From positions 15,004,001-15,068,000 of the forward strand of contig NC_135830.1 in the NCBI RefSeq assembly GCF_964213995.1: a stretch of DNA of 64,000 nt. Reading direction: 5' to 3'. Both the position numbers and the translations under genes were made by a program. Positions 1 to 64,000 of this stretch are shown here, piece after piece; positions within the stretch are counted from its first letter, which is position 1, and each line of letters opens with the position of its first letter. Origin of the DNA: Mustelus asterias. Lineage: Eukaryota. The notes beneath the pieces are model-generated. The model searched no databases, was not told where the DNA came from, and saw only the letters and a list, made by a program, of their open reading frames with translations.

Positions 1-376
1 ATCTCTTCCCACACTGAGAGCAGGTGAACGGCCTCTCCCCAGTATGAATGCGCTCATGGACCGGCAGGTCGGAAGATCGACTGAATCCCTCCCCACACTG
101 AGAACACGTGAATGGCCTCTCCCCAGTGTGAACTCGCTGGTGTCTCTGCAGGCTGGATGACTGAGTGAATCCCTTCCCACACTGAGAGCAGATGAACGGC
201 CTCTGCCCAGTGTGAACTCGCTGGTGTTTCTGCAGGCCGGATGAGTAGGTGAATCCCTTCCCACACTGAGAGCAGGTGAATGGTCTCTTCCCAGTGTGGC
301 TGCGCCGATGAGCTTCCAGCAGAGATGGGGATCTGTATCTCTTCTCACAGTCCGCACATTTCCATGGTTTCTCCAT
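1..376 (-). CDS. C2H2 zinc-finger gene ZNF1 (runs off the left edge of the window)
   Basis: Reverse strand from ATG at 376 reads [42 protein letters not shown]..., giving at least 4 tandem fingers with TGERPF-type linkers. Confidence 0.9.
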
Positions 377-699
377 GGTGCAAGTGTCCTTGCCTCTCCC
401 TTGGGTGACCAATCAGTTGAAGCCTTGTCCACACACACAACACGGGTACCGTCTCTCCCTGCTGTGAATGGTGTGATATTTATTCAGGCTGTGTAACTGG
501 TTAAAGCTCTTTAGTCAGTGCACTGGAACACTCTCACTCGAGTGTGGCAGTGTGTCGCTGCTTTTCCAGTCACACTGACATTTGAAATCTTTTCAAATCA
601 ACAGACCGGATAATCATTTCTTCTTCTAGATTCAAAGTCCGATGATATTCAGCTCCCAAGGAATATGACTCTGTCAGATCTAGATGTGACGTTTGAGAT

Positions 700-970
700 T
701 TCAGCCTGTGATTCCTCTTTCAATATCCTGTAAAACGAGTTTACAAAAGTCATCAGTGTCAGTACAGGATAGAAATTCAGAACAGACAATTCTAGTTTCT
801 ATGGAACATTCTTTCCTATTTCAGTCCCAAAAAGCTGTAAATCTCCATCCCACACACTCTCCCTCCATTCTCACTCTGCTGTATCTAATATTCACCCTCC
901 CAATTCTCCTGAAGGTGCTGATTGAGGCTGATTGACAGATCCATGCTCACTGCTTCCTGTCCTGGACACA
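700..970 (-). other. Conserved ZNF 5' module (predicted exon 2, intron 2 and exon-3 acceptor) of ZNF1
   Basis: Near-identical to 4150-4370, 24223-24456 and 45690-45930; minus strand shows tgtgtccAG, GGAGG|GTGAAT and ttttacAG. Confidence 0.7.
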
Positions 971-981
971 GAGACCATAAC

Positions 982-1385
982 AAATAGGAGCTGCAGTCGG
1001 CCATTTGGTCCATCGAGCCTTTTAAACTATTCAATGAGATAATTCGTTCATCTACCTCAGCATCATTCTCCCCACACTAAACCCATATCCCTTGATATCC
1101 TCAATATCTAGAAACCAATCAATCTCTCTCTCGAAAATAGTTGATGACTGAGGCTTCACTGTCCTCAGGGGTTGAGAATTCCAAAGCTTCACCACATCCT
1201 TGAGTGAAGAAATCCCCCCACATCTTAGCTTTTGCTCCATCTTCTTCTCTGTTCCCCATAACCCTTGACACCCTTGTCAGTCAAAGATCTGTCTAACTGG
1301 AATATATTCAATGATCCTCAGCCTCCACTGGTCCCTGTGGAAGAGAAATCCAAAAGACTAACAACCCTCTGAGGGAAGAGATGTC
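982..1385 (-). mobile_element. Old CR1/L2 3'-end fragments in ZNF intron 1 (paralogous copies at 12235-12630 and 30710-31100)
   Basis: Degenerate C-terminal ORF2 words (VKLWNS..FEREIDWFLD..IKGYG) followed by a 3'UTR hairpin region. Confidence 0.65.
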
Positions 1386-2055
1386 TGGAAATATATAACG
1401 TAGCTACAGTTCCATATTACAAGATATTCAGATCCCAAGGAATATGACTCTTTCTAGATGTGACAGTTGAGATTTCTGCCTGTGATTCCTCGTTCAAAAT
1501 CCTGTGAAATGAGTTTGCAAAAGTCATCACAGTCAGTATAGGATAGAAATTCAGAGCAGACAATTCTAGTTTCTATGGAATGTTATTTCCTATTTCATTC
1601 CCAAAATGTTGTAACTCTCCATCCATATCTATGGATTCTATTTAAAAATGAAAGTGGATGGGCACTTGAAGGAAATAAACTTTCAGGAGAATGGGGATAT
1701 AGAGTGGGAATGGGACTGGAATGTTATACAGAGAGTCAGCATGGACTTGAGTTACCGAATGGATTCCTTCTGTGCTGTAATGACTTTATGACTGGAAATG
1801 TATAACATCGCTGCAGCATTATATTATAATGCAAGAAATAATAATAAATGTATTTTACTACAGAAACATAAATAATATATCTAATCTGGGTACCTTATAA
1901 TAACACTAGACATATCTCTGTCCTATATTAATTTACTGTCCCCTTAAATGTCAGCCATCTCCTGGGGAAAGCTGCCCTTTAATGTGAACATTAGGAAAAA
2001 GACCATCCTTTTAGACAGACAAATAAATGTGTCAAGCTGAGGGAGCAAAGGATGT

Positions 2056-2532
2056 TCACCAGGCTGATTCAGGGAATCGCGGGACTGATGTATGAGGAGA
2101 GACTGACTGGGTTAGAATTGTTTTCATTGGAGTTCAGATGAATGAGGGGGGAGTCTCAAAGAGACTTATAAAATTCTAAGGGTCGAGACAGGATAGATGC
2201 AGGGAGGATGTTCCCGATGGAGTCCAGAACCGGGGGTCACAGTCTGAGGATTCAGGGCAGACCATTTAGGACGGATTTGAGGAGACATTTCTTCACCCAA
2301 AGAATAGTGACCCTGTGGAATTTATTACCACAGGAAGTGGTTGATGCCAAAACATTGAATGTATTCAAGAGGCGGCTGGATAAAGCACTTGGGGCGAATG
2401 GGATCACAGGTTATGGGGAAAAAGCAGGATTAGGCTATTGAGTTGGATGATTAGCCATGATTGTAATGAATGGCGGAGCAGGCTCGAAGGGCCAAATGGC
2501 CTCCTCCTGCTCCTATCTTCTATGTTTCTATA
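2056..2532 (+). mobile_element. 5'-truncated CR1/L2 LINE 3' end
   Basis: ORF 2208-2441 (GHSLRIQGRPFRTDLRRHFFTQR..GYG) and a ttctatgtttctat tail; interrupts GGATGT^CAATGTC of the ZNF intron-1 module. Confidence 0.85.
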
Positions 2533-2761
2533 TCAATGTCTTTAAGAGAGAGAGAGAGACCTGGGCCAACCTTTCCAGAGTCTGCAACCTCCCTGGATTC
2601 ACTTCCTTTCCCTTCAGTTGCTGCAAGTCCCCAATTTCCCCCAGAATGAGAAAAGAAATGGAAAGGGGGAGAAAAGAAAGTGTTTTACTCACAGATGTTG
2701 GCCTCTTTAAAGGAATGCAGTGCCAATTTGCAGATAGCACAGAAAGCCAGCAAAGGGGCCC

Positions 2762-2814
2762 TGCCGAAACCCGGGATTGAACCAGGGACCTTTAGATCTT
2801 CAGTCTCACACTCT
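2762..2814 (-). pseudogene. 5'-truncated tRNA-Phe(GAA) fragment
   Basis: Reverse complement agagtgtgagaCTGAAGAtctaaaggtccctggttcaatcccgggtttcggca matches the 3' two-thirds of vertebrate tRNA-Phe; 5' acceptor strand and A box missing, no CCA. Confidence 0.9.
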
Positions 2815-2859
2815 TAATTGCTTGCACTTAATTGAAACAGGAGGAAGTTTGAATCTGCC

Positions 2860-3285
2860 TGAAGCTCAATCTTCAATCACACAAGGCCCGCGCTCTGCTT
2901 GGCTGGAGGACCAGAATCCTTCCGGTCCTCCAACTCTTCCCATTGGCCAGAGCTGGTGAGGGGCAGTGAATCAAAAGTGCGCATGTGTGGGTTTTTAGGA
3001 GGAATGCGCATGTGCGGGTGTGGGGGGGGCCCGGGACAAAGCCGGCGCACTGACCATTGTCTGTCCGGGTCTTCCAACCTTTTCCAATGGACAACAGCTC
3101 AGCGCGGCTGGAGGGCAAAGTCCCGCCCACCCCCACGAGGGGCTCCGCCCCTCATTGTCTGTGCAGGGGATTGACCAATGGGAACTCTGGAGGACCGGAA
3201 GGACTCTGGTTCAGCTGCTCATTCCTGCCCAGCAAAACTGCTGCTGCTCTCTGTCTGAATGAAGATTGAGCTTTCGACAGACTCA
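2860..3285. promoter_or_regulatory. Predicted bidirectional CpG promoter between ZNF1(-) and ZNF2(+)
   Basis: Outward-facing CCAAT and CCGGAAG arms, two TGCGCATGTG NRF1-like sites, GC boxes, and an exon-1 motif (gaagattgagct..cagactcaaa) on both ends; inverted paralog at 22355-22900. Confidence 0.7.
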
Positions 3286-3309
3286 AGGAAGTGAAAAGGA
3301 TCAGCCAAT

Positions 3310-3420
3310 GCCTACGGCAATACCAGACTGAAAACGCCTGACCTCGGAAGCTAAGCAGACTCAGGCCTGTTTAGTACTTGAATAGGAGACCTCCTGGGAA
3401 TACTAGGTGTAGTAGACTTT
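3310..3420 (+). pseudogene. 5S rRNA pseudogene
   Basis: gcctacggcaataccag...ctcggaagctaagcag...ttagtacttg...ggagacc.cctgggaatac..ggtg..gtagacttt follows vertebrate 5S, with an ~10-nt internal deletion and many substitutions. Confidence 0.9.
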
Positions 3421-3747
3421 AGGATGGCATGGTGGCACAGTGGTTAGCACTGCTGCCTCACAGCGTCAGGGACTTGGGTCAATTCCTGTTTTGAGTCACT
3501 GTCTGTGTGGACTTTGCATGTTCTCTCCCCATGTGGGTTTCTCCCGGGTGCTCCGGTTTCCTCCCACGGTCCAAAAGATGTGCGGGTCGGGTGGATTGGC
3601 CATGTTAAATTGCCCCTTAGTGCCAGGGGGACAAGTTAGGGTAAATGCACAGAGGTACGGGGATAGGGCCCGAGTGGGATTGTGGTTGGTGCAGACTCGA
3701 TGGGACGAATGGCCTCCTTCTACACTATAGGATTGTATGATTCTATG
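3421..3747 (+). mobile_element. tRNA-derived SINE (V-SINE/HE1-like)
   Basis: Head tggcacagtggttagcactgctgcctcacag, central ggtttcctccca core, CR1-type attctatg tail. Confidence 0.85.
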
Positions 3748-4714
3748 AAGTGAATCCAGAGAGGGTGCAGACTCTGGAAAGGTTGGCCCAGGTCTCTCTC
3801 CCTCTCTTAAAGACATTGACGTTCTTTGCTCCCTCAGCTTGACACATTGATTTGCTTGGTTAAGAGGATGTTCTCTTTCCTAATGTTCAGAATTAAAGGG
3901 CTGCTTTCCCCAGGAGATGGCTGACATTTAAGGGGACAGTAAATTAATATAGGACAGAGATATATCTTGTGATTTTTTTTGTCACAGATTTGATAAATTA
4001 TTTATGGTTCTGCAATGAAGTAATTTATTCTTATTTATATTCTTGTAATATTGTTCTGTACCTCTGTTATATACTTCCAGTTATGGAGTCATTACAGCAA
4101 AGGGGTCCTTTCAGCCACACACGTCCATCCTGACTCTTGGTCAAAGTGAAGCAGTGAACATGGATCTGTCAATCAGCCTCAATCAGCACCTTCAGGAGAA
4201 TTGGGAGGGTGAGTATTAGATACAGCAGAGTGAGAATGGAGGGAGAGTGTGTGGGATGGAGATTCACAGGAATGAGAGAGGAAAGAATGTTCCATAGAAA
4301 CTAGAATTGTCTGTTCTGAATTTCTATCCTGTACTGACACTGATGCATTTTGTAAACTCCTTTTACAGGATATCTGAAGGTGATGATTTGCAGGCAGAAA
4401 TATCAAACCAAATGTCACACTAAGATCTCACAAATTCACTCTATTTATCGGAACCTGAATATCATCAGTCTTTCAATTTAGAAGGATAAATATTTGTCTG
4501 TTCTGTCTTTTTCAGGAGATCTTCAATATCAGTGTGCCTGGAAAAGCACTGAAACACACACACACCTGAGTGAGCGTGTTCCAGTGCACGGACTGTGGAA
4601 AGAGCTTTAACACAGTCTGAAAAAACATTGCATCATTCACATCAGGGAGAGAAATTAATTGAAACCAGCAGAGAAATTAAGTGAAACCAGCAGAGTCACA
4701 AGGACACCTGCACC

Positions 4715-5389
4715 ATGGAGAAACGGTGGAAATGTGGGGACTGTGGGAAGGGATTCAATTACCCATCAAAGCTGGAAACTCATCGACGCAGTCACACTGG
4801 GGAGAGACCATTCACCTGCTCTCAGTATGGGAAGGGATTTAGTCAATTCTCCCTTCTGCTTACACACCAGCGAGTTCACACCGGGGAGAGGCCGTTCACC
4901 TGTTCGGAGTGTGGGAAGGGATTCAGCGATTTACCCACACTGCGGAGACACCAGCGAGTTCACACTGGGGAGAGACCATTCACCTGCCCTGTTTGTGGAA
5001 ATGTTTTCAGCAATTCATCCACACTACTGACACACCAGCGAGTTCACACTGGAGACAGACCGTTCAATTGCTCTGACTGTGGAAAGGGATTCATTCAGTC
5101 ATCCCACTTGCTGACACACCAGCGGGTCCACAGAGGGGAAAAGCCATTCACCTGCTCTGAGTGTGGGAGAGGATTCAGTGATTCATCAAACCTGCTGACA
5201 CACCAGCGAGTTCACACTGAGAAGAAGCCATTCAACTGCTCTGTGTGTGGAAGGGGATTCAAACATTCAGCAACCGTGATGAAACACCAGCGAGTTCACA
5301 CCAGGGAGAGGCCGTTCACCTGCTCCATGTGTGGGAAGGGATTCACATTGTTCTGCAACCTGCAGAGACACCAGCGAGTTCACAAATGA
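4715..5389 (+). CDS. C2H2 zinc-finger gene ZNF2 (8 fingers, finger 2 has C->Y)
   Basis: 224-aa [13 protein letters not shown]...HQRVHK. Confidence 0.9.
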
Positions 5390-6238
5390 TGACAGGGTTG
5401 GATTCTGCTGTTATTGCTGTGGTTAATCGCATCCAGGACTGAACCATGTTCATTCTGACAGTAGGTGAAGTGGGAGGGTCGGAGGGTTTCTTTCTCGTGG
5501 ACTGGCCGGTCCCACAACTTTGCTTCCAGTGGGCTGATGCTCTTTGAGCCTGGGAGAGCACTGAAATGATCCACATTTGATGGCAGGATTAGAGGATACA
5601 TGTGAAGCTTCTTGTAGTTTAATTGTGAATGTCAATGCTGGAGAAATACTATGTCGTAATTGTATTCGCTTTTTAACTTAAAGAGAAATAGTCACTTTCC
5701 TTCAACATACACACAGATTAGTGTGGGTTTGATTATCAGTTTCTGTCATGGTGTTGTTGTGATGCATTTTCTGTGACTTTTATTTCTTATGAAAATAAAA
5801 TAAAAATGGTATTTTGTAATGTGTATGTTGCTTCCTGAGCTTTAGCACACCTGTCACCTTTCTGTGTAGATTTTCTATGTTCTGTAGTAATTGCTGTATT
5901 AGTTTGTGTAGCTCTTGTACTTTTAGTTATTTGTCTTTAAGTAACTTGCATCAGGCATCAGCAGCCAGTAAGAAATGAAACATCACACCTCAGATGTATC
6001 AGTTAGGTCGATGAGCCTGAGGAACATCAATCATCAGGAAGTGACACCACACGTCCTTTTATTACAAGGAAGCAGACACACAAATTACCTTGTGCTGCCT
6101 TGTTATCTCAGCGGAAAAGCTTTGAACTTACTACAGCAGCAGAGAAAAGCAATGAAGAAAAGGATGTTGCTGCAAGTGACTGAGATCCTGGATTAACTCA
6201 GTTAGGAGTTAATGGGAAGTGATGTCAGCAAGGTGACC

Positions 6239-6556
6239 GGGGCAGCACGGTGACACAGTGGTTCGCACTGCTGCCACACAGTGCCAGGAACCCGGGTTCA
6301 ATTCCGGCCTTGAGCAACTGTGTGGAGTCTGTACATTCTCCCCGTGTCTGCGTGGGTTTTCTTCAGGTGCTCCGGTTTCCTCCCACACTCCAAAGATGTG
6401 CAGGTTAGATTGAATGGCTGTGTTAAATTGCCTCTTAGTGTCAGGGGAATTAGTTGGGTAAATACGTGGGGTTGCGGGGATAGGTCCTGGGTGGGATTGT
6501 GGTCAGTGCAGACTCGATGGGCCAAATGGCCTCCTTCTGCACTGTAGGGATTCTAT
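6239..6556 (+). mobile_element. tRNA-derived SINE (V-SINE/HE1-like) flanked by 33-bp direct repeats
   Basis: Same head, core and tail as 3421; direct repeats at 6206-6238 and 6557-6589. Confidence 0.85.
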
Positions 6557-7867
6557 GAGTTAATAGGAAGTGACATCAGCAAGATGACCAATATCCTTCA
6601 GGGACCAATCAAACATTGATCATGCACCATTTAACCAATCAGGGACTGATCATGTGCTGCTTGGGCCACTCAGAACCACAGGAGACGAGTGACAAAGCTG
6701 AATGAGTGAATGCCGCACAGAGATAGTTGTGAGCCAGGGTTAATGAGTGACAATTTTCCGGAGCTCGGTGCGCAACACGACACAGCATGAAGTAAGAAGA
6801 TAGACTTTGGTCAACAGAACAGCAGACAGCCACAGTCAACTAAAAGCAAAGAGTTGGTGTTCCAGAGTGAGTGGACTGATCCACTGTGTTTAAATATTGT
6901 GATTTTGTACTTATTACGATTAAATTCTGTGACAACATTTTTGTACCTGGAATGTTCTGTAACTCCTCAGGAACTGCAGATTCCTTTCACAACTTATTCC
7001 AATGGGTTACTGACTTCAGGATTACAATTGAGATTGGAGCCAAACCCATATCTGACAACAGGATAGAATTGAAGGGGAGAAGTGTGGGTCTAAGACCAGT
7101 GTTTTAAACCAAAATAAAGGGTCTGAAGGGAGAGCTGGCGAAGCCATACAAAGTAAGGGAAATTATATTGTTTGACCTTTGATTTGTTTGACATATTTTC
7201 TGTGTATTTTTATGATCCTGGTTGGGACCGTTAATGTTTAAAGAGAAATTCAAAAAGCTAATAATTAACTGTAAGAATTATACCACAAGATTTTATGCAT
7301 TTAACCAAAAACAAACTTTATTGGATATATAAAACAAAAGAAAATTAAAAACCAACACTGCAAACTTAACACTGTAGTTTAGAAAGACTTATGTTATAAA
7401 CTCAGTTCTACTTTTTAACTTCTACCCCTAGGTTTCCCTTAGACTTAATGATATCCTGAAGGTTCATTCACTTCTGTTCCTGTGAATATATGGAAGGTAC
7501 GTCAAAGCTCCCCAGAATTCACTTTAATTCTCCTCCGTGTTCCAGCTATTCTCCAAACTTTTATGAGGTCCTTCCATTAGTTTCCCACTAAACAACCTTC
7601 TAACTTTCCTCTAAGATCTCAAAACTGTGGACTGCTCAGTCCAGGCCTGAGCTTCACTGCCTTCTTCTGGAGGGATTTAAACATTAGGAACAGCCCTGGT
7701 TCCTCATGGCCCTCTGGGCTTCTAGTCCCACAGCTGGTTCACAGCTCCTGGTCCCACAACTGACGGCTTCCAGGCTAACTGCAGACTGCCTGATTTCTGT
7801 GAAATGTCGAAACCTCTCTCTTTTCTCCTTCCTGTTTAACAAAGGGGTTGTGTGGAATATTCCATTC

Positions 7868-8255
7868 AGGGGGAGGTGGTGGGAATGTCGCTGGCCGAGT
7901 AATGCAGAGACCCAGCAAAGAATCTGGGGACAGGCAGCTGGTGGGATTTGAATTCAGTGAATCAATCTGGAATTATATAAAGTTAGTTTCATGGTCACCG
8001 TTACGAGACTATCATTGATTGTTGTAAAAACCTGTCCGGTTCACCGTATTAATGTTCCCCATTAAGGAAGGAAATCTGCCATCCTTACCCGGTCTGGCCT
8101 ACATGTGAATCCAGACCCACACAGCGATGTGGGTGAATCTTAACTGCCCCTCTGAAATGGCTGAGCAAGTCACTCCGTTCAGGGGCAATTAGGAGCTGAG
8201 CAACGTGTGCTGGGGCTTTGCCAGCAGTGTCCACATCCCAGGAAAGAATAAAGAA
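7868..8255 (+). mobile_element. Second SINE family with L2-like 3' tail (inverted paralog at 39575-39895)
   Basis: ggaaggaaatctgccatccttacc.ggtctggcctacatgtga core and cacatccca..aagaataaa tail, shared with 12740-13042 and 30210-30600. Confidence 0.7.
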
Positions 8256-8896
8256 TATTCCACGGAAAGCGATGGGTGATTTGAAATGAATTGAAAGGAG
8301 GTCAGGAGGTGCTCATATCGCCCAGAGCTGCTTTTCAATGGATCCTCCTGTTTAAAATAAAAACACATCAGTGTGCCCCTTTCCCAGACACAGTTGACCT
8401 TGGAATATCACAATGCTGTTTTTAAACATTCCTATGTTAAAGAATCAGTCATTTAGAATTGTGAAACAGACAGAAATTAAACGGTCCGTTTTTCCTGGGA
8501 TCCTCCTGTGCCTGGCACCGGTGTCCTGAACAAGGTTATTAACATTCTCTGGGTTAAAGGTTCCTCCTGGTTCTTGCTGTCTGTTGTGTCCTTTGTCACA
8601 GTCGGTACCAGGACATTTCTATTGAAAGGTTGTTAAGAAATTCCAGTGAATTCCAGCCCCTTGTGTAACGTTCCATTTGGTGTGTGTCAGATTCAGAGAT
8701 GTCCACGTGTGTGTGAAAAGGGTTCTGGGTAAGGGTTTTAACCCTTCTTTCCCCGTTAGTAACAATGAGCCCTGTATTCAATTCTAAAGTATAAAGTCCT
8801 CATTAGATATCAATTCTACCTGTTATCTACATTTCACCAACCAGTCTATATTTTCATCACAGGACTGCAGTGGGAGCACCGTCAACATCTTACTGA

Positions 8897-9685
8897 CTGG
8901 ATCGATTTTATCGAGGAGATGACGAAGGTGATCGATGAGGGTAGAGCAGTGGATGTTGTGAACATGTATTTTAGTAAGGCTTTCGACAAGGTCCCTCACG
9001 GTCGGCTCATCCAGAAGATTAAGATGCATGGGATTCACGGTCACTTGGCCACTTGGATTCAGAATTGACTTGCCCATAGAAGTCAGGGAGTAGTGGTGGA
9101 GGGTGTTTTTCTGGCTAGAGGTCCGTGACTAGTGGTGTTCTGCAGGGATCCGTACTGGGACCTGCGCTATTTGTGACATATATAAATGACTTTGATGAAA
9201 ACGTGGATGGGTGGGTTAGTAAGCTTGCAGACGACACAAAGCTAGATGGAGTTGTAGATAGTGTAGAAGGTTGTGAAAGGTTTCAGTGGGATGTAGATCA
9301 GCTGCAGATATGAGCGGAGAAATGGCAGATGGATTTTAATCCAGACAAGTGTGAGGTGCTGCACTTTGGAAGATCAACTATTAAGGATAAGTATACAGTT
9401 AATGTACAGGGGGATCTTGGGAATCAAGAAAGTTCAAAGGAGATGTGAGAGGTAAGTTTTTTTACACAGAGAGTGGTAGGTGTCTGGAATGCGCTGCTCG
9501 GAGTGGTGGTGGAGGCAGATACGATAGGGGCGTTTAAGGGGGTTTTAAATAAGCACATGAATATGCAAGGAATAGAGGAATATGGACCATGGGCAGGCAA
9601 AAAGGAATAGTTTAATTTGGCATCATGTTCGACACAACATGGTGGGCTGAAGGGTCTGTTCCTGTGCTGTGCTGTTCTACGTTCT
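8897..9685 (+). mobile_element. Degenerate CR1 RT fragments (inverted paralog at 32903-34100)
   Basis: SGVLQGSVLGP..INDFD..SKLADDTK motifs, CR1 3'UTR and gttcta tail. Confidence 0.85.
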
Positions 9686-10119
9686 ATTTGTGATCTCCAT
9701 TTAGAAAAAGGAAATAGAGGCACTGGAGAAGGGGCAAGAAAGATTCACAAGAATAATCCCAGAACTGGAATCACTTGTGAACTCACTGGTGTTTCACCAA
9801 GTTTGCTGACTGAGTGAATCCCTTCCCAGTCAGAGCAGGTGACCAGCCTCTGCCTGGTGTGAACTCACTGGTGGGACATTAGTTCCCGAGAGCTTTTGAA
9901 GCCACGCCCACATTTAAAGGGTCTCTCCTGGGTGTGATGATGTTGTGTCTGGGCAGGCTGGATAACTGAGTAAATCCTTTCGCACACACCGAGCAGGTGA
10001 ATGGTTTCTCCCCGGTGTGAACTCACTGGAGTTTCAGCAGTGTTGATGATATTCTAAACCTCCTTGAACAGTGAGAGCAGCTGAACGGCCTCTCCCCGGT
10101 GTGAATATGCTCGGGATCA

Positions 10120-11475
10120 TCAGTTCCTGAAAGCTTCTGAAGCCGGCCTCTCAGGCAGAACATTTAAAGGGCTCTCCTTGGAGTGAGTGGCTTTGTGTCT
10201 CAGCAAGGTGGATGAATGAGTGAATCCCTTCCCACACACAGAGCAGGTGAATGGCCTCTCCCCAGTGTGAACTCGCTGGTGTATCCGCAGGCTGGATGAC
10301 CATTTAAACCTCTTTGAGCAGTGAGAGCAGCTGAACGGTCTCTCCTCAGTGTGAATGCGCTGGTGGGACACCAGTTCCTGAGAGCTTTTGAATCCGCTCC
10401 CACAGTCAGAGCATTTAAACGGTCTCTCATTGGTGTGAGTGAGATTGTGTGCGCGCAGGTTCGATGAAACAGTGAATCCCTTCCCACACACAGAGCAGGT
10501 GAACGGTCTCTCCCCAGTGTGAACTCGCTGGTGTTTCCGCAGGTCGGATGATGTTCTAAACCTCTTTGTGCAGTGAGAGCAGCTGAACGGTCTCTCCTCA
10601 GTGTGAGTGCGCTGGTGGGACATCAGCCCTCCAGAGCTTTTGAAACCACTCCCACAGTCAGAGCATTTAAAGGGTCTCTCCTGGGTGTGAGTGACTTTGT
10701 GTGTCAGCAGGTGGGATAATTGAGTGAATCCCTTCCCACACACAGAGCATTTAAACGGTCTCTCATTGGTGTGAGTGAAATTGTGCCTCTGCAGGTGGGA
10801 TGACTGAGTGAATCCCTTCCCACACACAGAGCAGGTGAACGGTCTCTCCTCGGTGTGAATTCGCTGGTGTCTCTGCAGGTCGGATGACGTTCTAAATCTC
10901 TTTGAGCACTGAGAGCAGCTGAACGGTCTCTCCTCAGTGTGAATGCGCTGGTGTTTCAGCAGTTCTCCAGAGCTTCTGAAACCACTCCCACAGTCAGAGC
11001 ATTTAAAGGGTCTCTCATTGGTGTGAGTGAAATTGTGTCTGTGCAGGTGGGATGAATGAGTGAATCCCTTCCCACACACCGAGCAGGTGAATGGCCTCTC
11101 CCCAGTGTGAACTCGCTGGTGTCTCCGCAGACCGGATGATGTTCTAAACCTCTTTGTGCAGTGAGAGCAGCTGAACGGTCTCTCCTCAGTGTGAATGCGC
11201 TGGTGGCCCATCAGTTCCCGAGAGCTTTTGAATCCGCTCCCACAGTCAGAGCACTTAAAGGGTCTCTCCTGAGTGTGAGTGACCTTGTGTTTCTGCAAGC
11301 TGAATGACTGAGTGAAACCCTCCCCACACACAAAGCAGGTGAATGGTCTCTCCCCAGTGTGAATGCGTTCATGAATTTCCAGCTCATTTGGGAACCTGTA
11401 TCTCTTCCCACAGTCCCCACATTTCCACGGTTTTTCCCTGATGCGGGTGTCCTTGTGACTCTCCAGGTTAAACAA
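10120..11475 (-). CDS. C2H2 zinc-finger gene ZNF3 (15 fingers; family ATG mutated, possible pseudogene)
   Basis: 451-codon open frame; ACC ATG of the paralogs reads ATC AGG here; degraded fingers continue to ~9772. Confidence 0.8.
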   Translation of the reverse strand: MFNLESHKDTRIREKPWKCGDCGKRYRFPNELEIHERIHTGERPFTCFVCGEGFTQSFSLQKHKVTHTQERPFKCSDCGSGFKSSRELMGHQRIHTEERPFSCSHCTKRFRTSSGLRRHQRVHTGERPFTCSVCGKGFTHSSHLHRHNFTHTNERPFKCSDCGSGFRSSGELLKHQRIHTEERPFSCSQCSKRFRTSSDLQRHQRIHTEERPFTCSVCGKGFTQSSHLQRHNFTHTNERPFKCSVCGKGFTQLSHLLTHKVTHTQERPFKCSDCGSGFKSSGGLMSHQRTHTEERPFSCSHCTKRFRTSSDLRKHQRVHTGERPFTCSVCGKGFTVSSNLRAHNLTHTNERPFKCSDCGSGFKSSQELVSHQRIHTEERPFSCSHCSKRFKWSSSLRIHQRVHTGERPFTCSVCGKGFTHSSTLLRHKATHSKESPLNVLPERPASEAFRN

Positions 11476-12739
11476 TCAGTTAAATCTCACACAGAACACG
11501 GGTACAGTCTCTCCCGCTGTGAATGCTGCGATGTATTTTCAGGCTGTGTAACTGGTTAAAGCTCTTTCCACACTCAGTGCACTGGAACACTCTCACTCGG
11601 GTGTGTGTATCTCAGTGCATTTCTAGTCACAGTGATGTTTACAATCTTTTGAAGCCAAGAGGCCAAACAAACATTTCTCCTGCTAGATTCAAAGGCCAAT
11701 GATATTCAGGTCTCAAGAAATCGAGTCACTCTGTCAGATCTAGGTGTGATGTTGGAGATTTCTGTCTGATTTCTCCTTGTCTAATATCCTGTAAGTCAAT
11801 TTAGAAAAAAAACATCACAATTCAGAATACGATCGAAATTCAAATCTACATTTCTAGTTTCTATGGAGCATTCATTAAAGACACAGTCATGGAGCATTAA
11901 ACTTGCCCAGCAGGGCCTCCCATATCAGCACACAGGCAGCTGCTTTGTGAGACTGCCCGCAGTACAGACAAGTCAGAGATAAGGGTGTCCTCAGAAGTGG
12001 GATTCATTGTGAAAGCTCAGGGACGGTTGATAAGATGCAGCAATTCTATGATTCTAATGAACATTCTTTCCTCTCTCATTCCCCAAAAGCTGTAAATCTC
12101 CATCCCACACACTCTCCCTCCATTCTCACTCTGCTGTATCTAATATTCACCCTCCCAATTCTCCTGAAGGTGCTGATTGAGGCTGATTGACAGATCCATG
12201 CTCACTGCTTCCTGTCCAGCACAGAAATCATAACAAATAGGAGCTGCAGTCAGCATTCGGCCCATCGAGTCTGCTCAACCATTCATTGAGATTATTGGTT
12301 GATCTACCTCTGCATTATTTTCCCCACACTGCCCCCATATCCATCGATATCTTCAATATCTAGAAACCTATCAATCCCTCTCTTGAAAATTTTTGATGAC
12401 TGAGGCTCTATAGTCCTCTGGGGTAGAGAATCCAAAACATCACCACATCCTTGAGTGAAGAAATCCTTCCTCATCTGAGCTTTCTCTCCATTTTCCAGCC
12501 TGTTCCCAATAATTATTGACTCCCTTGTCATTCAAAAACTGTCTAACTCATCCTTGAATATATTCAATCCCTCCACTGGTCCCTATGGAAGAGAAATCTA
12601 GATACTAACAATTCTCTGAGGGAAGAGATTGTTGGAAATATAAAATATAGCTGCAGTCCAAAATTACACAGCCAGATATAATAAGTGCATTGTATTACAG
12701 AGCTTAAATAATATATCGAATCTGTACCATATAACAACA

Positions 12740-13042
12740 GGGGAGCTGATAGCCTTGTGGTATTATCGCTAGACTATTAATCCAGAAACTTAGCTGATAC
12801 TCTGGGGACTCAGGTTCGAATCCTGCCACGGCAGATGGTGGAATTTGAGTTTAAGGGAAGGAAATCTGCCGTCCTTACCCAGTCTGGCCTACATGTGACT
12901 CCAGAGCCACAGCAATGTGGTTGACTCTCAACCATCCTCCGAAATGGCCCAGCGAGCCATTCAGTTCAAGGGCAATTAGGGATGGGCAATAAATGCTGGC
13001 CCAGCCTGCAATGCCCGTGTCCCAAGGATGAATTAAAAAAAA
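12740..13042 (+). mobile_element. Second-family tRNA-derived SINE
   Basis: A box tagccttgtgg, B box ggttcgaatcc, family core and A-rich end. Confidence 0.75.
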
Positions 13043-13512
13043 CCAACATCAGACACATCTCTGTCCTATATTAGTTTACTGTCCCCTTTAATATATTTCA
13101 GAAACCAGATGGGCACATGAAGGAAATAAAGTTGCAGGGGAAAGGGAATATAGAAAGGGAATGGGACTGACTGGATTGTTCTACAAAGAGTCGGCATGGA
13201 TTCGAGTTGCTGAATGGACTCCTTCTGCGCTGTAATGACTCGATGAGTGGAAATATATAACATAGCTTCAGTGCTACATTACAAAACGAGAAATAATAAT
13301 AAATGTACTTTGTTACAGAACCATAAATATTATACCAAATCTACAATGTAACAACACTCGACATATCTCTGTCCTATATTAATTTATTGTTCTCTTAAAT
13401 GTCAGCCATCTCCTGGGGAAACCAGCCCTTTAATTGTGAACATTAGGAAAGGGACCATCCTTTTAGCCAGACAAATCAATGTGTCAAGCTGAGGGAGCAA
13501 AGGATGTCAATG

Positions 13513-15081
13513 AGAAGTGATTGCAGAGCCTCTGGCTCTGATCTTCAGGTCGTCGTTGGCCTCTGGTATAGTACCAGAAGATTGGAGGTTAGCGAATGTT
13601 GTCCCATTGTTTAAGTTGGCCTCTGGTATAGTACCAGAAGATTGGAGGTTAGCGAATGTTGTCCCATTGTTTAAGAAGGGGAACAGAGACTTCCCCGGGA
13701 ATTATAGACCGGTGAGTCTCACTTCTGTTGTCGGCAAGATGTTGGAAAAAATTATAAGGGATAGGATTTATAGTTATTTGGAGAGTAATGAATTGATAGG
13801 TGATAGTCAGCATGGTTTTGTGGCAGGTAGGTCGTGCCTTACTAACCTTATTGAGTTTTTTGAGAAAGTGACCAAGGAGGTGGATGGGGGCAAGGCAGTG
13901 GACGTGGTATATATGGATTTTAGTAAGGCGTTTGATAAGGTTCACCATGGTAGGCTTCTGCAGAAAATGCAGATGTATGGGATTGGGGGTGATCTAGGAA
14001 ATTGGATCAGGAATTGGCTAGCGGATAGGAAACAGAGGGTGGTGGTTGATAGTAAATATTCATCATGGAGTGCGGTTACAAGTGGTGTACCTCAGGGATC
14101 TGTTTTGGGGCCACTGCTGTTTGTAATATTTATTAATGATCTGGATGAGGGTATAGTTGGGTGGATTAGCAAATTTGCTGATGACACCAAAGTCGGTGGT
14201 GTGGTAGACAGTGAGGAAGGGTGTCGTAGTTTGCAGGAAGACTTAGACAGGTTGCAAAGTTGGGCCGAGAGGTGGCGGATGGAGTTTAATGCGGAGAAGT
14301 GTGAGGTAATTCACTTTGGTAGGAATAACAGATGTGTTGAGTATAGGGCTAACGGGAGGACTTTGAATAGTGTGGAGGAGCAGAGGGATCTAGGTGTATG
14401 TGTGCATAGATCCCTGAAAGTTGGGAATCAAGTAGATAAGGTTGTTAAGAAGGCATATGGTGTCTTGGCGTTTATTGGTAGGGGGATTGAATTTAGGAGT
14501 CGTAGCGTTATGTTGCAACTGTACACAACTCTGGTGCGGCCGCACTTGGAGTACTGTGTGCAGTTCTGGTCCCCACATTACAGGAAGGATGTGGAGGCTT
14601 TGGAGAGGGTGCAGAGGAGGTTTACCAGGATGTTGCCTGGTATGGAGGGGAGATCCTATGAGGAGAGGCTGAGGGATTTGGGATTGTTTTCGCTGGAAAG
14701 GCGGCGGCTAAGAGGGGATCTTATTGAAGCATATAAGATGATTAGAGGTTTAGATAGGGTGGATAGTGATAGCCTTTTTCCTCTGATGGAGAAATCCAGC
14801 ACGAGGGGGCATGGCTTTAAATTGAGGGGGGGTAGTTATAGAACCGATGTCAGGGGTAGGTTCTTTACCCAGAGGGTGGTGAGGGATTGGAATGCCCTGC
14901 CAGCATCAGTAGTAAATGCGCCTAGTTTGGGGGCGTTTAAGAGATCCGTAGATAGGTTCATGGACGAAAAGAAATTGGTTTAGGTTGGAGGGTCACAGTT
15001 TTTTTGTTTTTTTTTAACTGGTCGGTGCAACATCGTGGGCCGAAGGGCCTGTTCTGCGCTGTAATGTTCTATGTTCTATGT
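13513..15081 (+). mobile_element. Young 5'-truncated CR1 LINE (open 488-aa RT/C-terminus), TSD TCAATG
   Basis: QGSVLGP and FADD motifs, (TTCTATG)n tail, tcaatg at 13507-13512 and 15082-15087; empty paralogous site at ~29740. Confidence 0.95.
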
Positions 15082-15429
15082 TCAATGTCTTTAAGTCAGA
15101 AAGAGAGAGACCTGGGCCAACCTTTCCAGAGTGTGCAGCCTCCCTGGATTCACTTCCTTTCCCTTCAGTTGCTGCAAGTCCCCAATTTCCCCCAGAATGA
15201 GAAAAGAATTGGAAAGGGGGATAAAAGAAAGTGTTTTACTCACAGATGTGGGAGACAGAAGGAAGTTTGAATCTGTCTGTACTCAATCTTCATTCAGAGA
15301 GACCTCTTTTTAGGTCAAACCAAGTAAACAAACTCAAATTAAATCAGGACTAAGTAAAAGGGGCAGCTCCCCAAAAAGGAGGGGGAACAGCCCGAACAGA
15401 AATCAAAATGCAAAGGAAACTTAAAAACA

Positions 15430-18400
15430 TCAAATTAAAATGTGATTATCAGGGTCAATAATGCACCCCAACCCCTGCGGTGCCCAGCGGGCGCGGAAAG
15501 CGTCAACCTCGCCCGTGGACACCGCATGCTCCCTCTCCAGGGACACCTGGCCGCGAACGTAGCCGCGGTAGAGGGGAAGACAGTCAGGATGGACGGCCCC
15601 CTCGATCGCCCGCTGCCTGGACCGGTAAATGGCGCGTTTCGCCAGGCCCAGGAGCAGGTTCACGAGGAGGTCGCCATCCCGACCCTCCCCTCTCCGCACC
15701 GGGTGTCCGTAGATCAGGAGCGTGGGACTGAAGTGTAAACAAAACATCAATAAAAGGTTCTTCAGGAAAACATAAAGGGAGTGCAGCCTAAGACACTCAA
15801 CATAGACATGGTCCACGGACTCCACAAGGCCACAGAAAGGGCAGTCTTCGGAGCCCGTGAACCAGTGAATCCTACGGTTGTGCGGAACTGCTGCATGCAT
15901 CACCCTCCACCCCAGGTCCCCGACGTAATTGGGGGAGATCCCTCCGTAGAGGGACCTCCAGCGGGGACCTCCGCCGCCCGGCGGCAACAAGGCCCGCCAA
16001 GGTGTATCCGGGCGACAGGCGAGGAGGCGGTAGTGGAGGGTGTGCAGCAGCAGCCCGCACAGGAAACGCCTCCGCGCGGTAGAAAAAGGCACGGAGGGCA
16101 TTTCCGCGAGGCGGCTCAGGCTGTGGGGCACCTCACCCAGGGGAGGGGGCTGAGGCTTTGGGCCAATGTGGAATTCCGCCCGAACAGGGGAACGCTCGGG
16201 CGGGATCCCACCGCACGCCTGCGCCGCCTCGAGTTTGCGTGCAGTTTCGGGGCCGAGCACGACCGTCCTAAGGTCTAGGATGGCTTTGGCCGCGCGCCGG
16301 ACGGACGTCCCCGTGCGCTCAGCCAGCACGCGGGGACTCATCCAGCCCGCTCCTCCGCCATCGAGCACGTCCCCGATTCTGGTCACCCCGGCGTCCACAG
16401 CCCCCCTCTCCGCCAGCCACCTGAAGTTATACGGCTGGAGGAGCGGATTCCTGAGCAGCGGCTCTCGCACAAGAGCCGCTACTCCTGACGGGGGAGAGCT
16501 GCGTCGCGAGGCGACCTTGTTCCAGACAGTGAGGAGGTCCTGGTAAAAGACGGGCAACTCCTGCAGGGCGGTCGAAGCACGCCCCAGTTCGATATGCAGG
16601 AGCTGCACGTCATAATTGAGGCCGTGCCACTGGCGGAAGAAATACGTCGCCATGGCACACCACTGTGGAGGGGGCTCAACGTAAAGGTACCTCTGCAGGG
16701 CCTGGAGGCGGAAGGTCGCTATCTGAGTGCGGAGGCACACCAGACTTTGTCCGCCCTCCTCAAGCGGGAGATACAGGACCGCAGCAGGGACCCAGTGCAG
16801 TCGATTGCCCCAGAAGAACCGCACGAGGGTTCTCTGGATATCGGTGACAAAGCCAGGGGGAGGGGTCAAAGGGACCAGCCGGTACCACAGCATGGAGGCG
16901 ACCAGCTGGTTTATGACGCGAGCTCGCGCCCCGTAGGACAGCACTCGGAGCAGTCCTGTCCAGCGACCCAGGCGGGCGGAGACTTTGGCCTCCAGCTCCC
17001 GCCAGTTCGCCGGCCAGGATTCCTCGGCTGGGCAGAGATGGGCCCCCAAGTAGAGGAGGTTGGTCCTGCTCCAGGTGAAAGGCCTGAGCTCCTCCGGAAG
17101 GGGGTCCGTCTCCCAAGGACCGACAAGGAGTCCGGAGCACTTGGCCCAGTTGATCCTGGCGGAGGACGCGGCGGAGTACACCGCCTGGCATTCTCGCATC
17201 CTCCGCAGGTCAGCCGGGTCCGTGAACATGAGGAGCACGTCGTCGGCGTAAGCTGACAGGACCACCCCTACGTCCGGTCCGCGCAGGACCAAACCTGACA
17301 ACCTCCTCCGCAAGAGGCGCAGGAATGGCTCCACGCATACGGAATACAGTTGGCCGGACAAGGGGCAGCCCTGCCGTACTCCTCTCCCGAAGCGAAGGGG
17401 CGCCGTCAGGGACCCGTTAACCTTAATCAGACACTCTGCGGCAGAGTACAGTAATCGGATCCGGGCGACAAAATGCGTCCCGAACCCGAATGCCCGCAGA
17501 GTCCCGAGTAAATACTCGTGCTCCACCCTGTCGAACGCCTTCTCCTGATCTAATGACAAGAAGGCGCCCGACAGACCAGCCCTCTGGGTGTGATGGATTA
17601 GGTCCCGGACCAGGTGGAGATTGTCATGTATGCAACGGCCCGGGACCGTGTAGGACTGGTCAGGGTGGATCAAGTGGTCCAGCACGGATCCAAGGCGTGA
17701 AGCCATAGCCCTGGCAAAGATTTTATAATCCGTGCTGAGGAGGGAGACCGGGCGCCAGTTCTTGAGCAGGTGGAGATCCCCCTTCTTGGGCAGCAGGGCA
17801 ATGACGGCCCTGCGCCACGAAAGGGGCATCTCCCCGGTAGCGACGCTCTCCCCCAGGACCCCCGCGTAGTCGCTCCCCAGGACGTCCCAGAACGCCCTGA
17901 AGAACTCTACTGTCAGCCCGTCCAGCCCAGGGGCCTTGCCCCGGCTGAGGCCATTTAGGGCGCCGGTCAGCTCGGCCATGGTGGTAGGGGCCTCGAGCCT
18001 GCCGACGCCCTCCGGGCCGACCTGCGGCAGGTCCTCCCACAGAAGTCTGCGGGCATCCTCGCTGGACGGATCCGGAGAGAAGAGCGAGGTGTAATACTCC
18101 CGGGCAATGGCCCGGATGCCCTCCGGATCCGAGACGGGGGAACCGTCGTCGGCCAGCAGCGTAAGGAGCTGCTGACGGTTAGCCCGCCCTCTTTCCAGCG
18201 AGTAGAAGAAGGGGGAGCCGCGGTCCAGGTCCACCTGGAACTGGAGCCGCGACCTCACGTACGCGCCGCGAGACCTGGCAAGCTGCAGGTCCCGCAGTGC
18301 GTCCTTCTTCTCCCTGTACTCCGAACGCAGGGCCGGGTCCGCGTCAGGCCGACTGAGACGTGCCTCCAGGTCGAGCACCTCCTTCTCCAACTCCTCGAGC

Positions 18401-19323
18401 CTGGATTTCCGCCTCTTTGTCGACCCCCTCGCGTACCCCTGACAGAAGGTACGGACGTGAGTCTTGCCCACATCCCACCAGAGCCTCAAGGAGGGGAAGC
18501 CTCCCCGCTTCCTTCTCCAGCCGGCCCAGAATCGACGGAACGAGTCCAGGAAGCGCTCGTCCTCCAGCAGCGTGTTGTTAAAGTGCCAGTACGCGGACCC
18601 CCGCCGGATGCGAGACGGCGCAAAGTCCGCCCACACCAGGCTGTGGTCCGTGCTCGACACCGGCCGCATGGAGACCGAGGACACGCCGGACACGTGCGCC
18701 TTCGAAATGTAAAGGCGGTCGAGCCTGGACGCTCCGACTCCAGGCCTCACGAAAGTGAAGGCGCTGGAGCCAGGATGGAGATGTCTCCAGACGTCCACCA
18801 AGTCGTGGGACCCGATCAGGTCCCGCAACTTCACCACCGCCGGAGTGCGCAGCCAGGGGCCGGTGCGGTCCCGTGCCTCGAGGATGCAGTTGAAATCTCC
18901 CCCGAGGATAATGCATTCGCCCCCCGCGATGGTGTCGATGTGAGCGGACACTTTCTCGTAGAAAGTCGTTTGCTGCGGTCCAGCGGTCGGGGCGTAGACA
19001 TTCAGCAAGTGAATGACCACGCCCCCCTCACGGACCGTCAAGTGCAGCAACCGGCCTGGCACCGGCTCCTTGACCCCCAAGATCTCCGGCTTATAATGCG
19101 GGGCCAACAAGATAGCCACCCCGCAAGAAGCGAGCGTGAGGTGGCTCATGTAGACCCCCCCTCGCCACTCCAGGAGCCATTGGGCTTCGTCTCCCGGAAC
19201 GGTGTGGGTTTCCTGCAGGAAACACACCGCATACTTCCCGTCACGGAGGACCGAGAAGTTCTGGAACCTGCGGTGTGGCCCACTGCTGCCGTTGATGTTG
19301 AGGCTGGCTATGGTCACCTTCAT
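15430..19323 (-). CDS. Tx1 ORF2: APE endonuclease, reverse transcriptase and C-terminal Cys/His motif
   Basis: 1297 aa; SLNING, LQETH, GGDFN, RLDR, TDH; GVRQGCPLS, YADD; CPFC..H...C. Confidence 0.97.
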   Translation of the reverse strand: MKVTIASLNINGSSGPHRRFQNFSVLRDGKYAVCFLQETHTVPGDEAQWLLEWRGGVYMSHLTLASCGVAILLAPHYKPEILGVKEPVPGRLLHLTVREGGVVIHLLNVYAPTAGPQQTTFYEKVSAHIDTIAGGECIILGGDFNCILEARDRTGPWLRTPAVVKLRDLIGSHDLVDVWRHLHPGSSAFTFVRPGVGASRLDRLYISKAHVSGVSSVSMRPVSSTDHSLVWADFAPSRIRRGSAYWHFNNTLLEDERFLDSFRRFWAGWRRKRGGFPSLRLWWDVGKTHVRTFCQGYARGSTKRRKSRLEELEKEVLDLEARLSRPDADPALRSEYREKKDALRDLQLARSRGAYVRSRLQFQVDLDRGSPFFYSLERGRANRQQLLTLLADDGSPVSDPEGIRAIAREYYTSLFSPDPSSEDARRLLWEDLPQVGPEGVGRLEAPTTMAELTGALNGLSRGKAPGLDGLTVEFFRAFWDVLGSDYAGVLGESVATGEMPLSWRRAVIALLPKKGDLHLLKNWRPVSLLSTDYKIFARAMASRLGSVLDHLIHPDQSYTVPGRCIHDNLHLVRDLIHHTQRAGLSGAFLSLDQEKAFDRVEHEYLLGTLRAFGFGTHFVARIRLLYSAAECLIKVNGSLTAPLRFGRGVRQGCPLSGQLYSVCVEPFLRLLRRRLSGLVLRGPDVGVVLSAYADDVLLMFTDPADLRRMRECQAVYSAASSARINWAKCSGLLVGPWETDPLPEELRPFTWSRTNLLYLGAHLCPAEESWPANWRELEAKVSARLGRWTGLLRVLSYGARARVINQLVASMLWYRLVPLTPPPGFVTDIQRTLVRFFWGNRLHWVPAAVLYLPLEEGGQSLVCLRTQIATFRLQALQRYLYVEPPPQWCAMATYFFRQWHGLNYDVQLLHIELGRASTALQELPVFYQDLLTVWNKVASRRSSPPSGVAALVREPLLRNPLLQPYNFRWLAERGAVDAGVTRIGDVLDGGGAGWMSPRVLAERTGTSVRRAAKAILDLRTVVLGPETARKLEAAQACGGIPPERSPVRAEFHIGPKPQPPPLGEVPHSLSRLAEMPSVPFSTARRRFLCGLLLHTLHYRLLACRPDTPWRALLPPGGGGPRWRSLYGGISPNYVGDLGWRVMHAAVPHNRRIHWFTGSEDCPFCGLVESVDHVYVECLRLHSLYVFLKNLLLMFCLHFSPTLLIYGHPVRRGEGRDGDLLVNLLLGLAKRAIYRSRQRAIEGAVHPDCLPLYRGYVRGQVSLEREHAVSTGEVDAFRARWAPQGLGCIIDPDNHILI

Positions 19324-19344
19324 GTCAGCAGCTTTGTGCCACCG

Positions 19345-21450
19345 TCACCACTTAACTAGGTGTGTGGGGGGCGCTGGCGCAATTCTCACCAGTCCACCCC
19401 CCACCTTTTCGAGCCTGTGGAGGAACCGCAGTACCCAGCGCCGCTCTATTTTCTCCAGGCCCGCGGAGGCATGCGAGCATGCCTTCACGGACCGGACGAG
19501 CCGCGCCAGGTCCGGCCAGCGGCCGAGGGCTAGCCGGATTATGTCGGAGCGACCGGAATGGCTACGGATAAAGACCCTGAGGTCCTTGGAGGGGATGAGG
19601 GACAACTCGGTGGGGGGCACGAGGGAGTCCCCCGCCTCGCTCTGGGCAGACTCTGAAAGTGTCCCCGTGCCCTCCACCGAGCCGCTGACCTCCTCAGGGC
19701 GGTCGCCCCTCGACTCCGAGTCCCCCGCCGCAGGACGTACGGCGGGCGGCACGGAGCCACCAACTAGCCCTAGCCCCTCCCCGATCCCACCCCCAGGATC
19801 GGTGGAGGAGGGGTTCCCCCCGGGCTCACCTTTCCCGGATTGCGGGCCCCCGTGCGACGGCGGCCCAGCCGCCCCCCCCGCCCCAGACGCTTGGACACCC
19901 CCCAGGTCCGGTGTATCCTTCGGACTGAGGTTGGGGATGTCCAGCGTCCAAGGTCGGGACGGAGAGGACGAGTGGATCGTCTCTTCGCCGCCGCCGCACG
20001 AGGACATGAACATTGGAGTGTCGCCCCAGTCCCCCGACAGACTGAAGAAGAACTCCGGGTTGTAACCGGCCGGGTGGAACGGAACCGTGGGGGCCCCGCT
20101 ACCACCCGGCCCCGGAGACTCCTCGCCGGGGGACTGAGGCAACACATGCTTGGATTTACAGGGTGCCTTGCCCCCTTTTTTCGCGGGACAAGGCACAAAG
20201 ACAGGTGGGGGCACGGCAGGAGATGACTCACAAGGGGGGAGGGGCACGCAGACCTCGAACTCTACGGTGCCCGAGGGGCCCCGCCTCTTTTTGTTAACCT
20301 GCCCTCGGGCAGGCGAGACCCCTCGCCCTCCGCCCCTCTTCGCCTTGCCGCGCCCCCCCTGCTCTCCCGTCACTTCCCCCCGAGGTGGCGGCGTCGCCAG
20401 TTTTGCCGGCTCGGGGTCGCTTACCCCCCCATGCTCGGGCCCATGATCCCGGGCGCCGGACCCAGCACTAGGCCCCGGAGAGCCCACGGGCCCGGCAGAT
20501 GGTGGTGGTGGTGGGGGGGGGGGGGCGCAGGTGGAGACTGAGGCGGTCCCCGAGCCGGCTGCCGGGGTGGTTGGGGTGTTTTCCCTGGGGGCCGGGGTTC
20601 CGGTACCCCCCTTCTTTTTTGTAGGTCCCTTCTGGGCCTTTTGGCCGCGCGGGGGCTCCGCTCCCCCCCCGCCGGCAGCTGAGGTGGCAGCTGCTGCCGG
20701 CGTGGCCTCCCCTCGCGGGGGGGCAGATGGTACTCGCTTGGGGGGAGAGGGGGCTGCGGTGCCAGCTGCGGCCGCCTTGGGTTGGTGGTCGGCGGCCTTG
20801 GAGACGGGGCAGTTTTTCCTCACGTGCCCCGCCTCCTTACAGGCATGGCACCGCACACCGTCCGCGGACCAAAAGACCCGGTACGTGGTCCCCTCGTGGG
20901 GGACATTGAACCCTCCCTCCAGTTCCTCCTCCCGGGCCAGGCGGACAAAAACCTGGCGCCGGAAGGAGTATATGTGGCGGAGGGAGGGGTCCCGAAGGCC
21001 GAGCGGGATCGGCTGCACCCCGGACCTGACCTCCCCCAGTAGATGGAGGTGGGGGAGGAGGAGCTCACTTGGTAGGAAGGGCGGGACGTTCGATATTACT
21101 ATCTTGTGGGCGGTGGCCTCCAATGGGTCCACCGCCAGGAACGTCCCGCCCACCGTGAGCCCCTTTTCCAGGGCGAGGCGAACCGCCCGCTCGGCCTTCA
21201 GGAAGAATACGGCCCGGCCGTACATCTTAGAGGCCGCGACAATGGCTGAGGGGCCGACAACCCCAGCCATTGCCTTAACGCAGGCCTCGATAGACATGTC
21301 GGGGTGGGCGTAGCACTTCACCCCGAGCTGCCGCGTGATTAAAGAGAATGGCGGCAGGGCCTTGGGAGCGGCGGGGGCTCTGGCAGCCGCCACGCCCGCA
21401 TAGGTGGGCCGAGAAGGCCCTGCCACCGGCGACGCTGGTGATGTCGCCAT
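19345..21450 (-). CDS. Tx1 ORF1 (gag-like, CCHC zinc knuckle, Pro/Gly-rich tail)
   Basis: 701 aa containing CHACKEAGHVRKNC; ends 21 nt before the ORF2 ATG. Confidence 0.93.
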   Translation of the reverse strand: MATSPASPVAGPSRPTYAGVAAARAPAAPKALPPFSLITRQLGVKCYAHPDMSIEACVKAMAGVVGPSAIVAASKMYGRAVFFLKAERAVRLALEKGLTVGGTFLAVDPLEATAHKIVISNVPPFLPSELLLPHLHLLGEVRSGVQPIPLGLRDPSLRHIYSFRRQVFVRLAREEELEGGFNVPHEGTTYRVFWSADGVRCHACKEAGHVRKNCPVSKAADHQPKAAAAGTAAPSPPKRVPSAPPRGEATPAAAATSAAGGGGAEPPRGQKAQKGPTKKKGGTGTPAPRENTPTTPAAGSGTASVSTCAPPPPPPPPSAGPVGSPGPSAGSGARDHGPEHGGVSDPEPAKLATPPPRGEVTGEQGGRGKAKRGGGRGVSPARGQVNKKRRGPSGTVEFEVCVPLPPCESSPAVPPPVFVPCPAKKGGKAPCKSKHVLPQSPGEESPGPGGSGAPTVPFHPAGYNPEFFFSLSGDWGDTPMFMSSCGGGEETIHSSSPSRPWTLDIPNLSPKDTPDLGGVQASGAGGAAGPPSHGGPQSGKGEPGGNPSSTDPGGGIGEGLGLVGGSVPPAVRPAAGDSESRGDRPEEVSGSVEGTGTLSESAQSEAGDSLVPPTELSLIPSKDLRVFIRSHSGRSDIIRLALGRWPDLARLVRSVKACSHASAGLEKIERRWVLRFLHRLEKVGGGLVRIAPAPPTHLVKW

Positions 21451-21835
21451 TGTATCAGGGGAAGTGCTACGCCCACCCCGAGACTGCCCAGATGCACGGC
21501 AGGGCGTATGTGGGATGGGGAAGATAAGGCAGGGTGGGGTAGGCGGGGAAGGGTGTAGGTGCTCTCTCCCCGGAGCGAGAGAGGGAGAGAGGAGGTTGGA
21601 GGAGCAGGAGGGAGATGAGGCACAAGGCCGGTGCCCCAGTCAGGAGGGAAAAGGGGAGGGGGTCCCGGTCCCGGGGGCAGCAGTAGTGGGTAGGGGAAAT
21701 AGGAAAGGTCTTCACCCCCCCCACTGCAGATGGAAAAGAGACAGTCCAAACGCCTTCGCCCCCCCTCTCCTCCAGTCACTCCCTGTCCTCTCTTCCTCCC
21801 TCCCCCCGGGGAGAGCGCACCCTCCAGAGGCCGGA

Positions 21836-22225
21836 TGGCAGGCAGTCAGGCAGTCCAGACGGCAGGCAGGCTAGACGGCAAGCAGGCAGGCAGGCAGTCC
21901 AGACGGCAGACAGCCCAGACAGCAGGCAGGCAGGCAGTCCAGACGGCAGGCAGGTAGGTAAGCAGGCCAGACGGCAGGCAGGCAGGTAAGCAGGCCAGAC
22001 GGCAGGCAGGCAGGTAGGCAGGCCAGACGGCAGGCAGGCAGGTAAGCAGGCCAGACGGCAGGCAGGCAGGTAAGCAGGCCAGGCGGCAGGCAGGCAGGTA
22101 AGCAGGCCAGGCGGCAGGCAGGCCAGGCGACAGGCAGGCAGGCCAGGCGGCAGGCCAGGCAACAGGCAGGCAGGCCAGGCGACAGGCAGGCAGGTCAGGC
22201 GACAGGCAGGCCAGGCAACAGGCAG
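21836..22225. repeat. (GGCA)-based minisatellite in the Tx1 5'UTR
   Basis: ~24-28 bp units such as caggccagacggcaggcaggcaggtaag. Confidence 0.9.
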
Positions 22226-22354
22226 CAGCTCACCTCCCTCCCAAAGTTTCCGCCCGGTTCCGACCCGGGGCCCTCCGCTACACGGGCGAACACGAATCCA
22301 CCTCACCCCGGAAACAAAACTGGGTGTTGTCCGAGAGGAGGCACGTCTCAGGCC

Positions 22355-22930
22355 GTCTGAAGCTCAATCTTCATTCAGAGAGAGAGCAGCAGTTAGTTTT
22401 GCTGGGCAGGAATGAGCAGCTGAACAAGCTCATTGTCCACTTCCGCATTCAGACAATGGAGGAGCGTTGATTGGCTGGAGGCTGGAGTCCTTCCGGTCCT
22501 CCAGGATGCCCATTGGCCAGAGCCTGTGAGAGGCAGGACCGGAGCAGAGTCCTTCCGGTCCTCCAGAGTTCCCATTGGTCAATCCCCCGCAGACAGACAA
22601 TGAGGGGCGGAGCCCCACGTGGGGGTGGGCGGGACTTTGCCCTCCAGCCGCGCTGAGCTGTTGTCCAAGGGGAAAGGCTGGAAGACCCGGACAGACAATG
22701 GTCAGTGCGCCGGCTTTGTCCGGGCCCCGCCCCACACCCGCACATGCGCATTTACCCTAAAAACTCGCACATGCGCATTTTTGATTCACTGTCTAGCTCT
22801 GGCCAATGAGAAGAGTTGGAGGACCGGAAGGCCTCAGGTTTCCCAGCCAATCGGAGCGTGGCTTTTTTGCGTGAATGAAGATAGGGCATCAGACAGACTG
22901 AAACTTCCTCCTGTTCCAACATCTGTGAGT
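22355..22930. promoter_or_regulatory. Predicted bidirectional promoter for ZNF3(-)/ZNF4(+) with the ZNF4 exon-1 donor CT|GTGAGT at 22925
   Basis: Inverted paralog of 2860-3285; CCAAT, CCGGAAG, GCACATGCGCA x2, GGGCGG boxes. Confidence 0.7.
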
Positions 22931-23312
22931 AAAACACTTTGTTTTCTCCACCTTTCCATTTCTTTTCTCATTCTGGGGGAAATTGGGGACTTGCAGCAAC
23001 TGAAGGGAAAGGAAGTGAATCCAGGGAGGCTGCAGACTCTGGAAAGGTTGGCCCAGGTCTCTCTCTGTTAAAGACATTGACATCCTTTGCTCCCTCAGCT
23101 TGACACATTGATTTGTCTGGCTCAAAGGTCCCTTTCCTAATGTTCACAATTAAAGGGCTGGTTTCCCCAGGAAATATCTGACATTTAAGGGGACTGTAAA
23201 TTAATATAGATTAGAGATATGTTCAGTATTGTCATATGGCAAGATTAGACATGTATGGTTCTGCAGTAATGTACATTTATTATTATTTCTAATCTGTAAT
23301 ATCGTACGGTCG

Positions 23313-23907
23313 TGTGACATTAGTGTTTCTTTACGAATTTTTTAATCTCAAAATCATGATCCTGCTGTTGTAAATAAACCTTTCAGTTTTTTTTACATTA
23401 TGGCACCGGCTTGTCTACAAAGAGTCCTTTATTTGCTCCTTAAGTGGCTTATATAGAGGTTGTTTGTTTTTACTTTGGGATTTGTGGATAAAAAACTGGT
23501 TGCAGGTCAGGTGACAGAAGTTCTTTCATTTTCACTTCTGAGATGCAGTTTAGTTTTAGAAGGGGCATCACGCTGAAAAGAGACGTCTCTCTCGCTTTCT
23601 CTCCCCTGTTTTATTTGGAAATTCCGTTGGTTATCTGAAAGCAAGGTCTTGCCTTCCTGAAGAAAATATTCTGCTGTTGATGGGTTAGGCATTATCTTGG
23701 TTGTTTTGTTTTGTTTGTAATTGCTAAAAGTTCTTGCTAATTTTCTTACGAAACATGTTAACTATATTCTTAAGTAAACTTTGTGAAAAGGTGGGTCATT
23801 TGAATCATACCTGAAGTGAAACATTTCATGCCAAATTCAAGATGTAAAACGTATGATTCAGGCCGGTTCCATAAAACATTTTGGAGTTTCTAACCTGAGC
23901 CCTAACA
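23313..23907 (+). mobile_element. Putative solo LTR in ZNF4 intron 1
   Basis: TG...AACA termini; absent from paralogous introns; 3' ~150 bp similar to 43555-43715. Confidence 0.5.
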
Positions 23908-24222
23908 TGTAGCTACGGGATATATTTCCAGTAATAGAGTCATTACAGCACAGAAGGAGTCCATTGGACCATTTGGGTCAATGCCGACTTTCTGTCAGTG
24001 TCGAGTGGATCCCATTCTGCAGCACCTCCAATTTCATTTCCAAGTTATTGATCATCTCTGCTTGGACACCCTCACAAGTAGTTCAAGATCATGATCAATT
24101 GTAGCCCCCTGTATCTTAGCCAACTGAAACAATTCTATCCATTAAACATATTTTTAGGCCCGTAATAGAGACATATATCTGTCTGGCCGCCTGCATGGAG
24201 ATTTTCAGCTCTCTGTGTCCAG

Positions 24223-24288
24223 GGCAGGAAGCAGTGAGCATGGATCTGTCAATCAGCCTCAATCAGCACCTTCAGGAGAATTGGGAGG
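24223..24288 (+). other. Predicted 66-nt exon 2 of ZNF4 (ultraconserved module)
   Basis: tgtgtccAG acceptor at 24221-22, GT donor at 24289, next acceptor tttcacAG at 24455-56. Confidence 0.6.
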
Positions 24289-24813
24289 GTGAATATTAGA
24301 TACAGCAGAGTGAGAATGGAGGGAGAGTGTGTGGGATGGAGATTCACAGCTTTTGGGGAATGAGAGAGGAAACAATGTTCCATAGAAACTAGAATTGTCT
24401 GTTCTGAATTTCTAATCTGTGCTGACTGTGATGACTTTTGTAAACTCCTTTCACAGAATATGAGGTGGTGAGGATTGACAGACAGAAATCTCGAACAAAT
24501 GTCATGTCAAATTCTGACAGTCATTCAGTTCATCTGGACGTGAATACCATCGGCCTTTCAATCTAAAAGGAGAAATATTTTTCTGTTCTGTCTGCTTCAG
24601 ACTTTCTTTTTGCATAAATGTGACTGGAAAAATGCCGTGACACACATATACCCGAGTGAGAGTGTTCCAGTGCACTGACTGTGGAAAGAGCTTTAAACAG
24701 TTACACAGCCTGAAAATACATCGCAGCATCCACAGTGGGGAGAGACTGTACCCGTGTTCTGTGTGAGATTGAACTAATAGTTTAACCTGGAGAGTCACAA
24801 GGACACCCGCACC

Positions 24814-25308
24814 ATGGAGAAACTGTGGAAATGTGGGGACTGTGGGAAGGGATTCAATTACCCATCTCTGCTAGAAACTCATCGCCGCAGCCACACTGGG
24901 GAGAGACCATTCACCTGCTCTGATTGTGGGAAAGGGTTTACTCAGTTATCCAGCCTGCAGATACACCAGCGAGTTCACACTGGGGAGAGGCCGTTCACCT
25001 GCTCTCAGTGTGGGGAAGGATTCACTCAGTTATCCCACCTGCAGAGACACCAGCGAGTTCACACTGGGGGGAGACCGTTCACCTGCTCTCAGTGTGGGAA
25101 GGGATTCAGTCAGTTATCCAACCTGCAGACACACCAGCGAGTTCACACTGGGGAGAAACCGTTCACCTGCTCTCAATGTGGGGAGGGATTCACTCGGTCA
25201 TCCCACCTGCGAGTTCACACTGGGGAGAAGCCATTCACCTGCTCTCAGTGTGGGAAGGGTTTCAGAGCTTCATCTGCCCTGCTGAGGCACCAACAAGTTC
25301 ACGAGTGA
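24814..25308 (+). CDS. C2H2 zinc-finger gene ZNF4 (6 fingers, finger 5 has a 4-aa deletion)
   Basis: 164-aa [13 protein letters not shown]...HQQVHE. Confidence 0.9.
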
Positions 25309-25952
25309 TTCCAGGGTTGGATTCTGCTGTTATTGTTTCTGCTCTCAATTACATCCAGGACTGCATTTTGTTCATTCTCAGGTAATGAACCTGGATGAAT
25401 GTATCTAATTTCTATGTGATGACCCTAGTGATTGTAAGTAAGTTCAGAATACCTGGTTACTCAAATTCCTGAGCTGTACACCCCACCTACTGAGATATAG
25501 AAAAATAATGTTCAGCAGAATGGGGAAAGCTCCGTGCTGTCAATGGTTGGATCATTCCTTTTGAGGTTCACATTGCTATGAAACTAGTTTTATAGCAGGA
25601 AGACACAACTCCTCCACACATCACAGACAGGCTGCTGAGTCAGTGACCTTCCTTTCTCAAAATAGGTGGCAAAGCTGTTCCTCCAATTTGCGACTCTGTC
25701 TCTGCAGATGTAGCAACATCGGGAGAGACAGAATCTGTGATTGGAGGAGATGGTCCTCATAGTTTCTGTCTCTCCCATGTACAGGGTGATTTTTCTTCCA
25801 GTAGTTCCACCCATGACAGAATTTCCACGGCCCTTTTGAGGGTGAATTCACCCTCCACAGCCATGTATTTTGAATCCTGGTTCTGAAATATTCTCACTCT
25901 GGGCTTAAGGCTTCCTGGCGTCATACACAGATTTAGATCTTACCACCGAACA

Positions 25953-26568
25953 GTGCCAGAAGACTGGAAGATAGCAAATGTTGTCCCTTTGTTCATGAAG
26001 GGGAGTAGGGACAACCCTGGTAATTATAGACCAGTGAGCCTTACTTCTGTTGTGGGCAAAGTATTGGAAAGGATTATAAGAGATAGGATTTATAATCACC
26101 GAGAAAGGAATAATTTGATTAGGGATAGTCAGCACGGTTTTGTGAAGGGTAGGTCGTGCCTCACAAACCTTATTGAGTTCTTTGAGAAGGTGACCAAAGA
26201 GGTGTTTGAGGGTAAAGCGGTTGATGTGGTGTATATGGATTTCAGCAAAGCATTTGATAATGTTCCCCATGGTAAGCTTTTGCAGAAAATACAGACACAG
26301 GGGATTGAGGGTGATTTAGTGGTTTGGATCAGGAATTGGCTAGCTGTAAGAAAACAAAGGTGGTTGATGGGAAATATTCATTCTGGAGTTCAGTTACTCG
26401 TGGTGTACCGCAAGGATCTGTTTTGGGGCCACTGCTGTTTGTCATTTTTATTAATGACCTGGATGAGGGCGTGGAAGGATGGATTAGTAAATTTGCGGAT
26501 GACACTAAAGTCGGTGGAGTTGTAGACAGTGTGGAGGGAAGTGGCAGGTTACAGAGGGACATAGATAA
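25953..26568 (+). mobile_element. CR1 RT fragment
   Basis: PEDWKIANV..YRPVSLTS..DFSKAFD..QGSVLGP..FADD with a frameshift. Confidence 0.9.
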
Positions 26569-27716
26569 GCCCCTCCATACCAGGCAACATCCTGGTAAAC
26601 CTCCTCTGTACTCTCTCCAAAGCCTCCACGTCCTTCTGGTAGTGCGGCGACCAGAACTGGGCGCAGTATTCCAAATGCGGCCGAACCAACGTTCTATACA
26701 TCTGCAACATCAGACCCCAACTTTTATACTCTATGCCCCGTCCTATAAAGGCAAGCATGCCATATGCCTTCTTCACCACCTTCTCCACCTGTGACGTCAC
26801 CTTCAAGGATCTGGACTTGCACACCCAGGTCCCTCTGCATATCTACACCCTTTATGGTTCTGCCATTTATCGTATAGCTTCTCCTTACATTATTTCTACC
26901 AAAATGCATCACTTCGCATTTATCAGGATTGAACTCCATCTGCCATTTCTTTGCCCAAATTTCCAGCCTATCTATATCCTTCTGTAGCCTCTGACAATGT
27001 TCCTCACTATCTGCAAGTCCTGCCAATTTTGTGTCATCCACAAACTTACTAATCACCCCAGTTACACCTTCTTCCAGATCGTTTATATAAATCACAAACA
27101 GCAGAGGTCCCAATACAGAGCCCTGCGGAACACCACTAGTCACAGGCCTCCAGCCGGAAAAAGACCCTCTGTCTTCTGTGACCAAACCAGTTCTCCACCC
27201 ATCTAGCCGCCTCCCCCTTTATCCCATGAGATCCAACCCTTTTCACCAGCCTACCATGAGGGACTTTGTCAAACGCTTTACTAAAGTCCATATAGACGAC
27301 ATCCACGGCCCTTCCCTCGTCAACCATTCTGGTCACTTCTTCAAAAAACTCCACCAGGTTAGTGAGGCATGACCTCCCTCTCACAAAACCATGCTGACTA
27401 TCGTTAATGAGTTTATTCCTTTCTAAATGCGCATACATCCTATCTCTAAGAATCTTCTCCAACAACTTCCCCACGACGGACGTCAAGCTCACCGGCCTAT
27501 AATTACCCGGGTTATCCTTCCTACCCTTCTTAAATAACGGGACCACATTAGCTATCCTCCAATCCTCTGGGACCTCACCTGCGTCCAGTGACGAGACAAA
27601 CAACCCCAAGTTATCCAGCCTAACATTGGAACTATAATTCCTCATCCCTGGAACCACTTTGATAAATCTCCTCTGCACCTGGTCAAGGAGCCTCACATCC
27701 TCCATAATGTGTGGTG
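26569..27716 (-). mobile_element. CR1 RT fragment in the opposite orientation, plus a short L2/CR1 piece
   Basis: ORFs 27136-27705, 26724-27185 and 26549-26824 carry CR1 RT motifs with frameshifts. Confidence 0.9.
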
Positions 27717-27942
27717 ATCACTGGTTTGCACAGACCCAGGTATTCTGTGTTCCTGTCTGTGATCTCATCACATACTTACAATTGCACAGTGACATCACCC
27801 CTGCTCCCCGGGGATTTGCTCAACTGGGAGATTTTTCTCTGACTCCAGTGCTTCTGATATCTTTCCAGCTGCAGGCTCCAGCAGGAGATTTTAATATTAA
27901 AATCAGTTAAATTCTTTCAGAGGTGAGTGTTTGTGACCATTC

Positions 27943-29526
27943 ACGGGCGCGGGTTCTCGTCATAAACCAGGTGTTCGCCTCCATGCTGTGGTCCCGGCTG
28001 GTCCCTTTGACCCCTCCCCCTGGCTTTGTAGCCAATATCCAGAGAACCCTCCTGCGGTTCTTCTGGGACAATCGACTGCACTGGGTCCCTGCCGTGGTTC
28101 TGCATCTCCCACTTGGGGAGGGCGAACAAGGTCTGGTGTGCCTCCGCACTCAGATAGCGACCTTCCGCCTCCAGGCCCTGCAGAGGTACCTTTACGTTGA
28201 GCCCCCTCCACGATGGTGTGCCATGGCGACGTATTTCTTCCGCCAGTGGCACGGCCTCAATTATGACGTGCAGCTCCTGCATATCGAACTGGGGCGTGCT
28301 TCGACCGCCCTGCAGGAGTTGCCCGTCTTTTACCAGGACCTCCTCACTGTCTGGAACACGGTCGACTCGCGACGCAGCTCTCCCCCGTCAGGAGTAGCGG
28401 CTCTCGTGCGAGAGCCGCTGCTCAGGAATCCGCTCCTCCAGCCGTATAACTTCAGGTGGCTGGCGGAGAGGAGGGCTGTGGACGCCGGGGTGACCAGAAT
28501 CGGGGACGTGCTGAGCGCGCGGGGGTGTCCAAAGCCAAAGCCATCCAAGACCTTAGGACGGTCATGCTCGGCCCCAAAAGTGCACGCGGTCTTGAGGCGG
28601 CACATGCTTGCGGTGGAATCCCGCCCGAGCGTTCCCCTGTTCGGGCGGAATTCCGCATTGGCCCAAAGCCTCAGCCCCCTCCCCTGGGTGAGGTGCCCCA
28701 CAGCCTGAGCCGCCTCGCGGAAATGTCATCCGTGCCTTTTTCTACCGCGCAGAGGCGTTTCCTGTGCGGGCTGCTGCTGCACACCCTCCACTACTGCCTC
28801 CTCGCCTGTCGCCCGGATACACCTTGGCGGGCCTTGTTGCTGCCGGGCAGTGGAGGTCCTCAGTGGAGGTCCCTCTACGGAGGGATCTCCCCCAATTACG
28901 TCGGGGACCTGGGGTGGAGGGTGATGCATGCAGCAGTTCCGCACAACCGTAGGATTCACTGGTTCACGGGCTCCGAAGACTGCCCTTTCTGCGGCCTTGT
29001 GGAGTCCGTGGACCATGTCTATGTTGAGTGTCTTAGGCTGCACTCCCTTTCTGTTTTCCTAAAGAACCTTTTGTTGATGTTTTGTCTGCACTTCAGTCCC
29101 ACGCTCCTGATCTACGGACACCCGGTGCGGAGAGGGGAGGGTCGGGATGGCGACCTCCTCGTGAACCTGCTCCTGGGCCTGGCGAAATGCGCCATTTACC
29201 GGTCCAGGCTGCGGGCGATCGAGGGGGCCGTCCATCCTGACTGTCTTCCCCTCTACCGCGGCTACGTTCGCGGCCAGGTGTCCCTGGAGAGGGAGCATGT
29301 GGTGTCCACGGGCGAGGTTGACGCCTTCCGCGCCCGCTGGGCACCGCAGGGGTTGGGGTGCATTATTGACCCTAATAATCACATTTTAATTTGATGTTTT
29401 TAAGTTTCCTTTGTATTTTGATTTCTGTTCGGGCTGTTCCCCCTCCTTTTTGGGGAGCTGCCCCTTTTACTTTGTCCTGATTTAATCTGAGTTTGTTTAC
29501 TTGGTTTGGTTTGACCTAAAAAGAGG
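27943..29526 (+). mobile_element. 5'-truncated, internally deleted Tx1 copy
   Basis: Homologous to the ORF2 C-terminus and 3'UTR of 15303-16930; same 3' junction gacctaaaaagagg|tctctctgaatgaa. Confidence 0.95.
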
Positions 29527-29870
29527 TCTCTCTGAATGAATATTGAGTACAGACAGACTCAAACTTCCTTCTGTCCCCCACATCTGTGAGTAAAACACAT
29601 TCTTTTATCCCCCTTTCCATTTCTTTTCTCATTCTGGGGGAAATTAGGGACTTGCAGCAACTGAAGGGAAAGGGAGTGAATCCAGGGAGGCTGCAGACTC
29701 TGGAAAGGTTGGCTCAGGTCCCCCTCTCTCTGACTTAAAGACATTGACATCCTTTGCTCCCTCAGCTTGACACATTGATTTGTCTGGCTAAAAGGATGGT
29801 CCCTTTCCGAATGTTCACAATTAAAGGGCTGGTTTCCCCAGGAGAAGGCTGACATTTAAGAGAACAATAA
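29527..29870 (+). other. ZNF5 exon-1/intron-1 conserved module (donor CT|GTGAGT at ~29586)
   Basis: Inverted match to 13380-13512 joined to 15088-15302. Confidence 0.65.
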
Positions 29871-30209
29871 ATTAATATAGGGCAGAGATATGCTTAGTGT
29901 TGTTACATTGTAGATTTGATATATTATTTATGGTTCTGTAACAAAGTACGTTTATTATTATTTCTCATCTTGTAATGTAACACTGAAGCTATGTGATATA
30001 TTTCCACTCATCGAGTCATTACAGCGCAGAAGGAGTCCATTCAGTAACTCGAATCCATGCCGACTCTCTGTAGAAGAATCCAGTCAGTCCCATTCCTTTC
30101 TATATTTCCTTTCCTCCGACAACTTTATTTCCTTCATGTGCCCATCTAATTTCTGAAATATATTAAAGGGGACAGTAAACTAATATCGGACAGAGACGTG
30201 TCTGATGGT

Positions 30210-30600
30210 GTTTTTTATTCATCCTTGGGACACGGGCATTGCAGGCTGGGCCAACATTTATTGCCCATCCCGATTTGCCCTTGAACTGAATGGCTCGCTA
30301 GGCCATTTCAGAGGCTGGTTGAGAGTCAACCACATTGCTGTGGCTCTGGAGTCACATGTAGGCCAGACTGGGTAAGGACGGCAGATTTCCTTCCCTAAAG
30401 CACATTAATGAACCAGATGGGTTTTTCTGGTCAATCGACAATGATTTCATGGTCATCAGTAGATTCTTAATTCTAGATTTTGTTTTTAAATTCAAATTCC
30501 ACCATCTGCCGTGGTGGGATTCGAACCGGGTCCCCCAGAACATCAGCTAAGTTTCTGGATTAATAGTCTAGCGATAATACCGCGAGGCTATCCGCTCCCC
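30210..30600 (-). mobile_element. Second-family tRNA-derived SINE
   Basis: Inverted paralog of 12740-13042 that retains an internal segment missing there. Confidence 0.75.
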
Positions 30601-31893
30601 TGTTGTTATATGGTTCGATATATTATTTATAGCTCTGTAATAAAATACACTTATTATATCTGGCTGTGTAATTTTGGACTGCAGCTATATTATATATTTC
30701 CAACAATCTCTTCCCTCAGAGAATTGTTAATATCTAGATTTCTCTTCCATAGGGACCAGTGGAGGGATTGAATATATTCAAGGATGAGTTGGACAGTTTT
30801 TGAATGACAAGGGAGTCAATAATTATTGGGAACAGGCTGGAAAATGGAGAGAAAGCTCAGATGAGGAAGGATTTCTTCACTCAAGGATGTGGTGATGTTT
30901 TGGATTCTCTACCCCAGAGGACTATAGAGCCTCAGTCATCAAGAATTTTCAAGAGAGGGATTGATAGGTTTCTAGATATTGAAGATATCGATGGATATGG
31001 GGGACAGTGTGGGGAAAATAATGCAGAGGTAGATCAACCAATAATCTCAATGAATGGTTGAGCAGATTCGATGGGCCGAATGCTGACTGCAGCTCCTATT
31101 TGTTCTGATTTCTGTGCTGGACAGGAAGCAGTGAACATGGATCTGTCAATCAGCCTCAATCAGCACCTTCAGGAGAATTGGGAGGGTGAATATTAGATAC
31201 AGCAGAGTGAGAATGGAGGGAGAGTGTGTGGGATGGAGATTCACAGCTTTTGGGGAATGAGAGGGGAAAGAATGTTCATTAGAATCATAGAATTGCTGCA
31301 TCTTATCAACCGTCCCTGAGCTTTCACAATGAATCCCACTTCTGAGGCCACCCTTATCTGTGACTTGTCTGTACTGCTGGCAGTCTCACAAAGCAGCTGC
31401 CTGTGTGCTGATACGGGAGGCCCTGCTGGGCAGGTTTAATGCTCCATGACTGTGTCTTTAATGAATGCTCCATGAACTAGAAATGTAGATTTGAATTTCG
31501 ATCATATTCTGAATTGCGATGTTTTTTCTAAATTGACTTACAGGATATTAGACAAGGAGAAATCAGACAGAAATCTCCAACATCACATCGAGATCTGACA
31601 GAGTGACTCGATTTCTTGGGACCTGAATATCATCGGCCTTTGAATCTAACAGGAGAAATGTTTGTTTGGCCTCTTGGCTTCAAAAGATTGTAAACATCGC
31701 TGTGACGAGAAATGCACTGAGATACACACACCCGAGTGAGAGTGTTCCAGTGCACTGAGTGTGGAAAGAGCTTTAACCAGTTACACAGCCTGAAAGTGCA
31801 TCACAGCATTCACAGTGGGGAGAGACTGTACCCGTGTTCTGTGTGAGATTTAACTGATTGTTTAACCTGGAGAGTCACAAGGACACCCGCACC

Positions 31894-32819
31894 ATGGAGA
31901 AACCGTGGAAATGTGGGGACTGTGGGAAGGGATTCATATCCCCATCTCGGCTGGAAATTCATCAACGCAGTCACACTGGGGAGAGGCCGTTCACCTGCTC
32001 TGTGTGTGGGAAGGGATTCACTCAGTTATCCAGCCTGCAGAAACACAATCTCACTCATACCAATGAGAGACCATTTAAATGCTGTGACTGTGGGAGTGGT
32101 TTTAAAAGCTCTCAGGTACTGATGATGCACCAGCGCATTCACACTGAGGACAGACCGTTCAGCTGCTCTCACTGCACAAAGAAATTTAGAACTTCATCCA
32201 ACCTGCAGATTCACCAGCGAGTTCACACTGGGAGAGACCGTTCACCTGCTCTGTGTGTGGGAAGGGATTCACTCAGTCATCCAGCCTGAAGACACACCGA
32301 GTCATTCATACCAATGAGAGACCCTTTGAATGCTCTGACTGTGGGAATGGCTTCAAAAGCTCTCAGAAACTGATCGTCCACCAGCGCATTCACACTGAGG
32401 AGAGACCGTTCAGCTGCTCTCACTGCACAAAGAGGTTTAGAATATCTTCAGCATTGCTGAACCATCAGCGAGTTCACACCAGGGAGAGACCATTCAGCTG
32501 CTCGGTGTGTGTGAAAGGATTTACTCAGTTCTCCAGCCTCCGCAGACACAATCTCACTCACACCCAGGAGAGACCCTTTAAATGTTCTGACTGTGGGAGT
32601 GGCTTCAAAAGCTCTCATGAACTGATTACCCACCAGTGCATTCACACTGGGGAGTGACCGTTCACCTGCTCTGACTGTGGGAAGGGATTCGCTCAGTCAT
32701 GCAACCTACGGGTACATCAGCGAGTTCACACTGGGCAGAGACTGTTCACCTGCTCTGACTGTGGGAAGGGATTCACTCGGTCAGCAAACTTGGTGAAACA
32801 CCAGCGAGTTCACAAGTGA
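31894..32819 (+). pseudogene. C2H2 zinc-finger ZNF5 (11 fingers; frameshift at ~32230 and in-frame TGA at 32655)
   Basis: ORFs 31858-32289 and 32253-32657; fingers continue to cacaagTGA; inverted paralog of ZNF3. Confidence 0.8.
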
Positions 32820-32902
32820 TTACAGTTCTGGGATTATTCTTGTGAATCTTTCTTGCCCCTTCTCCAGTGCCTTTATTTCCTTAATCTAAATGGAGATCAC
32901 AA

Positions 32903-34100
32903 TAGAACATAGAACAGTACAGCACAGGAACAGACCCTTCAGCCCACGATGTTGGGTCGAACATGATGCCAAATTAAACTTATCCGTTCTGCCTGCCCTT
33001 GGTCCATATTCCTTGCATATTTATGTGTTTATCTAAACGCCCCTATCGTATCTGCCTCCACCACCTGTGCTGCAGCGTGTTCCAGACACGACCACTCTCT
33101 GTGTAAAGGAAAAACTTGCCCCTCACATCTCCTTTGAACTTTCCCCCTCCCACCTGAAGTGCATGCCCCCTAGTATTAGAAATTTTAACTCTGGGGAAAA
33201 AGATTCTGACTGTCAACCCTATCTCTGTCTCTCATAATTTTATAGACTTCAATCAGCTCTACCCTCAATCTCTGCAGTTTCAGAGAAAACAACCCTAGTT
33301 TGTCCAGCCTCTCATTATAGCTCATCCCCTCCAATCCAGGCAGCATCCTGGTAAACATCTTCTGCACCCTCTCCAAATCCTTTGCATCCTTCCTGTAATG
33401 TAGCAAACAGAATTGAATGCACGATTCTAAGTGCGGTCTAACCAAGGTTTTATAAAGCTGCAACATGACATCCTGAATAAAGGATGTCAGACTCAATAAA
33501 GGCAAGCATGCCATCTGCCTTCTTTACCACCTATCTACTGGTGTGACCAATTTCAGGGAGCTCTGGACTTGAACCCCAAGATCATTGCTGTTCAGGGGTC
33601 TGCCATTAACTGGATACTTACCCTTAACATTTGATCTCCCAAAGTGCAGCACCTCACACTTGCCCGGATTAAACTCCATCTGCCATTTCTGCGCTCATAT
33701 CTGCAGCTGATCTACATCCCACTGTATCCTTTGACAACCTTCTACATTATCTACAACTCCATCTAGCTTTGTGTTGTCTGCAAACTTACTAACCCACCCA
33801 TCCACGTTTTCATCCAAGTCATTTATATGTATCCCAAATAGCGCAGGTCCCAGTACGGATCCCTGCAGAACACCACTCGTCACGGACCTCCAGTCAGAAA
33901 AACACCCTCCACCACTATTTTCTGACTTCTATGGGCAAATCAATTCTGAATCCAAGCGGCCAAGTCACCGTGAATCCCATGCATCTTAATCTTCTGGATG
34001 AGCCGACCATGAGGGACCTTGTTGAAAGCCTCACTAAAATCCATGTACACAACATCCACTGCTCTACCCTCAATGGTCACCCTTGTCAGCTCCTCAATAG
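32903..34100 (-). mobile_element. Degenerate CR1
   Basis: RT motifs in ORFs 33695-33883 and 33185-33514; (atagaac)n tail at ~32903. Confidence 0.85.
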
Positions 34101-34217
34101 AATCAATCAAGTTAGAAAGATGTTGACATTGCTGCCAGTGTAGTCTGGTGATGAAAATATAGACTGGTTCAGTGAAATGTAGGTAACAGGTAGAATTGAT
34201 ATCTAATGAGGACTTTA

Positions 34218-35290
34218 GCAAGGGAGGTGTTGCATAAGGTTAAATCTCATGGGATCCAGGGTGAAGTAGCTAAATGGATACAAAATTGGCTGGATGATAG
34301 AAGACAGGGGGTGGTTATAGAGGGTTGTTTTTCAAACTGGAGGCCTGTGACCAGTGGTGCACCACAGGGATCAATGCTGAGTCTACTCTTATTAGTCATT
34401 TATAATAATGATTTGGATGAGAATATAGGAGGCATGGTTAGTAAGTTTGCAGATGACACCAAGATTGGTGGCACAGTGGACAGTGAAGAAGGTTATCTCC
34501 GATTGCAACGGGATCTTGATCAATTGGGCTAGTGGGCTGATGAATGGCAAATGCAGTTTAATTTAGATAAATGTGAGGTGATGCATTTTGGTAGACTGAA
34601 TCAGGGCAGGACTTACTTAGTTAATGGCAGGGTGTTGGAGAGAGCTATAAAACAAAGAGATCTAGAGGTACATGTTCATAGTTCCTTGAAAGTGGAGTCA
34701 CAGGTGGACAGAGTGGTGAAGAAGGCATTCAGCATGCTTGGTTTCATCGGTCAGAACATTGAATACAGGAGTTGGGACGTCTTGTTGAAGTTGTACAAGA
34801 CATTGGTAAGGCCACACTTGAAATACTGTATACAGTCTGGTCACCCGATTATAGAAAGGATATTATTAAACTAGAAAGAGTGCAGAAAAGATTTACTAGC
34901 ATGCTACCAGGCCTTGATGGTTTAAGGTATAAGGAGAGGCTGGATAGACTGGGTCTTTTTTCCCTGGAGCGTAAGAGACTTGGGGGTGATCTTATAGAGG
35001 TCTAAGTAAAGTAAGGTTTATTTATTAGTCACAAGTGGGCTTACATTAACACTGCAATTAAGTTATTGTGAAAATCCCCTAATCGCTGCACCGCGGCACC
35101 TGTTTGGGTACACTGAATGAGAATTTAGCATGACCAATGCATCAAACCTGCACATCTTTGGATTGTGGGAGGAAACTGGAGAACCCGGAGGAAACCCACG
35201 CAGACACGGGGAGAATGTGCAAACTCCACACAGACAGAGGGCATAGGTTTAAAGTGAGAGGGGAGAGATACAAAAGGGTCCAGAGGGGCA
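34218..35290 (+). mobile_element. Older CR1 fragment, interrupted by a SINE and by the full-length CR1 (resumes at 39534-39572)
   Basis: ORFs 34206-34532, 34551-34874 and 34772-35005; sequence continues across aggggca. Confidence 0.85.
35005..35234 (-). mobile_element. 5'-truncated V-SINE-like element with an alternative 3' tail
   Basis: Core gtggagtttgcacattctcccc..ggtttcctcc on the minus strand; tail ends taataaataaaccttactttactt. Confidence 0.75.
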
Positions 35291-35627
35291 TTGTTCATTG
35301 TTCCACAGGACCAGGCTGAGGAGAAGGCAGTTGGTTTGTTCACTACATTTATTTATTTATTTTAAGTTAAAGTTGTGTAAAAAATCGGAGGTTTTCTTTT
35401 AAAACAGGAAGTGGGCCCAGCAGGAGTCTGGGAAGGTTTTTGGAGGGTTTAAAAGTAGGCCGCACTTTTGAGCGGGCAGCGTCGTTAGCGGGCAGCAGAG
35501 TGAGCAGGAGGCAGAGTGAAAGTTGTAGGGCTTTGGCTCACAGGGCTTAGGCAGAAAGGGCGAGCAGGGGTGAGTTGAATTCATTTTTTGCTGTTTCTAC
35601 CTGGTACTGGCAAGGTATCTAGAGGGG

Positions 35628-36554
35628 ATGGGCGTGAAGGCAGTGCAATGTTCCTCTTGCACTATGTTCGAGGTGAGGGACGACGTCAATGTCCCTGCTG
35701 ATTATACCTGTGAGAAGTGCATCCATCTGCTGCTCCTCCAAAACCGTGTAAGGGAACTGGAGCTGGAGTTGGAGGAACTTAGGATCATTAGGGATGCAGA
35801 GATGGCCATAGACAGAAGCTTCAGGGATACAGTTACTCCGCGGAATGAAAATAGATGGGTGACGGTGAGAGGGGCTGGGAAGAAGCAGTCGGTGCAGGGA
35901 TCCCCTGTGGTCGTTCCCCTTAGCAACAAGTATTCCGCTTTGGATACGGTTGAGGGGGACGACATACCAGTGGTGAGCCGCAGTGAGAGGATCTCCGGCA
36001 CTGAGTCCGTCCCTGTGGCTCAGGAGGGTAAGGAGGAGAGCGGGAGGGCAATAGTTATTGGGGACTCGTTAGTTAGAGGGATAGATAGGAGGTTCTGTGG
36101 CAGCAAAAGAGACTCGTGGATGGTTTGTTGCCTACCGGATGCCAGGGTCCGTGACGTCTCGGACCGTGTTTTCCGGATTCTTAAGGGGGAGGGGAAACAG
36201 TCACAAGTCGTGGTACACATTGGTACCAACGACATAGGTAAGAGAAGGGACGGGGATTTAAAACAGGAATTTCGGGAGCTGGGCTGGAAGCTGAGAGCAA
36301 AGACAAAACATGTGGTCATCTCTGGTACGCTACCGGTGCCACGTGATAGCGAGTTGAGGAACAGGGAGAGAGTGCACTTAAACATGTGGTTGCAGGGATG
36401 GTGCAGGAGGGAGGGTTTCAGATACGTGGATAATTGGAACACGTTCTGGGGAAGGTGGGACCTCTACAAACAGGACGGGGTGCACCTGAACCAGAGGGGC
36501 ACCAATATCCAGGGAGGGAAATTTGCTACGGCTCTTCAGGGGGATTTAAACTAA
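35628..36554 (+). CDS. CR1 ORF1: CxxC..CxxC Zn motif, coiled coil and SGNH esterase-like domain
   Basis: CSSC..CEKC, LELELEEL heptads, IGDSLVR, HIGTND, DGVH. Confidence 0.93.
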   Translation: MGVKAVQCSSCTMFEVRDDVNVPADYTCEKCIHLLLLQNRVRELELELEELRIIRDAEMAIDRSFRDTVTPRNENRWVTVRGAGKKQSVQGSPVVVPLSNKYSALDTVEGDDIPVVSRSERISGTESVPVAQEGKEESGRAIVIGDSLVRGIDRRFCGSKRDSWMVCCLPDARVRDVSDRVFRILKGEGKQSQVVVHIGTNDIGKRRDGDLKQEFRELGWKLRAKTKHVVISGTLPVPRDSELRNRERVHLNMWLQGWCRREGFRYVDNWNTFWGRWDLYKQDGVHLNQRGTNIQGGKFATALQGDLN

Positions 36555-39451
36555 TTTGTCAGGGGAGTGGGAAAAGGAGTTGTAGTCCGGAAGTCAGTGT
36601 TGAGGGTGGTGAGATATTGGGGAAGGTATCAAGGTCAAGGGTGGGTACCGGTAGACAGGAAGATGGGTTGAAGTGTGTCTACTTCAATGCAAGGAGCATC
36701 CGGAACAAGGTGGATGAACTTGGGGCGTGGATTGCTACTTGGGACTACGATGTTGTGGCCATTACGGAGACGTGGGTAGAACAAGGACAGGAATGGTTGT
36801 TGGACGTTCCGGGGTATAGATGTTTCAGTAAGTGTAGGGAAGCTGGTAAAAGAGGTGGAGGAGTAGCATTGTTAATCAAGGATAGTTTAACGGCTGCGGA
36901 AAAGCACTTTGAGGGGGATATGCACACAGAGGTAATATGGGCTGCAGTTAGAAACAGGAAAGGAGCGGTCACGCTGCTAGGAGTTTACTATAGGCCCCCA
37001 AATAGTAATAGAGATGTGGAGGAAGAAATTGCTAAGCAGATTATGGATACGTGTGGGGGTCACAGGGTAGTTGTCATGGGGGACTTTAACTTTCCAAATA
37101 TTGATTGGAACCTTTGTAGGTCAAATAGTTTGGATGGGGCACTTTTTGTGCAGTGTGTGCAGGAGGGTTTCCTGACACAATATGTGGATAGGCCGACAAG
37201 GGGTGAGGCCACATTGGATTTGGTACTGGGAAATGAACCGGGCCAAGTGTTAGATTTGGTTGTGGGAGAGAACTTTGGAGATAGTGACCACAATTCGGTG
37301 TCTTTTGTTATTGCAATGGAGAGGGATAGGGCCGGATGGCAGGGCAAGGCTTACAATTGGGGGAGAGGTAATTATGATGCGATTAGGCAAGAATTAGGGG
37401 GCATAAGATGGGAACAGAAACTGTCAGGGAAAGGCACTGATGAAAAGTGGAACTTTTTCAAGGAACAAATACTGGGTGTCCTTGATAGGTATGTCCCTGT
37501 CAGGCAGGGAGGAAATGGCCGAGTGAGGGAACCGTGGTTCACAAAAGAGGTGGAATGTCTTGTGAAAAGGAAGAGGGAAGCTTATGTAGGGATGAGGAAA
37601 CAAGGTTCAGATGGCTCGATTGAGGGTTACAAGTTAGCAAGGAATGAGCTGAAAAAGGGGCTGAGGAGAGCTAGGAGGGGACATGAGAAGTCCTTGGCGG
37701 GTCGGATCAAGGAAAACCCCAAGGCTTTTTACTCTTATGTGAGGAATAAAAGAATGACCAGGGTGAGGTTAGGGCCGGTCAAGGACAGTGGTGGGAACTT
37801 GTGTATGGAATCAGTAGAGATAGGCGAGGTGATGAATGAATACTTTTCTTCAGTGTTCACCAAGGAGAGGGGCCATGTTTTTCAGGAAGAGAAGGTGTTA
37901 CAGGCTAATAGGCTGGAGGAAATAGATGTTCGGAGGGAGGATGTATTGGCAGTTTTGAATAAACTGAAGGTCGATAAGTCCCCTGGGCCTGATGAAATGT
38001 ATCCTAGGATTCTTTGGGAGGCGAGGGATGAGATTGCAGAGCCTTTGGCTTTGATCTTTGGGTCCTCGCTGTCCACGGGGATGGTGCCAGAGGACTGGAG
38101 AGTGGCAAATGTTGTTCCTCTGTTTAAGAAAGGGAATAGAAATGACCCTGGTAATTATAGACCGGTTAGTCTGACTTCAGTGGTTGGTAAATTGATGGAA
38201 AAGGTCCTGAGGGATGGGATTTACGACCATTTAGAAAGATGCGGATTAATCCGGGATAGTCAGCACGGATTTGTGAAGGGTAAATCGTGCCTCACAAATT
38301 TGATAGAATTTTTTGAGGAGGTAACTAGGTGTGTTGATGAAGGTAGGGCGGTTGATGTCATATACATGGATTTTAGTAAGGCGTTTGATAAGGTCCCCCA
38401 TGGTCGGCTTATGATGAAAGTAAGGAGGTGTGGGATAGAGGGAAAGTTGGCCGATTGGATAGGTAACTGGCTATCTGATCGAAGACAGAGGGTGGTGGTG
38501 GATGGAAAATTTTCGGACTGGAGGCAGGTTGCTAGCGGAGTGCCGCAGGGATCGGTGCTTGGTCCTCTGCTCTTTGTGATTTTTATTAATGACTTCGAGG
38601 AGGGGGCTGAAGGGTGGATCAGTAAATTTGCTGATGACACCAAGATTGGTGGAGTAGTGGATGAGGTGGAGGGGTGTTGTAGGCTGCAAAGAGACATAGA
38701 TAGGATGCAAAGCTGGGCTGAAAAATGGCAAATGGAGTTTAACCCTGATAAATGTGAGGTGATTCATTTTGGTAGGACAAATTTAAATGTGGATTACAGG
38801 GTCAAAGGTAGGGTTCTGAAGACTGTGGAGGAACAGAGAGATCTTGGGGTCCATATCCACAGATCTCCAAAGGTTGCCACTCAAGTGGATAGAGCTGTGA
38901 AGAAGGCATATAGTGTGTTAGCTTTTATTAACAGGGGGTTGGAGTTTAAGAGCCGTGGGGTTATGCTGCAACTGTACAGGACCTTGGTGAGACCGCATTT
39001 GGAATATTGCGTGCAGTTCTGGTCACCTCACTATAGGAAGGATGTGGAAGCGCTGGAAAGAGTGCAGAGGAGATTTACCAGGATGCTGCCTGGTTTGGAG
39101 TGTCGGTCTTATGAGGAAAGGTTGAGGGAGCTGGGGCTGTTCTCTCTGGAGCGGAGGAGATTGAGGGGAGACTTAATAGAGGTTTATAAAATGATGAAGG
39201 GGATAGATCGAGTGAACGTTCAAAGACTATTTCCTCGGGTGGATGGAGCTATTACAAGGGGGCATAACTATAGGGTTCATGGTGGGAGATATAGGAAGGA
39301 TATCAGAGGTAGGTTCTTCACGCAGAGAGTGGTTGGGGTGTGGAATGGACTGCCTGCAGTGATAGTGGAGTCAGACACTTTAGGAACATTTAAGTGGTTA
39401 TTGGATAGGCACATGGAGCACACCAGGATGGTAGGGAGTGGGATAGCTTGA
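36434..39451 (+). CDS. CR1 ORF2 (APE endonuclease and RT); no AUG before the endonuclease, lies in the -1 frame of ORF1
   Basis: YFNARS, ITETW, MGDFN, LDL, SDH; QGSVLGP, FADD; first in-frame ATG only at 36920. Confidence 0.95.
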   Translation: MEHVLGKVGPLQTGRGAPEPEGHQYPGREICYGSSGGFKLICQGSGKRSCSPEVSVEGGEILGKVSRSRVGTGRQEDGLKCVYFNARSIRNKVDELGAWIATWDYDVVAITETWVEQGQEWLLDVPGYRCFSKCREAGKRGGGVALLIKDSLTAAEKHFEGDMHTEVIWAAVRNRKGAVTLLGVYYRPPNSNRDVEEEIAKQIMDTCGGHRVVVMGDFNFPNIDWNLCRSNSLDGALFVQCVQEGFLTQYVDRPTRGEATLDLVLGNEPGQVLDLVVGENFGDSDHNSVSFVIAMERDRAGWQGKAYNWGRGNYDAIRQELGGIRWEQKLSGKGTDEKWNFFKEQILGVLDRYVPVRQGGNGRVREPWFTKEVECLVKRKREAYVGMRKQGSDGSIEGYKLARNELKKGLRRARRGHEKSLAGRIKENPKAFYSYVRNKRMTRVRLGPVKDSGGNLCMESVEIGEVMNEYFSSVFTKERGHVFQEEKVLQANRLEEIDVRREDVLAVLNKLKVDKSPGPDEMYPRILWEARDEIAEPLALIFGSSLSTGMVPEDWRVANVVPLFKKGNRNDPGNYRPVSLTSVVGKLMEKVLRDGIYDHLERCGLIRDSQHGFVKGKSCLTNLIEFFEEVTRCVDEGRAVDVIYMDFSKAFDKVPHGRLMMKVRRCGIEGKLADWIGNWLSDRRQRVVVDGKFSDWRQVASGVPQGSVLGPLLFVIFINDFEEGAEGWISKFADDTKIGGVVDEVEGCCRLQRDIDRMQSWAEKWQMEFNPDKCEVIHFGRTNLNVDYRVKGRVLKTVEEQRDLGVHIHRSPKVATQVDRAVKKAYSVLAFINRGLEFKSRGVMLQLYRTLVRPHLEYCVQFWSPHYRKDVEALERVQRRFTRMLPGLECRSYEERLRELGLFSLERRRLRGDLIEVYKMMKGIDRVNVQRLFPRVDGAITRGHNYRVHGGRYRKDIRGRFFTQRVVGVWNGLPAVIVESDTLGTFKWLLDRHMEHTRMVGSGIA

Positions 39452-42400
39452 TCTTGGTTTCAGATGAAGGTCGGCACAACATCGTGGGCCGAAGGGCCTG
39501 TTCTGTGCTGTACTGTTCTATGTTCTATGTTCTAGGGGCAATTTTTTCACAGAGGGTGGTGGGTGTCTAGAATGATTGCCCTTGAATGGAGTGACTTGCT
39601 CAGCCATTTCAGAGGGGCAGTTAAGATTCACCCACATCGCTGTGTGGGTCTGGATTCACATGTAGGCCAGACCGGGTAAGGATGGCAGATTTCCTTCCCT
39701 AATAGGGAGCATTAATAGGGTGAACTGGACAGGTTTTTACAACAATTGATGACAATTTCATGGTCACCGTTACTGAGACTAACTTTATATAATTCCAGAT
39801 TGATTCACTGAATTCAAATCCCACCAGCTGCCTGTCCCCAGATCCTTTGCTGGGTCTCTGCATTACTCGGCCAGCGACATTCCCACCACCTCCCCCTGAA
39901 TGGAATATTCCACAAACCCTTAGTTAAACAGGAAGGAGAAAAGAGAGGCTTTGACCTTTGGATGACCTCATCATGAACTAAAGAAACCTTAAAGCTGACC
40001 ATTCTGTAAAAGTTTGAAAACTTTATTTTTATAAAACACAGAGTAAGAAACAGGTGAAAAGTAACGATGGACGTTGTGACTGACATCAGAAACATTGATT
40101 GACCGGATAAACACTCACTACATCACAGAGCGATCTTCAACCATTAAAGAATTGACCCACAATAAGGAATGAGAGAGCCTTATAAAAAGGGGCAGGAGTT
40201 TACACAGAGAGGTGACACCCACAGCTGCTCAGGATGATGGAATTCAGTTCAGGAAGGGGATAAAGTGAGAAGCTTTTGTGATTCAAGGCAGAAGTATTGA
40301 ACAATCTGGAATCAGTGCTTCTCGAGTTTGCTGACCAGCCGAACACTTCAATTAATCTCATCATAAAAACTCCCAGTGTAAATAACATGGGTTTGACTGA
40401 CAAATGTTGAAGTGTTGATTTAGACCCACAAGTTTTGACTTCCCATTTGAGCCTGGGGCTCCTTTCTGTCTCTATTGCTCGTGTCAATGATAGCCAGGCA
40501 ACGGAGCTGAGGGCTGAATTTAGCTGCAAATAACGGGGCCTGCGCCCCAGTTGGGAAACTGCCCTGGGCGTCGCACTAACAGAGAGACAGGAAGCTGCTG
40601 GAGAACTGACTGGGAAATGGGCCTCCAACCAATCAGGGCACCGGAGGAGGTGACCGGGGCTGATGGTGACGTGACCCCCCAGGGTTCAGTGTCCCTGTGT
40701 CCAAAGCGGGGAGTCACAGGAACAGGGGACAGAGGAGCTGAAGAGAATCCAGTTGTGTCCAGAACATTGTGAACATCCCTTTACTCTGGTTGTCTTTGAT
40801 CCTCAAGTCATTTTCTGTTTGTTTTAACCATGTTCTGTTTCATCAATAAACTTTTATCAGTAAAAATATTTGATTGTTCTGGGCATTTCATGATGAGATT
40901 GATGCACTTTAGGGAAAGTGGGTGAGAGGGGTTGGCAGGCTCTTTAACAGAAAGTGAGTCCCTCTAAGGTAATTGGCAAAGGAGCCAGAGGGGGAGATGG
41001 GATTTTATTTTTGACACAGCGATGTTGGAAAATGGGGTTCAGGGAGTCAATTAACCCTTTCTCCCCTTTTCCCAAACTCTGAAATGATTGCCAGTGATAA
41101 CCCTTATTGGTGACAGTGGTTAGATTTTATTCAGTATCAATAAGAGCTGACACAGGCTAATGTCTGAGCAGTCGTATCAAAGTGCAGCAGCATTACCATT
41201 ACACTCTGGGTAGAAGCAGCATCTCCACGGAAATGCTCCCTGCTCTGCCCCAGATGCCATGGCACCAGTCAATGCAATATGTAAAACCTCGACAAATCTC
41301 TGTGCTCGGGGAATCCCTTCTTATACTTTTTTACATCACAAAGTCTATGGAGACTGATTTAACCCAATCATTACCGAGCCAACGTTTGAACGGATCAATT
41401 ACAAAACCTGTCATTGAACCATCTGTACCTGCCCAAGCCACGTCAAACTCTCAAACAATTGTCTTCCCACGCTCCGTCCCTGGTACAGGGAGTCAGCATT
41501 CCCATGCCAAACAGTGAAAACATGGTGGCCTTGACACCCAGGTGTCATCCAGGATTCAAGGCACTCTTGTTTTCTCTGTCCTCTGCATTTATATTGAATT
41601 TAATTGTTTATCTCCCTGTTCCCACACAGCAAGTCATCTGTTTTCAGCTCTGCTGGATTTCTGCTGAAGTTTGGCCCCTTTTACACCTTTCAGATCAATA
41701 AAACATTTGGTCAATGACCCAAACCACAATTTCCCATCCTGTCACCTGTCAACCATCCTTACCCAGAGCGTAATCACAACAGGAATAAAAACAGGAGAAG
41801 TGTAACAATCAAATTCAATATAAATGCACAGCCAGTCATAGATTCACTAATTAGCAAGAAAATCCCAAGTAGGGGATCTCCCAGGATTCTTAAAGTCCAC
41901 ACCTTGAAGGGGAGGAAAATTATGTCGCTGACCCTCACTCAATTTCACTCCATTATTTTCCAGTTCTGTTCTGGCCCCGCCTGGGGTAACATCTGATCGA
42001 TCTTTTTTGCTTCTGAAGGAGCACCGTGAGTTCTAGGTTACTTGTACATAAGGACAGATGCTTCAAGCAACAGATCAAGCATGGATGTAAAAGATTCTCC
42101 AGCTCTCTCTTTACCCCTATCCGAGGTGTGGACAGTTCTTACTCTGTATTATTTCTTCCAAGCCCTTAATTGTCCTAATCTATAATATTATCATTTTACC
42201 TTTCTTCACTGTGTGTCCATGTGCAGTGTGTTTAATTGGATCCTGATTGTTTTGAACTCAGTTTCTCTGGAGTGTGTTTCAATGCCTTGATGATGTCACA
42301 ATGTTGTCTCAATCCCCTGGCCACATTAACCATTTCATCTCCTGCTGTGTCTCAAGTAGCTGTGTGTGTTTGGGACCCGCTCTTCACTCCATCTCACCAT

Positions 42401-42689
42401 GAATTTAGGCTTGTTATTTTTCACATGTAACAAATCACATCTGTGCACTCACTCCGGTATCCCAAAATCATGTCACACATTGTTAACTCTCAGATGTGCT
42501 GACGAAAGGATCAAAGTGAGTGTCTGTCTTTCTTATCTCCCCCTGTTATGGTGCTGATATTTCATGCAGTGACCAGGCTTTCAAATGTGGATTTCTTTAA
42601 AACAAAGTTCATGGATGTCGGAGTGTTTCACAGACCAAATATTATGCTGGCCTTCACTGATTTACAACTCAGCTAATACAAAGAACAAC

Positions 42690-43008
42690 ATGGCAGTACG
42701 GTGGCACAGTGGTCAGCACTGCTGCCTCACAGCACCAGGGATCCAGGTTTGATTCCTGGCTTGGGTCACTGTCTGTGTGGAGTTTGCACATTCTCCCTGT
42801 GTCTGCGTGAGTTTTCTCCAGGTGCTCCGGTTTCCTCCCACAGTCCAAAGATGTGCGGGTTGGGTTGATTGGCCATGCGAAATTGACCCTAGTTTCTGGG
42901 GGATTAGCAGGGTGAACAGGTGGGGTTACGGAGAAAGGCTGGGATTATTGTCAGTGCAGGCTCGATAGGCTGAATGGCCTCTTTCTGTACTGTTGGGATT
43001 CTATTCTA
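42690..43008 (+). mobile_element. tRNA-derived SINE (V-SINE/HE1-like)
   Basis: ggtggcacagtggtcagcactgctgcctcacag head and attctattctatg tail. Confidence 0.85.
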
Positions 43009-43076
43009 TGAATATAATGAAGCAATGTAATGGGCATCTTGTTGATTTTCAGCCTGGGTGAATACAGTGACCTGGA

Positions 43077-43715
43077 GTTTTATGACCCTTTTGGAATTGT
43101 TGGGTGGAGCCTGATTGAAAGTCAGGTGCTGTCTTTGGACAGTTTTTTTTTTAACAGGAGAAAGTTTTAGTTTCATTTTGTCACAAGCTGTCTGGACTGC
43201 AAACTGAAAGCAGTGTTTGTCGTCTCTCTCTCGAGAATGAAGATTCCGCTGCCTGAGAGTTGCCAGCTGGAACATAGAAGCAAGCAGTCTCTCTCTCTCT
43301 CGGTTTTGGAAGTTCCAGGACAGGGAAGGCAGAGTTTGAATTCAACATTTTAAGCGCTAATTCACAGCAGGTGTTAAAAAGCTGCCAAATCCAGCATCAC
43401 GTGAGCAAACCTGCTTTCTGTGCAAAACCTAGAATGGGGTGTATATTTGTAGGGATTATTTGATTTGGAACACTAAGCTGCACTGGTTGATATAAGAAAG
43501 ATCATGGTTGCTTTTTATTGCAATTGGTAAAAGTTATGCTATTTTTTCTAATTATATTTTAACTGTGTTCTTAAATTAACTTTGTTTGATAAAAGCTTCC
43601 TAGTGGGTCACTTGAATCGTACCTGGAGTGAAACACCTTACACTCACTCGAGTGCAAATCTTATGGCTCGGCTGACTTTGTAAAACACCTTGGATTTCTG
43701 ACCTGGATCATAACA
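43077..43715 (+). mobile_element. Putative solo LTR related to 23313-23907
   Basis: Ends ...ctgacctggatcataaca; shares gtgggtca.ttgaatc.tacctg.agtgaaaca. Confidence 0.45.
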
Positions 43716-43861
43716 CATTTCACCCACACCCAAGGTGAGTTATTCCAATTCCTTTATTGTCCAGGACAATATGTTTGCAATATTTTCAAAACAGAAATTC
43801 GACCTGCACATTTGATTTCAGGTATTAACATATTCTGTTAGTTTGTTCTTTATTGTCAATG

Positions 43862-44155
43862 TCAGGCTGGGGTTGTTCCCCCTGGAGCAAAGGAGGTTGA
43901 GGGGAGATTTGATAGAGGTGGACAAGATTCTGACAGGTTTAGATAAAGTGGACAAAGAAAAGCTGTTCCCATTAGCTGATGGGACAAGGATGAGGGGGAC
44001 ATAGATTGAAGGTTTTGGGTCAGAGATGCAGGTGGAGATGTGATGAAGAATATTTTGATGCAGCGAATGGTAATGACCTGGAACTCCCTGCCTACGAGGG
44101 TGGAGGAAGTGGAGACAATAAACAATTACAAAGGAAATTGGATGGACATTTGGGG
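43862..44155 (+). mobile_element. CR1/L2 3' fragment
   Basis: RLGLFPLEQRRLRGDLIEV-like frame followed by a WNSLP segment. Confidence 0.75.
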
Positions 44156-44419
44156 GGTTTCAAACAGAAATTCTGACTAAATATCTCTGAACTTCCTAAC
44201 ACCCGGTCACTCTGTGATCTTTGTGAAATTGAAAACCAGGTATTTGCAACAAGACTGAAAGAGCATCGGTCCACTGGAGGCAAAGTCGTGAGACCGGCCA
44301 GTCCAGCAGAAAGAAACCCTCCGACCCTCCCCATTGACCAACTGTGAGAATGAACAAAATGCAGTCCTGGTGTAATTGAGAGCAGAAACAATAACAGCAG
44401 AATCTAATCCCCATATTCA

Positions 44420-45342
44420 CTAGTGAACTTGTTGGTGTGTCAGCAGGGTGGATGAATCACAGAATCCCTTCCCACACTGAGAGCAGATGAACAGTTTCTC
44501 CCGGTGTGAACTTGCTGGTGTGATTGCAGGATGGATAACCGAGTGAATCCCTTCCCACACACAGGGCAGGTGAATGGCCTCTCTCCAGAGTGAACTCGCT
44601 GGTGTCTCCGCAGATTAGATAACTGAGTGAATCCCTTTCCACACTGAGAGCAGGTGAATGGCCTCTCCCCGGTGTGAACTCGCTGGTGTGTCTGCAGGTT
44701 TGATAAATCAGTGAATCCCTTCCCACACTGAGAGCAGGTGAACGGTCTCTCCCCAGTGTGAACTCGCTGGTGTGTCTGCAGGTTTGATAAATCAGTGAAT
44801 CCCTTCCCACACTGAGAGCAGGTGAACGGTCTCTCCCCAGTGTGAACTCGCTGGTGTGTCTGCAGGGTGTACAACTGAGTGAATCCCTTCCCACACTGAG
44901 AGCAAGTGAATGGTCTCTCCCCAGTGTGAACTCGCTGGTGTGTCTGCAGGTGAGATAACTGAGTGAATCTTTTCCCACATGCAGAGCAGCTGAATGGCCT
45001 CTCGCCTGTGTGAACACGCTGGTGTTTCTGTAGGTTGGATGACTTACTGAATCCCTTCCCACACTGAGAGCAGGTGAATGGCCTCTCCCCAGTGTGAACT
45101 CGCTGGTGTGTCTGCAGGCTTGATATCTGAGTAAATCCCTTCCCACACTGACAGCAGGTGAATGCACTCTCACCAGTGTGAACTTGCTGGTGTCTCTGCA
45201 GAGTGGATGAATCAGTGAATCCCTTCCCACACACCCAGCAGGCGAACGGCCTCTCCCCAGTGTGGCTGCGCCGATGAACTTCCAGTAGAGAGGGCGCTTT
45301 GTATCTCTTCCCACAGTCTTCACATTTCCACGGTTTTTCCAT
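44420..45342 (-). CDS. C2H2 zinc-finger gene ZNF6 (10 fingers plus an 11th behind a 1-nt frameshift at ~44500)
   Basis: 300-aa [13 protein letters not shown]...; the last finger ends at TAG 44420-22 in the shifted frame. Confidence 0.88.
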
Positions 45343-46082
45343 ATTGTCGGTCTCCTTGTATCATTGGAGGTCAATCATTTGAAGCCTTGTCCACACAGAA
45401 CACGGGTACAGTCTCTCCCCACTGTGAATGCAGCGATGTTTTTTCAGGCTGTGTCACTGGTTAAAGCTCTTTCCACTGTCAGTGCACTGGAACACTCTCA
45501 CTCGGGTGTGTGTTTGTGTCCCGGTGTTTTTCCAGTCACACTGCTGCTTAAAATCTTGCAGTAGACAGACCGGTCAAACATTTCTCCTTCCCATTCAGAG
45601 GCTAAGGATATTTAGTTTCCAAGGAATCGAGTGACTCTGTCAGATCGAGATGTGATCGTTAAGATTTATCGGTGTGATTCCTCTAATATCCTGTGAAAAC
45701 AATTTACAAAATTCATCAGTGTCAGTACAGGATAGAAATTCAGAACAGACAATTCTAGTTTCTATGGAACATTCTTTCCTCTCTCATTCCCCAAAAGCTG
45801 TAAATCTCCATCCCACACACTCTCCCTCCATTCTCACTCTGCTGTATCTAATATTCACCCTCCCAATTCTCCTGAAGGTGCTGATTGAGGCTGATTGACA
45901 GATCCACGCTCACTGCTTCCTGTCCTGGACACAGAGCTGAAAATCTCCATGCAGGCTGCCAGTCCAAAAGAAATATGGCTACATTCTCGACTAAGAATGT
46001 TTTAACTGGATTGTTTCAGTGAGTGAAGATACAGGGGGGTTGTGATTGATGATGATATTGAACTTGCTGCCAACGTGGGTGA

Positions 46083-46500
46083 TCATAGAGTTTTACAGCA
46101 TGGAAAGAGGCCCTTCGGCCCATCGTGTTTGTGCCGGCCATCAAGCACCGTTCTATTCTAACCCCATTTTCCACACGTGATGTGTAACCTTGCATATTAT
46201 GGCATTGCAAGAGTTTATCTAAATTCTTCTTAAATGTGATGATGATTCCCACCTCTACCACCCTTTCAGGCAGTGAGTTCCAGATTCCCACCACCATCTG
46301 AGTGGAAAAGCTTTCCCTCTCATCTCCTATAAACCTCCTGCCCCTGAACTTAAATCCAGGCCCCTGGTTATTGACCTCTCTACTAAAGAGAAAAGTTCCT
46401 TCCTCTCCCCCCTATCTGTGCCCCTCAGAATTTTATACACCTCAATGTTAGGCTGGATAACTTGAGGTTGTTCTCCTTGGAGCGAAGTAGATTGATTGAG
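46083..46500 (-). mobile_element. CR1/L2 3' fragments in the ZNF6 intron
   Basis: ORFs 46016-46297 (WNSLPERVVE..GY) and 46327-46527 (IEVYKILRG). Confidence 0.75.
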
Positions 46501-46799
46501 GTGTACAAGGGTACATGGAGGTGTCAAAGTTTACATGCTCTGTTTACACGTGGACAAGCTCTGACTATGGGTCATCCAGTCTCGAAACGTTGGTTCTATT
46601 CTCTCTCCACAGATGATGTCAGATCTGCTGAGATTTTCCAGCATTTATTGTTTTTATTTCCCTTTCTATTTCCTTCTCTGTCACCGCTCTGCCTCATCAA
46701 TAAGACATTGGGACTCAGAGGGTTGATGCAGTTTGATGGCCAAGTTGTCTCCATTCTGAACACTGGGGAACAAGCTCCTCCCACTGATTGACAACATTG

Positions 46800-47230
46800 C
46801 CCTCTACAGACATGGCGGCCGCACATGCGCACTGCTGCCTATTGCCCCCAATAAAAATGGCGAACGTTAACCCGGGACGAACATGAGGAACTGCAGGCCT
46901 GCTCGGTGCAAACTGGGTCCGGGAAGCTCTCTTCCGCATTTTGCGACTCTCACAACATGCTTACGCAGCGTTTCCACCCACCTGGACGATCCATTGCTCT
47001 CTCCGTAACGCCAATCACCTCGAACAGATTTCCGAGCCCAAAATAAAAACCGTTTTCCATCGCCATTACTCACACTGCGCATGCTCGAGTCAAAGGTGGC
47101 CCCGCCCCTCGTTCGCTCCTATTGGTTGGAGGACCAACTGCTCCAGATCGGTCCTCCAGGTCTGCCCCCTCTTCCCATTGGTCCACGCTGCCGTCAATCA
47201 GCTGGGCATTGTGACGGTGACTTGCTGCTT
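46800..47230. promoter_or_regulatory. CpG promoter upstream of ZNF6
   Basis: gcacatgcgca and ctgcgcatgc (NRF1-like), aaaatggcg (YY1-like), GC box, two ATTGG around TGGAGGACC-N14-GGTCCTCCA. Confidence 0.65.
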
Positions 47231-48891
47231 GTCCAATAATCAGTGACAGAGTCTGAGTGTAACAATGACACACACAGGCTCCAATACAATCAGAGTGGGG
47301 ATGGAGCACAGAGACAACACAGCAAAGCACTGACTTACTCTCAGTGTAACAAATACAATGTTTGATCAAATAATAAGAGTCACGTTGCAGTATGTAAGTG
47401 AACACATCATTTGATCCAATGTAATGGTAATACAGTCAGTATCTAGTGCACCCTCACCAAAGTTTAAGTTTCATTTGATACTGTGAGTGAGTCATGGTAT
47501 ATTGATATAATGTATTTAAATTTCGATGTGTGTTACTCTCCCACTGTCAGTATCAAACAATAACCTGTCTGTTATTCCAATTCTGCTGTATTTTACAACT
47601 GCAGCTCCTGGGGCTGATTGGAGTCTGGTATAATAATCACAAAGGTCGGTTTCAGTGTCTCTGAGGTCATTTTAACTGCAGGTAATCTGACATTAAGGGA
47701 GACAAGAGGCCCAACAAACATTTGATTATAATAGGAGGACAAAGTGTAAGGGAACAATGATATTTTAAGGTGTCTGTGTTATGGTGAGTGTCACTGGGAG
47801 GTGAGTGATAAAATACAAGTGGAAACATCATGACAGAGACACATGTGACTGACTCGGCCTGACTGAGAGCTGTTATACTCGAGGCGAGAATAATGAGGAC
47901 ATGTGGATCTCCTGAGATTTCTGATATCTGAGGTGTATCTGTTAGAGGAACTGAAAATAATCAGTTCCTCCTCATGGTTATCTCCAGTTCTCAAGTTACA
48001 CAGACACACAGGAAAGAGATCTGACAGCTCATCAAACCCAATATTTTAATCTTCTGTTTGAGACACATTATAACCGAAAAGATCAAACATTAAAACCTTA
48101 GGAGAGAAACATTCAGAATGTCACAAAGATGAGTGAACTGTCCAATTAATCCCATTCACCATAACTCTGCCAATTTACCTTCTGCAAGTATTTATCCAAT
48201 TCCCTTTGAAAGCTACTATTAAACCTGCTTCGAGCACCTGTCAGTTTGTGCATTCCAGATCATATCAAGTTATTGTGCAAAAAATTCTCCTTATCACCCC
48301 CTTCAGTTCTGTTGTCAATTATATTAAATCTCTGTGTCCTCTGCTTACAGACCCTCCTGCACCGAGGAAATCGATTCTCTCCATCGACAGACTTCCTGCT
48401 CCTGGGAGATAATTTCTCTCCATTGACACTATCATAAATCATTTGTCATTTTAAACACCTCTATTAAATCTCCCCATCACATTCCCTAATCTAAGATGGA
48501 TAACCCATGTTTTTCCTGCCCTGAAGAATTACATGGACTCAAAATGTTAACTCTCTGAACAGATGCCGCCGGACCTGCCGGGTTTTTCTGCTTTTCTCCC
48601 TGTTTATCCTTCTATAATCAATCAGAAACTCTTCATGATTTTGAACATCTTGATCAAATAGGAACACACAAAGCCTGAGAAAGATACAGAGGAAGGGAGA
48701 GACAGAAAGACAGAGAAAAATTGAGAAAGATTTTAAAAAGCAGAAAGATGAGACGGTCAAAGATAAAAGCTGAGAAACAGAGGAAACAAGCAATACAGAG
48801 AGAATGATCTAGAATTTAAGGGAGCAGGCTATCAGTTCCCAGCTATGGGGAGCAGAGTCGGCATCTCCACATCAGAGCAGAGGGAACTCAG

Positions 48892-49240
48892 TGGGCGGCA
48901 CGATAGCACAGTGGTTAGCACTGCTTCTTCACAGCTCCAGGGACCTGGGCTCGATTCCCGGCTCGGGTCACTGTCTGTGTGGAGTTTGCACATTCTCCTC
49001 GTGTCTGCGTGCGTTTCCTCCGGGTGCTCTGGTTTCCTTCCACAGTCCAAAGATGTGTGGGTTAGGTTGATTGGCCATGCTAAAATTGCCGCTTAGTGTT
49101 CTGAGATGTGTAGGTTAGAGGGATTAGCGGGTAAATATATGTAGGGATATGGGGGTAGGGCCTGGGTGGGATTGTGGTCGGTGCAGACTCGATGGGCCGA
49201 ATGGCCTCCTCCTGCACTGTAGGGTTTCTGTGATTCTATG
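48892..49240 (+). mobile_element. tRNA-derived SINE (V-SINE/HE1-like)
   Basis: Family head and core with a gattctatgatt tail. Confidence 0.85.
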
Positions 49241-49374
49241 ATTCAGAAACTGATCCACAGACACAGCTGGTTTTATCTGCAAATGGAAACTCTGAACAGA
49301 AATAACTGACTCATTTGTAAATGTCACCACAATGTGACCTTTGTGACTCTGCCCTGACTCTCTGGACAGATACA

Positions 49375-50275
49375 TAAGAACATAAGAAATAGGAGCAGGA
49401 GTAGGCCATCTAGCCCCTCGAGCCTGCCCCGCCATTCAATAAGATCATGGCTGATCTGACGTGGATCAGTACCACTTACCCGCCTGATCCCCATAACCCT
49501 TAATTCCCTTACCGATCAAGAATCCATCCATCCGCGCTTTAAACATATTCAGCGAGGTAGCCTCCACCACCTCAGTGGGCAGAGAATTCCAGAGATTCAC
49601 CACCCTCTGGGAGAAGAAGTTCCTCCTCAACTCTGTCTTAAACTGAACCCCCTTTATTTTGAGGCTGTGTCCTCTAGTTTTAACTTCCTTACTAAGTGGA
49701 AAGAATCTCTCCGCCTCCACCCTATCCAGCCCCCGCATTATCTTATAAGTCTCCATAAGATCCCCCCTCATCCTTCTAAACTCCAACGAGTACAAACCCA
49801 ATCTCCTCAGCCTCTCCTCATAATCCAAACCCCTCATCTCCGGTATCAACCTGGTGAACCTTCTCTGCACTCCCTCCAATGCCAATATATCCTTCCTCAT
49901 ATAAGGGGACCAATACTGCACACAGTATTCCAGCTGCGGCCTCACCAATGCCCTGTACAGGTGCATCAAGACATCTCTGCTTTTATATTCTATCCCCCTC
50001 GCAATATAGGCCAACATCCCATTTGCCTTCTTGATCACCTGTTGTACCTGCAGACTGGGCTTTTGCGTCTCATGCACAAGGACCCCCAGGTCCCTTTGCA
50101 CGGTAGCATGTTTTAATTTGTTTCCATTGAGATAGTAATCCCATTTGTTATTATTTCCTCCAAAGTGTATAACCTCGCATTTCTCAACGATATACTCCAT
50201 TTGCCATATCCTCGCCCACTCACTCAGCCTGTCCAAATCTCTCTGCAGATCTTCTCCGTCCTCCACACGATTCAC
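49375..50275 (-). mobile_element. 5'-truncated CR1/L2 LINE, TSD GATACA
   Basis: ORF 49466-50305 is an RT C-terminus; (ttcttatg)n tail; gataca at 49369 and 50276. Confidence 0.9.
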
Positions 50276-50659
50276 GATACAGGCCGCATTGACAGATGTT
50301 CTCACCAGATTGTGGTCCCTGGATTTATTTTCTGCTCAGAAGTGAGATGTGAGGTTTGGAACCGGCAGCAGAGAAACAGGAAGTTGTGTTACCTGAGAAT
50401 GAAACAGCCGGCGTCAGTTTGATGTTATCACCATGAACAGTCTTCCTGTCTGTGAGGGTGAACTCACTCTGACAGCATCAAGAACAACCACACAGATTGC
50501 TGCCAGTCTCAGCATTACATTCATCTCCATTCCCATTTTAAACAATAAAGGAGATTATTTGGACTTTTAACACATTCACTGAATTGGGAGATGGACTGAG
50601 GGTCATCAGTGGGAGAAATGAGGAGGAATTAGAGAACAAATGAGTTTTCCCAAAGAGGG

Positions 50660-51120
50660 TTATTAGAAAAGAGGAGATTTAAAGTGAGTCAAGGCCTGTC
50701 AGAGGAAGTGGGAGAGAGAAACAGAGAGGATTGAATCTCCATCAATTAAATGTTTTCTCAGACAGCGAAGAGAGATGAAGTGTGTTTGTGCTTTTTCAGA
50801 GAGAGGTAATGAGAGAGAGAAAACAATGAATAAGTTTAAGCATTATCTGAAATAGGAAGGTTAAATGAGTGAGTGTTTGAAAGAACGATAGAGAGACATT
50901 AAGTGACGAAGACAGTTTCTGAGAGGAGAGAGATTAAGTGAAAATGAGAGAGGAGCGAGGTTAGAGTGTAAGAGAGGTGGAAGGTGAGGTAAGTGTGAGT
51001 GAATGCCTGGAGAAAGAGAGACGTTCAGTGAGTGTTAGAGAGATGAGAGATGTTGAGCGATTGAGTTTCTGAGAGAGAGGAGATGTTAAGTGAGTGAATG
51101 TCTGAAAGAGAGGAGAGCAG
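50660..51120. repeat. Degenerate purine-rich minisatellite
   Basis: Recurrent gagaggaga..ttaagtgagtg.. units. Confidence 0.55.
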
Positions 51121-52014
51121 GTTCACACCCAGGGGTCACTGAGAATGATCAAAATAAGGAGATCACCCAGAAAACTACCAACAGGAAACTTCAGCTGAAC
51201 ACATCACTCATTCTTAAATGGTCAGTCAGGGCTCTGGTGCTGCTCAGCTTCTCTCTGTTCTGTTTATAATGGTTAAAGGCTGATAGGAGTGAGGTTTATT
51301 TAAAAGGATAGTGTATGGGAAGCACACATCAACAAAACTGAGAATTTTTGGACACACACTGCAGCTCCTTCTCTATCTGGGAATCAAATTGTTGTCTCAT
51401 TGTCCCAACAGTTAACAGGCTCCTTTGAACGTCTCCAGCTGCTACTTTAATGCAGACTTCAACCAATTTATTTGAAGCCAGTTTCTGTTCAATAAACCAG
51501 GACTGACACACACACATTAAAATGTTTTAGACTTTTTTTCATTTTTAGTCTGGAAACCTAAACCTGCCGTTTCACTCTCAGTCAGGAATAGATCCCAGTT
51601 TTACACCAATCTTTGACAGCACGTTTCCAGCATTCACCATTGTTCTTCCTGACTCTAAACACAGTTGTAAAGGAGCTTCTTTTCCGTGTCTAGGAGCTCG
51701 GAACCATGGAAAAGAGCGACTGGGACACATTTTTTTCACACCTCAGGATTCACCCACACGGGGACTTAGCTGTCAGTGAAAAGTGATGAAAAAGACCAAA
51801 GTGCTGTTTGTCCCTCTCAGCGAGACCCTGAAGGACTGGGTCAAGAATGAAGTTCTGTTCCTACTGTGTGACCCTCCCTCAGATTGCCCTTTCTGAGCTC
51901 CAGCCTGGTGACGTTAAACACTCAAATGGAAAAGACAAAAATCTACAACAATGATTCAATCAAATGTCTATTTCACATTTATTCAGAATATTAAACCTCA
52001 ACAGAAGAAAAAAG

Positions 52015-53181
52015 TCAGAGAGAACATGATTCAGACCTGGATATGATTAACAGCATCGATAAGTGGAGAATCCAAACCTTGCAGTCGTTTGTGAACTTGC
52101 CGGTGTTACTTAGCAGGTGGGATGACTGAATAAATCCCTTTCCACAGACATTACAGGTGAACGGCCTCTCCCCAGTGTGAACTCGCTGGTGGTTCAGAAG
52201 ATAAGATAAATGAGAAAATCCCTTCCCACAGACAGAGCAGGTAAATGGCCTCTCCCCACTGTGAATTCTCTGATGTGTCAGCAGGTTGGATGACTGACTG
52301 AATCCCTTCCCACACATGGAGCAGGTGAACGGCCTCTCCCCAGTGTGAACTCGCTGGTGATTCAATAGGTTGGATGAACGAGTGAATCCCTTCCCACACA
52401 CGTAGCAAGTGAATGGCCTCTCCTCACTGTGAACCTGCTGGTGTGTCAGAAGGTTGTATGAACGGGTGAATCCCTTCCCACATTCAGAGCAGGTGAACGG
52501 TCGATCCCCTGTGTGGAGCTGCTGGTGTATCAGAAGGTTGGATGAATTAATGAATCCCTTCCCACAGTCTGAGCAGGTGAAGGGCCTCTCCCCAGTGTGA
52601 ATTCTCTGGTGGTTCAATAGGGCAGGTGGACGGCTGAATCCCTTCCCACACACACAGCAGGTGAATGGCCTCTCCCCAGTGTGAGTATATTGGTGCGTCA
52701 GCAGATCCTTTTTGTTTTTAAAGCTCTTCGCACAGTGGGAACAATTAAAAAGTTTGTTATCAGAGTGAACAAGTTGATGTGTCTGCAGGTGGGATGACTG
52801 AATGAATCCTTTCCCACACACAGAGCAGGTGAATGGTCTCTCCCCAGTGTGAATACGTTGGTGCGTCAGCAGATCTTTTTTGCATTTAAAACTCTTCTCA
52901 CAGTCAGAACATGTAAACATTCTCTCATCTGTGTGAACAAGTTGGTGTGTCACAATGTGGGATGAGCGAGTGAATCCCTTCCCACACACAGGGCAGGTGA
53001 ACGGCCTCTCCCCAGTGTGAACCCGTCGGTGAGTCAGAAGGTTGTATGAATGGGTGAATCCCTTCCCACAAACAGAGCAGGTGAACGGTCTCTCCCCAGT
53101 GTGACTGCGCCGATGAACTTCCAGTTGTGATGGGAAACCGAATCCTTTCCCGCACTCCACACATTTCCACGGTTTCTCCAT
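52015..53181 (-). CDS. C2H2 zinc-finger gene ZNF7 (12 fingers plus a frameshifted 13th; divergent subfamily)
   Basis: 388-aa [13 protein letters not shown]...; different exon-2 region upstream (53700-53780). Confidence 0.9.
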
Positions 53182-54099
53182 GGTGCCCTTGTGTTTCTCC
53201 AGGTTGGATGATCAGTTCAAGCCACATCCACACACACAACATACACGTAGTTTCACCCTGCTGTGAACTGTGATGTTTTTTCAGGCTGTGTAACTGGTTA
53301 AAGCTCTTTCCACATTCAGTTCACTGGAACACTCTCACTCGGGTGTGTGTTTGTCTCGATACTTTTCCGGTCATACTGATGTTTAATTTCTTTGCCCACA
53401 GGCAGAACAGACAAATATTTCTCCTTCCACATTCAAAGACCGATGATATTCAGCTCCGAAGGAACTGAATGACTTTGTCAGATGTGATGTCCGGTTTGAG
53501 TTTTCTGTCTGCCAATCTTTCACTTCCAATATCCTGTAAAAACAGTTTAGAAAAGTCATCACTGTCAGAACACGATACAAACTCTGAACAGACAATTCTA
53601 GTTTCTCTGGAACATTTTTTCCTTTCTTGTTCCCCCAAATCAGTAAATCCCCGTGCCACACACTCTCCCTCCTCCCTGGGCTGAAATCCAAACCCATCTC
53701 ACCATTTCTTTCCTCCACTCCCAGTTTTCTCCCTCCCTCTCCTCTGTCTGGGTTCAGTTCTCCAGCTCCTGTCTGCAGACTGACAATAAAACCAATGGGT
53801 CTTATTGGGGGTGTTGGGGCCTCCAGCGGGTGTTTGTGAATCCTCCCCGCCCACCTCCCAGGGTTTCCTTCCTTCCCAGAGATCAGAGTCCTCATTGATT
53901 TGAGGCCAAAGTGTAACCTCTTATTTATTGTCCCCCTCCCCCATCCTCTGATGTGAACCATCCTCCAGTGGCTGAGCCAGGATGGGGCCGTTAACCTGGG
54001 CCTGTTCCCGGGAGGGAGGGAGGGAGAAGCCCCGCAGCTGCAAACCAGGGAGCTGACAATGATTCTGAAGGGTTTGCGGATCCACAAAGTGTTTCCAAA

Positions 54100-54330
54100 T
54101 CCTCCCAGCCACCGCCTAACGCTGACTCCGCTTCTCCGGGACAAACAAGCGCCAAGGACAGCAATGACACTGCGCATGCTCCACATCACAATGCCCGGGA
54201 TTGATTGACGGCAGCTCCGGACCAATAGGAGGAGGGGGCGGGACTGGAGGACCGAGCGGGAGTGGCTGGTCCTCCAACCAATCGGAGTGAATGAGAGTCG
54301 GGACCTGAAGCATGCGCAGTGCGGGTGAAC
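54100..54330. promoter_or_regulatory. CpG promoter of ZNF7, bounded by inverted NRF1-like 13-mers
   Basis: cactgcgcatgct (54168) ... agcatgcgcagtg (54321) enclosing CCAAT-GC box-palindrome-CCAAT; inverted homolog of 47070-47220. Confidence 0.65.
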
Positions 54331-54331
54331 C

Positions 54332-54412
54332 AGATAAACCTGTTGGACTTTAACCTGGTGTTGTTTGACTTGTTGCTGTGTTTACCCCAGTCCAACGCCG
54401 GCATCTCCACAT
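54332..54412 (+). mobile_element. Penelope-like terminal fragment
   Basis: Inverted match to 54976-55050 (ataaacctgttggactttaacctggtg..ccccagtccaacgccggca). Confidence 0.7.
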
Positions 54413-54683
54413 CAGTGCGGGTAATGGCGACAGACGGCCGGTTTTAGTTTGGAAGGGAGATCAATACGAGGTAGTGGGCGGCGTGCGGGGAATGATAAAT
54501 GTGGCGGGTGGGTGGAGAGACTTTGTAAACATGTTGTTCAAACCCAAACCCGGAAATGAACTTCCTGGTCCCCCCCTTTGTAGCAAATGGAGCGACAGCT
54601 TGTAGTGTTAGACCCGGGCTGACTGCCGCCATTGAGGCTGCATGTGGGAGGCCGGCAGGGATTGTGATCGGAGAGTGAAGCCC

Positions 54684-54762
54684 TGACATCACAATGGAAT
54701 GGGTGAGAGTGTGACATCACAATGGAATGGGTGAGGGTGTGACGTCACAATGGAATGGGTGA
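54684..54762. repeat. 28-bp tandem repeat (~3 units) carrying CRE-like TGACRTCA
   Basis: tgacatcacaatggaatgggtgagagtg units. Confidence 0.85.
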
Positions 54763-54814
54763 CGGTTCCAGATGAGCTGAGACTGGGCTGGAGTCGGGCG
54801 ATGGCACTGACATG

Positions 54815-54975
54815 TGGCCCGGTGGCACAGTGGTTAGTGCAGCTGCCTAACAGCGCCAGGGACCCGGGTTCAATTCCAGCCTCGGGTCACTGTCTGTGCA
54901 GAGTTTCTACATTCTCCCCGTGTCTGTGTGGGTTTCCTCCGGATGTTCCGGTTTTCCTTCCACAGTCCAAAGATC
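54815..54975 (+). mobile_element. V-SINE-like 5' half truncated by a Penelope fragment
   Basis: tggcacagtggttag head, ggttcaattcc B box, core up to gtccaaagat. Confidence 0.8.
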
Positions 54976-55355
54976 TGCCGGCGTTGGACTGGGGTAAGCA
55001 CAGTAAGTAATCTCACAACACCAGGTTAAAATCCAACAGGTTTATTTGGTAGCACAAGCCACAAGCTTTCAGAGCGCTGCCCCTTCATCAGGTGAGTGGG
55101 AGTTCTGTTCACAAACAGGGCATAATAAAGACACAAACTCAATTTAAGATTATGGTTGGAATACGAGTCTTTAAACGTAATCAAGTCTTAAAGGTACAGA
55201 CAATGTGAGTGGAGAGAGGGTTAAGCACAGGTTAAAGAGATGTGTATTGTCTCCAGCCAGGACAGTTAGTGAGATTTTGCAAGCCCAGGCAAGTCGTGGG
55301 GGTTACAGATAGTGTGATATGAACCCAAGATCCCGGTTGAGGCCGTCCTCATGTG
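54976..55355 (-). mobile_element. Penelope-like element 3' end/pLTR with a hammerhead ribozyme core
   Basis: Minus strand encodes THEDGLNRDLGFISHYL* (GIY-YIG C-terminal type), then cCTGATGAaggggcagcgctctGAAAgct and aataaa. Confidence 0.8.
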
Positions 55356-55610
55356 TGATTGACAGATCCATGCTCACTGCTTCTTGCTCTGGATGCAGAG
55401 AGCTGAAAATTTCCATGCAGGCTGCCAGACAGATAAATGTCTGCATTACTGGAGTAAAAATGTGTGGAATATACAGACCGAATTCACTTCATTTCCTTCA
55501 GTTGCTGCAAGTCCCCAACTTCCCCCAGAATGAGAAAAGAAATGGAAAGGGGGAAACATTGATTTCCTCCCAGATGTTGTCCAGAGGAGGGAGTTTCACT
55601 CTGAAGCTCA
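55356..55610 (-). pseudogene. Relic exon1-intron1-exon2 module of a lost ZNF partner gene
   Basis: Contains attgacagatccatgctcactgcttc and ttcagttgctgcaagtcccc..cagaatgagaaaagaaatgg blocks; cut by the Penelope fragment. Confidence 0.65.
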
Positions 55611-56210
55611 TTGGACAACTTCCGCATTGTGACGTCACAATAGAGTCCTGCCTGAATCAGCCAATAGGAATCACTCTGCTTCGCGGTGACGTCTCCGGGT
55701 TCCAGTGCTCAGGCCCGGGCGCGCGGACCCAGGAGCCCCGCCCCCACCCATTGTTCCCCTCCCCTACATCTCCTTGAACCAAGGTTTCCAGGCAACCGGC
55801 TGACGGCTCCGGCAAGAGCAAGAAGCCGCTCGGTGATTTCCCCCTCCCCCCGGCCCGGGACTGCAAAATGTGCGAGGGAGAGGGGAAGCTGCGCATGTGC
55901 GGGGGAGAACCCACCCTCTGATCTTCATGCTGAGGTGTTGACCAATGGGAAGAGTTGGAGGACCGGAAGGACTCTGGTCTTCCAGCCAATCAGAGCGCGG
56001 GCTTTGTGTGAATGAAGATTGATTTTCAGACAGACTCAAACTTCCTCCTATCTCAAACATCTGTGAGTAAAACACTTTCTTTTCTCCCCCTTTCCATTTC
56101 TTTTCTCATTCTGGGGGGAAACTGGGGACTTGCAGCAACTGAAGGGAAAGGAAGTGAATCCAGGGAGGGTGCAGACTCTGGAAAGGTTGGTCCAGGTTTC
56201 TCTCTCTCTT
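55610..56210 (+). promoter_or_regulatory. Promoter and exon-1 module of ZNF8
   Basis: attgtgacgtcacaat palindrome, gcgcatgtgcg, CCAAT-TGGAGGACC..GGTCTTCCA-CCAAT, donor CT|GTGAGT at ~56063. Confidence 0.65.
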
Positions 56211-56211
56211 A

Positions 56212-57418
56212 AACCCCAGAAAATGATCCATTTCTGCCCACTGTTTGCTATGAGCCAATCTTCTATCCACGCCAATATGTTCTCCCCGCAGCATGAATTT
56301 TTATTTGCTGCAATAACCTTTCATGTGGCACCTCATCAAATGTCTTCTGGAAATCTAAGTACAGCGCATCCACCGGTTTCCCTTTATCCAATTCCCGATG
56401 GGGAATTTTAGAAAATTGAACAACACATCAACTCTCTCACTCTGTTAAGACCCGAGAATGAAGCCCAGCAGGACCTGAGGACTCATCAGCCCACAGCTCC
56501 AACAGTTTGCTGAGGACCACTTCCCTGGGAATTGTGCTTTTTCAGAGTTCATCCCACACTTCTGTTTTCTGATTTCCAGCTGTTTCTGAGTTTTAACTCT
56601 ATCCTCTATTGTGAACACCGAGGCAAAATACTTGTTCAATTCATCTCCCAGCTCCTTATTTTTCATTATCAATTCCTGGAATCACTTTCTATTAGACAGT
56701 TAAGAAATGAGGTGGAGCAAGTGACTGAAGTGTCAGTCAGGGAGCACTATTGGGAGCACCAATAGTTTCAAAATAGTTCTGGAAAAAGATAGGACAGGTC
56801 CACAAGTCAAGGCCCTAAACTGGAGCAGGGCCACTTTTGTGGGCATTAGGCAGGATCGAGCAGATGTCGATTAGGTGAATTTGTTTGAAGGGAAAGGAAT
56901 GACTGGCAATTGGGAGGTTTTGAAAGTGTGATATCAAGAGTCCAGGGGCAGTATATTCCTGTTAAGATGAAGGGAAAGAATGGTAAATTTAGGGATCTCT
57001 GGCAGACAAGGGACATTGAGGCTCTGGTCAGGTAAAAGAAGGAAGCATAGATTGGGTTTAGGCAATCGGGGACAAGTGAATTACTCTGACTGTAAAAAGT
57101 GTAAGAAAATACTGAGGAGGGAAATCAGGAGGACAGAAAGAGGGTATGATATGGATCTGGCAGGTAAGATTAAAGAAAATTCCAAGAGGTTCTATAGCTA
57201 TATTAAGAGTAAAAGGGTGGACAGAGAGAGAATAGATCCCCTTAAAAATCAGTATGGCCATCTGTGTGTGGAGCCACAGGAGATGGGTGAGATTTTTAAT
57301 GAATACTTCTCCTCTGTGTTTTCTGCGGAGAGCACCATGGGGGCTAAAGAAATAAGGGAAACAAGTGATGATGTCTTGGGCACACGCATGTTACTTGGGA
57401 GGAGGTATCTGCAGCCTT
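56212..57418. mobile_element. CR1/L2 fragments in both orientations within the ZNF8 intron
   Basis: ORFs 56445-56672(-) LNKYFASVFT and 56980-57507(+) KENSKRFYSY..FNEYFSSVF. Confidence 0.8.
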
Positions 57419-58041
57419 ATAAAAGCAAATTACTGCGGATGCTGAAATCTGAAACCAAGAGAGAAAATGATGTTTCTTGTCTAGATGACCCTTTGTCAAA
57501 GCTCTGAAACATCAGTTCTTTTCTCTCCATACAGATGCTGCCAGACCTGCTGAGAATGGGGAGAGAGTGTGTGGGATGGAGTTTGACAGCTTTTGGGGAA
57601 TGAGAGAGGAAAGAATGTTCCATAGAAATTGTCTGTTCTGAATTCCTATCCTGTACTGACACTGATGACTTTTGTAAACTCATTTTCCAGGATATTGAAA
57701 GAGGAATCACAGGCTGAAATCTCAAACGTCACGTCGAGACGTGACAGAGTCATATTCCTTGGGAGCTGAATATCATCGGACTTTCAATCCAGAAGGAGAA
57801 ATGATTGTCCAGTCTGTCGATTTGAAAAGATTTGAAATGTCAGTGTGACTGAAAAAGCATCGACACACTGACACACTCGAGTGAGAGTGTTCCAATGCAC
57901 TGACTAAAGAGCTTTAACCAGTTACACAGTCTGAATAAATATCACACCATTCACAGCGGGGAGAGACTGTAATCTTGTTCTGTGTGTGGACGAAGTTTCA
58001 ACTAATTGTCCACTCAAGAGAGAGGCATGGACACCTGCATC

Positions 58042-59052
58042 ATGGAGAAACCATGGAAATGTGCGGATTGTGGGAAGGGATACAGAGCCCCATCTAAGCT
58101 GGAAGTTCATCGGCGCAACCACACTGGGGAGAGGCCATTCACCTGCTCTCAGTGTGGGAAGGGATTCACTCGGTTATCCCTCCTGCAGAGACACCAGCGA
58201 GTTCACACTGGAGAGAGGCCATTTACCTGCTCTCAATGTGGGAAGGGATTCAGTCAGTTATCCGACCTCCAGAGACACCAGCGAGTTCACACTGGGGAGA
58301 GACCGTTCACCTGCTCTCAGTGTAGGAAGGGATTCACTCAGTTATCCAGCCTGCAGACACACGAACGCGTTCACACTGGGGAGAGACCGTTCACCTGCTC
58401 TCAGTGTGGGAAGGGATTCACTCAGTTATCCACCCTGCGGACACACGAACAAGTTCACACTGGGGAGAAACCATTCACCTGCTCTCAGTGTGGGAAGGGA
58501 TTCACTCGGTCATCCCTCCTGCAGAGGCACCAGCGAGTTCACACTGGGGAGAGACCATTCAACTGTTCTCAGTGTGGGAAGGGATTCACGAACTCATCCA
58601 CCCTGCGGACACACGAACAAGTTCACACTGGGGAGAGACCGTTCACCTGCTCTCAGTGTGGGCAAGAATTCACTCTGTCAACCGACCTGCAGAGACACCA
58701 GCTACGTCACACAGGGGAGAGGCCGTTCACCTGCTCTCAGTGTGGGAAGGGATTCATTCTGTTATCCAGCCTGCGGAGACACCAGCGAGTTCACACTGGG
58801 GAGAAACCATTCATCTGCTCTGAGTGTGGGAAGGGATTCACTAACTCATCTGACCTGCAGACACACCAGCGAGTTCACACAGGGGAGAGGCCGTTCACCT
58901 GCTCTCAGTGTGGGGAGGGATTCACTCAGTCATCCAACTTGCAGAGACACCAGCGCATTCACACTGGGGAGAGACCATTCACCTGCTCTCAGTGTGGGAA
59001 GGGATTCAGAGTTTCATCCCACCTGCTGAGACACCAAGAAGTTCACGAGTGA
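58042..59052 (+). CDS. C2H2 zinc-finger gene ZNF8 (12 intact fingers)
   Basis: [10 protein letters not shown]...HQEVHE; an in-frame upstream ATG also at 58027. Confidence 0.92.
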
Positions 59053-59277
59053 TTCCAGGGGTTGGATTCTGCTGTTATTGTTTCTGCTCTCAATTACATC
59101 CAGGACTGCATTTTGTTCGTTCTCACAGTTGGTCAATGGGGAGGGTCGGGGGGTTTCTTTCTGCTGGACTGGCCGGTCTCATGACTTTGCCTCCAGTGGG
59201 CTGATGCTCTTTGAGTCTTGTTGCAAATACCTGGTTTCAGATTTCACAAGGATCACAGAGTGACAGGGTGTTAGGAA

Positions 59278-59551
59278 GTTATAGAGGTTTACAACATGGA
59301 AACAGGCCCTTCGGCCCAACTTGTCCATGCCGCTCAGTTTTTACCACTAAGCAAGTCCCAATTGCCCGTATTTGGCCCATATCCCTCTGTACCCATCTTA
59401 CCATGTAACTGTCTAAATGCTTTTTAAAAGACAGAATTGCACCCACCTCTACCACTGCCTCTGGCAACTCATTCCAGACACTCACCACGACCTGAGTGAA
59501 AAACTGCCCCTCTGGACCCTTTTGTATCTCTCTCCTCTCACTTTAAACCTA
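59278..59551 (-). mobile_element. CR1 3' end
   Basis: ORF 59279-59488 WNELPEAVVE and a 3'UTR hairpin region. Confidence 0.8.
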
Positions 59552-59629
59552 AAACTAAGAACAAGAAATGTATCGATAAAATGATTAGAGAACAGAGCCA
59601 ACATTTTGAGTCTGAATGATGCTTCATAA

Positions 59630-59760
59630 GAGCTGTTATGAAGGGTCATCCATTATCGAAACTTTGGCTCCATTCTTCACAGATGCTGTCAGACCCGCTG
59701 AGATTTTCCAGCATTTTCTGTTTTTGTTTCAGATTCCAGCATCCGCAGTATTTTACTTAT
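59630..59760 (+). mobile_element. Short Penelope-related repeat with a degenerate hammerhead core (relatives at 46560-46660, 48520-48605, 57419-57555)
   Basis: atgaagggtcatcca..tcgaaac followed by acagatgctg.cagacc.gctgagattttccagcattttctg. Confidence 0.6.
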
Positions 59761-60149
59761 CTGATAATTTGATTTGGTCTGAGTGGAATCCCCACGACCC
59801 TCCCGCAAAACAGAGGGAGTGGTGGCAAAGGGAGAAAAAGGATAAGGATGATAAAGTCTGGGTTCTGATTCTCCGAGCCCATGTAGAATCAACAAAACCA
59901 GTGAACCAGTCTATAAAGAACGGAAGTTACCTATCCCTAACAAAAACTGATCAAATAAAAATAATTAGGTTGAGGAAGAGAACAAAAGAATTAATAGATT
60001 AAGTTTAAAATCAACTTTATTTTGTTGTTGGACAAGTTTTTAAAAATTATGTAAAGTGATGTAATTGTGTGCCAAGTGTTTTCTGCTCACTCCCCACCCC
60101 TTTAGATTCTGTAGAAAAGTTAACCCTTTCAGCAGACAGTTCATTTAGT

Positions 60150-63090
60150 GATAGAGGTTTCCAGCTTGGAAACGGGCCCTTCTGCCCAACTTGTCCATGC
60201 CGCCCCTTTTTTAACCCCTGTGCTAGTCCCAATTGCCCACGTTTGGCCCATATCCCTCGACACCCATCTTACCCATGTAACTGTCTAAACGCTTTTTAAA
60301 AGACAAAATTGTACCCGCCTCTACTACTAGCTCTGGCACCTTTTTTCAGACACTCACCACCCTCTGTGTGAAACAAATGCCCCTCTGGATCCTTCTGTGT
60401 CTCTCCCCTCTCACCTTAAACCTATGCCCTCTAGTTTTAGGCTCCCCTACCTTTGGGAAAAGATGTTGACTATCTCGCTGATCTATGTCCCTCATTATTT
60501 TATAGACCTCTATAAGATCACTACAAAGCCTCCTACATTCCAGGGAAAAAAGTCCCAGTCTATCCAGCCTCTCTTTATAACTCAAACCACCAAGTCCCGG
60601 TAGCATCCCAGTAAATCTTTTCTGCACTCTTTCTGGTTTAATAATATGCTTTCTATAATAGGGTGACCAGAACTGTACACAGTATTCCAAGTGTGGCCTT
60701 ACCAATGTCTTGTACAACTTCAACAAGACGTCCCAACTCCTGTATTCAATGTTCTGACCAACATGCAGAATGCCTTCTTCACCACTCTGTCCACCTGCAA
60801 CTCCATTTTCAAGGAGCTATGAACCTGTACCCCTAGATCTCTGTTCTGTAACTCTCCCCAACACACTACCATTAACTGAGTAAGTCCTGCCCTGGTTCGA
60901 TCGCCCAAAATGTATCACCTCGCATTTATCTGAATTAAACTCCATCTGCCATTTGTCAGTCCACTGGCCCCTCATTATTTTATAGACCTCTATAAGTTCA
61001 CCCCTCAGCCTCCTACATTCCAGGGAAAAAAGTCCCAGTCTATCCAGCCTCTCTTTATAACTCAAACCACCAAGTCCCGGTAGCATCCGAGTAAATCTTT
61101 TCTGCACTCTTTCCAGTTTAATAATATGCTTTCTATAATAGGGTGACCAGAACTGTACACAGTATTCCAAGTGTGGCCTTACCTATGTCTTGTACAACTT
61201 CAACAAGACGTCCCAACAAGATCATGCTACAATCCTAGATAACCTTCTTCACTGTCCACGATACCACCAACCTTGGTGTCATCTGAAAACTTACTAACCA
61301 TGCCTCCTACATTCTCATCCAAATCATTAATATAAATGACAAATAACAGTGGACCCAGCACCGATCCTTGAGGCACACCGCTGGTCACAGGCTCCAGTTT
61401 GAAAAACAACCTTCTACAACCACCCTCTGTCTTCTGTCATCAAGCCAGTTTTGTATCCATTTGGCGAACTCACCCTGGATTCCATTAGATTTAACCTTAA
61501 GCAACAATCTACCATGCGGTACCTTGTCAAAGGCCTTGCTAAAGTCCATGTAGACAGCATCACCTGTACTGCCCTCATCTACCTTCTTGGTTACCCCTTC
61601 AAAAAACTCAATCAAATTTGTGAGACATGATTTTCCACTCACAAAGCCATGCTGACCGTCCCTAATCAGTCCCTGCATCTCTAAATGCCTGTAGATCCTG
61701 TCTCTCAAATACCTTCTGACAACTTACAGATGTGAATCACACCGGCCTGTAGTTCCCAGGCTTTTCCCTGCAGCCCTTTTTAAACAAAGGCTCAACATTT
61801 GCCACCCTCCAATCTTCAGGCACCTCACCTGTGACTATCAATGATTCAAATATCTCTGCTCGGAGACCCGCAATTTCCTCTCTAGCCTCCCACAGTGTTC
61901 TGGGATACACTTCATCAGGTCCCGGGGATTTATCTACCTTGATGCGCTTTATGACTTCCAGCACCTCCTTCTCTGTTATAAGTACACTCCTCAAGACATC
62001 ACTTTATTTCCCCAAGTTCCCTAACATCCATGCTTTTCTCAACAATAAATAATGATGAAAAATATTCATTTATGATCTCACCCATCTCTTGTGGATCGGC
62101 ACATAGATGTCCTTGTTGATCCTTAAGAGGCCCTACTCTCTCCCGAGTTACTCTTTGGCCCTTTATGTATTTATAGAACCTCTTTGGATTCTCCTTTGCC
62201 TCATCTGCCAAAACAATCTCGTGTCCCCTTTTTGTCCTCCTGATTTCTCTCTTAATTCTACTCCTACACCCTCTATACTCTTCAAGGGATCCACTTGATC
62301 CCAGCTGCCTATGCATGTCATGTGCCTCCTTCTTCTTCTTGACCAGGGCCTCAATATCTTGAGTCAACCAGGGTTCTCGACTTCTACCAGCCTTGCCCAT
62401 CACTCTAAGAGCAATGTGCTTACACTGAACCCTGGTTAAAACACTTTTGAAAGCCTCCCACTTACCAGACGTCCCTTTGCCTTCCCACAGACTCTCCCAG
62501 TTAACTGTCGAAAGTTCCTGCCTGATACCATCAACATTGGCCTTGCCCTAATTTAGAATTTTAACTTTTGGACCTGACCAATCATTTTCCATAGGTATCT
62601 TAAAACTGATGGAATTATGGTCACTGGTCCCAAAGTGATCCCTCACGAACACTTTTGTCACCTGCCCTTCCTTATTTCCCAAGAGGAGGTCAGGTTTTGC
62701 CCCTCTCTAGTCGGGCCATCCACATACTGAATAAAAAATTCCTCCTGAATACACTCAACAAATTTCTCCCCATCCAAGCCTCGAATACTATGTCTGTCCC
62801 AGTCAATGTTGGGAAAGTTAAAATCCCCGACTATTACCACCCTATTTTTCTTGGAACTATCTGTAATCTCCTTACATATTTGCTCCTCAATTTTCCACCG
62901 ACTATTTGGGGGCCTATAGTACAACCCTATCAAAGTGATTTCCCCCTTCTTCTTTCTCAGTTCACCCCTTTTGACTCAGTAGGCGAACCCTCGGATATAT
63001 CCCCTCTCAGTACTGCCGTGATGTTTTCCTGAATCAAAAGTGCAACTCCCCCTCCTTTCTTTCCTCCTGTTCTGTCTTTCCTCTGGCATC
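60150..63090 (-). mobile_element. Degenerate, rearranged CR1 ORF2 with an ~250-bp internal duplication
   Basis: APE (YYRPP, GDFN) through RT fragments; 60488-60735 is repeated at 60968-61215. Confidence 0.9.
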
Positions 63091-64000
63091 TTGTTTTTAA
63101 CTTGTTTTTAAATCGCCCAGAAACTCGTGTCTATTTTAGTTTATAATTGTGGATTTATTGGAGCCAGTTAAATGTGGAAATTTTAAGCGTAGCCTGGAGG
63201 AATTTGGAATAACTATGAGAATTTTATTGTGTTGTCACCTCAACCCCAGATAAAGAACAAAGAGTTTGCAGGTGGTAACGTGTTTGGGATTTTAAATCAA
63301 CAAAGATTAGATGTTGCCGATAAAATCAGGCCTTGGAAGTTGGCTGAAAAAGGGTTAAGTTACAATGAAGGATCTTGCATCTTATTTTAATCAAGGAGTT
63401 GTGAGTTTGTAGTGCTCTGTCGCTTTAAGAAGCTACAGCTGCGAGAGAGAATGCTGAGGATTCATTGTTTGAAATTTACGAGCTGTGAGAATCTGTGTGT
63501 TTTGTTTGTTTTATGTGGATGTTTGTAGATGTGTTTTATCATTGTTTTGGGCTACATTTGTTAAGGTTTATCTTTCTGGGGAATTAACCTTACCTTGAGT
63601 CTTTAATTAAAGGCATTTTTGGGAGTTTAAAAACAGGATCACAAGAACGCTTAAGTAATTAATTTTGGTTATTGTTGTTGTAAAGCACATGCTAAGTTTC
63701 TCTGTTTGTGTATGGATGATATTTGTGGGTTGAACGCTTTAAGCTTTGAGGTTTTCTGTCTGTGATTTAAATCAAACAGATTTTTAAAAAGGAAGTGTAA
63801 TTAATAAAGCTTTTTTTTCAAAAGTTATGAACTTGGAGCCATATTTACTGGACAGAGACAGGATTCCAGGATATTTCACTAAACATGCGGGAATTTTAAT
63901 CCGGATACAATTCACTCATGAGAATGAGTTTTAATTTGTAATGGTTATTTAAAATTTGGGACATGTGAAATGATTCTGACCAATCCTGTGTTGGATTGAT

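Follow-up and report, generated by a model that had tools for sequence, protein, structure and literature searches.

Organization of the locus

The window, by which we mean the whole 64-kb stretch of DNA analysed, contains a series of C2H2 zinc-finger (ZNF) genes, several of which carry a 117-bp block in front of their finger exon. By BLASTN within the window we located six full copies of the block, labelled A–F, and three partial ones.

840–956 (−): block copy A, 117 bp, majority sequence
4148–4264 (+): block copy B, differs at columns 11 and 66; upstream flank unique; 8-bp deletion immediately 3′
12095–12211 (−): block copy C, majority sequence; recent twin of copy E
24228–24344 (+): block copy D, majority sequence
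31125–31241 (+): block copy E, column 11 and first base past the block as in B, unlike its twin C
45803–45919 (−): block copy F, GTG replacing ATG at column 13; different promoter type in front
55356–55383 (−): partial copy I, first 28 nt, no difference from D; interrupted by an insertion immediately past the DECA motif (see below)
57551–57584 (+): partial copy G, last 34 nt only, 3 differences
53646–53672 (−): block remnant in gene H, last 27 nt, 89% identity; 5′ architecture differs

The original prediction had placed six copies with 0–2 mismatches to within 1–3 bp of these full copies, but had missed the three partial ones. The full copies differed at 0–2 positions from the majority sequence and at 0–3 from one another (mean identity 99.0%), with only 3 of 117 columns variable (11, 13 and 66), among them the predicted change of the internal ATG to GTG in the sixth gene, seen in copy F. 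C and E are recent twins whose upstream repeat differs at 5 of 429 positions, so that the six predicted paralogs represent five independent lineages.

The block forms the peak among several conserved non-coding 5′ modules, which are arranged as follows.

22340–22925 (no strand assigned): putative bidirectional promoter and first exons of C/D, homologous to 2832–3273 (A/B, 87–94%)
22926–23066 (+): intron-1 module (exon-1 donor and intron-1 start), second conserved module, 95.4% mean identity
2551–2691 (−), 15102–15242 (−), 29587–29727 (+), 56064–56205 (+): further intron-1 modules; partial at 3747–3800 (+) and 55482–55554 (−)
24146–24227 (+): "Pre" segment, present in D, F and I; in the compact form it abuts the intron-1 module
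24289–24456 (+): candidate intron 2 of D, GT...AG, 168 nt, modelled from the sequence
24457–24640 (+): start of the last exon (exon 3), frameshifted former linker, 73% mean identity
24640–24760 (+): relic zinc finger in the 5′ part of the last exon, 87% mean identity despite indels in several copies
24814–25308 (+): finger-only C2H2 ORF of gene D
44–358 (−), 4733–5383 (+), 10183–11581 (−), 31751–32813 (+), 44423–45324 (−), 52177–53163 (−), 58060–59046 (+): the seven other finger clusters
47073–47214 (−): promoter-like region of F, TGATTGACGG followed by CCAAT 9 bp on

The C/D region, partly homologous also to 55939–56060 (I/G), is a putative promoter to judge from CpG, CCAAT and motifs that we take to be NRF1-like. 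The promoter-like region of F is 78% identical to 54186–54321 of H, where the spacer measures 10 bp. Copy F, with this H-type promoter and without an intron-1 module, nevertheless matches the block at 116 of 117 positions; the block occurs behind two promoter types. Contig joints in the sequencing runs connect 23024 to 24146/24150, and in this compact gene form the block (partial copy I) is separated from exon 1 by ~190 bp. The candidate intron 2 measures 160–168 nt in A, B, D and F and 358–362 nt in C and E, owing to a ~193-bp insertion.

Rate of change relative to the flanks

The last-exon start (24457–24640 in D) served as the neutral yardstick. Across the six copies, the block changes at ~4% of the rate of this adjacent decayed exon start: ~110 changes were expected from the exon-3-start tree and ~4 were seen (rate ratio 0.037). 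Between A and C, the shared repeat directly 5′ of the block differs at 64 of 410 positions and the block at 0 of 117 (binomial P=2e-9). By the ratio and the binomial tests, the block is a paralogous conserved non-coding element that evolves more slowly than neutral sequence among paralogs. Mean identity reached 73.2% at the last-exon start, 87.2% in the relic finger, 82.3% at the 3′ end of intron 2 and 87.4% in the middle of intron 1, while the first 50 codons of the finger ORFs differed by 14–23% per codon position. Other non-coding patches, the dead finger included, were slowed as well, with ratios of 0.18–0.56.

The identity comparison among paralogs ranks the block above its flanks, and the last-exon start and finger arrays diverge more, as foreseen. 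The same claim for the introns holds for the middle of intron 1 and the 3′ end of intron 2 but fails for the first 141 bp of intron 1 (95.4% in five copies). Synonymous-type variation is nearly absent as described, no third-position variation occurring among the six copies. The best-kept sequence of these genes is a non-coding block, above the fingers.

Relatives in other organisms and possible gene conversion

Using copy D as the query, we searched sequencing runs of other organisms with 11 sampled 31-mers of the block. Seven other organism labels carried 8–10 of the 11 words; rows X20 (share 0.18) and X21–X24 (0.00) of this search were left aside. Organism A, which carried all 11, was left out as the possible source of the window, and the organism A contigs compared all differed from the window at unique flank sites (23344, 23362, 23918, 23990, 24100, 24101 and 24498). 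Organism E yielded one 132-nt contig over 24218–24349 with 2 differences (130/132) at depth 42.6, its remaining listed contigs having depths of 3–7. The nearest exon-3-start contig of organism E differed at 18 of 205 positions (9%), a rate at which ≤2 differences in the block have P=5e-4. The comparison covers 40 of 370 difference rows, and flank contigs may be paralogs, which would inflate species divergence; with this reservation, the data lean towards slower-than-neutral change between species too.

More diverged copies exist too: record 6 of run X1 showed 22 differences and 2 gaps over 24194–24372, and records 26–31 of run X7 showed 25–32 differences each. Database protein matches comprised three unnamed ORFs, of which the two matching the block are 72 and 94 aa long and fingerless; P0003, a repetitive weak match, was dropped. 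P0001 ends in a different frame. P0002 differs from the block by at least 7 changes in 63 nt (≤89% identity), one of them within DECA, which is predicted to be broken, and from the intron-1 module by only 3 changes in 54 nt, so that the block is not the best-kept part there. A 25-mer of the block found no match in the metagenome and viral contigs scanned, nor did a 23-mer of the intron-1 module in the genome and viral contigs scanned; for P0002, 599 candidate stretches in metagenome contigs gave no confirmed match. Word-indexed protein searches with two block frames returned nothing, a blank that is uninformative because the control with the open linker of gene H was likewise blank and an exact look-up failed to retrieve two ZNF proteins of the window from the collection. 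Over the block, contig depths sum to 101,000–150,000 in X1 and 22,000–47,000 in X7, compared with ~93–162 and 37–61 for apparently single-copy contigs; depth is no copy number, and these values hint at hundreds to ~1000 block copies. In two runs guessed to be RNA the block had a low depth compared with the relic finger, an observation set aside because depth is no copy number.

Could focal gene conversion be the main cause of this uniformity? Non-allelic tracts would then often centre on the block, where 5′ chromatin is open, and the majority of its bases would lack function. We consider this somewhat unlikely. At column 11 and the first base past the block, copy E agrees with B and not with its 96–99% identical twin C, and these two sites conflict with the flank tree. 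Such sharing could also arise if a few tolerated positions had changed repeatedly. Identity tails off downstream (99%, ~92%, 89–96%, 73%) and is 66–79% past the 193-bp insertion of C/E, as would happen if tracts ended at heterology; C–E identity is patchy (upstream repeat 99%, intron-1 module 94%, finger region 89%), and the slowing of the other non-coding patches fits as well. In P0002, 3 of the 7 block differences are CpG there and CpA here, weakly suggesting that a decayed variant spread. Conversion has also been put forward for V1R promoter homology in the accessible part of PMC1955453. On population-genetic grounds, however, neutral tracts should let the family consensus drift between species at the neutral rate, and uniformity within species should be accompanied by divergence between them. 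P0002, at ≤89%, is compatible with this expectation; the 2/132 of organism E against 9% in the nearest flank and the 8–11 of 11 words kept in eight labels argue against it, as do the sharp 5′ edge seen between A and C, with their common upstream repeat, and the 8-bp deletion that persists in B within the supposed tract. The near-identity of the block in other organisms therefore weakens the "conversion only" branch of the original prediction. Conversion probably contributes to block uniformity, as the homoplasies of copy E indicate. Crossing-over at the block was considered and is not needed, because A is nearest to C/E by both upstream repeat and exon-3-start identity (tree support weak).

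RNA-level and coding readings

An RNA-level element is an unlikely explanation. Here the block would be a 5′ UTR exon whose strong-context uORF and intronic G-rich splicing enhancer (or small-RNA target) tune ZNF output; exon inclusion, intron retention, uORF repression and decay are the routes proposed. The uORF in question is the following.

24240–24299 (+): short upstream ORF MDLSISLNQHLQENWEGEY, read without splicing; five of the six copies have the ATG

In five of the six copies, which encode the same unspliced peptide, the ATG is flanked by a purine at −3 and a G at +4, F having GTG instead; the spliced uORF ends 2–37 codons past the junction. The block contains a plausible donor (AGG|GTGAAT, GTGAGT in B), and its conservation continues 56 nt beyond, bearing out the claim that it crosses the donor. 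The designation "exon 2" belongs to a sequence-based model, and the intron-2 joint from 24288 to 24457 was not among the 15 of 162 contig joints listed. In a run guessed to be RNA, the single listed contig spanning the block reads through the donor unspliced. The acceptor side is replaced in B, preceded by a repeat in A, C and E, and mutated in C and E with the block interior unchanged, which disfavours a splicing element. The proposed structured-RNA element also found no support, since the block has no Rfam match and folds no better than shuffles (z +0.7 to +1.5). A hairpin between acceptor tract and intron start in one fold was discarded, being equalled by shuffles (z 0.68).

The block is non-coding in all six genes. 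Its frames stop inside the block or 2–37 codons past the junction, the finger start lying ~350 nt on, and none joins the finger ORF over the candidate splice in any of the six copies, judged from sequence-based splice sites; this supports the predicted nucleotide-level constraint. A coding N-terminal domain exon, the shark counterpart of KRAB or FiNZ, is thus largely refuted for these six genes and in our estimate very improbable. It draws on the position of the block upstream of the finger exon, the only respect in which the original comparison with KRAB and FiNZ exons holds, on two frames open over the exonic half, and on the open linker frame that gene H retains at the last-exon start, whereby the region may once have been coding. 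Neither open frame has a Pfam match at E≤0.1, KRAB included, and the conservation beyond the donor, the invariant third positions and the fingerless database ORFs also speak against it. FiNZ-ZNF genes are defined by a 28-aa glutamate-rich, cyprinid-specific FiNZ domain; the non-coding state of the block and the occurrence of its words in shark metagenomes argue against membership.

A young transposable element or SINE fragment, inserted repeatedly, would explain the high summed depth in two DNA runs and the 16-bp imperfect direct repeat around the block in D and F (139–141 bp spacing), but is highly improbable: the six full copies occupy the same place and strand before the finger exon with homologous downstream flanks, terminal inverted repeats and a tRNA or 5S head are absent, gene H carries the inner 3′ part of the block, and no window copy combines unrelated flanks on both sides with terminal repeats.

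A proposed family-wide cis-regulatory module

The block contains the DECA motif, with its identity taken from the accessible part of PMC6023610, and an overlapping repeat.

24246–24255 (−): DECA motif TGATTGACAG in copy D
929–938, 4166–4175, 12184–12193, 31143–31152, 45892–45901, 55356–55365: DECA TGATTGACAG elsewhere
24249–24267 (+): 9-bp direct repeat TCAATCAGC, 10-bp spacing

The decamer is exact in all six full copies and in partial copy I, and all exact DECA motifs of the window (7/7) fall in block copies. The chance of one named decamer in 117 bp is ~2e-4, the seven motifs counting as one ancestral event. Hundreds of known motifs exist, so a single chance match is not rare. The repeat TCAATCAGC may provide a second PBX-type half-site, one helical turn from DECA. 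CCAAT at the canonical DECA spacing, 11 bp in the available text of 10.64898/2026.02.16.706105, is absent from the block; the DECA-CCAAT scan gave just two matches, at 47200 (−) in the F promoter and at 54202 (+) in the H promoter, with the DECA-like motif and CCAAT 9–10 bp apart. CpG is absent from the block.

Our leading, still tentative, explanation is that the block is a family-wide cis-regulatory module under nucleotide-level purifying selection, helped by gene conversion between paralogs. Of the alternatives raised in the original prediction, the family-wide cis-element fits best, given the non-coding state, the 0.037 ratio and the near-identity elsewhere. A DNA-level element is favoured by DECA and the half-site, the two promoter types and the unconserved splice acceptor; the block is shown to be independent of promoter type and upstream splice acceptor. 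In a presumably large finger-only C2H2-ZNF subfamily of a probable shark, purifying selection on nucleotides would keep the block and occasional conversion between paralogs would erase variants. Lying ~190 bp past exon 1 in the compact form, the block could act as a promoter-proximal enhancer, where PBX-PREP/MEIS (TALE) dimers would bind DECA and the phased second half-site and further factors would read the purine-rich 3′ half. Joint activation of hundreds of ZNF genes might result, in the early embryo or germ line if zebrafish is a guide, and without CpG the block could stay readable in methylated clusters. Against this stands that DECA and the half-site cover ~20 of the 117 invariant bases, without CCAAT at the canonical spacing, and that diverged copies exist (the X1 and X7 records, P0002, P0001).

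It appears doubtful that in sharks, which largely lack KRAB-ZNFs, one 117-bp element, near-invariant among paralogs and between species alike, coordinates hundreds to ~1000 finger-only ZNFs, with one trans system reading its full length and a cis "barcode" replacing a shared protein domain; a long ZNF array of the family itself or a guide RNA would be candidate readers.

Comparison with known systems

The presumed role of large ZNF families is to police transposons, and their joint action is accounted for by the N-terminal domains that they share (KRAB, FiNZ). The shark-type genes are finger-only, and what they keep best is non-coding. If the block is a common control element, it offers a single handle on the whole family (reporter, guide or morpholino target, ChIP site); the selection-versus-conversion question on paralogous non-coding conservation becomes directly testable in existing shark assemblies. 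If conversion alone is at work, the block is an unusually sharp natural conversion focus, of lower interest. In the main-text and largely non-subscription literature searched, we found no description of this element and no study of the family; shark genome supplements could describe these ZNF clusters.

The ZNF274/ATRX/H3K9me3 system relies on a KRAB protein. As described in the accessible parts of PMC4939920 and PMC3039671, it likewise exerts family-wide ZNF control via paralog-shared sequence, but acts on the finger-coding 3′ exon, in mammals. KRAB-domain families are enriched among those lost in cartilaginous fishes, according to the available text of PMC8455134.

With TALE-bound DECA and DECA-CCAAT elements (available parts of PMC6023610, 10.64898/2026.02.16.706105 and 10.1101/720102) the block shares the exact TGATTGACAG in each full copy, and the F and H promoters share a DECA-like motif with CCAAT. 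In the zebrafish blastula, DECA is the main Prep site (PMC6023610, accessible part); ZNF clusters are unmentioned in the available text of two zebrafish TALE papers. Unlike TALE elements, the block lacks the canonical CCAAT and has a second half-site 10 bp off and ~95 more invariant bases.

The zebrafish FiNZ-ZNF genes (Wells et al., 10.1101/2022.11.29.518450, as far as accessible) are likewise numerous and clustered and share a conserved exon upstream; a single 25-nt morpholino is a perfect match to 447 of the 684 genes, and the genes are expressed in waves at genome activation, with possible self-repression. The FiNZ exon, however, encodes a 28-aa domain in the reading frame of the fingers, whereas the 117-bp block is out of frame and its conservation enters the intron.

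The mouse V1R promoter peaks (Stewart and Lane 2007, PMC1955453, accessible part) are likewise non-coding 5′ sequences kept among paralogs above their surroundings, and were read as shared cis-elements, possibly homogenised by conversion. These peaks exceed 500 bp, contain start sites and lack low rates in orthologous comparisons; the present block, in contrast, is 117 bp long and ~99% identical, lies downstream of exon 1 and appears to be kept between species.

Results

The original prediction had placed six almost invariant copies of a sequence block in front of the finger exons of ZNF genes A–F, and all six full copies were found there, with offsets of 1–3 bp:

956-840 (-), block copy A
4148-4264 (+), block copy B
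12211-12095 (-), block copy C
24228-24344 (+), block copy D
31125-31241 (+), block copy E
45919-45803 (-), block copy F

Variation among the six copies is confined to columns 11, 13 and 66 of the 117 bp, and the mean pairwise identity is 99.0%. As predicted, the start of the last exon (73.2% identity) and the finger arrays (14–23% divergence per codon position over the first 50 finger codons) are more diverged. For the introns, the same claim applied to the 3′ end of intron 2 (82.3%) and the middle of intron 1 (87.4%), but not to the first 141 bp of intron 1, which form a second conserved module in five genes. The exon-3-start tree of the six genes predicts about 110 changes in the block, compared with about 4 seen (ratio 0.037). 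A repeat immediately upstream of the block, common to A and C, differs at 64/410 sites, versus 0/117 in the block (P = 2e-9). Copies C and E differ at only 5/429 sites of the upstream repeat; they are recent twins, leaving five independent block lineages. The block is the peak of a conserved series, followed by the intron-1 module (rate ratio 0.18) and a relic zinc finger (87.2% identity; rate ratio 0.37). With CpG absent from the block and the intron-1 module alike, the gap is not accounted for by a low mutation rate.

CpG-free intron-1-start module (mean identity 95.4%)
2551-2691 (-), intron-1-start module
15102-15242 (-), intron-1-start module
22926-23066 (+), intron-1-start module
29587-29727 (+), intron-1-start module
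56064-56205 (+), intron-1-start module

The window contains eight C2H2 finger clusters in repeat-rich, vertebrate-type DNA, and its ZNF genes are finger-only. The head-to-head pairs A/B, C/D and I/G (I being a truncated 5′ piece) each sit on a homologous promoter-like region, and a second promoter type is common to genes F and H. Every one of the eight genes has a homologue of the relic finger (24640-24760), which lies upstream of the ATG; despite indels its conservation is 87%, rising to about 93% among C, D and F. All eight copies also have a TGA in the former linker. In gene H (53383-54381, -) the former linker at the last-exon start is still an open reading frame, which suggests a longer N-terminus in the family's past. 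The finger array of gene E (31751-32813, +) is split over three frames; this gene is probably a young pseudogene or carries sequence errors. Inside intron 1 of gene A, part of intron 2 and of the exon-3 start is duplicated without the block (1423-1624, -). An apparently intact two-ORF non-LTR retrotransposon (15430-21639, -; 764 and 1304 aa), which we take to be Tx1-like, lies within exon 1 of gene C, and a 92.6% fragment of it precedes twin gene E (27945-29747). A long open two-ORF LINE (36434-39451 (+) and 35574-36554 (+); 1005 and 326 codons) is presumably CR1-like. Intron 1 of gene B contains a 5S rRNA match (3310-3418, +) that scores 63.5 bits, exceeding the Rfam gathering score, and immediately after it comes a SINE-like repeat.

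In a compact gene form, seen in copy I, in the related database ORF P0002 and in joints from 23024 to 24146/24150 (runs X1, X7 and X18), the intron-1 module runs straight into an 80-bp 'pre' segment and then the block, so that the block lies some 190 bp past the exon-1 end. In genes A–E these elements are set apart by additional intron sequence and repeats. Gene F has the other promoter and lacks the intron-1 module, yet its block is kept at 116/117. The 40 bp upstream of the block also differ, being unique in B and a repeat in A, C and E, and the CCAG acceptor of A, D and F is lost in C and E. With the candidate donor AGG|GTGAAT, the candidate intron measures 160–168 nt in A, B, D and F and 358–362 nt in C and E. 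An imperfect 16-bp direct repeat stands on either side of the block, its units spaced 139–141 bp:

24195-24210 and 24336-24351, repeat pair around copy D
45935-45950 and 45796-45811, repeat pair around copy F

Half or more of 11 sampled block 31-mers occurred in 19 of the 24 sequencing runs listed; seven organism labels besides the coded organism A, a flagged possible source, carry 8–10/11, and three 'shark metagenome' runs carry 9/11 each, which makes a shark the probable source of the window. Run X10, labelled hot springs metagenome, showed 10/11, probably by contamination. Contigs of 4 of the 24 runs were compared over 22750-24790, using filtered records of coded organisms whose flank contigs may be paralogs. 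Every organism A contig compared has letters other than those of the window at several flank sites that are unique (nearest: 10/225, 16/256 and 23/192 other letters), so that organism A looks like a relative and not like the source itself, as far as filtered records tell. Organism E yielded one 132-letter contig over 24218-24349 with 2 other letters and a depth of 42.6, versus 3–7 in its other listed contigs; it would seem to be a collapse of paralogs that have identical borders. The nearest exon-3-start contig of organism E has 18/205 other letters (P = 5e-4), with the reservation that flank contigs may be paralogs. No differences inside the block appeared among the 40 of 370 difference rows listed, a weak observation with the ranking unstated. 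Diverged copies do occur among the 32 of 15,216 pieces listed, where long pieces are favoured: X1 record 6 departs at 22 letters, with 2 gaps, along a 179-base stretch that takes in the block, and each of X7 records 26–31 has 25–32 other letters. P0002 would require 7 or more changes over 63 nt of the block, one of them inside the DECA (Pbx–Prep decamer) motif, against 3 over 54 nt of the intron-1 module, which is better kept there than the block.

Discussion

The block is a real feature. Copy E bears marks of conversion: at column 11 and at the first base past the block it agrees with B, where its twin C does not. Identity moreover tapers downstream, falling to 66–79% beyond the C/E insertion, and C–E identity is patchy. 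These marks agree with the conversion tract that the original prediction had offered as an option. Under neutral conversion, however, population genetics would predict neutral-rate drift of the family consensus from species to species, and little cross-organism drift was seen; we consider it unlikely that conversion dominated the origin of the block identity. From this small drift and the CpG-free neighbour module we conclude that selection appears to act on the block nucleotides, with conversion assisting.

An RNA-level element (exon, uORF or small RNA) seems rather improbable, as the block is kept regardless of promoter type and acceptor, which argues for action at the DNA level. A structured RNA is not supported: Rfam returned nothing in the block, and it folds no better than shuffles. 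The block has only candidate exon status, since no joint at the candidate splice was present among 15 of 162 joints listed and the organism E contig, from a run whose RNA nature is a guess, reads through the candidate donor unspliced. A coding exon is very improbable: all frames over the candidate splice stop within the block or 2–37 codons on, about 350 nt before the finger start, and neither open frame of the block matched Pfam. Together with the rate ratio against the exon-3 start, this upholds the predicted nucleotide-level constraint. Among 1.84 billion representatives, HMMER returned 3 hits, of which the two block-matching ones are short unnamed ORFs without fingers. The suggested parallel to KRAB or FiNZ exons extends to the place before the finger exon, but not to a reading frame shared with the fingers or a Pfam match; assignment to these exons failed, the block frames stopping short of the finger ORF. 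A transposon is equally improbable and was rejected, all full copies in the window sharing place and strand relative to the finger exon and showing no terminal inverted repeats.

All exact TGATTGACAG decamers in the window (7/7) lie within block copies. According to the accessible part of PMC6023610, this is the DECA site of Pbx–Prep dimers and the main Prep motif at the zebrafish blastula stage. A second half-site is predicted at 10-bp spacing after DECA, and the two account for only about 20/117 block bases. We tentatively favour a promoter-proximal enhancer module in the family genes, at which TALE factors and further partners might bind and thereby co-activate the ZNF family. The family-wide cis-element of the original prediction is backed by non-coding status, slow rate, DECA and promoter independence, tempered by the small share of bases that the motifs cover; TALE binding, activation and its timing we infer. 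In both the F and the H promoter, CCAAT follows a DECA-like word:

47177-47200 (-), F promoter, 9 bp spacing
54202-54226 (+), H promoter, 10 bp spacing

These spacings are close to the 11 bp of the DECA–CCAAT composite described in the available text of 10.64898/2026.02.16.706105. The block itself failed as a member, having no CCAAT at such spacing.

No description of the block was found in the part of the literature covered, and the element appears undescribed so far. In the portions available, PMC11979771 mentions catshark ZNF clusters in passing, 10.1101/720102 does not mention ZNF, PMC11603059 and PMC8455134 treat KRAB-type domains in fishes, and PMC4939920 and PMC3039671 address ZNF274/ATRX/H3K9me3 domains on ZNF 3′ exons. 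The block classes as a paralogous conserved non-coding element of putative function, unusual among these in its sharpness and probable copy number. It resembles the 5′ regions conserved among V1R paralogs (PMC1955453, in the part accessible) and is reminiscent of the 25-nt site that, in the accessible text of 10.1101/2022.11.29.518450, is common to 447/684 zebrafish FiNZ-ZNF genes.

What the first reader, a model, noticed from the sequence alone, without database searches (positions are those of the whole stretch)
15275..29560. Two diverged Tx1 retrotransposons at the same nucleotide of ZNF exon 1: candidate ZNF-promoter-targeting LINE
Seen: an intact CpG-rich Tx1 (15303-22354) and a truncated one (27943-29526) have the same 3' junction (AAAAAGAGG|TCTCTCTGAATGAA). 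Both lie in the predicted exon 1 of paralogous ZNF genes, in the host's sense orientation; the full copy starts directly downstream of the bidirectional promoter. The copies differ by clustered, often third-position changes (gaa act gca cgc aaa ctc gag gcg gcg cag gcg tgc ggt ggg vs aaa agt gca cgc ggt ctt gag gcg gca cat gct tgc ggt gga). The right copy shows CpG decay and deletions, while the left keeps ~2000 codons without a stop. Known: Tx1-clade elements are often sequence-specific for multicopy targets (Keno in U2 snRNA, Dewa in tRNA arrays, Kibi/Koshi in microsatellites). Inference: independent insertions, or replacement by an active copy, using the multicopy ZNF exon 1 as target and the host promoter for expression. 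Both downstream ZNF genes are damaged. Alternatives: one insertion copied by the segmental duplication, or targeting of the (TC)n tract rather than the ZNF module.
Basis: partly seen in the sequence, partly recalled or inferred. Interest (0 to 1): 0.85.

Follow-up and report, generated by a model that had tools for sequence, protein, structure and literature searches.

The report
LINEs homing into zinc-finger first exons
A young jumping-gene family and its older sister have inserted again and again at two fixed spots, about 50 bases apart, in the predicted first exon of a large family of zinc-finger genes, where they likely borrow the host gene's promoter, a kind of target that the literature searches did not find described.

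Summary
Confirmed and extended. The left copy is an intact Tx1-clade LINE (ORF2 EN-RT 55% identical to Xenopus Tx1L). Genome-wide, 118 of its 3' ends abut the ZNF exon-1 target or a copy of it, against 230 exact termini counted with a longer pattern. All 53 distinct 5' ends seen lie behind a ZNF promoter or behind another copy. Targeting is relaxed: 37 dispersed copies sit at bare TCT, and (TC)n tracts are not the target. Occupied sites are scattered over the exon tree (7-15 changes); elements differ 0.8%, flanks 18%. An older sister family ends at the splice donor about 50 bp downstream (349 junctions), and 12 of 24 fixed ORF2 differences fall in the endonuclease. The young family's 5' end is a captured exon 1 lacking its splice donor, plus a tRNA-Val-like head, which points to co-transcription from the host promoter (no RNA data). 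The window's copy is a recombinant, and flank swapping (real or assembly) inflates junction counts. The scan held no look-alike sequence; it noted Tx1 families with other targets in other genomes.

The parts
15303..22354 (-). Full-length family-A Tx1 element (body); mosaic: its 3' 1758 bp are identical to the copy on C90 (L101), its 5' part is not
22355..22383 (-). 5' copy of the target (TCTCTCTGAATGAAGATTGAGCTTCAGAC): about 14-nt TSD plus exon-1-derived leader carried by the element
22246..22315 (-). Degenerate tRNA-Val-like head; aligns continuously with the tRNA-Val(GAC) head of family B
21830..22225 (-). 5' UTR tandem repeat (GCCT-rich), variable in length among copies
19345..21450 (-). 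ORF1, 701 aa, CX2CX4HX4C knuckle
15430..19323 (-). ORF2, 1297 aa, APE endonuclease plus reverse transcriptase
15244..15302 (-). 3' target and remainder of ZNF exon 1, up to the predicted splice donor at 15243
10120..11788 (-). Predicted exon 2 of the left ZNF gene; finger ORF 10120-11475 is open, the usual start codon is lost
22384..22871 (.). Predicted bidirectional ZNF promoter module (CCAAT boxes, GCGCATGCGC, CCGGAAG)
22872..22924 (+). Unoccupied exon 1 of the opposite-arm ZNF gene (donor at 22925); its finger exon lies at about 24457-25308
27945..29526 (+). 5'-truncated Tx1 copy at the same nucleotide; older lineage, intermediate between A and B; no TSD or promoter left upstream
29527..29585 (+). 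Target and remainder of exon 1 of the right ZNF gene; its frameshifted finger exon lies at about 31450-32814
2701..2830 (-). Short site-B insert ending AAAGAGG before CCAACATCTGTGAG in another exon 1 (its tRNA-Phe likeness is recalled, not called by a tool)
22333..39749 (.). 17.4-kb block more than 99.9% identical to C71:11524000-11541396, where the target is empty; one end lies at the element's 5' junction

Best explanation
A young Tx1-clade LINE family (A) and an older sister family (B) have inserted repeatedly, in the host's sense, at two fixed sites in the predicted non-coding first exon of a multicopy C2H2 zinc-finger gene family, and they are likely transcribed from the host gene's promoter. 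SHOWN: A inserts before TCT(CTC)TGAATGAAGATTGAG with a TSD of about 14-15 bp, and B before CCAACATCTGTGAG, across the donor. Off target, A takes bare TCT and B-like copies take VCA. Full-length A 5' ends occur only behind a ZNF promoter or behind another copy. A's first ~135 nt are a diverged exon 1 ending at site B, without the donor, followed by a tRNA-Val-like head. INFERRED: (1) ancestor B sat at the donor and was read from the ZNF promoter, so exon 1 became its 5' leader, and loss of the donor kept the element from being spliced out; (2) endonuclease changes moved the nick ~50 bp upstream and gave family A; (3) the leader anneals to the target overhang and lets full-length cDNA join precisely, which is why full-length copies are confined to targets while dispersed copies are truncated; (4) the leader is itself a target, so new copies enter in front of old ones, take the promoter position and build head-to-tail arrays; (5) what draws both families to this exon beyond the 3-nt nick motif is most likely a longer-range recognition or tethering at the ZNF promoter/exon, helped by pairing of the nicked primer with read-through target RNA. 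The insertion would separate the promoter from the finger ORF and probably silences that ZNF copy.
For: Counts: 230 exact 22-nt termini; 62 strict and 118 relaxed target junctions, 15 of them one satellite on C89, controls 0; 194 strict target sites, about 25 occupied by A. Of the 52 termini on contigs C1-C69, 1 is at a target-like sequence. Enrichment over TCT sites is at least 3x10^4 assuming only 10 events and 1000 targets, and about 500 even if the nick motif carried 12 bits (rough). Independence: 25 occupied and 29 empty exons are intermixed, 15 changes, at least 7 forced by starred branches; among 30 copies the element differs 0.8% and the flank 17.6% at the median; truncated on-target copies of 153, 180 and 331 bp have their own TSDs; four TC registers at the junction. 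Activity: 33 of 44 long copies keep an ORF2 of 1302 codons or more; 21 of 37 dispersed copies have exact TSDs, 20 of them 14-16 bp. Host context: 9 of 13 chosen occupied sites have a same-sense C2H2 array within 10 kb; the exon-1 ATG-to-donor length of 48-53 nt is not frame-conserved and ORFs start in exon 2. Promoter use: 53 of 53 distinct 5' ends are promoter (26) or tandem (27); leader homology; donor absent in 25 of 25 head contexts, 4 of them B; no AATAAA or poly(A) at the 3' end, and one poly(A)-tailed, TSD-flanked retrocopy on C3 (L151) spans 3' end, leader and next head, showing read-through. Sister family: 349 junctions, TSD-like repeat in 7 of 30, 12 of 24 near-fixed ORF2 differences in the EN (18% of length, p=4e-4), one in the hairpin loop.
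Against: No RNA or raw-read evidence was obtained, so exon 1, the TSS and read-through from the promoter are predictions. Specificity is relaxed: 37 distinct dispersed A copies were seen, and their flanks match the target no better than random TCT sites beyond base 3 (P=0.45), so the long-range determinant is unexplained. The hairpin loop is 8 residues against 11 in Tx1L. Junction counts overstate events: 18 of 60 strict junctions are tandem, 13 of 60 share one truncated 1112-bp copy with the same upstream block, and many full-length copies have 5' and 3' flanks from different paralogues. Gene conversion could lower element divergence. 4 of 13 occupied sites showed no same-sense finger exon within 10 kb. 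The 5'-end search pattern contained part of the leader, so 5' ends without it could not appear. Only 10 B copies were read at length and all are decayed.
Confidence: 0.78

Rival explanations
1. A few chance insertions at a TCT site in exon 1 were multiplied by segmental duplication, ectopic recombination and gene conversion in the ZNF clusters (the 'arm-in-arm' model), or by haplotig redundancy in the assembly, with no targeting.
For: Recombination is evident: the window's copy is a mosaic, a 17.4-kb near-identical block ends at the junction, 13 loci share one truncated copy, flanks are discordant. The process is described for ERVs in KZFP clusters (PMC13709654, section 3.3).
Against: Truncated on-target copies have different lengths and their own TSDs. 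Occupied sites have empty sisters at 97-99.6% flank identity. At least 7 changes on the flank tree. A second family hits a second fixed nucleotide in the same exon 349 times.
Confidence: 0.1
2. Targeting is real, but the element is transcribed from its own internal promoter (the tRNA-like head or the CpG-rich 5' UTR), and the leader is only a relic.
For: Family B has a recognisable tRNA-Val head. The element is CpG-rich. Tandem downstream copies lie 7 kb or more from the promoter.
Against: Full-length copies begin 60-75 nt upstream of the tRNA-like part. A TTTT run precedes the head and two more follow in the UTR. The head in A is too degenerate for Rfam or ARAGORN. The donor is lost in 25 of 25 heads.
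Confidence: 0.15
3. A Kibi-like element that targets (TC)n microsatellites and meets the short TC tract of exon 1 incidentally.
For: A junctions fall in a (TC)1-4 tract in four registers. Off-target context is pyrimidine-rich. Kibi targets (TC)n (PMC4494074).
Against: Only 4 of 47 non-strict flanks have (TC)4 or more. The RT groups, with weak support (80/70), with Tx1L, turtle, sturgeon and stingray proteins. Family B hits the same exon at a non-TC site.
Confidence: 0.03
4. The target module is the remnant of a DNA transposon, as for Tx1L and the crocodilian Tx1 families, rather than a host gene promoter and exon.
For: The closest named relative targets a non-autonomous DNA transposon (PMC4494074). 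The module is quasi-palindromic. Some arms run into 5S-derived or other sequence instead of a donor.
Against: In L295 the inverted homology runs on through the intron and finger exons, as in a head-to-head gene pair, not a terminal repeat. Most occupied sites tested have a same-sense finger exon downstream.
Confidence: 0.07

Closest known systems
Tx1L of Xenopus laevis (type member of the Tx1 clade; P14381)
   Same: Two ORFs, APE plus RT, 55% identity over EN-RT, 62% in RT; inserts at a fixed site in a multicopy target (PMC4494074 and PMC1950540 passages).
   Different: Tx1L targets the DNA transposon Tx1D and its EN is called highly specific. Here the target is a host protein-coding gene family's first exon, specificity is relaxed and the hairpin loop is 3 residues shorter.
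Keno (U2 snRNA), Kibi and Koshi ((TC)n, (TTC)n), crocodilian Tx1-Mar and Tx1-9_AMi (DNA transposons); Dewa (tRNA arrays) and Mutsu (5S) recalled
   Same: Tx1-clade target preference for repeated sequence, including 'preferential' rather than strict insertion (PMC4494074).
   Different: Listed targets are RNA genes, microsatellites, satellites or transposons. None is a protein-coding gene's exon in the passages read.
R1/R2 in 28S rDNA and the spliced-leader elements SLACS/CRE/NeSL (recalled; R1Bm target)
   Same: Works like them: sense insertion at a fixed site of a multicopy transcription unit, probable co-transcription, target homology at the 5' junction, tandem arrays (these features of R1/R2 are recalled).
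   Different: Different clade; the host is a diverging Pol II protein-coding family, not a homogenised RNA-gene array; two sister lineages split one exon.
ERV enrichment in KRAB-ZFP clusters, 'arm-in-arm' model (PMC13709654)
   Same: Retroelements accumulate in ZNF clusters and likely seed non-allelic recombination.
   Different: There the enrichment is regional. Here it is nucleotide-exact and repeated in exon 1.

Membership tests
Tx1 clade non-LTR retrotransposon | ORF2 with N-terminal APE and RT; separate ORF1 with CCHC knuckle; no LTRs | tested here: met
   Pfam PF03372 and PF00078; ORF1 701 aa with CX2CX4HX4C
Tx1 clade non-LTR retrotransposon | RT groups with Tx1L rather than with CR1/L2 or L1 | tested here: met
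   RT 62% to Tx1L against 27% to the window's CR1-like ORFs; inside the 100/100 ingroup; far weaker hit to human L1 ORF2. L1 itself was not in the tree
Tx1 clade non-LTR retrotransposon | TPRT hallmarks: fixed 3' end, 5' truncations, TSDs | tested here: met
Target-specific Tx1 families | Repeated independent insertion at one nucleotide of a multicopy target | tested here: met
   relaxed, with 37 dispersed A copies
Target-specific Tx1 families | Endonuclease nicks the target selectively in vitro | not testable with these tools
   only indirect: EN-biased A/B differences
Kibi / Koshi | Insertion into (TC)n or (TTC)n microsatellites | tested here: not met
   4 of 47 non-strict flanks with (TC)4 or more
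Keno / Dewa / Mutsu | Target is an snRNA gene, a tRNA array or a 5S gene | tested here: not met
   No Rfam family at the target: the window gives only a 5S match at 3310-3418, 0 matches in 20 site-B loci; the tRNA-Val is part of the element's head
R1/R2-like co-transcribed elements | Element RNA derives from the host transcription unit | tested here: inconclusive
   indirect support; no RNA data
A named Repbase family from cartilaginous fish | Identity to a deposited consensus with a recorded target | not testable with these tools
   Repbase is not held; paper searches found no such description

The most novel reading that the evidence does not exclude
A LINE lineage has specialised on the host's own zinc-finger repressor genes: it takes their germline or early-embryo promoter, disables the repressor it lands in, has split one exon between two endonuclease specificities, and as a 7-kb near-identical repeat at a fixed point between promoter and finger array it acts as a crossover hub that reassorts promoters among ZNF genes and drives cluster turnover.
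Probability: 0.3. Interest if true: 0.92.

Novelty: new variant of a known kind. Interest (0 to 1): 0.8.

Why it matters
Site-specific LINEs are known from RNA-gene arrays, microsatellites, telomeric repeats and other transposons. A protein-coding multigene family as the target did not turn up in eight paper searches (Repbase and most subscription papers are not held). The target family belongs to the class of genes implicated in transposon silencing (PMC10547256; untested for this host), which turns the ZNF-TE arms race around. The A/B pair, about 6% apart with a 50-bp target shift and half of its fixed changes in the endonuclease, is a natural experiment on how APE specificity changes. The leader gives a testable rule for why full-length integration is confined to targets.

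Tried and rejected
Two-copy dN/dS and codon-position test: uninformative. The 21-bp repeat on both sides of the left copy read as a simple TSD: rejected, because true TSDs are about 14-15 bp and 5' copies carry variant cores unlike their own 3' flank. The recurrent 1112-bp copy read as a non-autonomous derivative: rejected, its upstream 6.6 kb is non-element sequence shared among loci. Extended target likeness in off-target flanks: none (P=0.45). CpG-island or promoter bias of off-target sites: suggested against window tiles (15 of 37 against 37 of 213) but absent against 216 background tiles of chromosomal loci (p=0.63). Coding exon 1: rejected, length not frame-conserved. TIR element as target: not supported. 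No RNA runs or raw reads were examined, so expression and assembly correctness stay open. The primary Tx1L endonuclease paper was not held, so its target was not compared base by base.
Full report
OBSERVATION. The window lies at G000:C71:15004001-15068000 in a 3.68-Gb genome, inside a cluster of C2H2 zinc-finger genes. The left element (minus strand, 15303-22354) has an open 701-aa ORF1 with a CCHC knuckle and an open 1297-aa APE-RT ORF2. ORF2 is 55% identical over EN-RT to Xenopus Tx1L. The right copy (27945-29526) ends at the same junction. But 26 of the 68 differences are majority states of a sister family, so the two copies come from different master lineages, or one was converted.

CENSUS OF FAMILY A. 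The last 22 bases occur 230 times. Junctions with the target number 62 by a strict and 118 by a relaxed pattern, 15 of them one 132-bp satellite on C89; reversed controls gave 0. The patterns have different prefixes, so 'about half' is approximate. 27 of the 230 have a VCA flank and belong to sister lineages. I fetched 60 of the 62 strict junctions: 42 continue into exon 1 or its derivatives and 18 into the 5' end of another copy. The strict target occurs 194 times; 24 of the 60 fetched junctions match it. Of the 52 termini on C1-C69, one is target-like. The 37 distinct dispersed A copies examined begin TCT(C/G) with a pyrimidine-rich upstream side; 21 have exact TSDs, 20 of them 14-16 bp, and they match the target no further (P=0.45). 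I dropped 10 of the 47 rows's 'off' class before this count: nine were target variants or a repeat of one, and one was a duplicate locus. Only 4 of the 47 have (TC)4 or more. A rough enrichment is 3x10^4 over TCT sites on conservative inputs.

INDEPENDENCE. A tree of 215 nt of 3' flank, for 25 occupied and 29 empty sites with a canonical exon and intron (of 44 and 70 held), needs 15 changes, at least 7 on starred branches; 40-52 of 500 shuffles were as low. Among 30 copies (435 pairs) the median divergence is 0.8% in the element's last 1.1 kb and 17.6% in the flank, uncorrelated. Several occupied flanks have empty sisters at 97-99.6%. Short on-target copies of 153, 180 and 331 bp carry their own TSDs. 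33 of 44 long copies keep ORF2 open. Against this: 13 of 60 junctions share one 1112-bp truncated copy and its upstream block, and many full-length copies join a promoter of one paralogue to the exon of another. The window's own copy is such a case. It is identical to the C90 copy over its last 1758 bp only, its downstream 9.8 kb are 99.5% like C90, and its upstream 17.4 kb are more than 99.9% like C71:11.52-11.54 Mb, where the target is empty. Recent non-allelic recombination or assembly chimerism could both give this; no reads were examined.

THE TARGET IS A ZNF FIRST EXON (predicted). 9 of 13 chosen occupied sites have a same-sense finger array within 10 kb. In 70 A-empty sites, 39 run to a CT|GTGAGT-type donor, 14 carry a site-B insert, and 17 run into other sequence. 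The ATG-to-donor length varies from 48 to 53 nt and finger ORFs start in exon 2, so exon 1 is non-coding. GCGCATGCGC-type and CCGGAAG motifs lie upstream in 32 and 34 of 70 and in 0 control windows. A head-to-head pair (L295) is inverted-homologous through the finger exons.

THE LEADER AND THE PROMOTER. 111 5' ends were found. All 30 fetched, and all 53 distinct ones in my loci, lie behind a ZNF promoter (26) or behind another copy's 3' end (27); the pattern included part of the leader. The 5' copy of the target often has cores (GAGTGTAGA, GAATGAGAA, GAGTGAGAA) that differ from the same copy's 3' flank and track the element subtype, so the element carries it. A's first ~135 nt align without a break to exon 1 plus the head of family B. 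That head is tRNA-Val(GAC) by Rfam and ARAGORN in B and degenerate in A. The splice donor is missing in 25 of 25 head contexts, as needed if the RNA starts in the host promoter. The 3' UTR has no AATAAA and no poly(A). One TSD-flanked, poly(A)-tailed retrocopy on C3 spans a 3' end, the leader and the next head (L151), so transcripts can read through the 3' end. None of this replaces RNA data.

FAMILY B. The junction AAAGAGG|(C/A)CAACATCTGTGAG occurs 349 times. Of 30 loci read, 14 had coding Tx1 sequence 88-95% like A in the 1.5 kb upstream; most others were short tails, and 7 showed the 14-bp TSD across the donor. Ten longer copies are decayed, 6.5% apart from each other and 6.1% from A, whose copies are 0.7% apart. 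Of 24 near-fixed ORF2 differences, 12 lie in the EN (p=4e-4), one at the first residue of the hairpin loop that PMC1950540 implicates in target choice (passages). A's leader ends at site B, so A most likely arose from a B-type copy.

MECHANISM. Shown: two fixed sites, sense orientation, TSDs, a carried leader, arrays, an EN-biased divergence. Inferred: host-promoter co-transcription, homology-assisted 5' joining, insertion in front of older copies, EN-driven shift of the nick, silencing of the occupied gene. Unexplained: what brings both families to this exon when the nick motif is only about 3 nt and the loop is short. Off-target sites show no CpG bias.

COMPARISON. It is a Tx1-clade member and works like R1/R2 or the spliced-leader elements (their features are recalled). 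It is not a Kibi, Keno, Dewa or Mutsu by target. Papers seen: PMC4494074, passages and section 15; PMC1950540, passages; PMC10547256, passages; PMC13709654, abstract and section 3.3; all others as search listings only. Kojima and Fujiwara 2004 and Christensen 2000 were not read. No supplements were read; those of PMC4494074 list further Tx1 targets and may bear on novelty. Searches found no description of a LINE targeting a ZNF exon; Repbase could not be checked. The scan's own index had no look-alike by sequence or in this genome and three notes on LINEs that target other elements in other genomes.

VERDICT. Real, recent and nucleotide-exact but relaxed targeting of a protein-coding gene family's first exon by two sister Tx1 lineages. 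New variant of a known kind, interest 0.8.

Noticed in passing
window 2701-2830 (-); L214, L227, L123, L134, L200, L338: Short site-B inserts made of a tRNA-derived part plus the AAAGAGG tail: tRNA-Arg(ACG) called by ARAGORN in L214 and L227; Phe-like in the window and Gly-like in L338 by recall only. Possibly template switches or SINE-like passengers of family B.
   Followed up: partly
window 3256-3418 (+); L100, L108, L120, L132, L220, L228: One class of promoter arm runs from the exon-1 motif into a 5S rRNA-derived copy (Rfam RF00001) instead of a splice donor; family A also inserts in these arms.
   Followed up: partly
L151 (G000:C3:156439268): Poly(A)-tailed retrocopy of an RNA spanning a tandem junction and ending about 12 nt after the tRNA-like head; hints at processing near the head.
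   Followed up: partly
L264 (G000:C89:2431500-2433800): Satellite of at least 15 units of 132 bp, each the last 105 bp of the element plus 27 bp of target.
   Followed up: no
L199, near its 3' end; L243 and L244: A copy 95.5% like A inserted before ACAGACTC in exon 1, between sites A and B, and dispersed copies about 97% like A with ACA flanks: possibly a third sub-lineage and site.
   Followed up: no
L262 (G000:C88:440658): Junction with an inverted piece of the target directly after the element's 3' end.
   Followed up: no
window 35574-39451 (+): CR1/L2-type LINE with a GDSL-lipase-like ORF1 (PF13472) and an open 1005-codon EN-RT frame; its end bounds the 17.4-kb duplicated block.
   Followed up: no
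window 13512-15082: LINE fragment (RT, 489-codon frame) in the left ZNF intron that is absent from the otherwise 99.5% identical C90 locus.
   Followed up: no
P0029 (Caretta caretta): A turtle gene model fuses a Tx1-type RT with KRAB (PF01352, name recalled) and C2H2 domains; may be a mis-prediction across a Tx1 copy inside a KRAB-ZNF gene.
   Followed up: no
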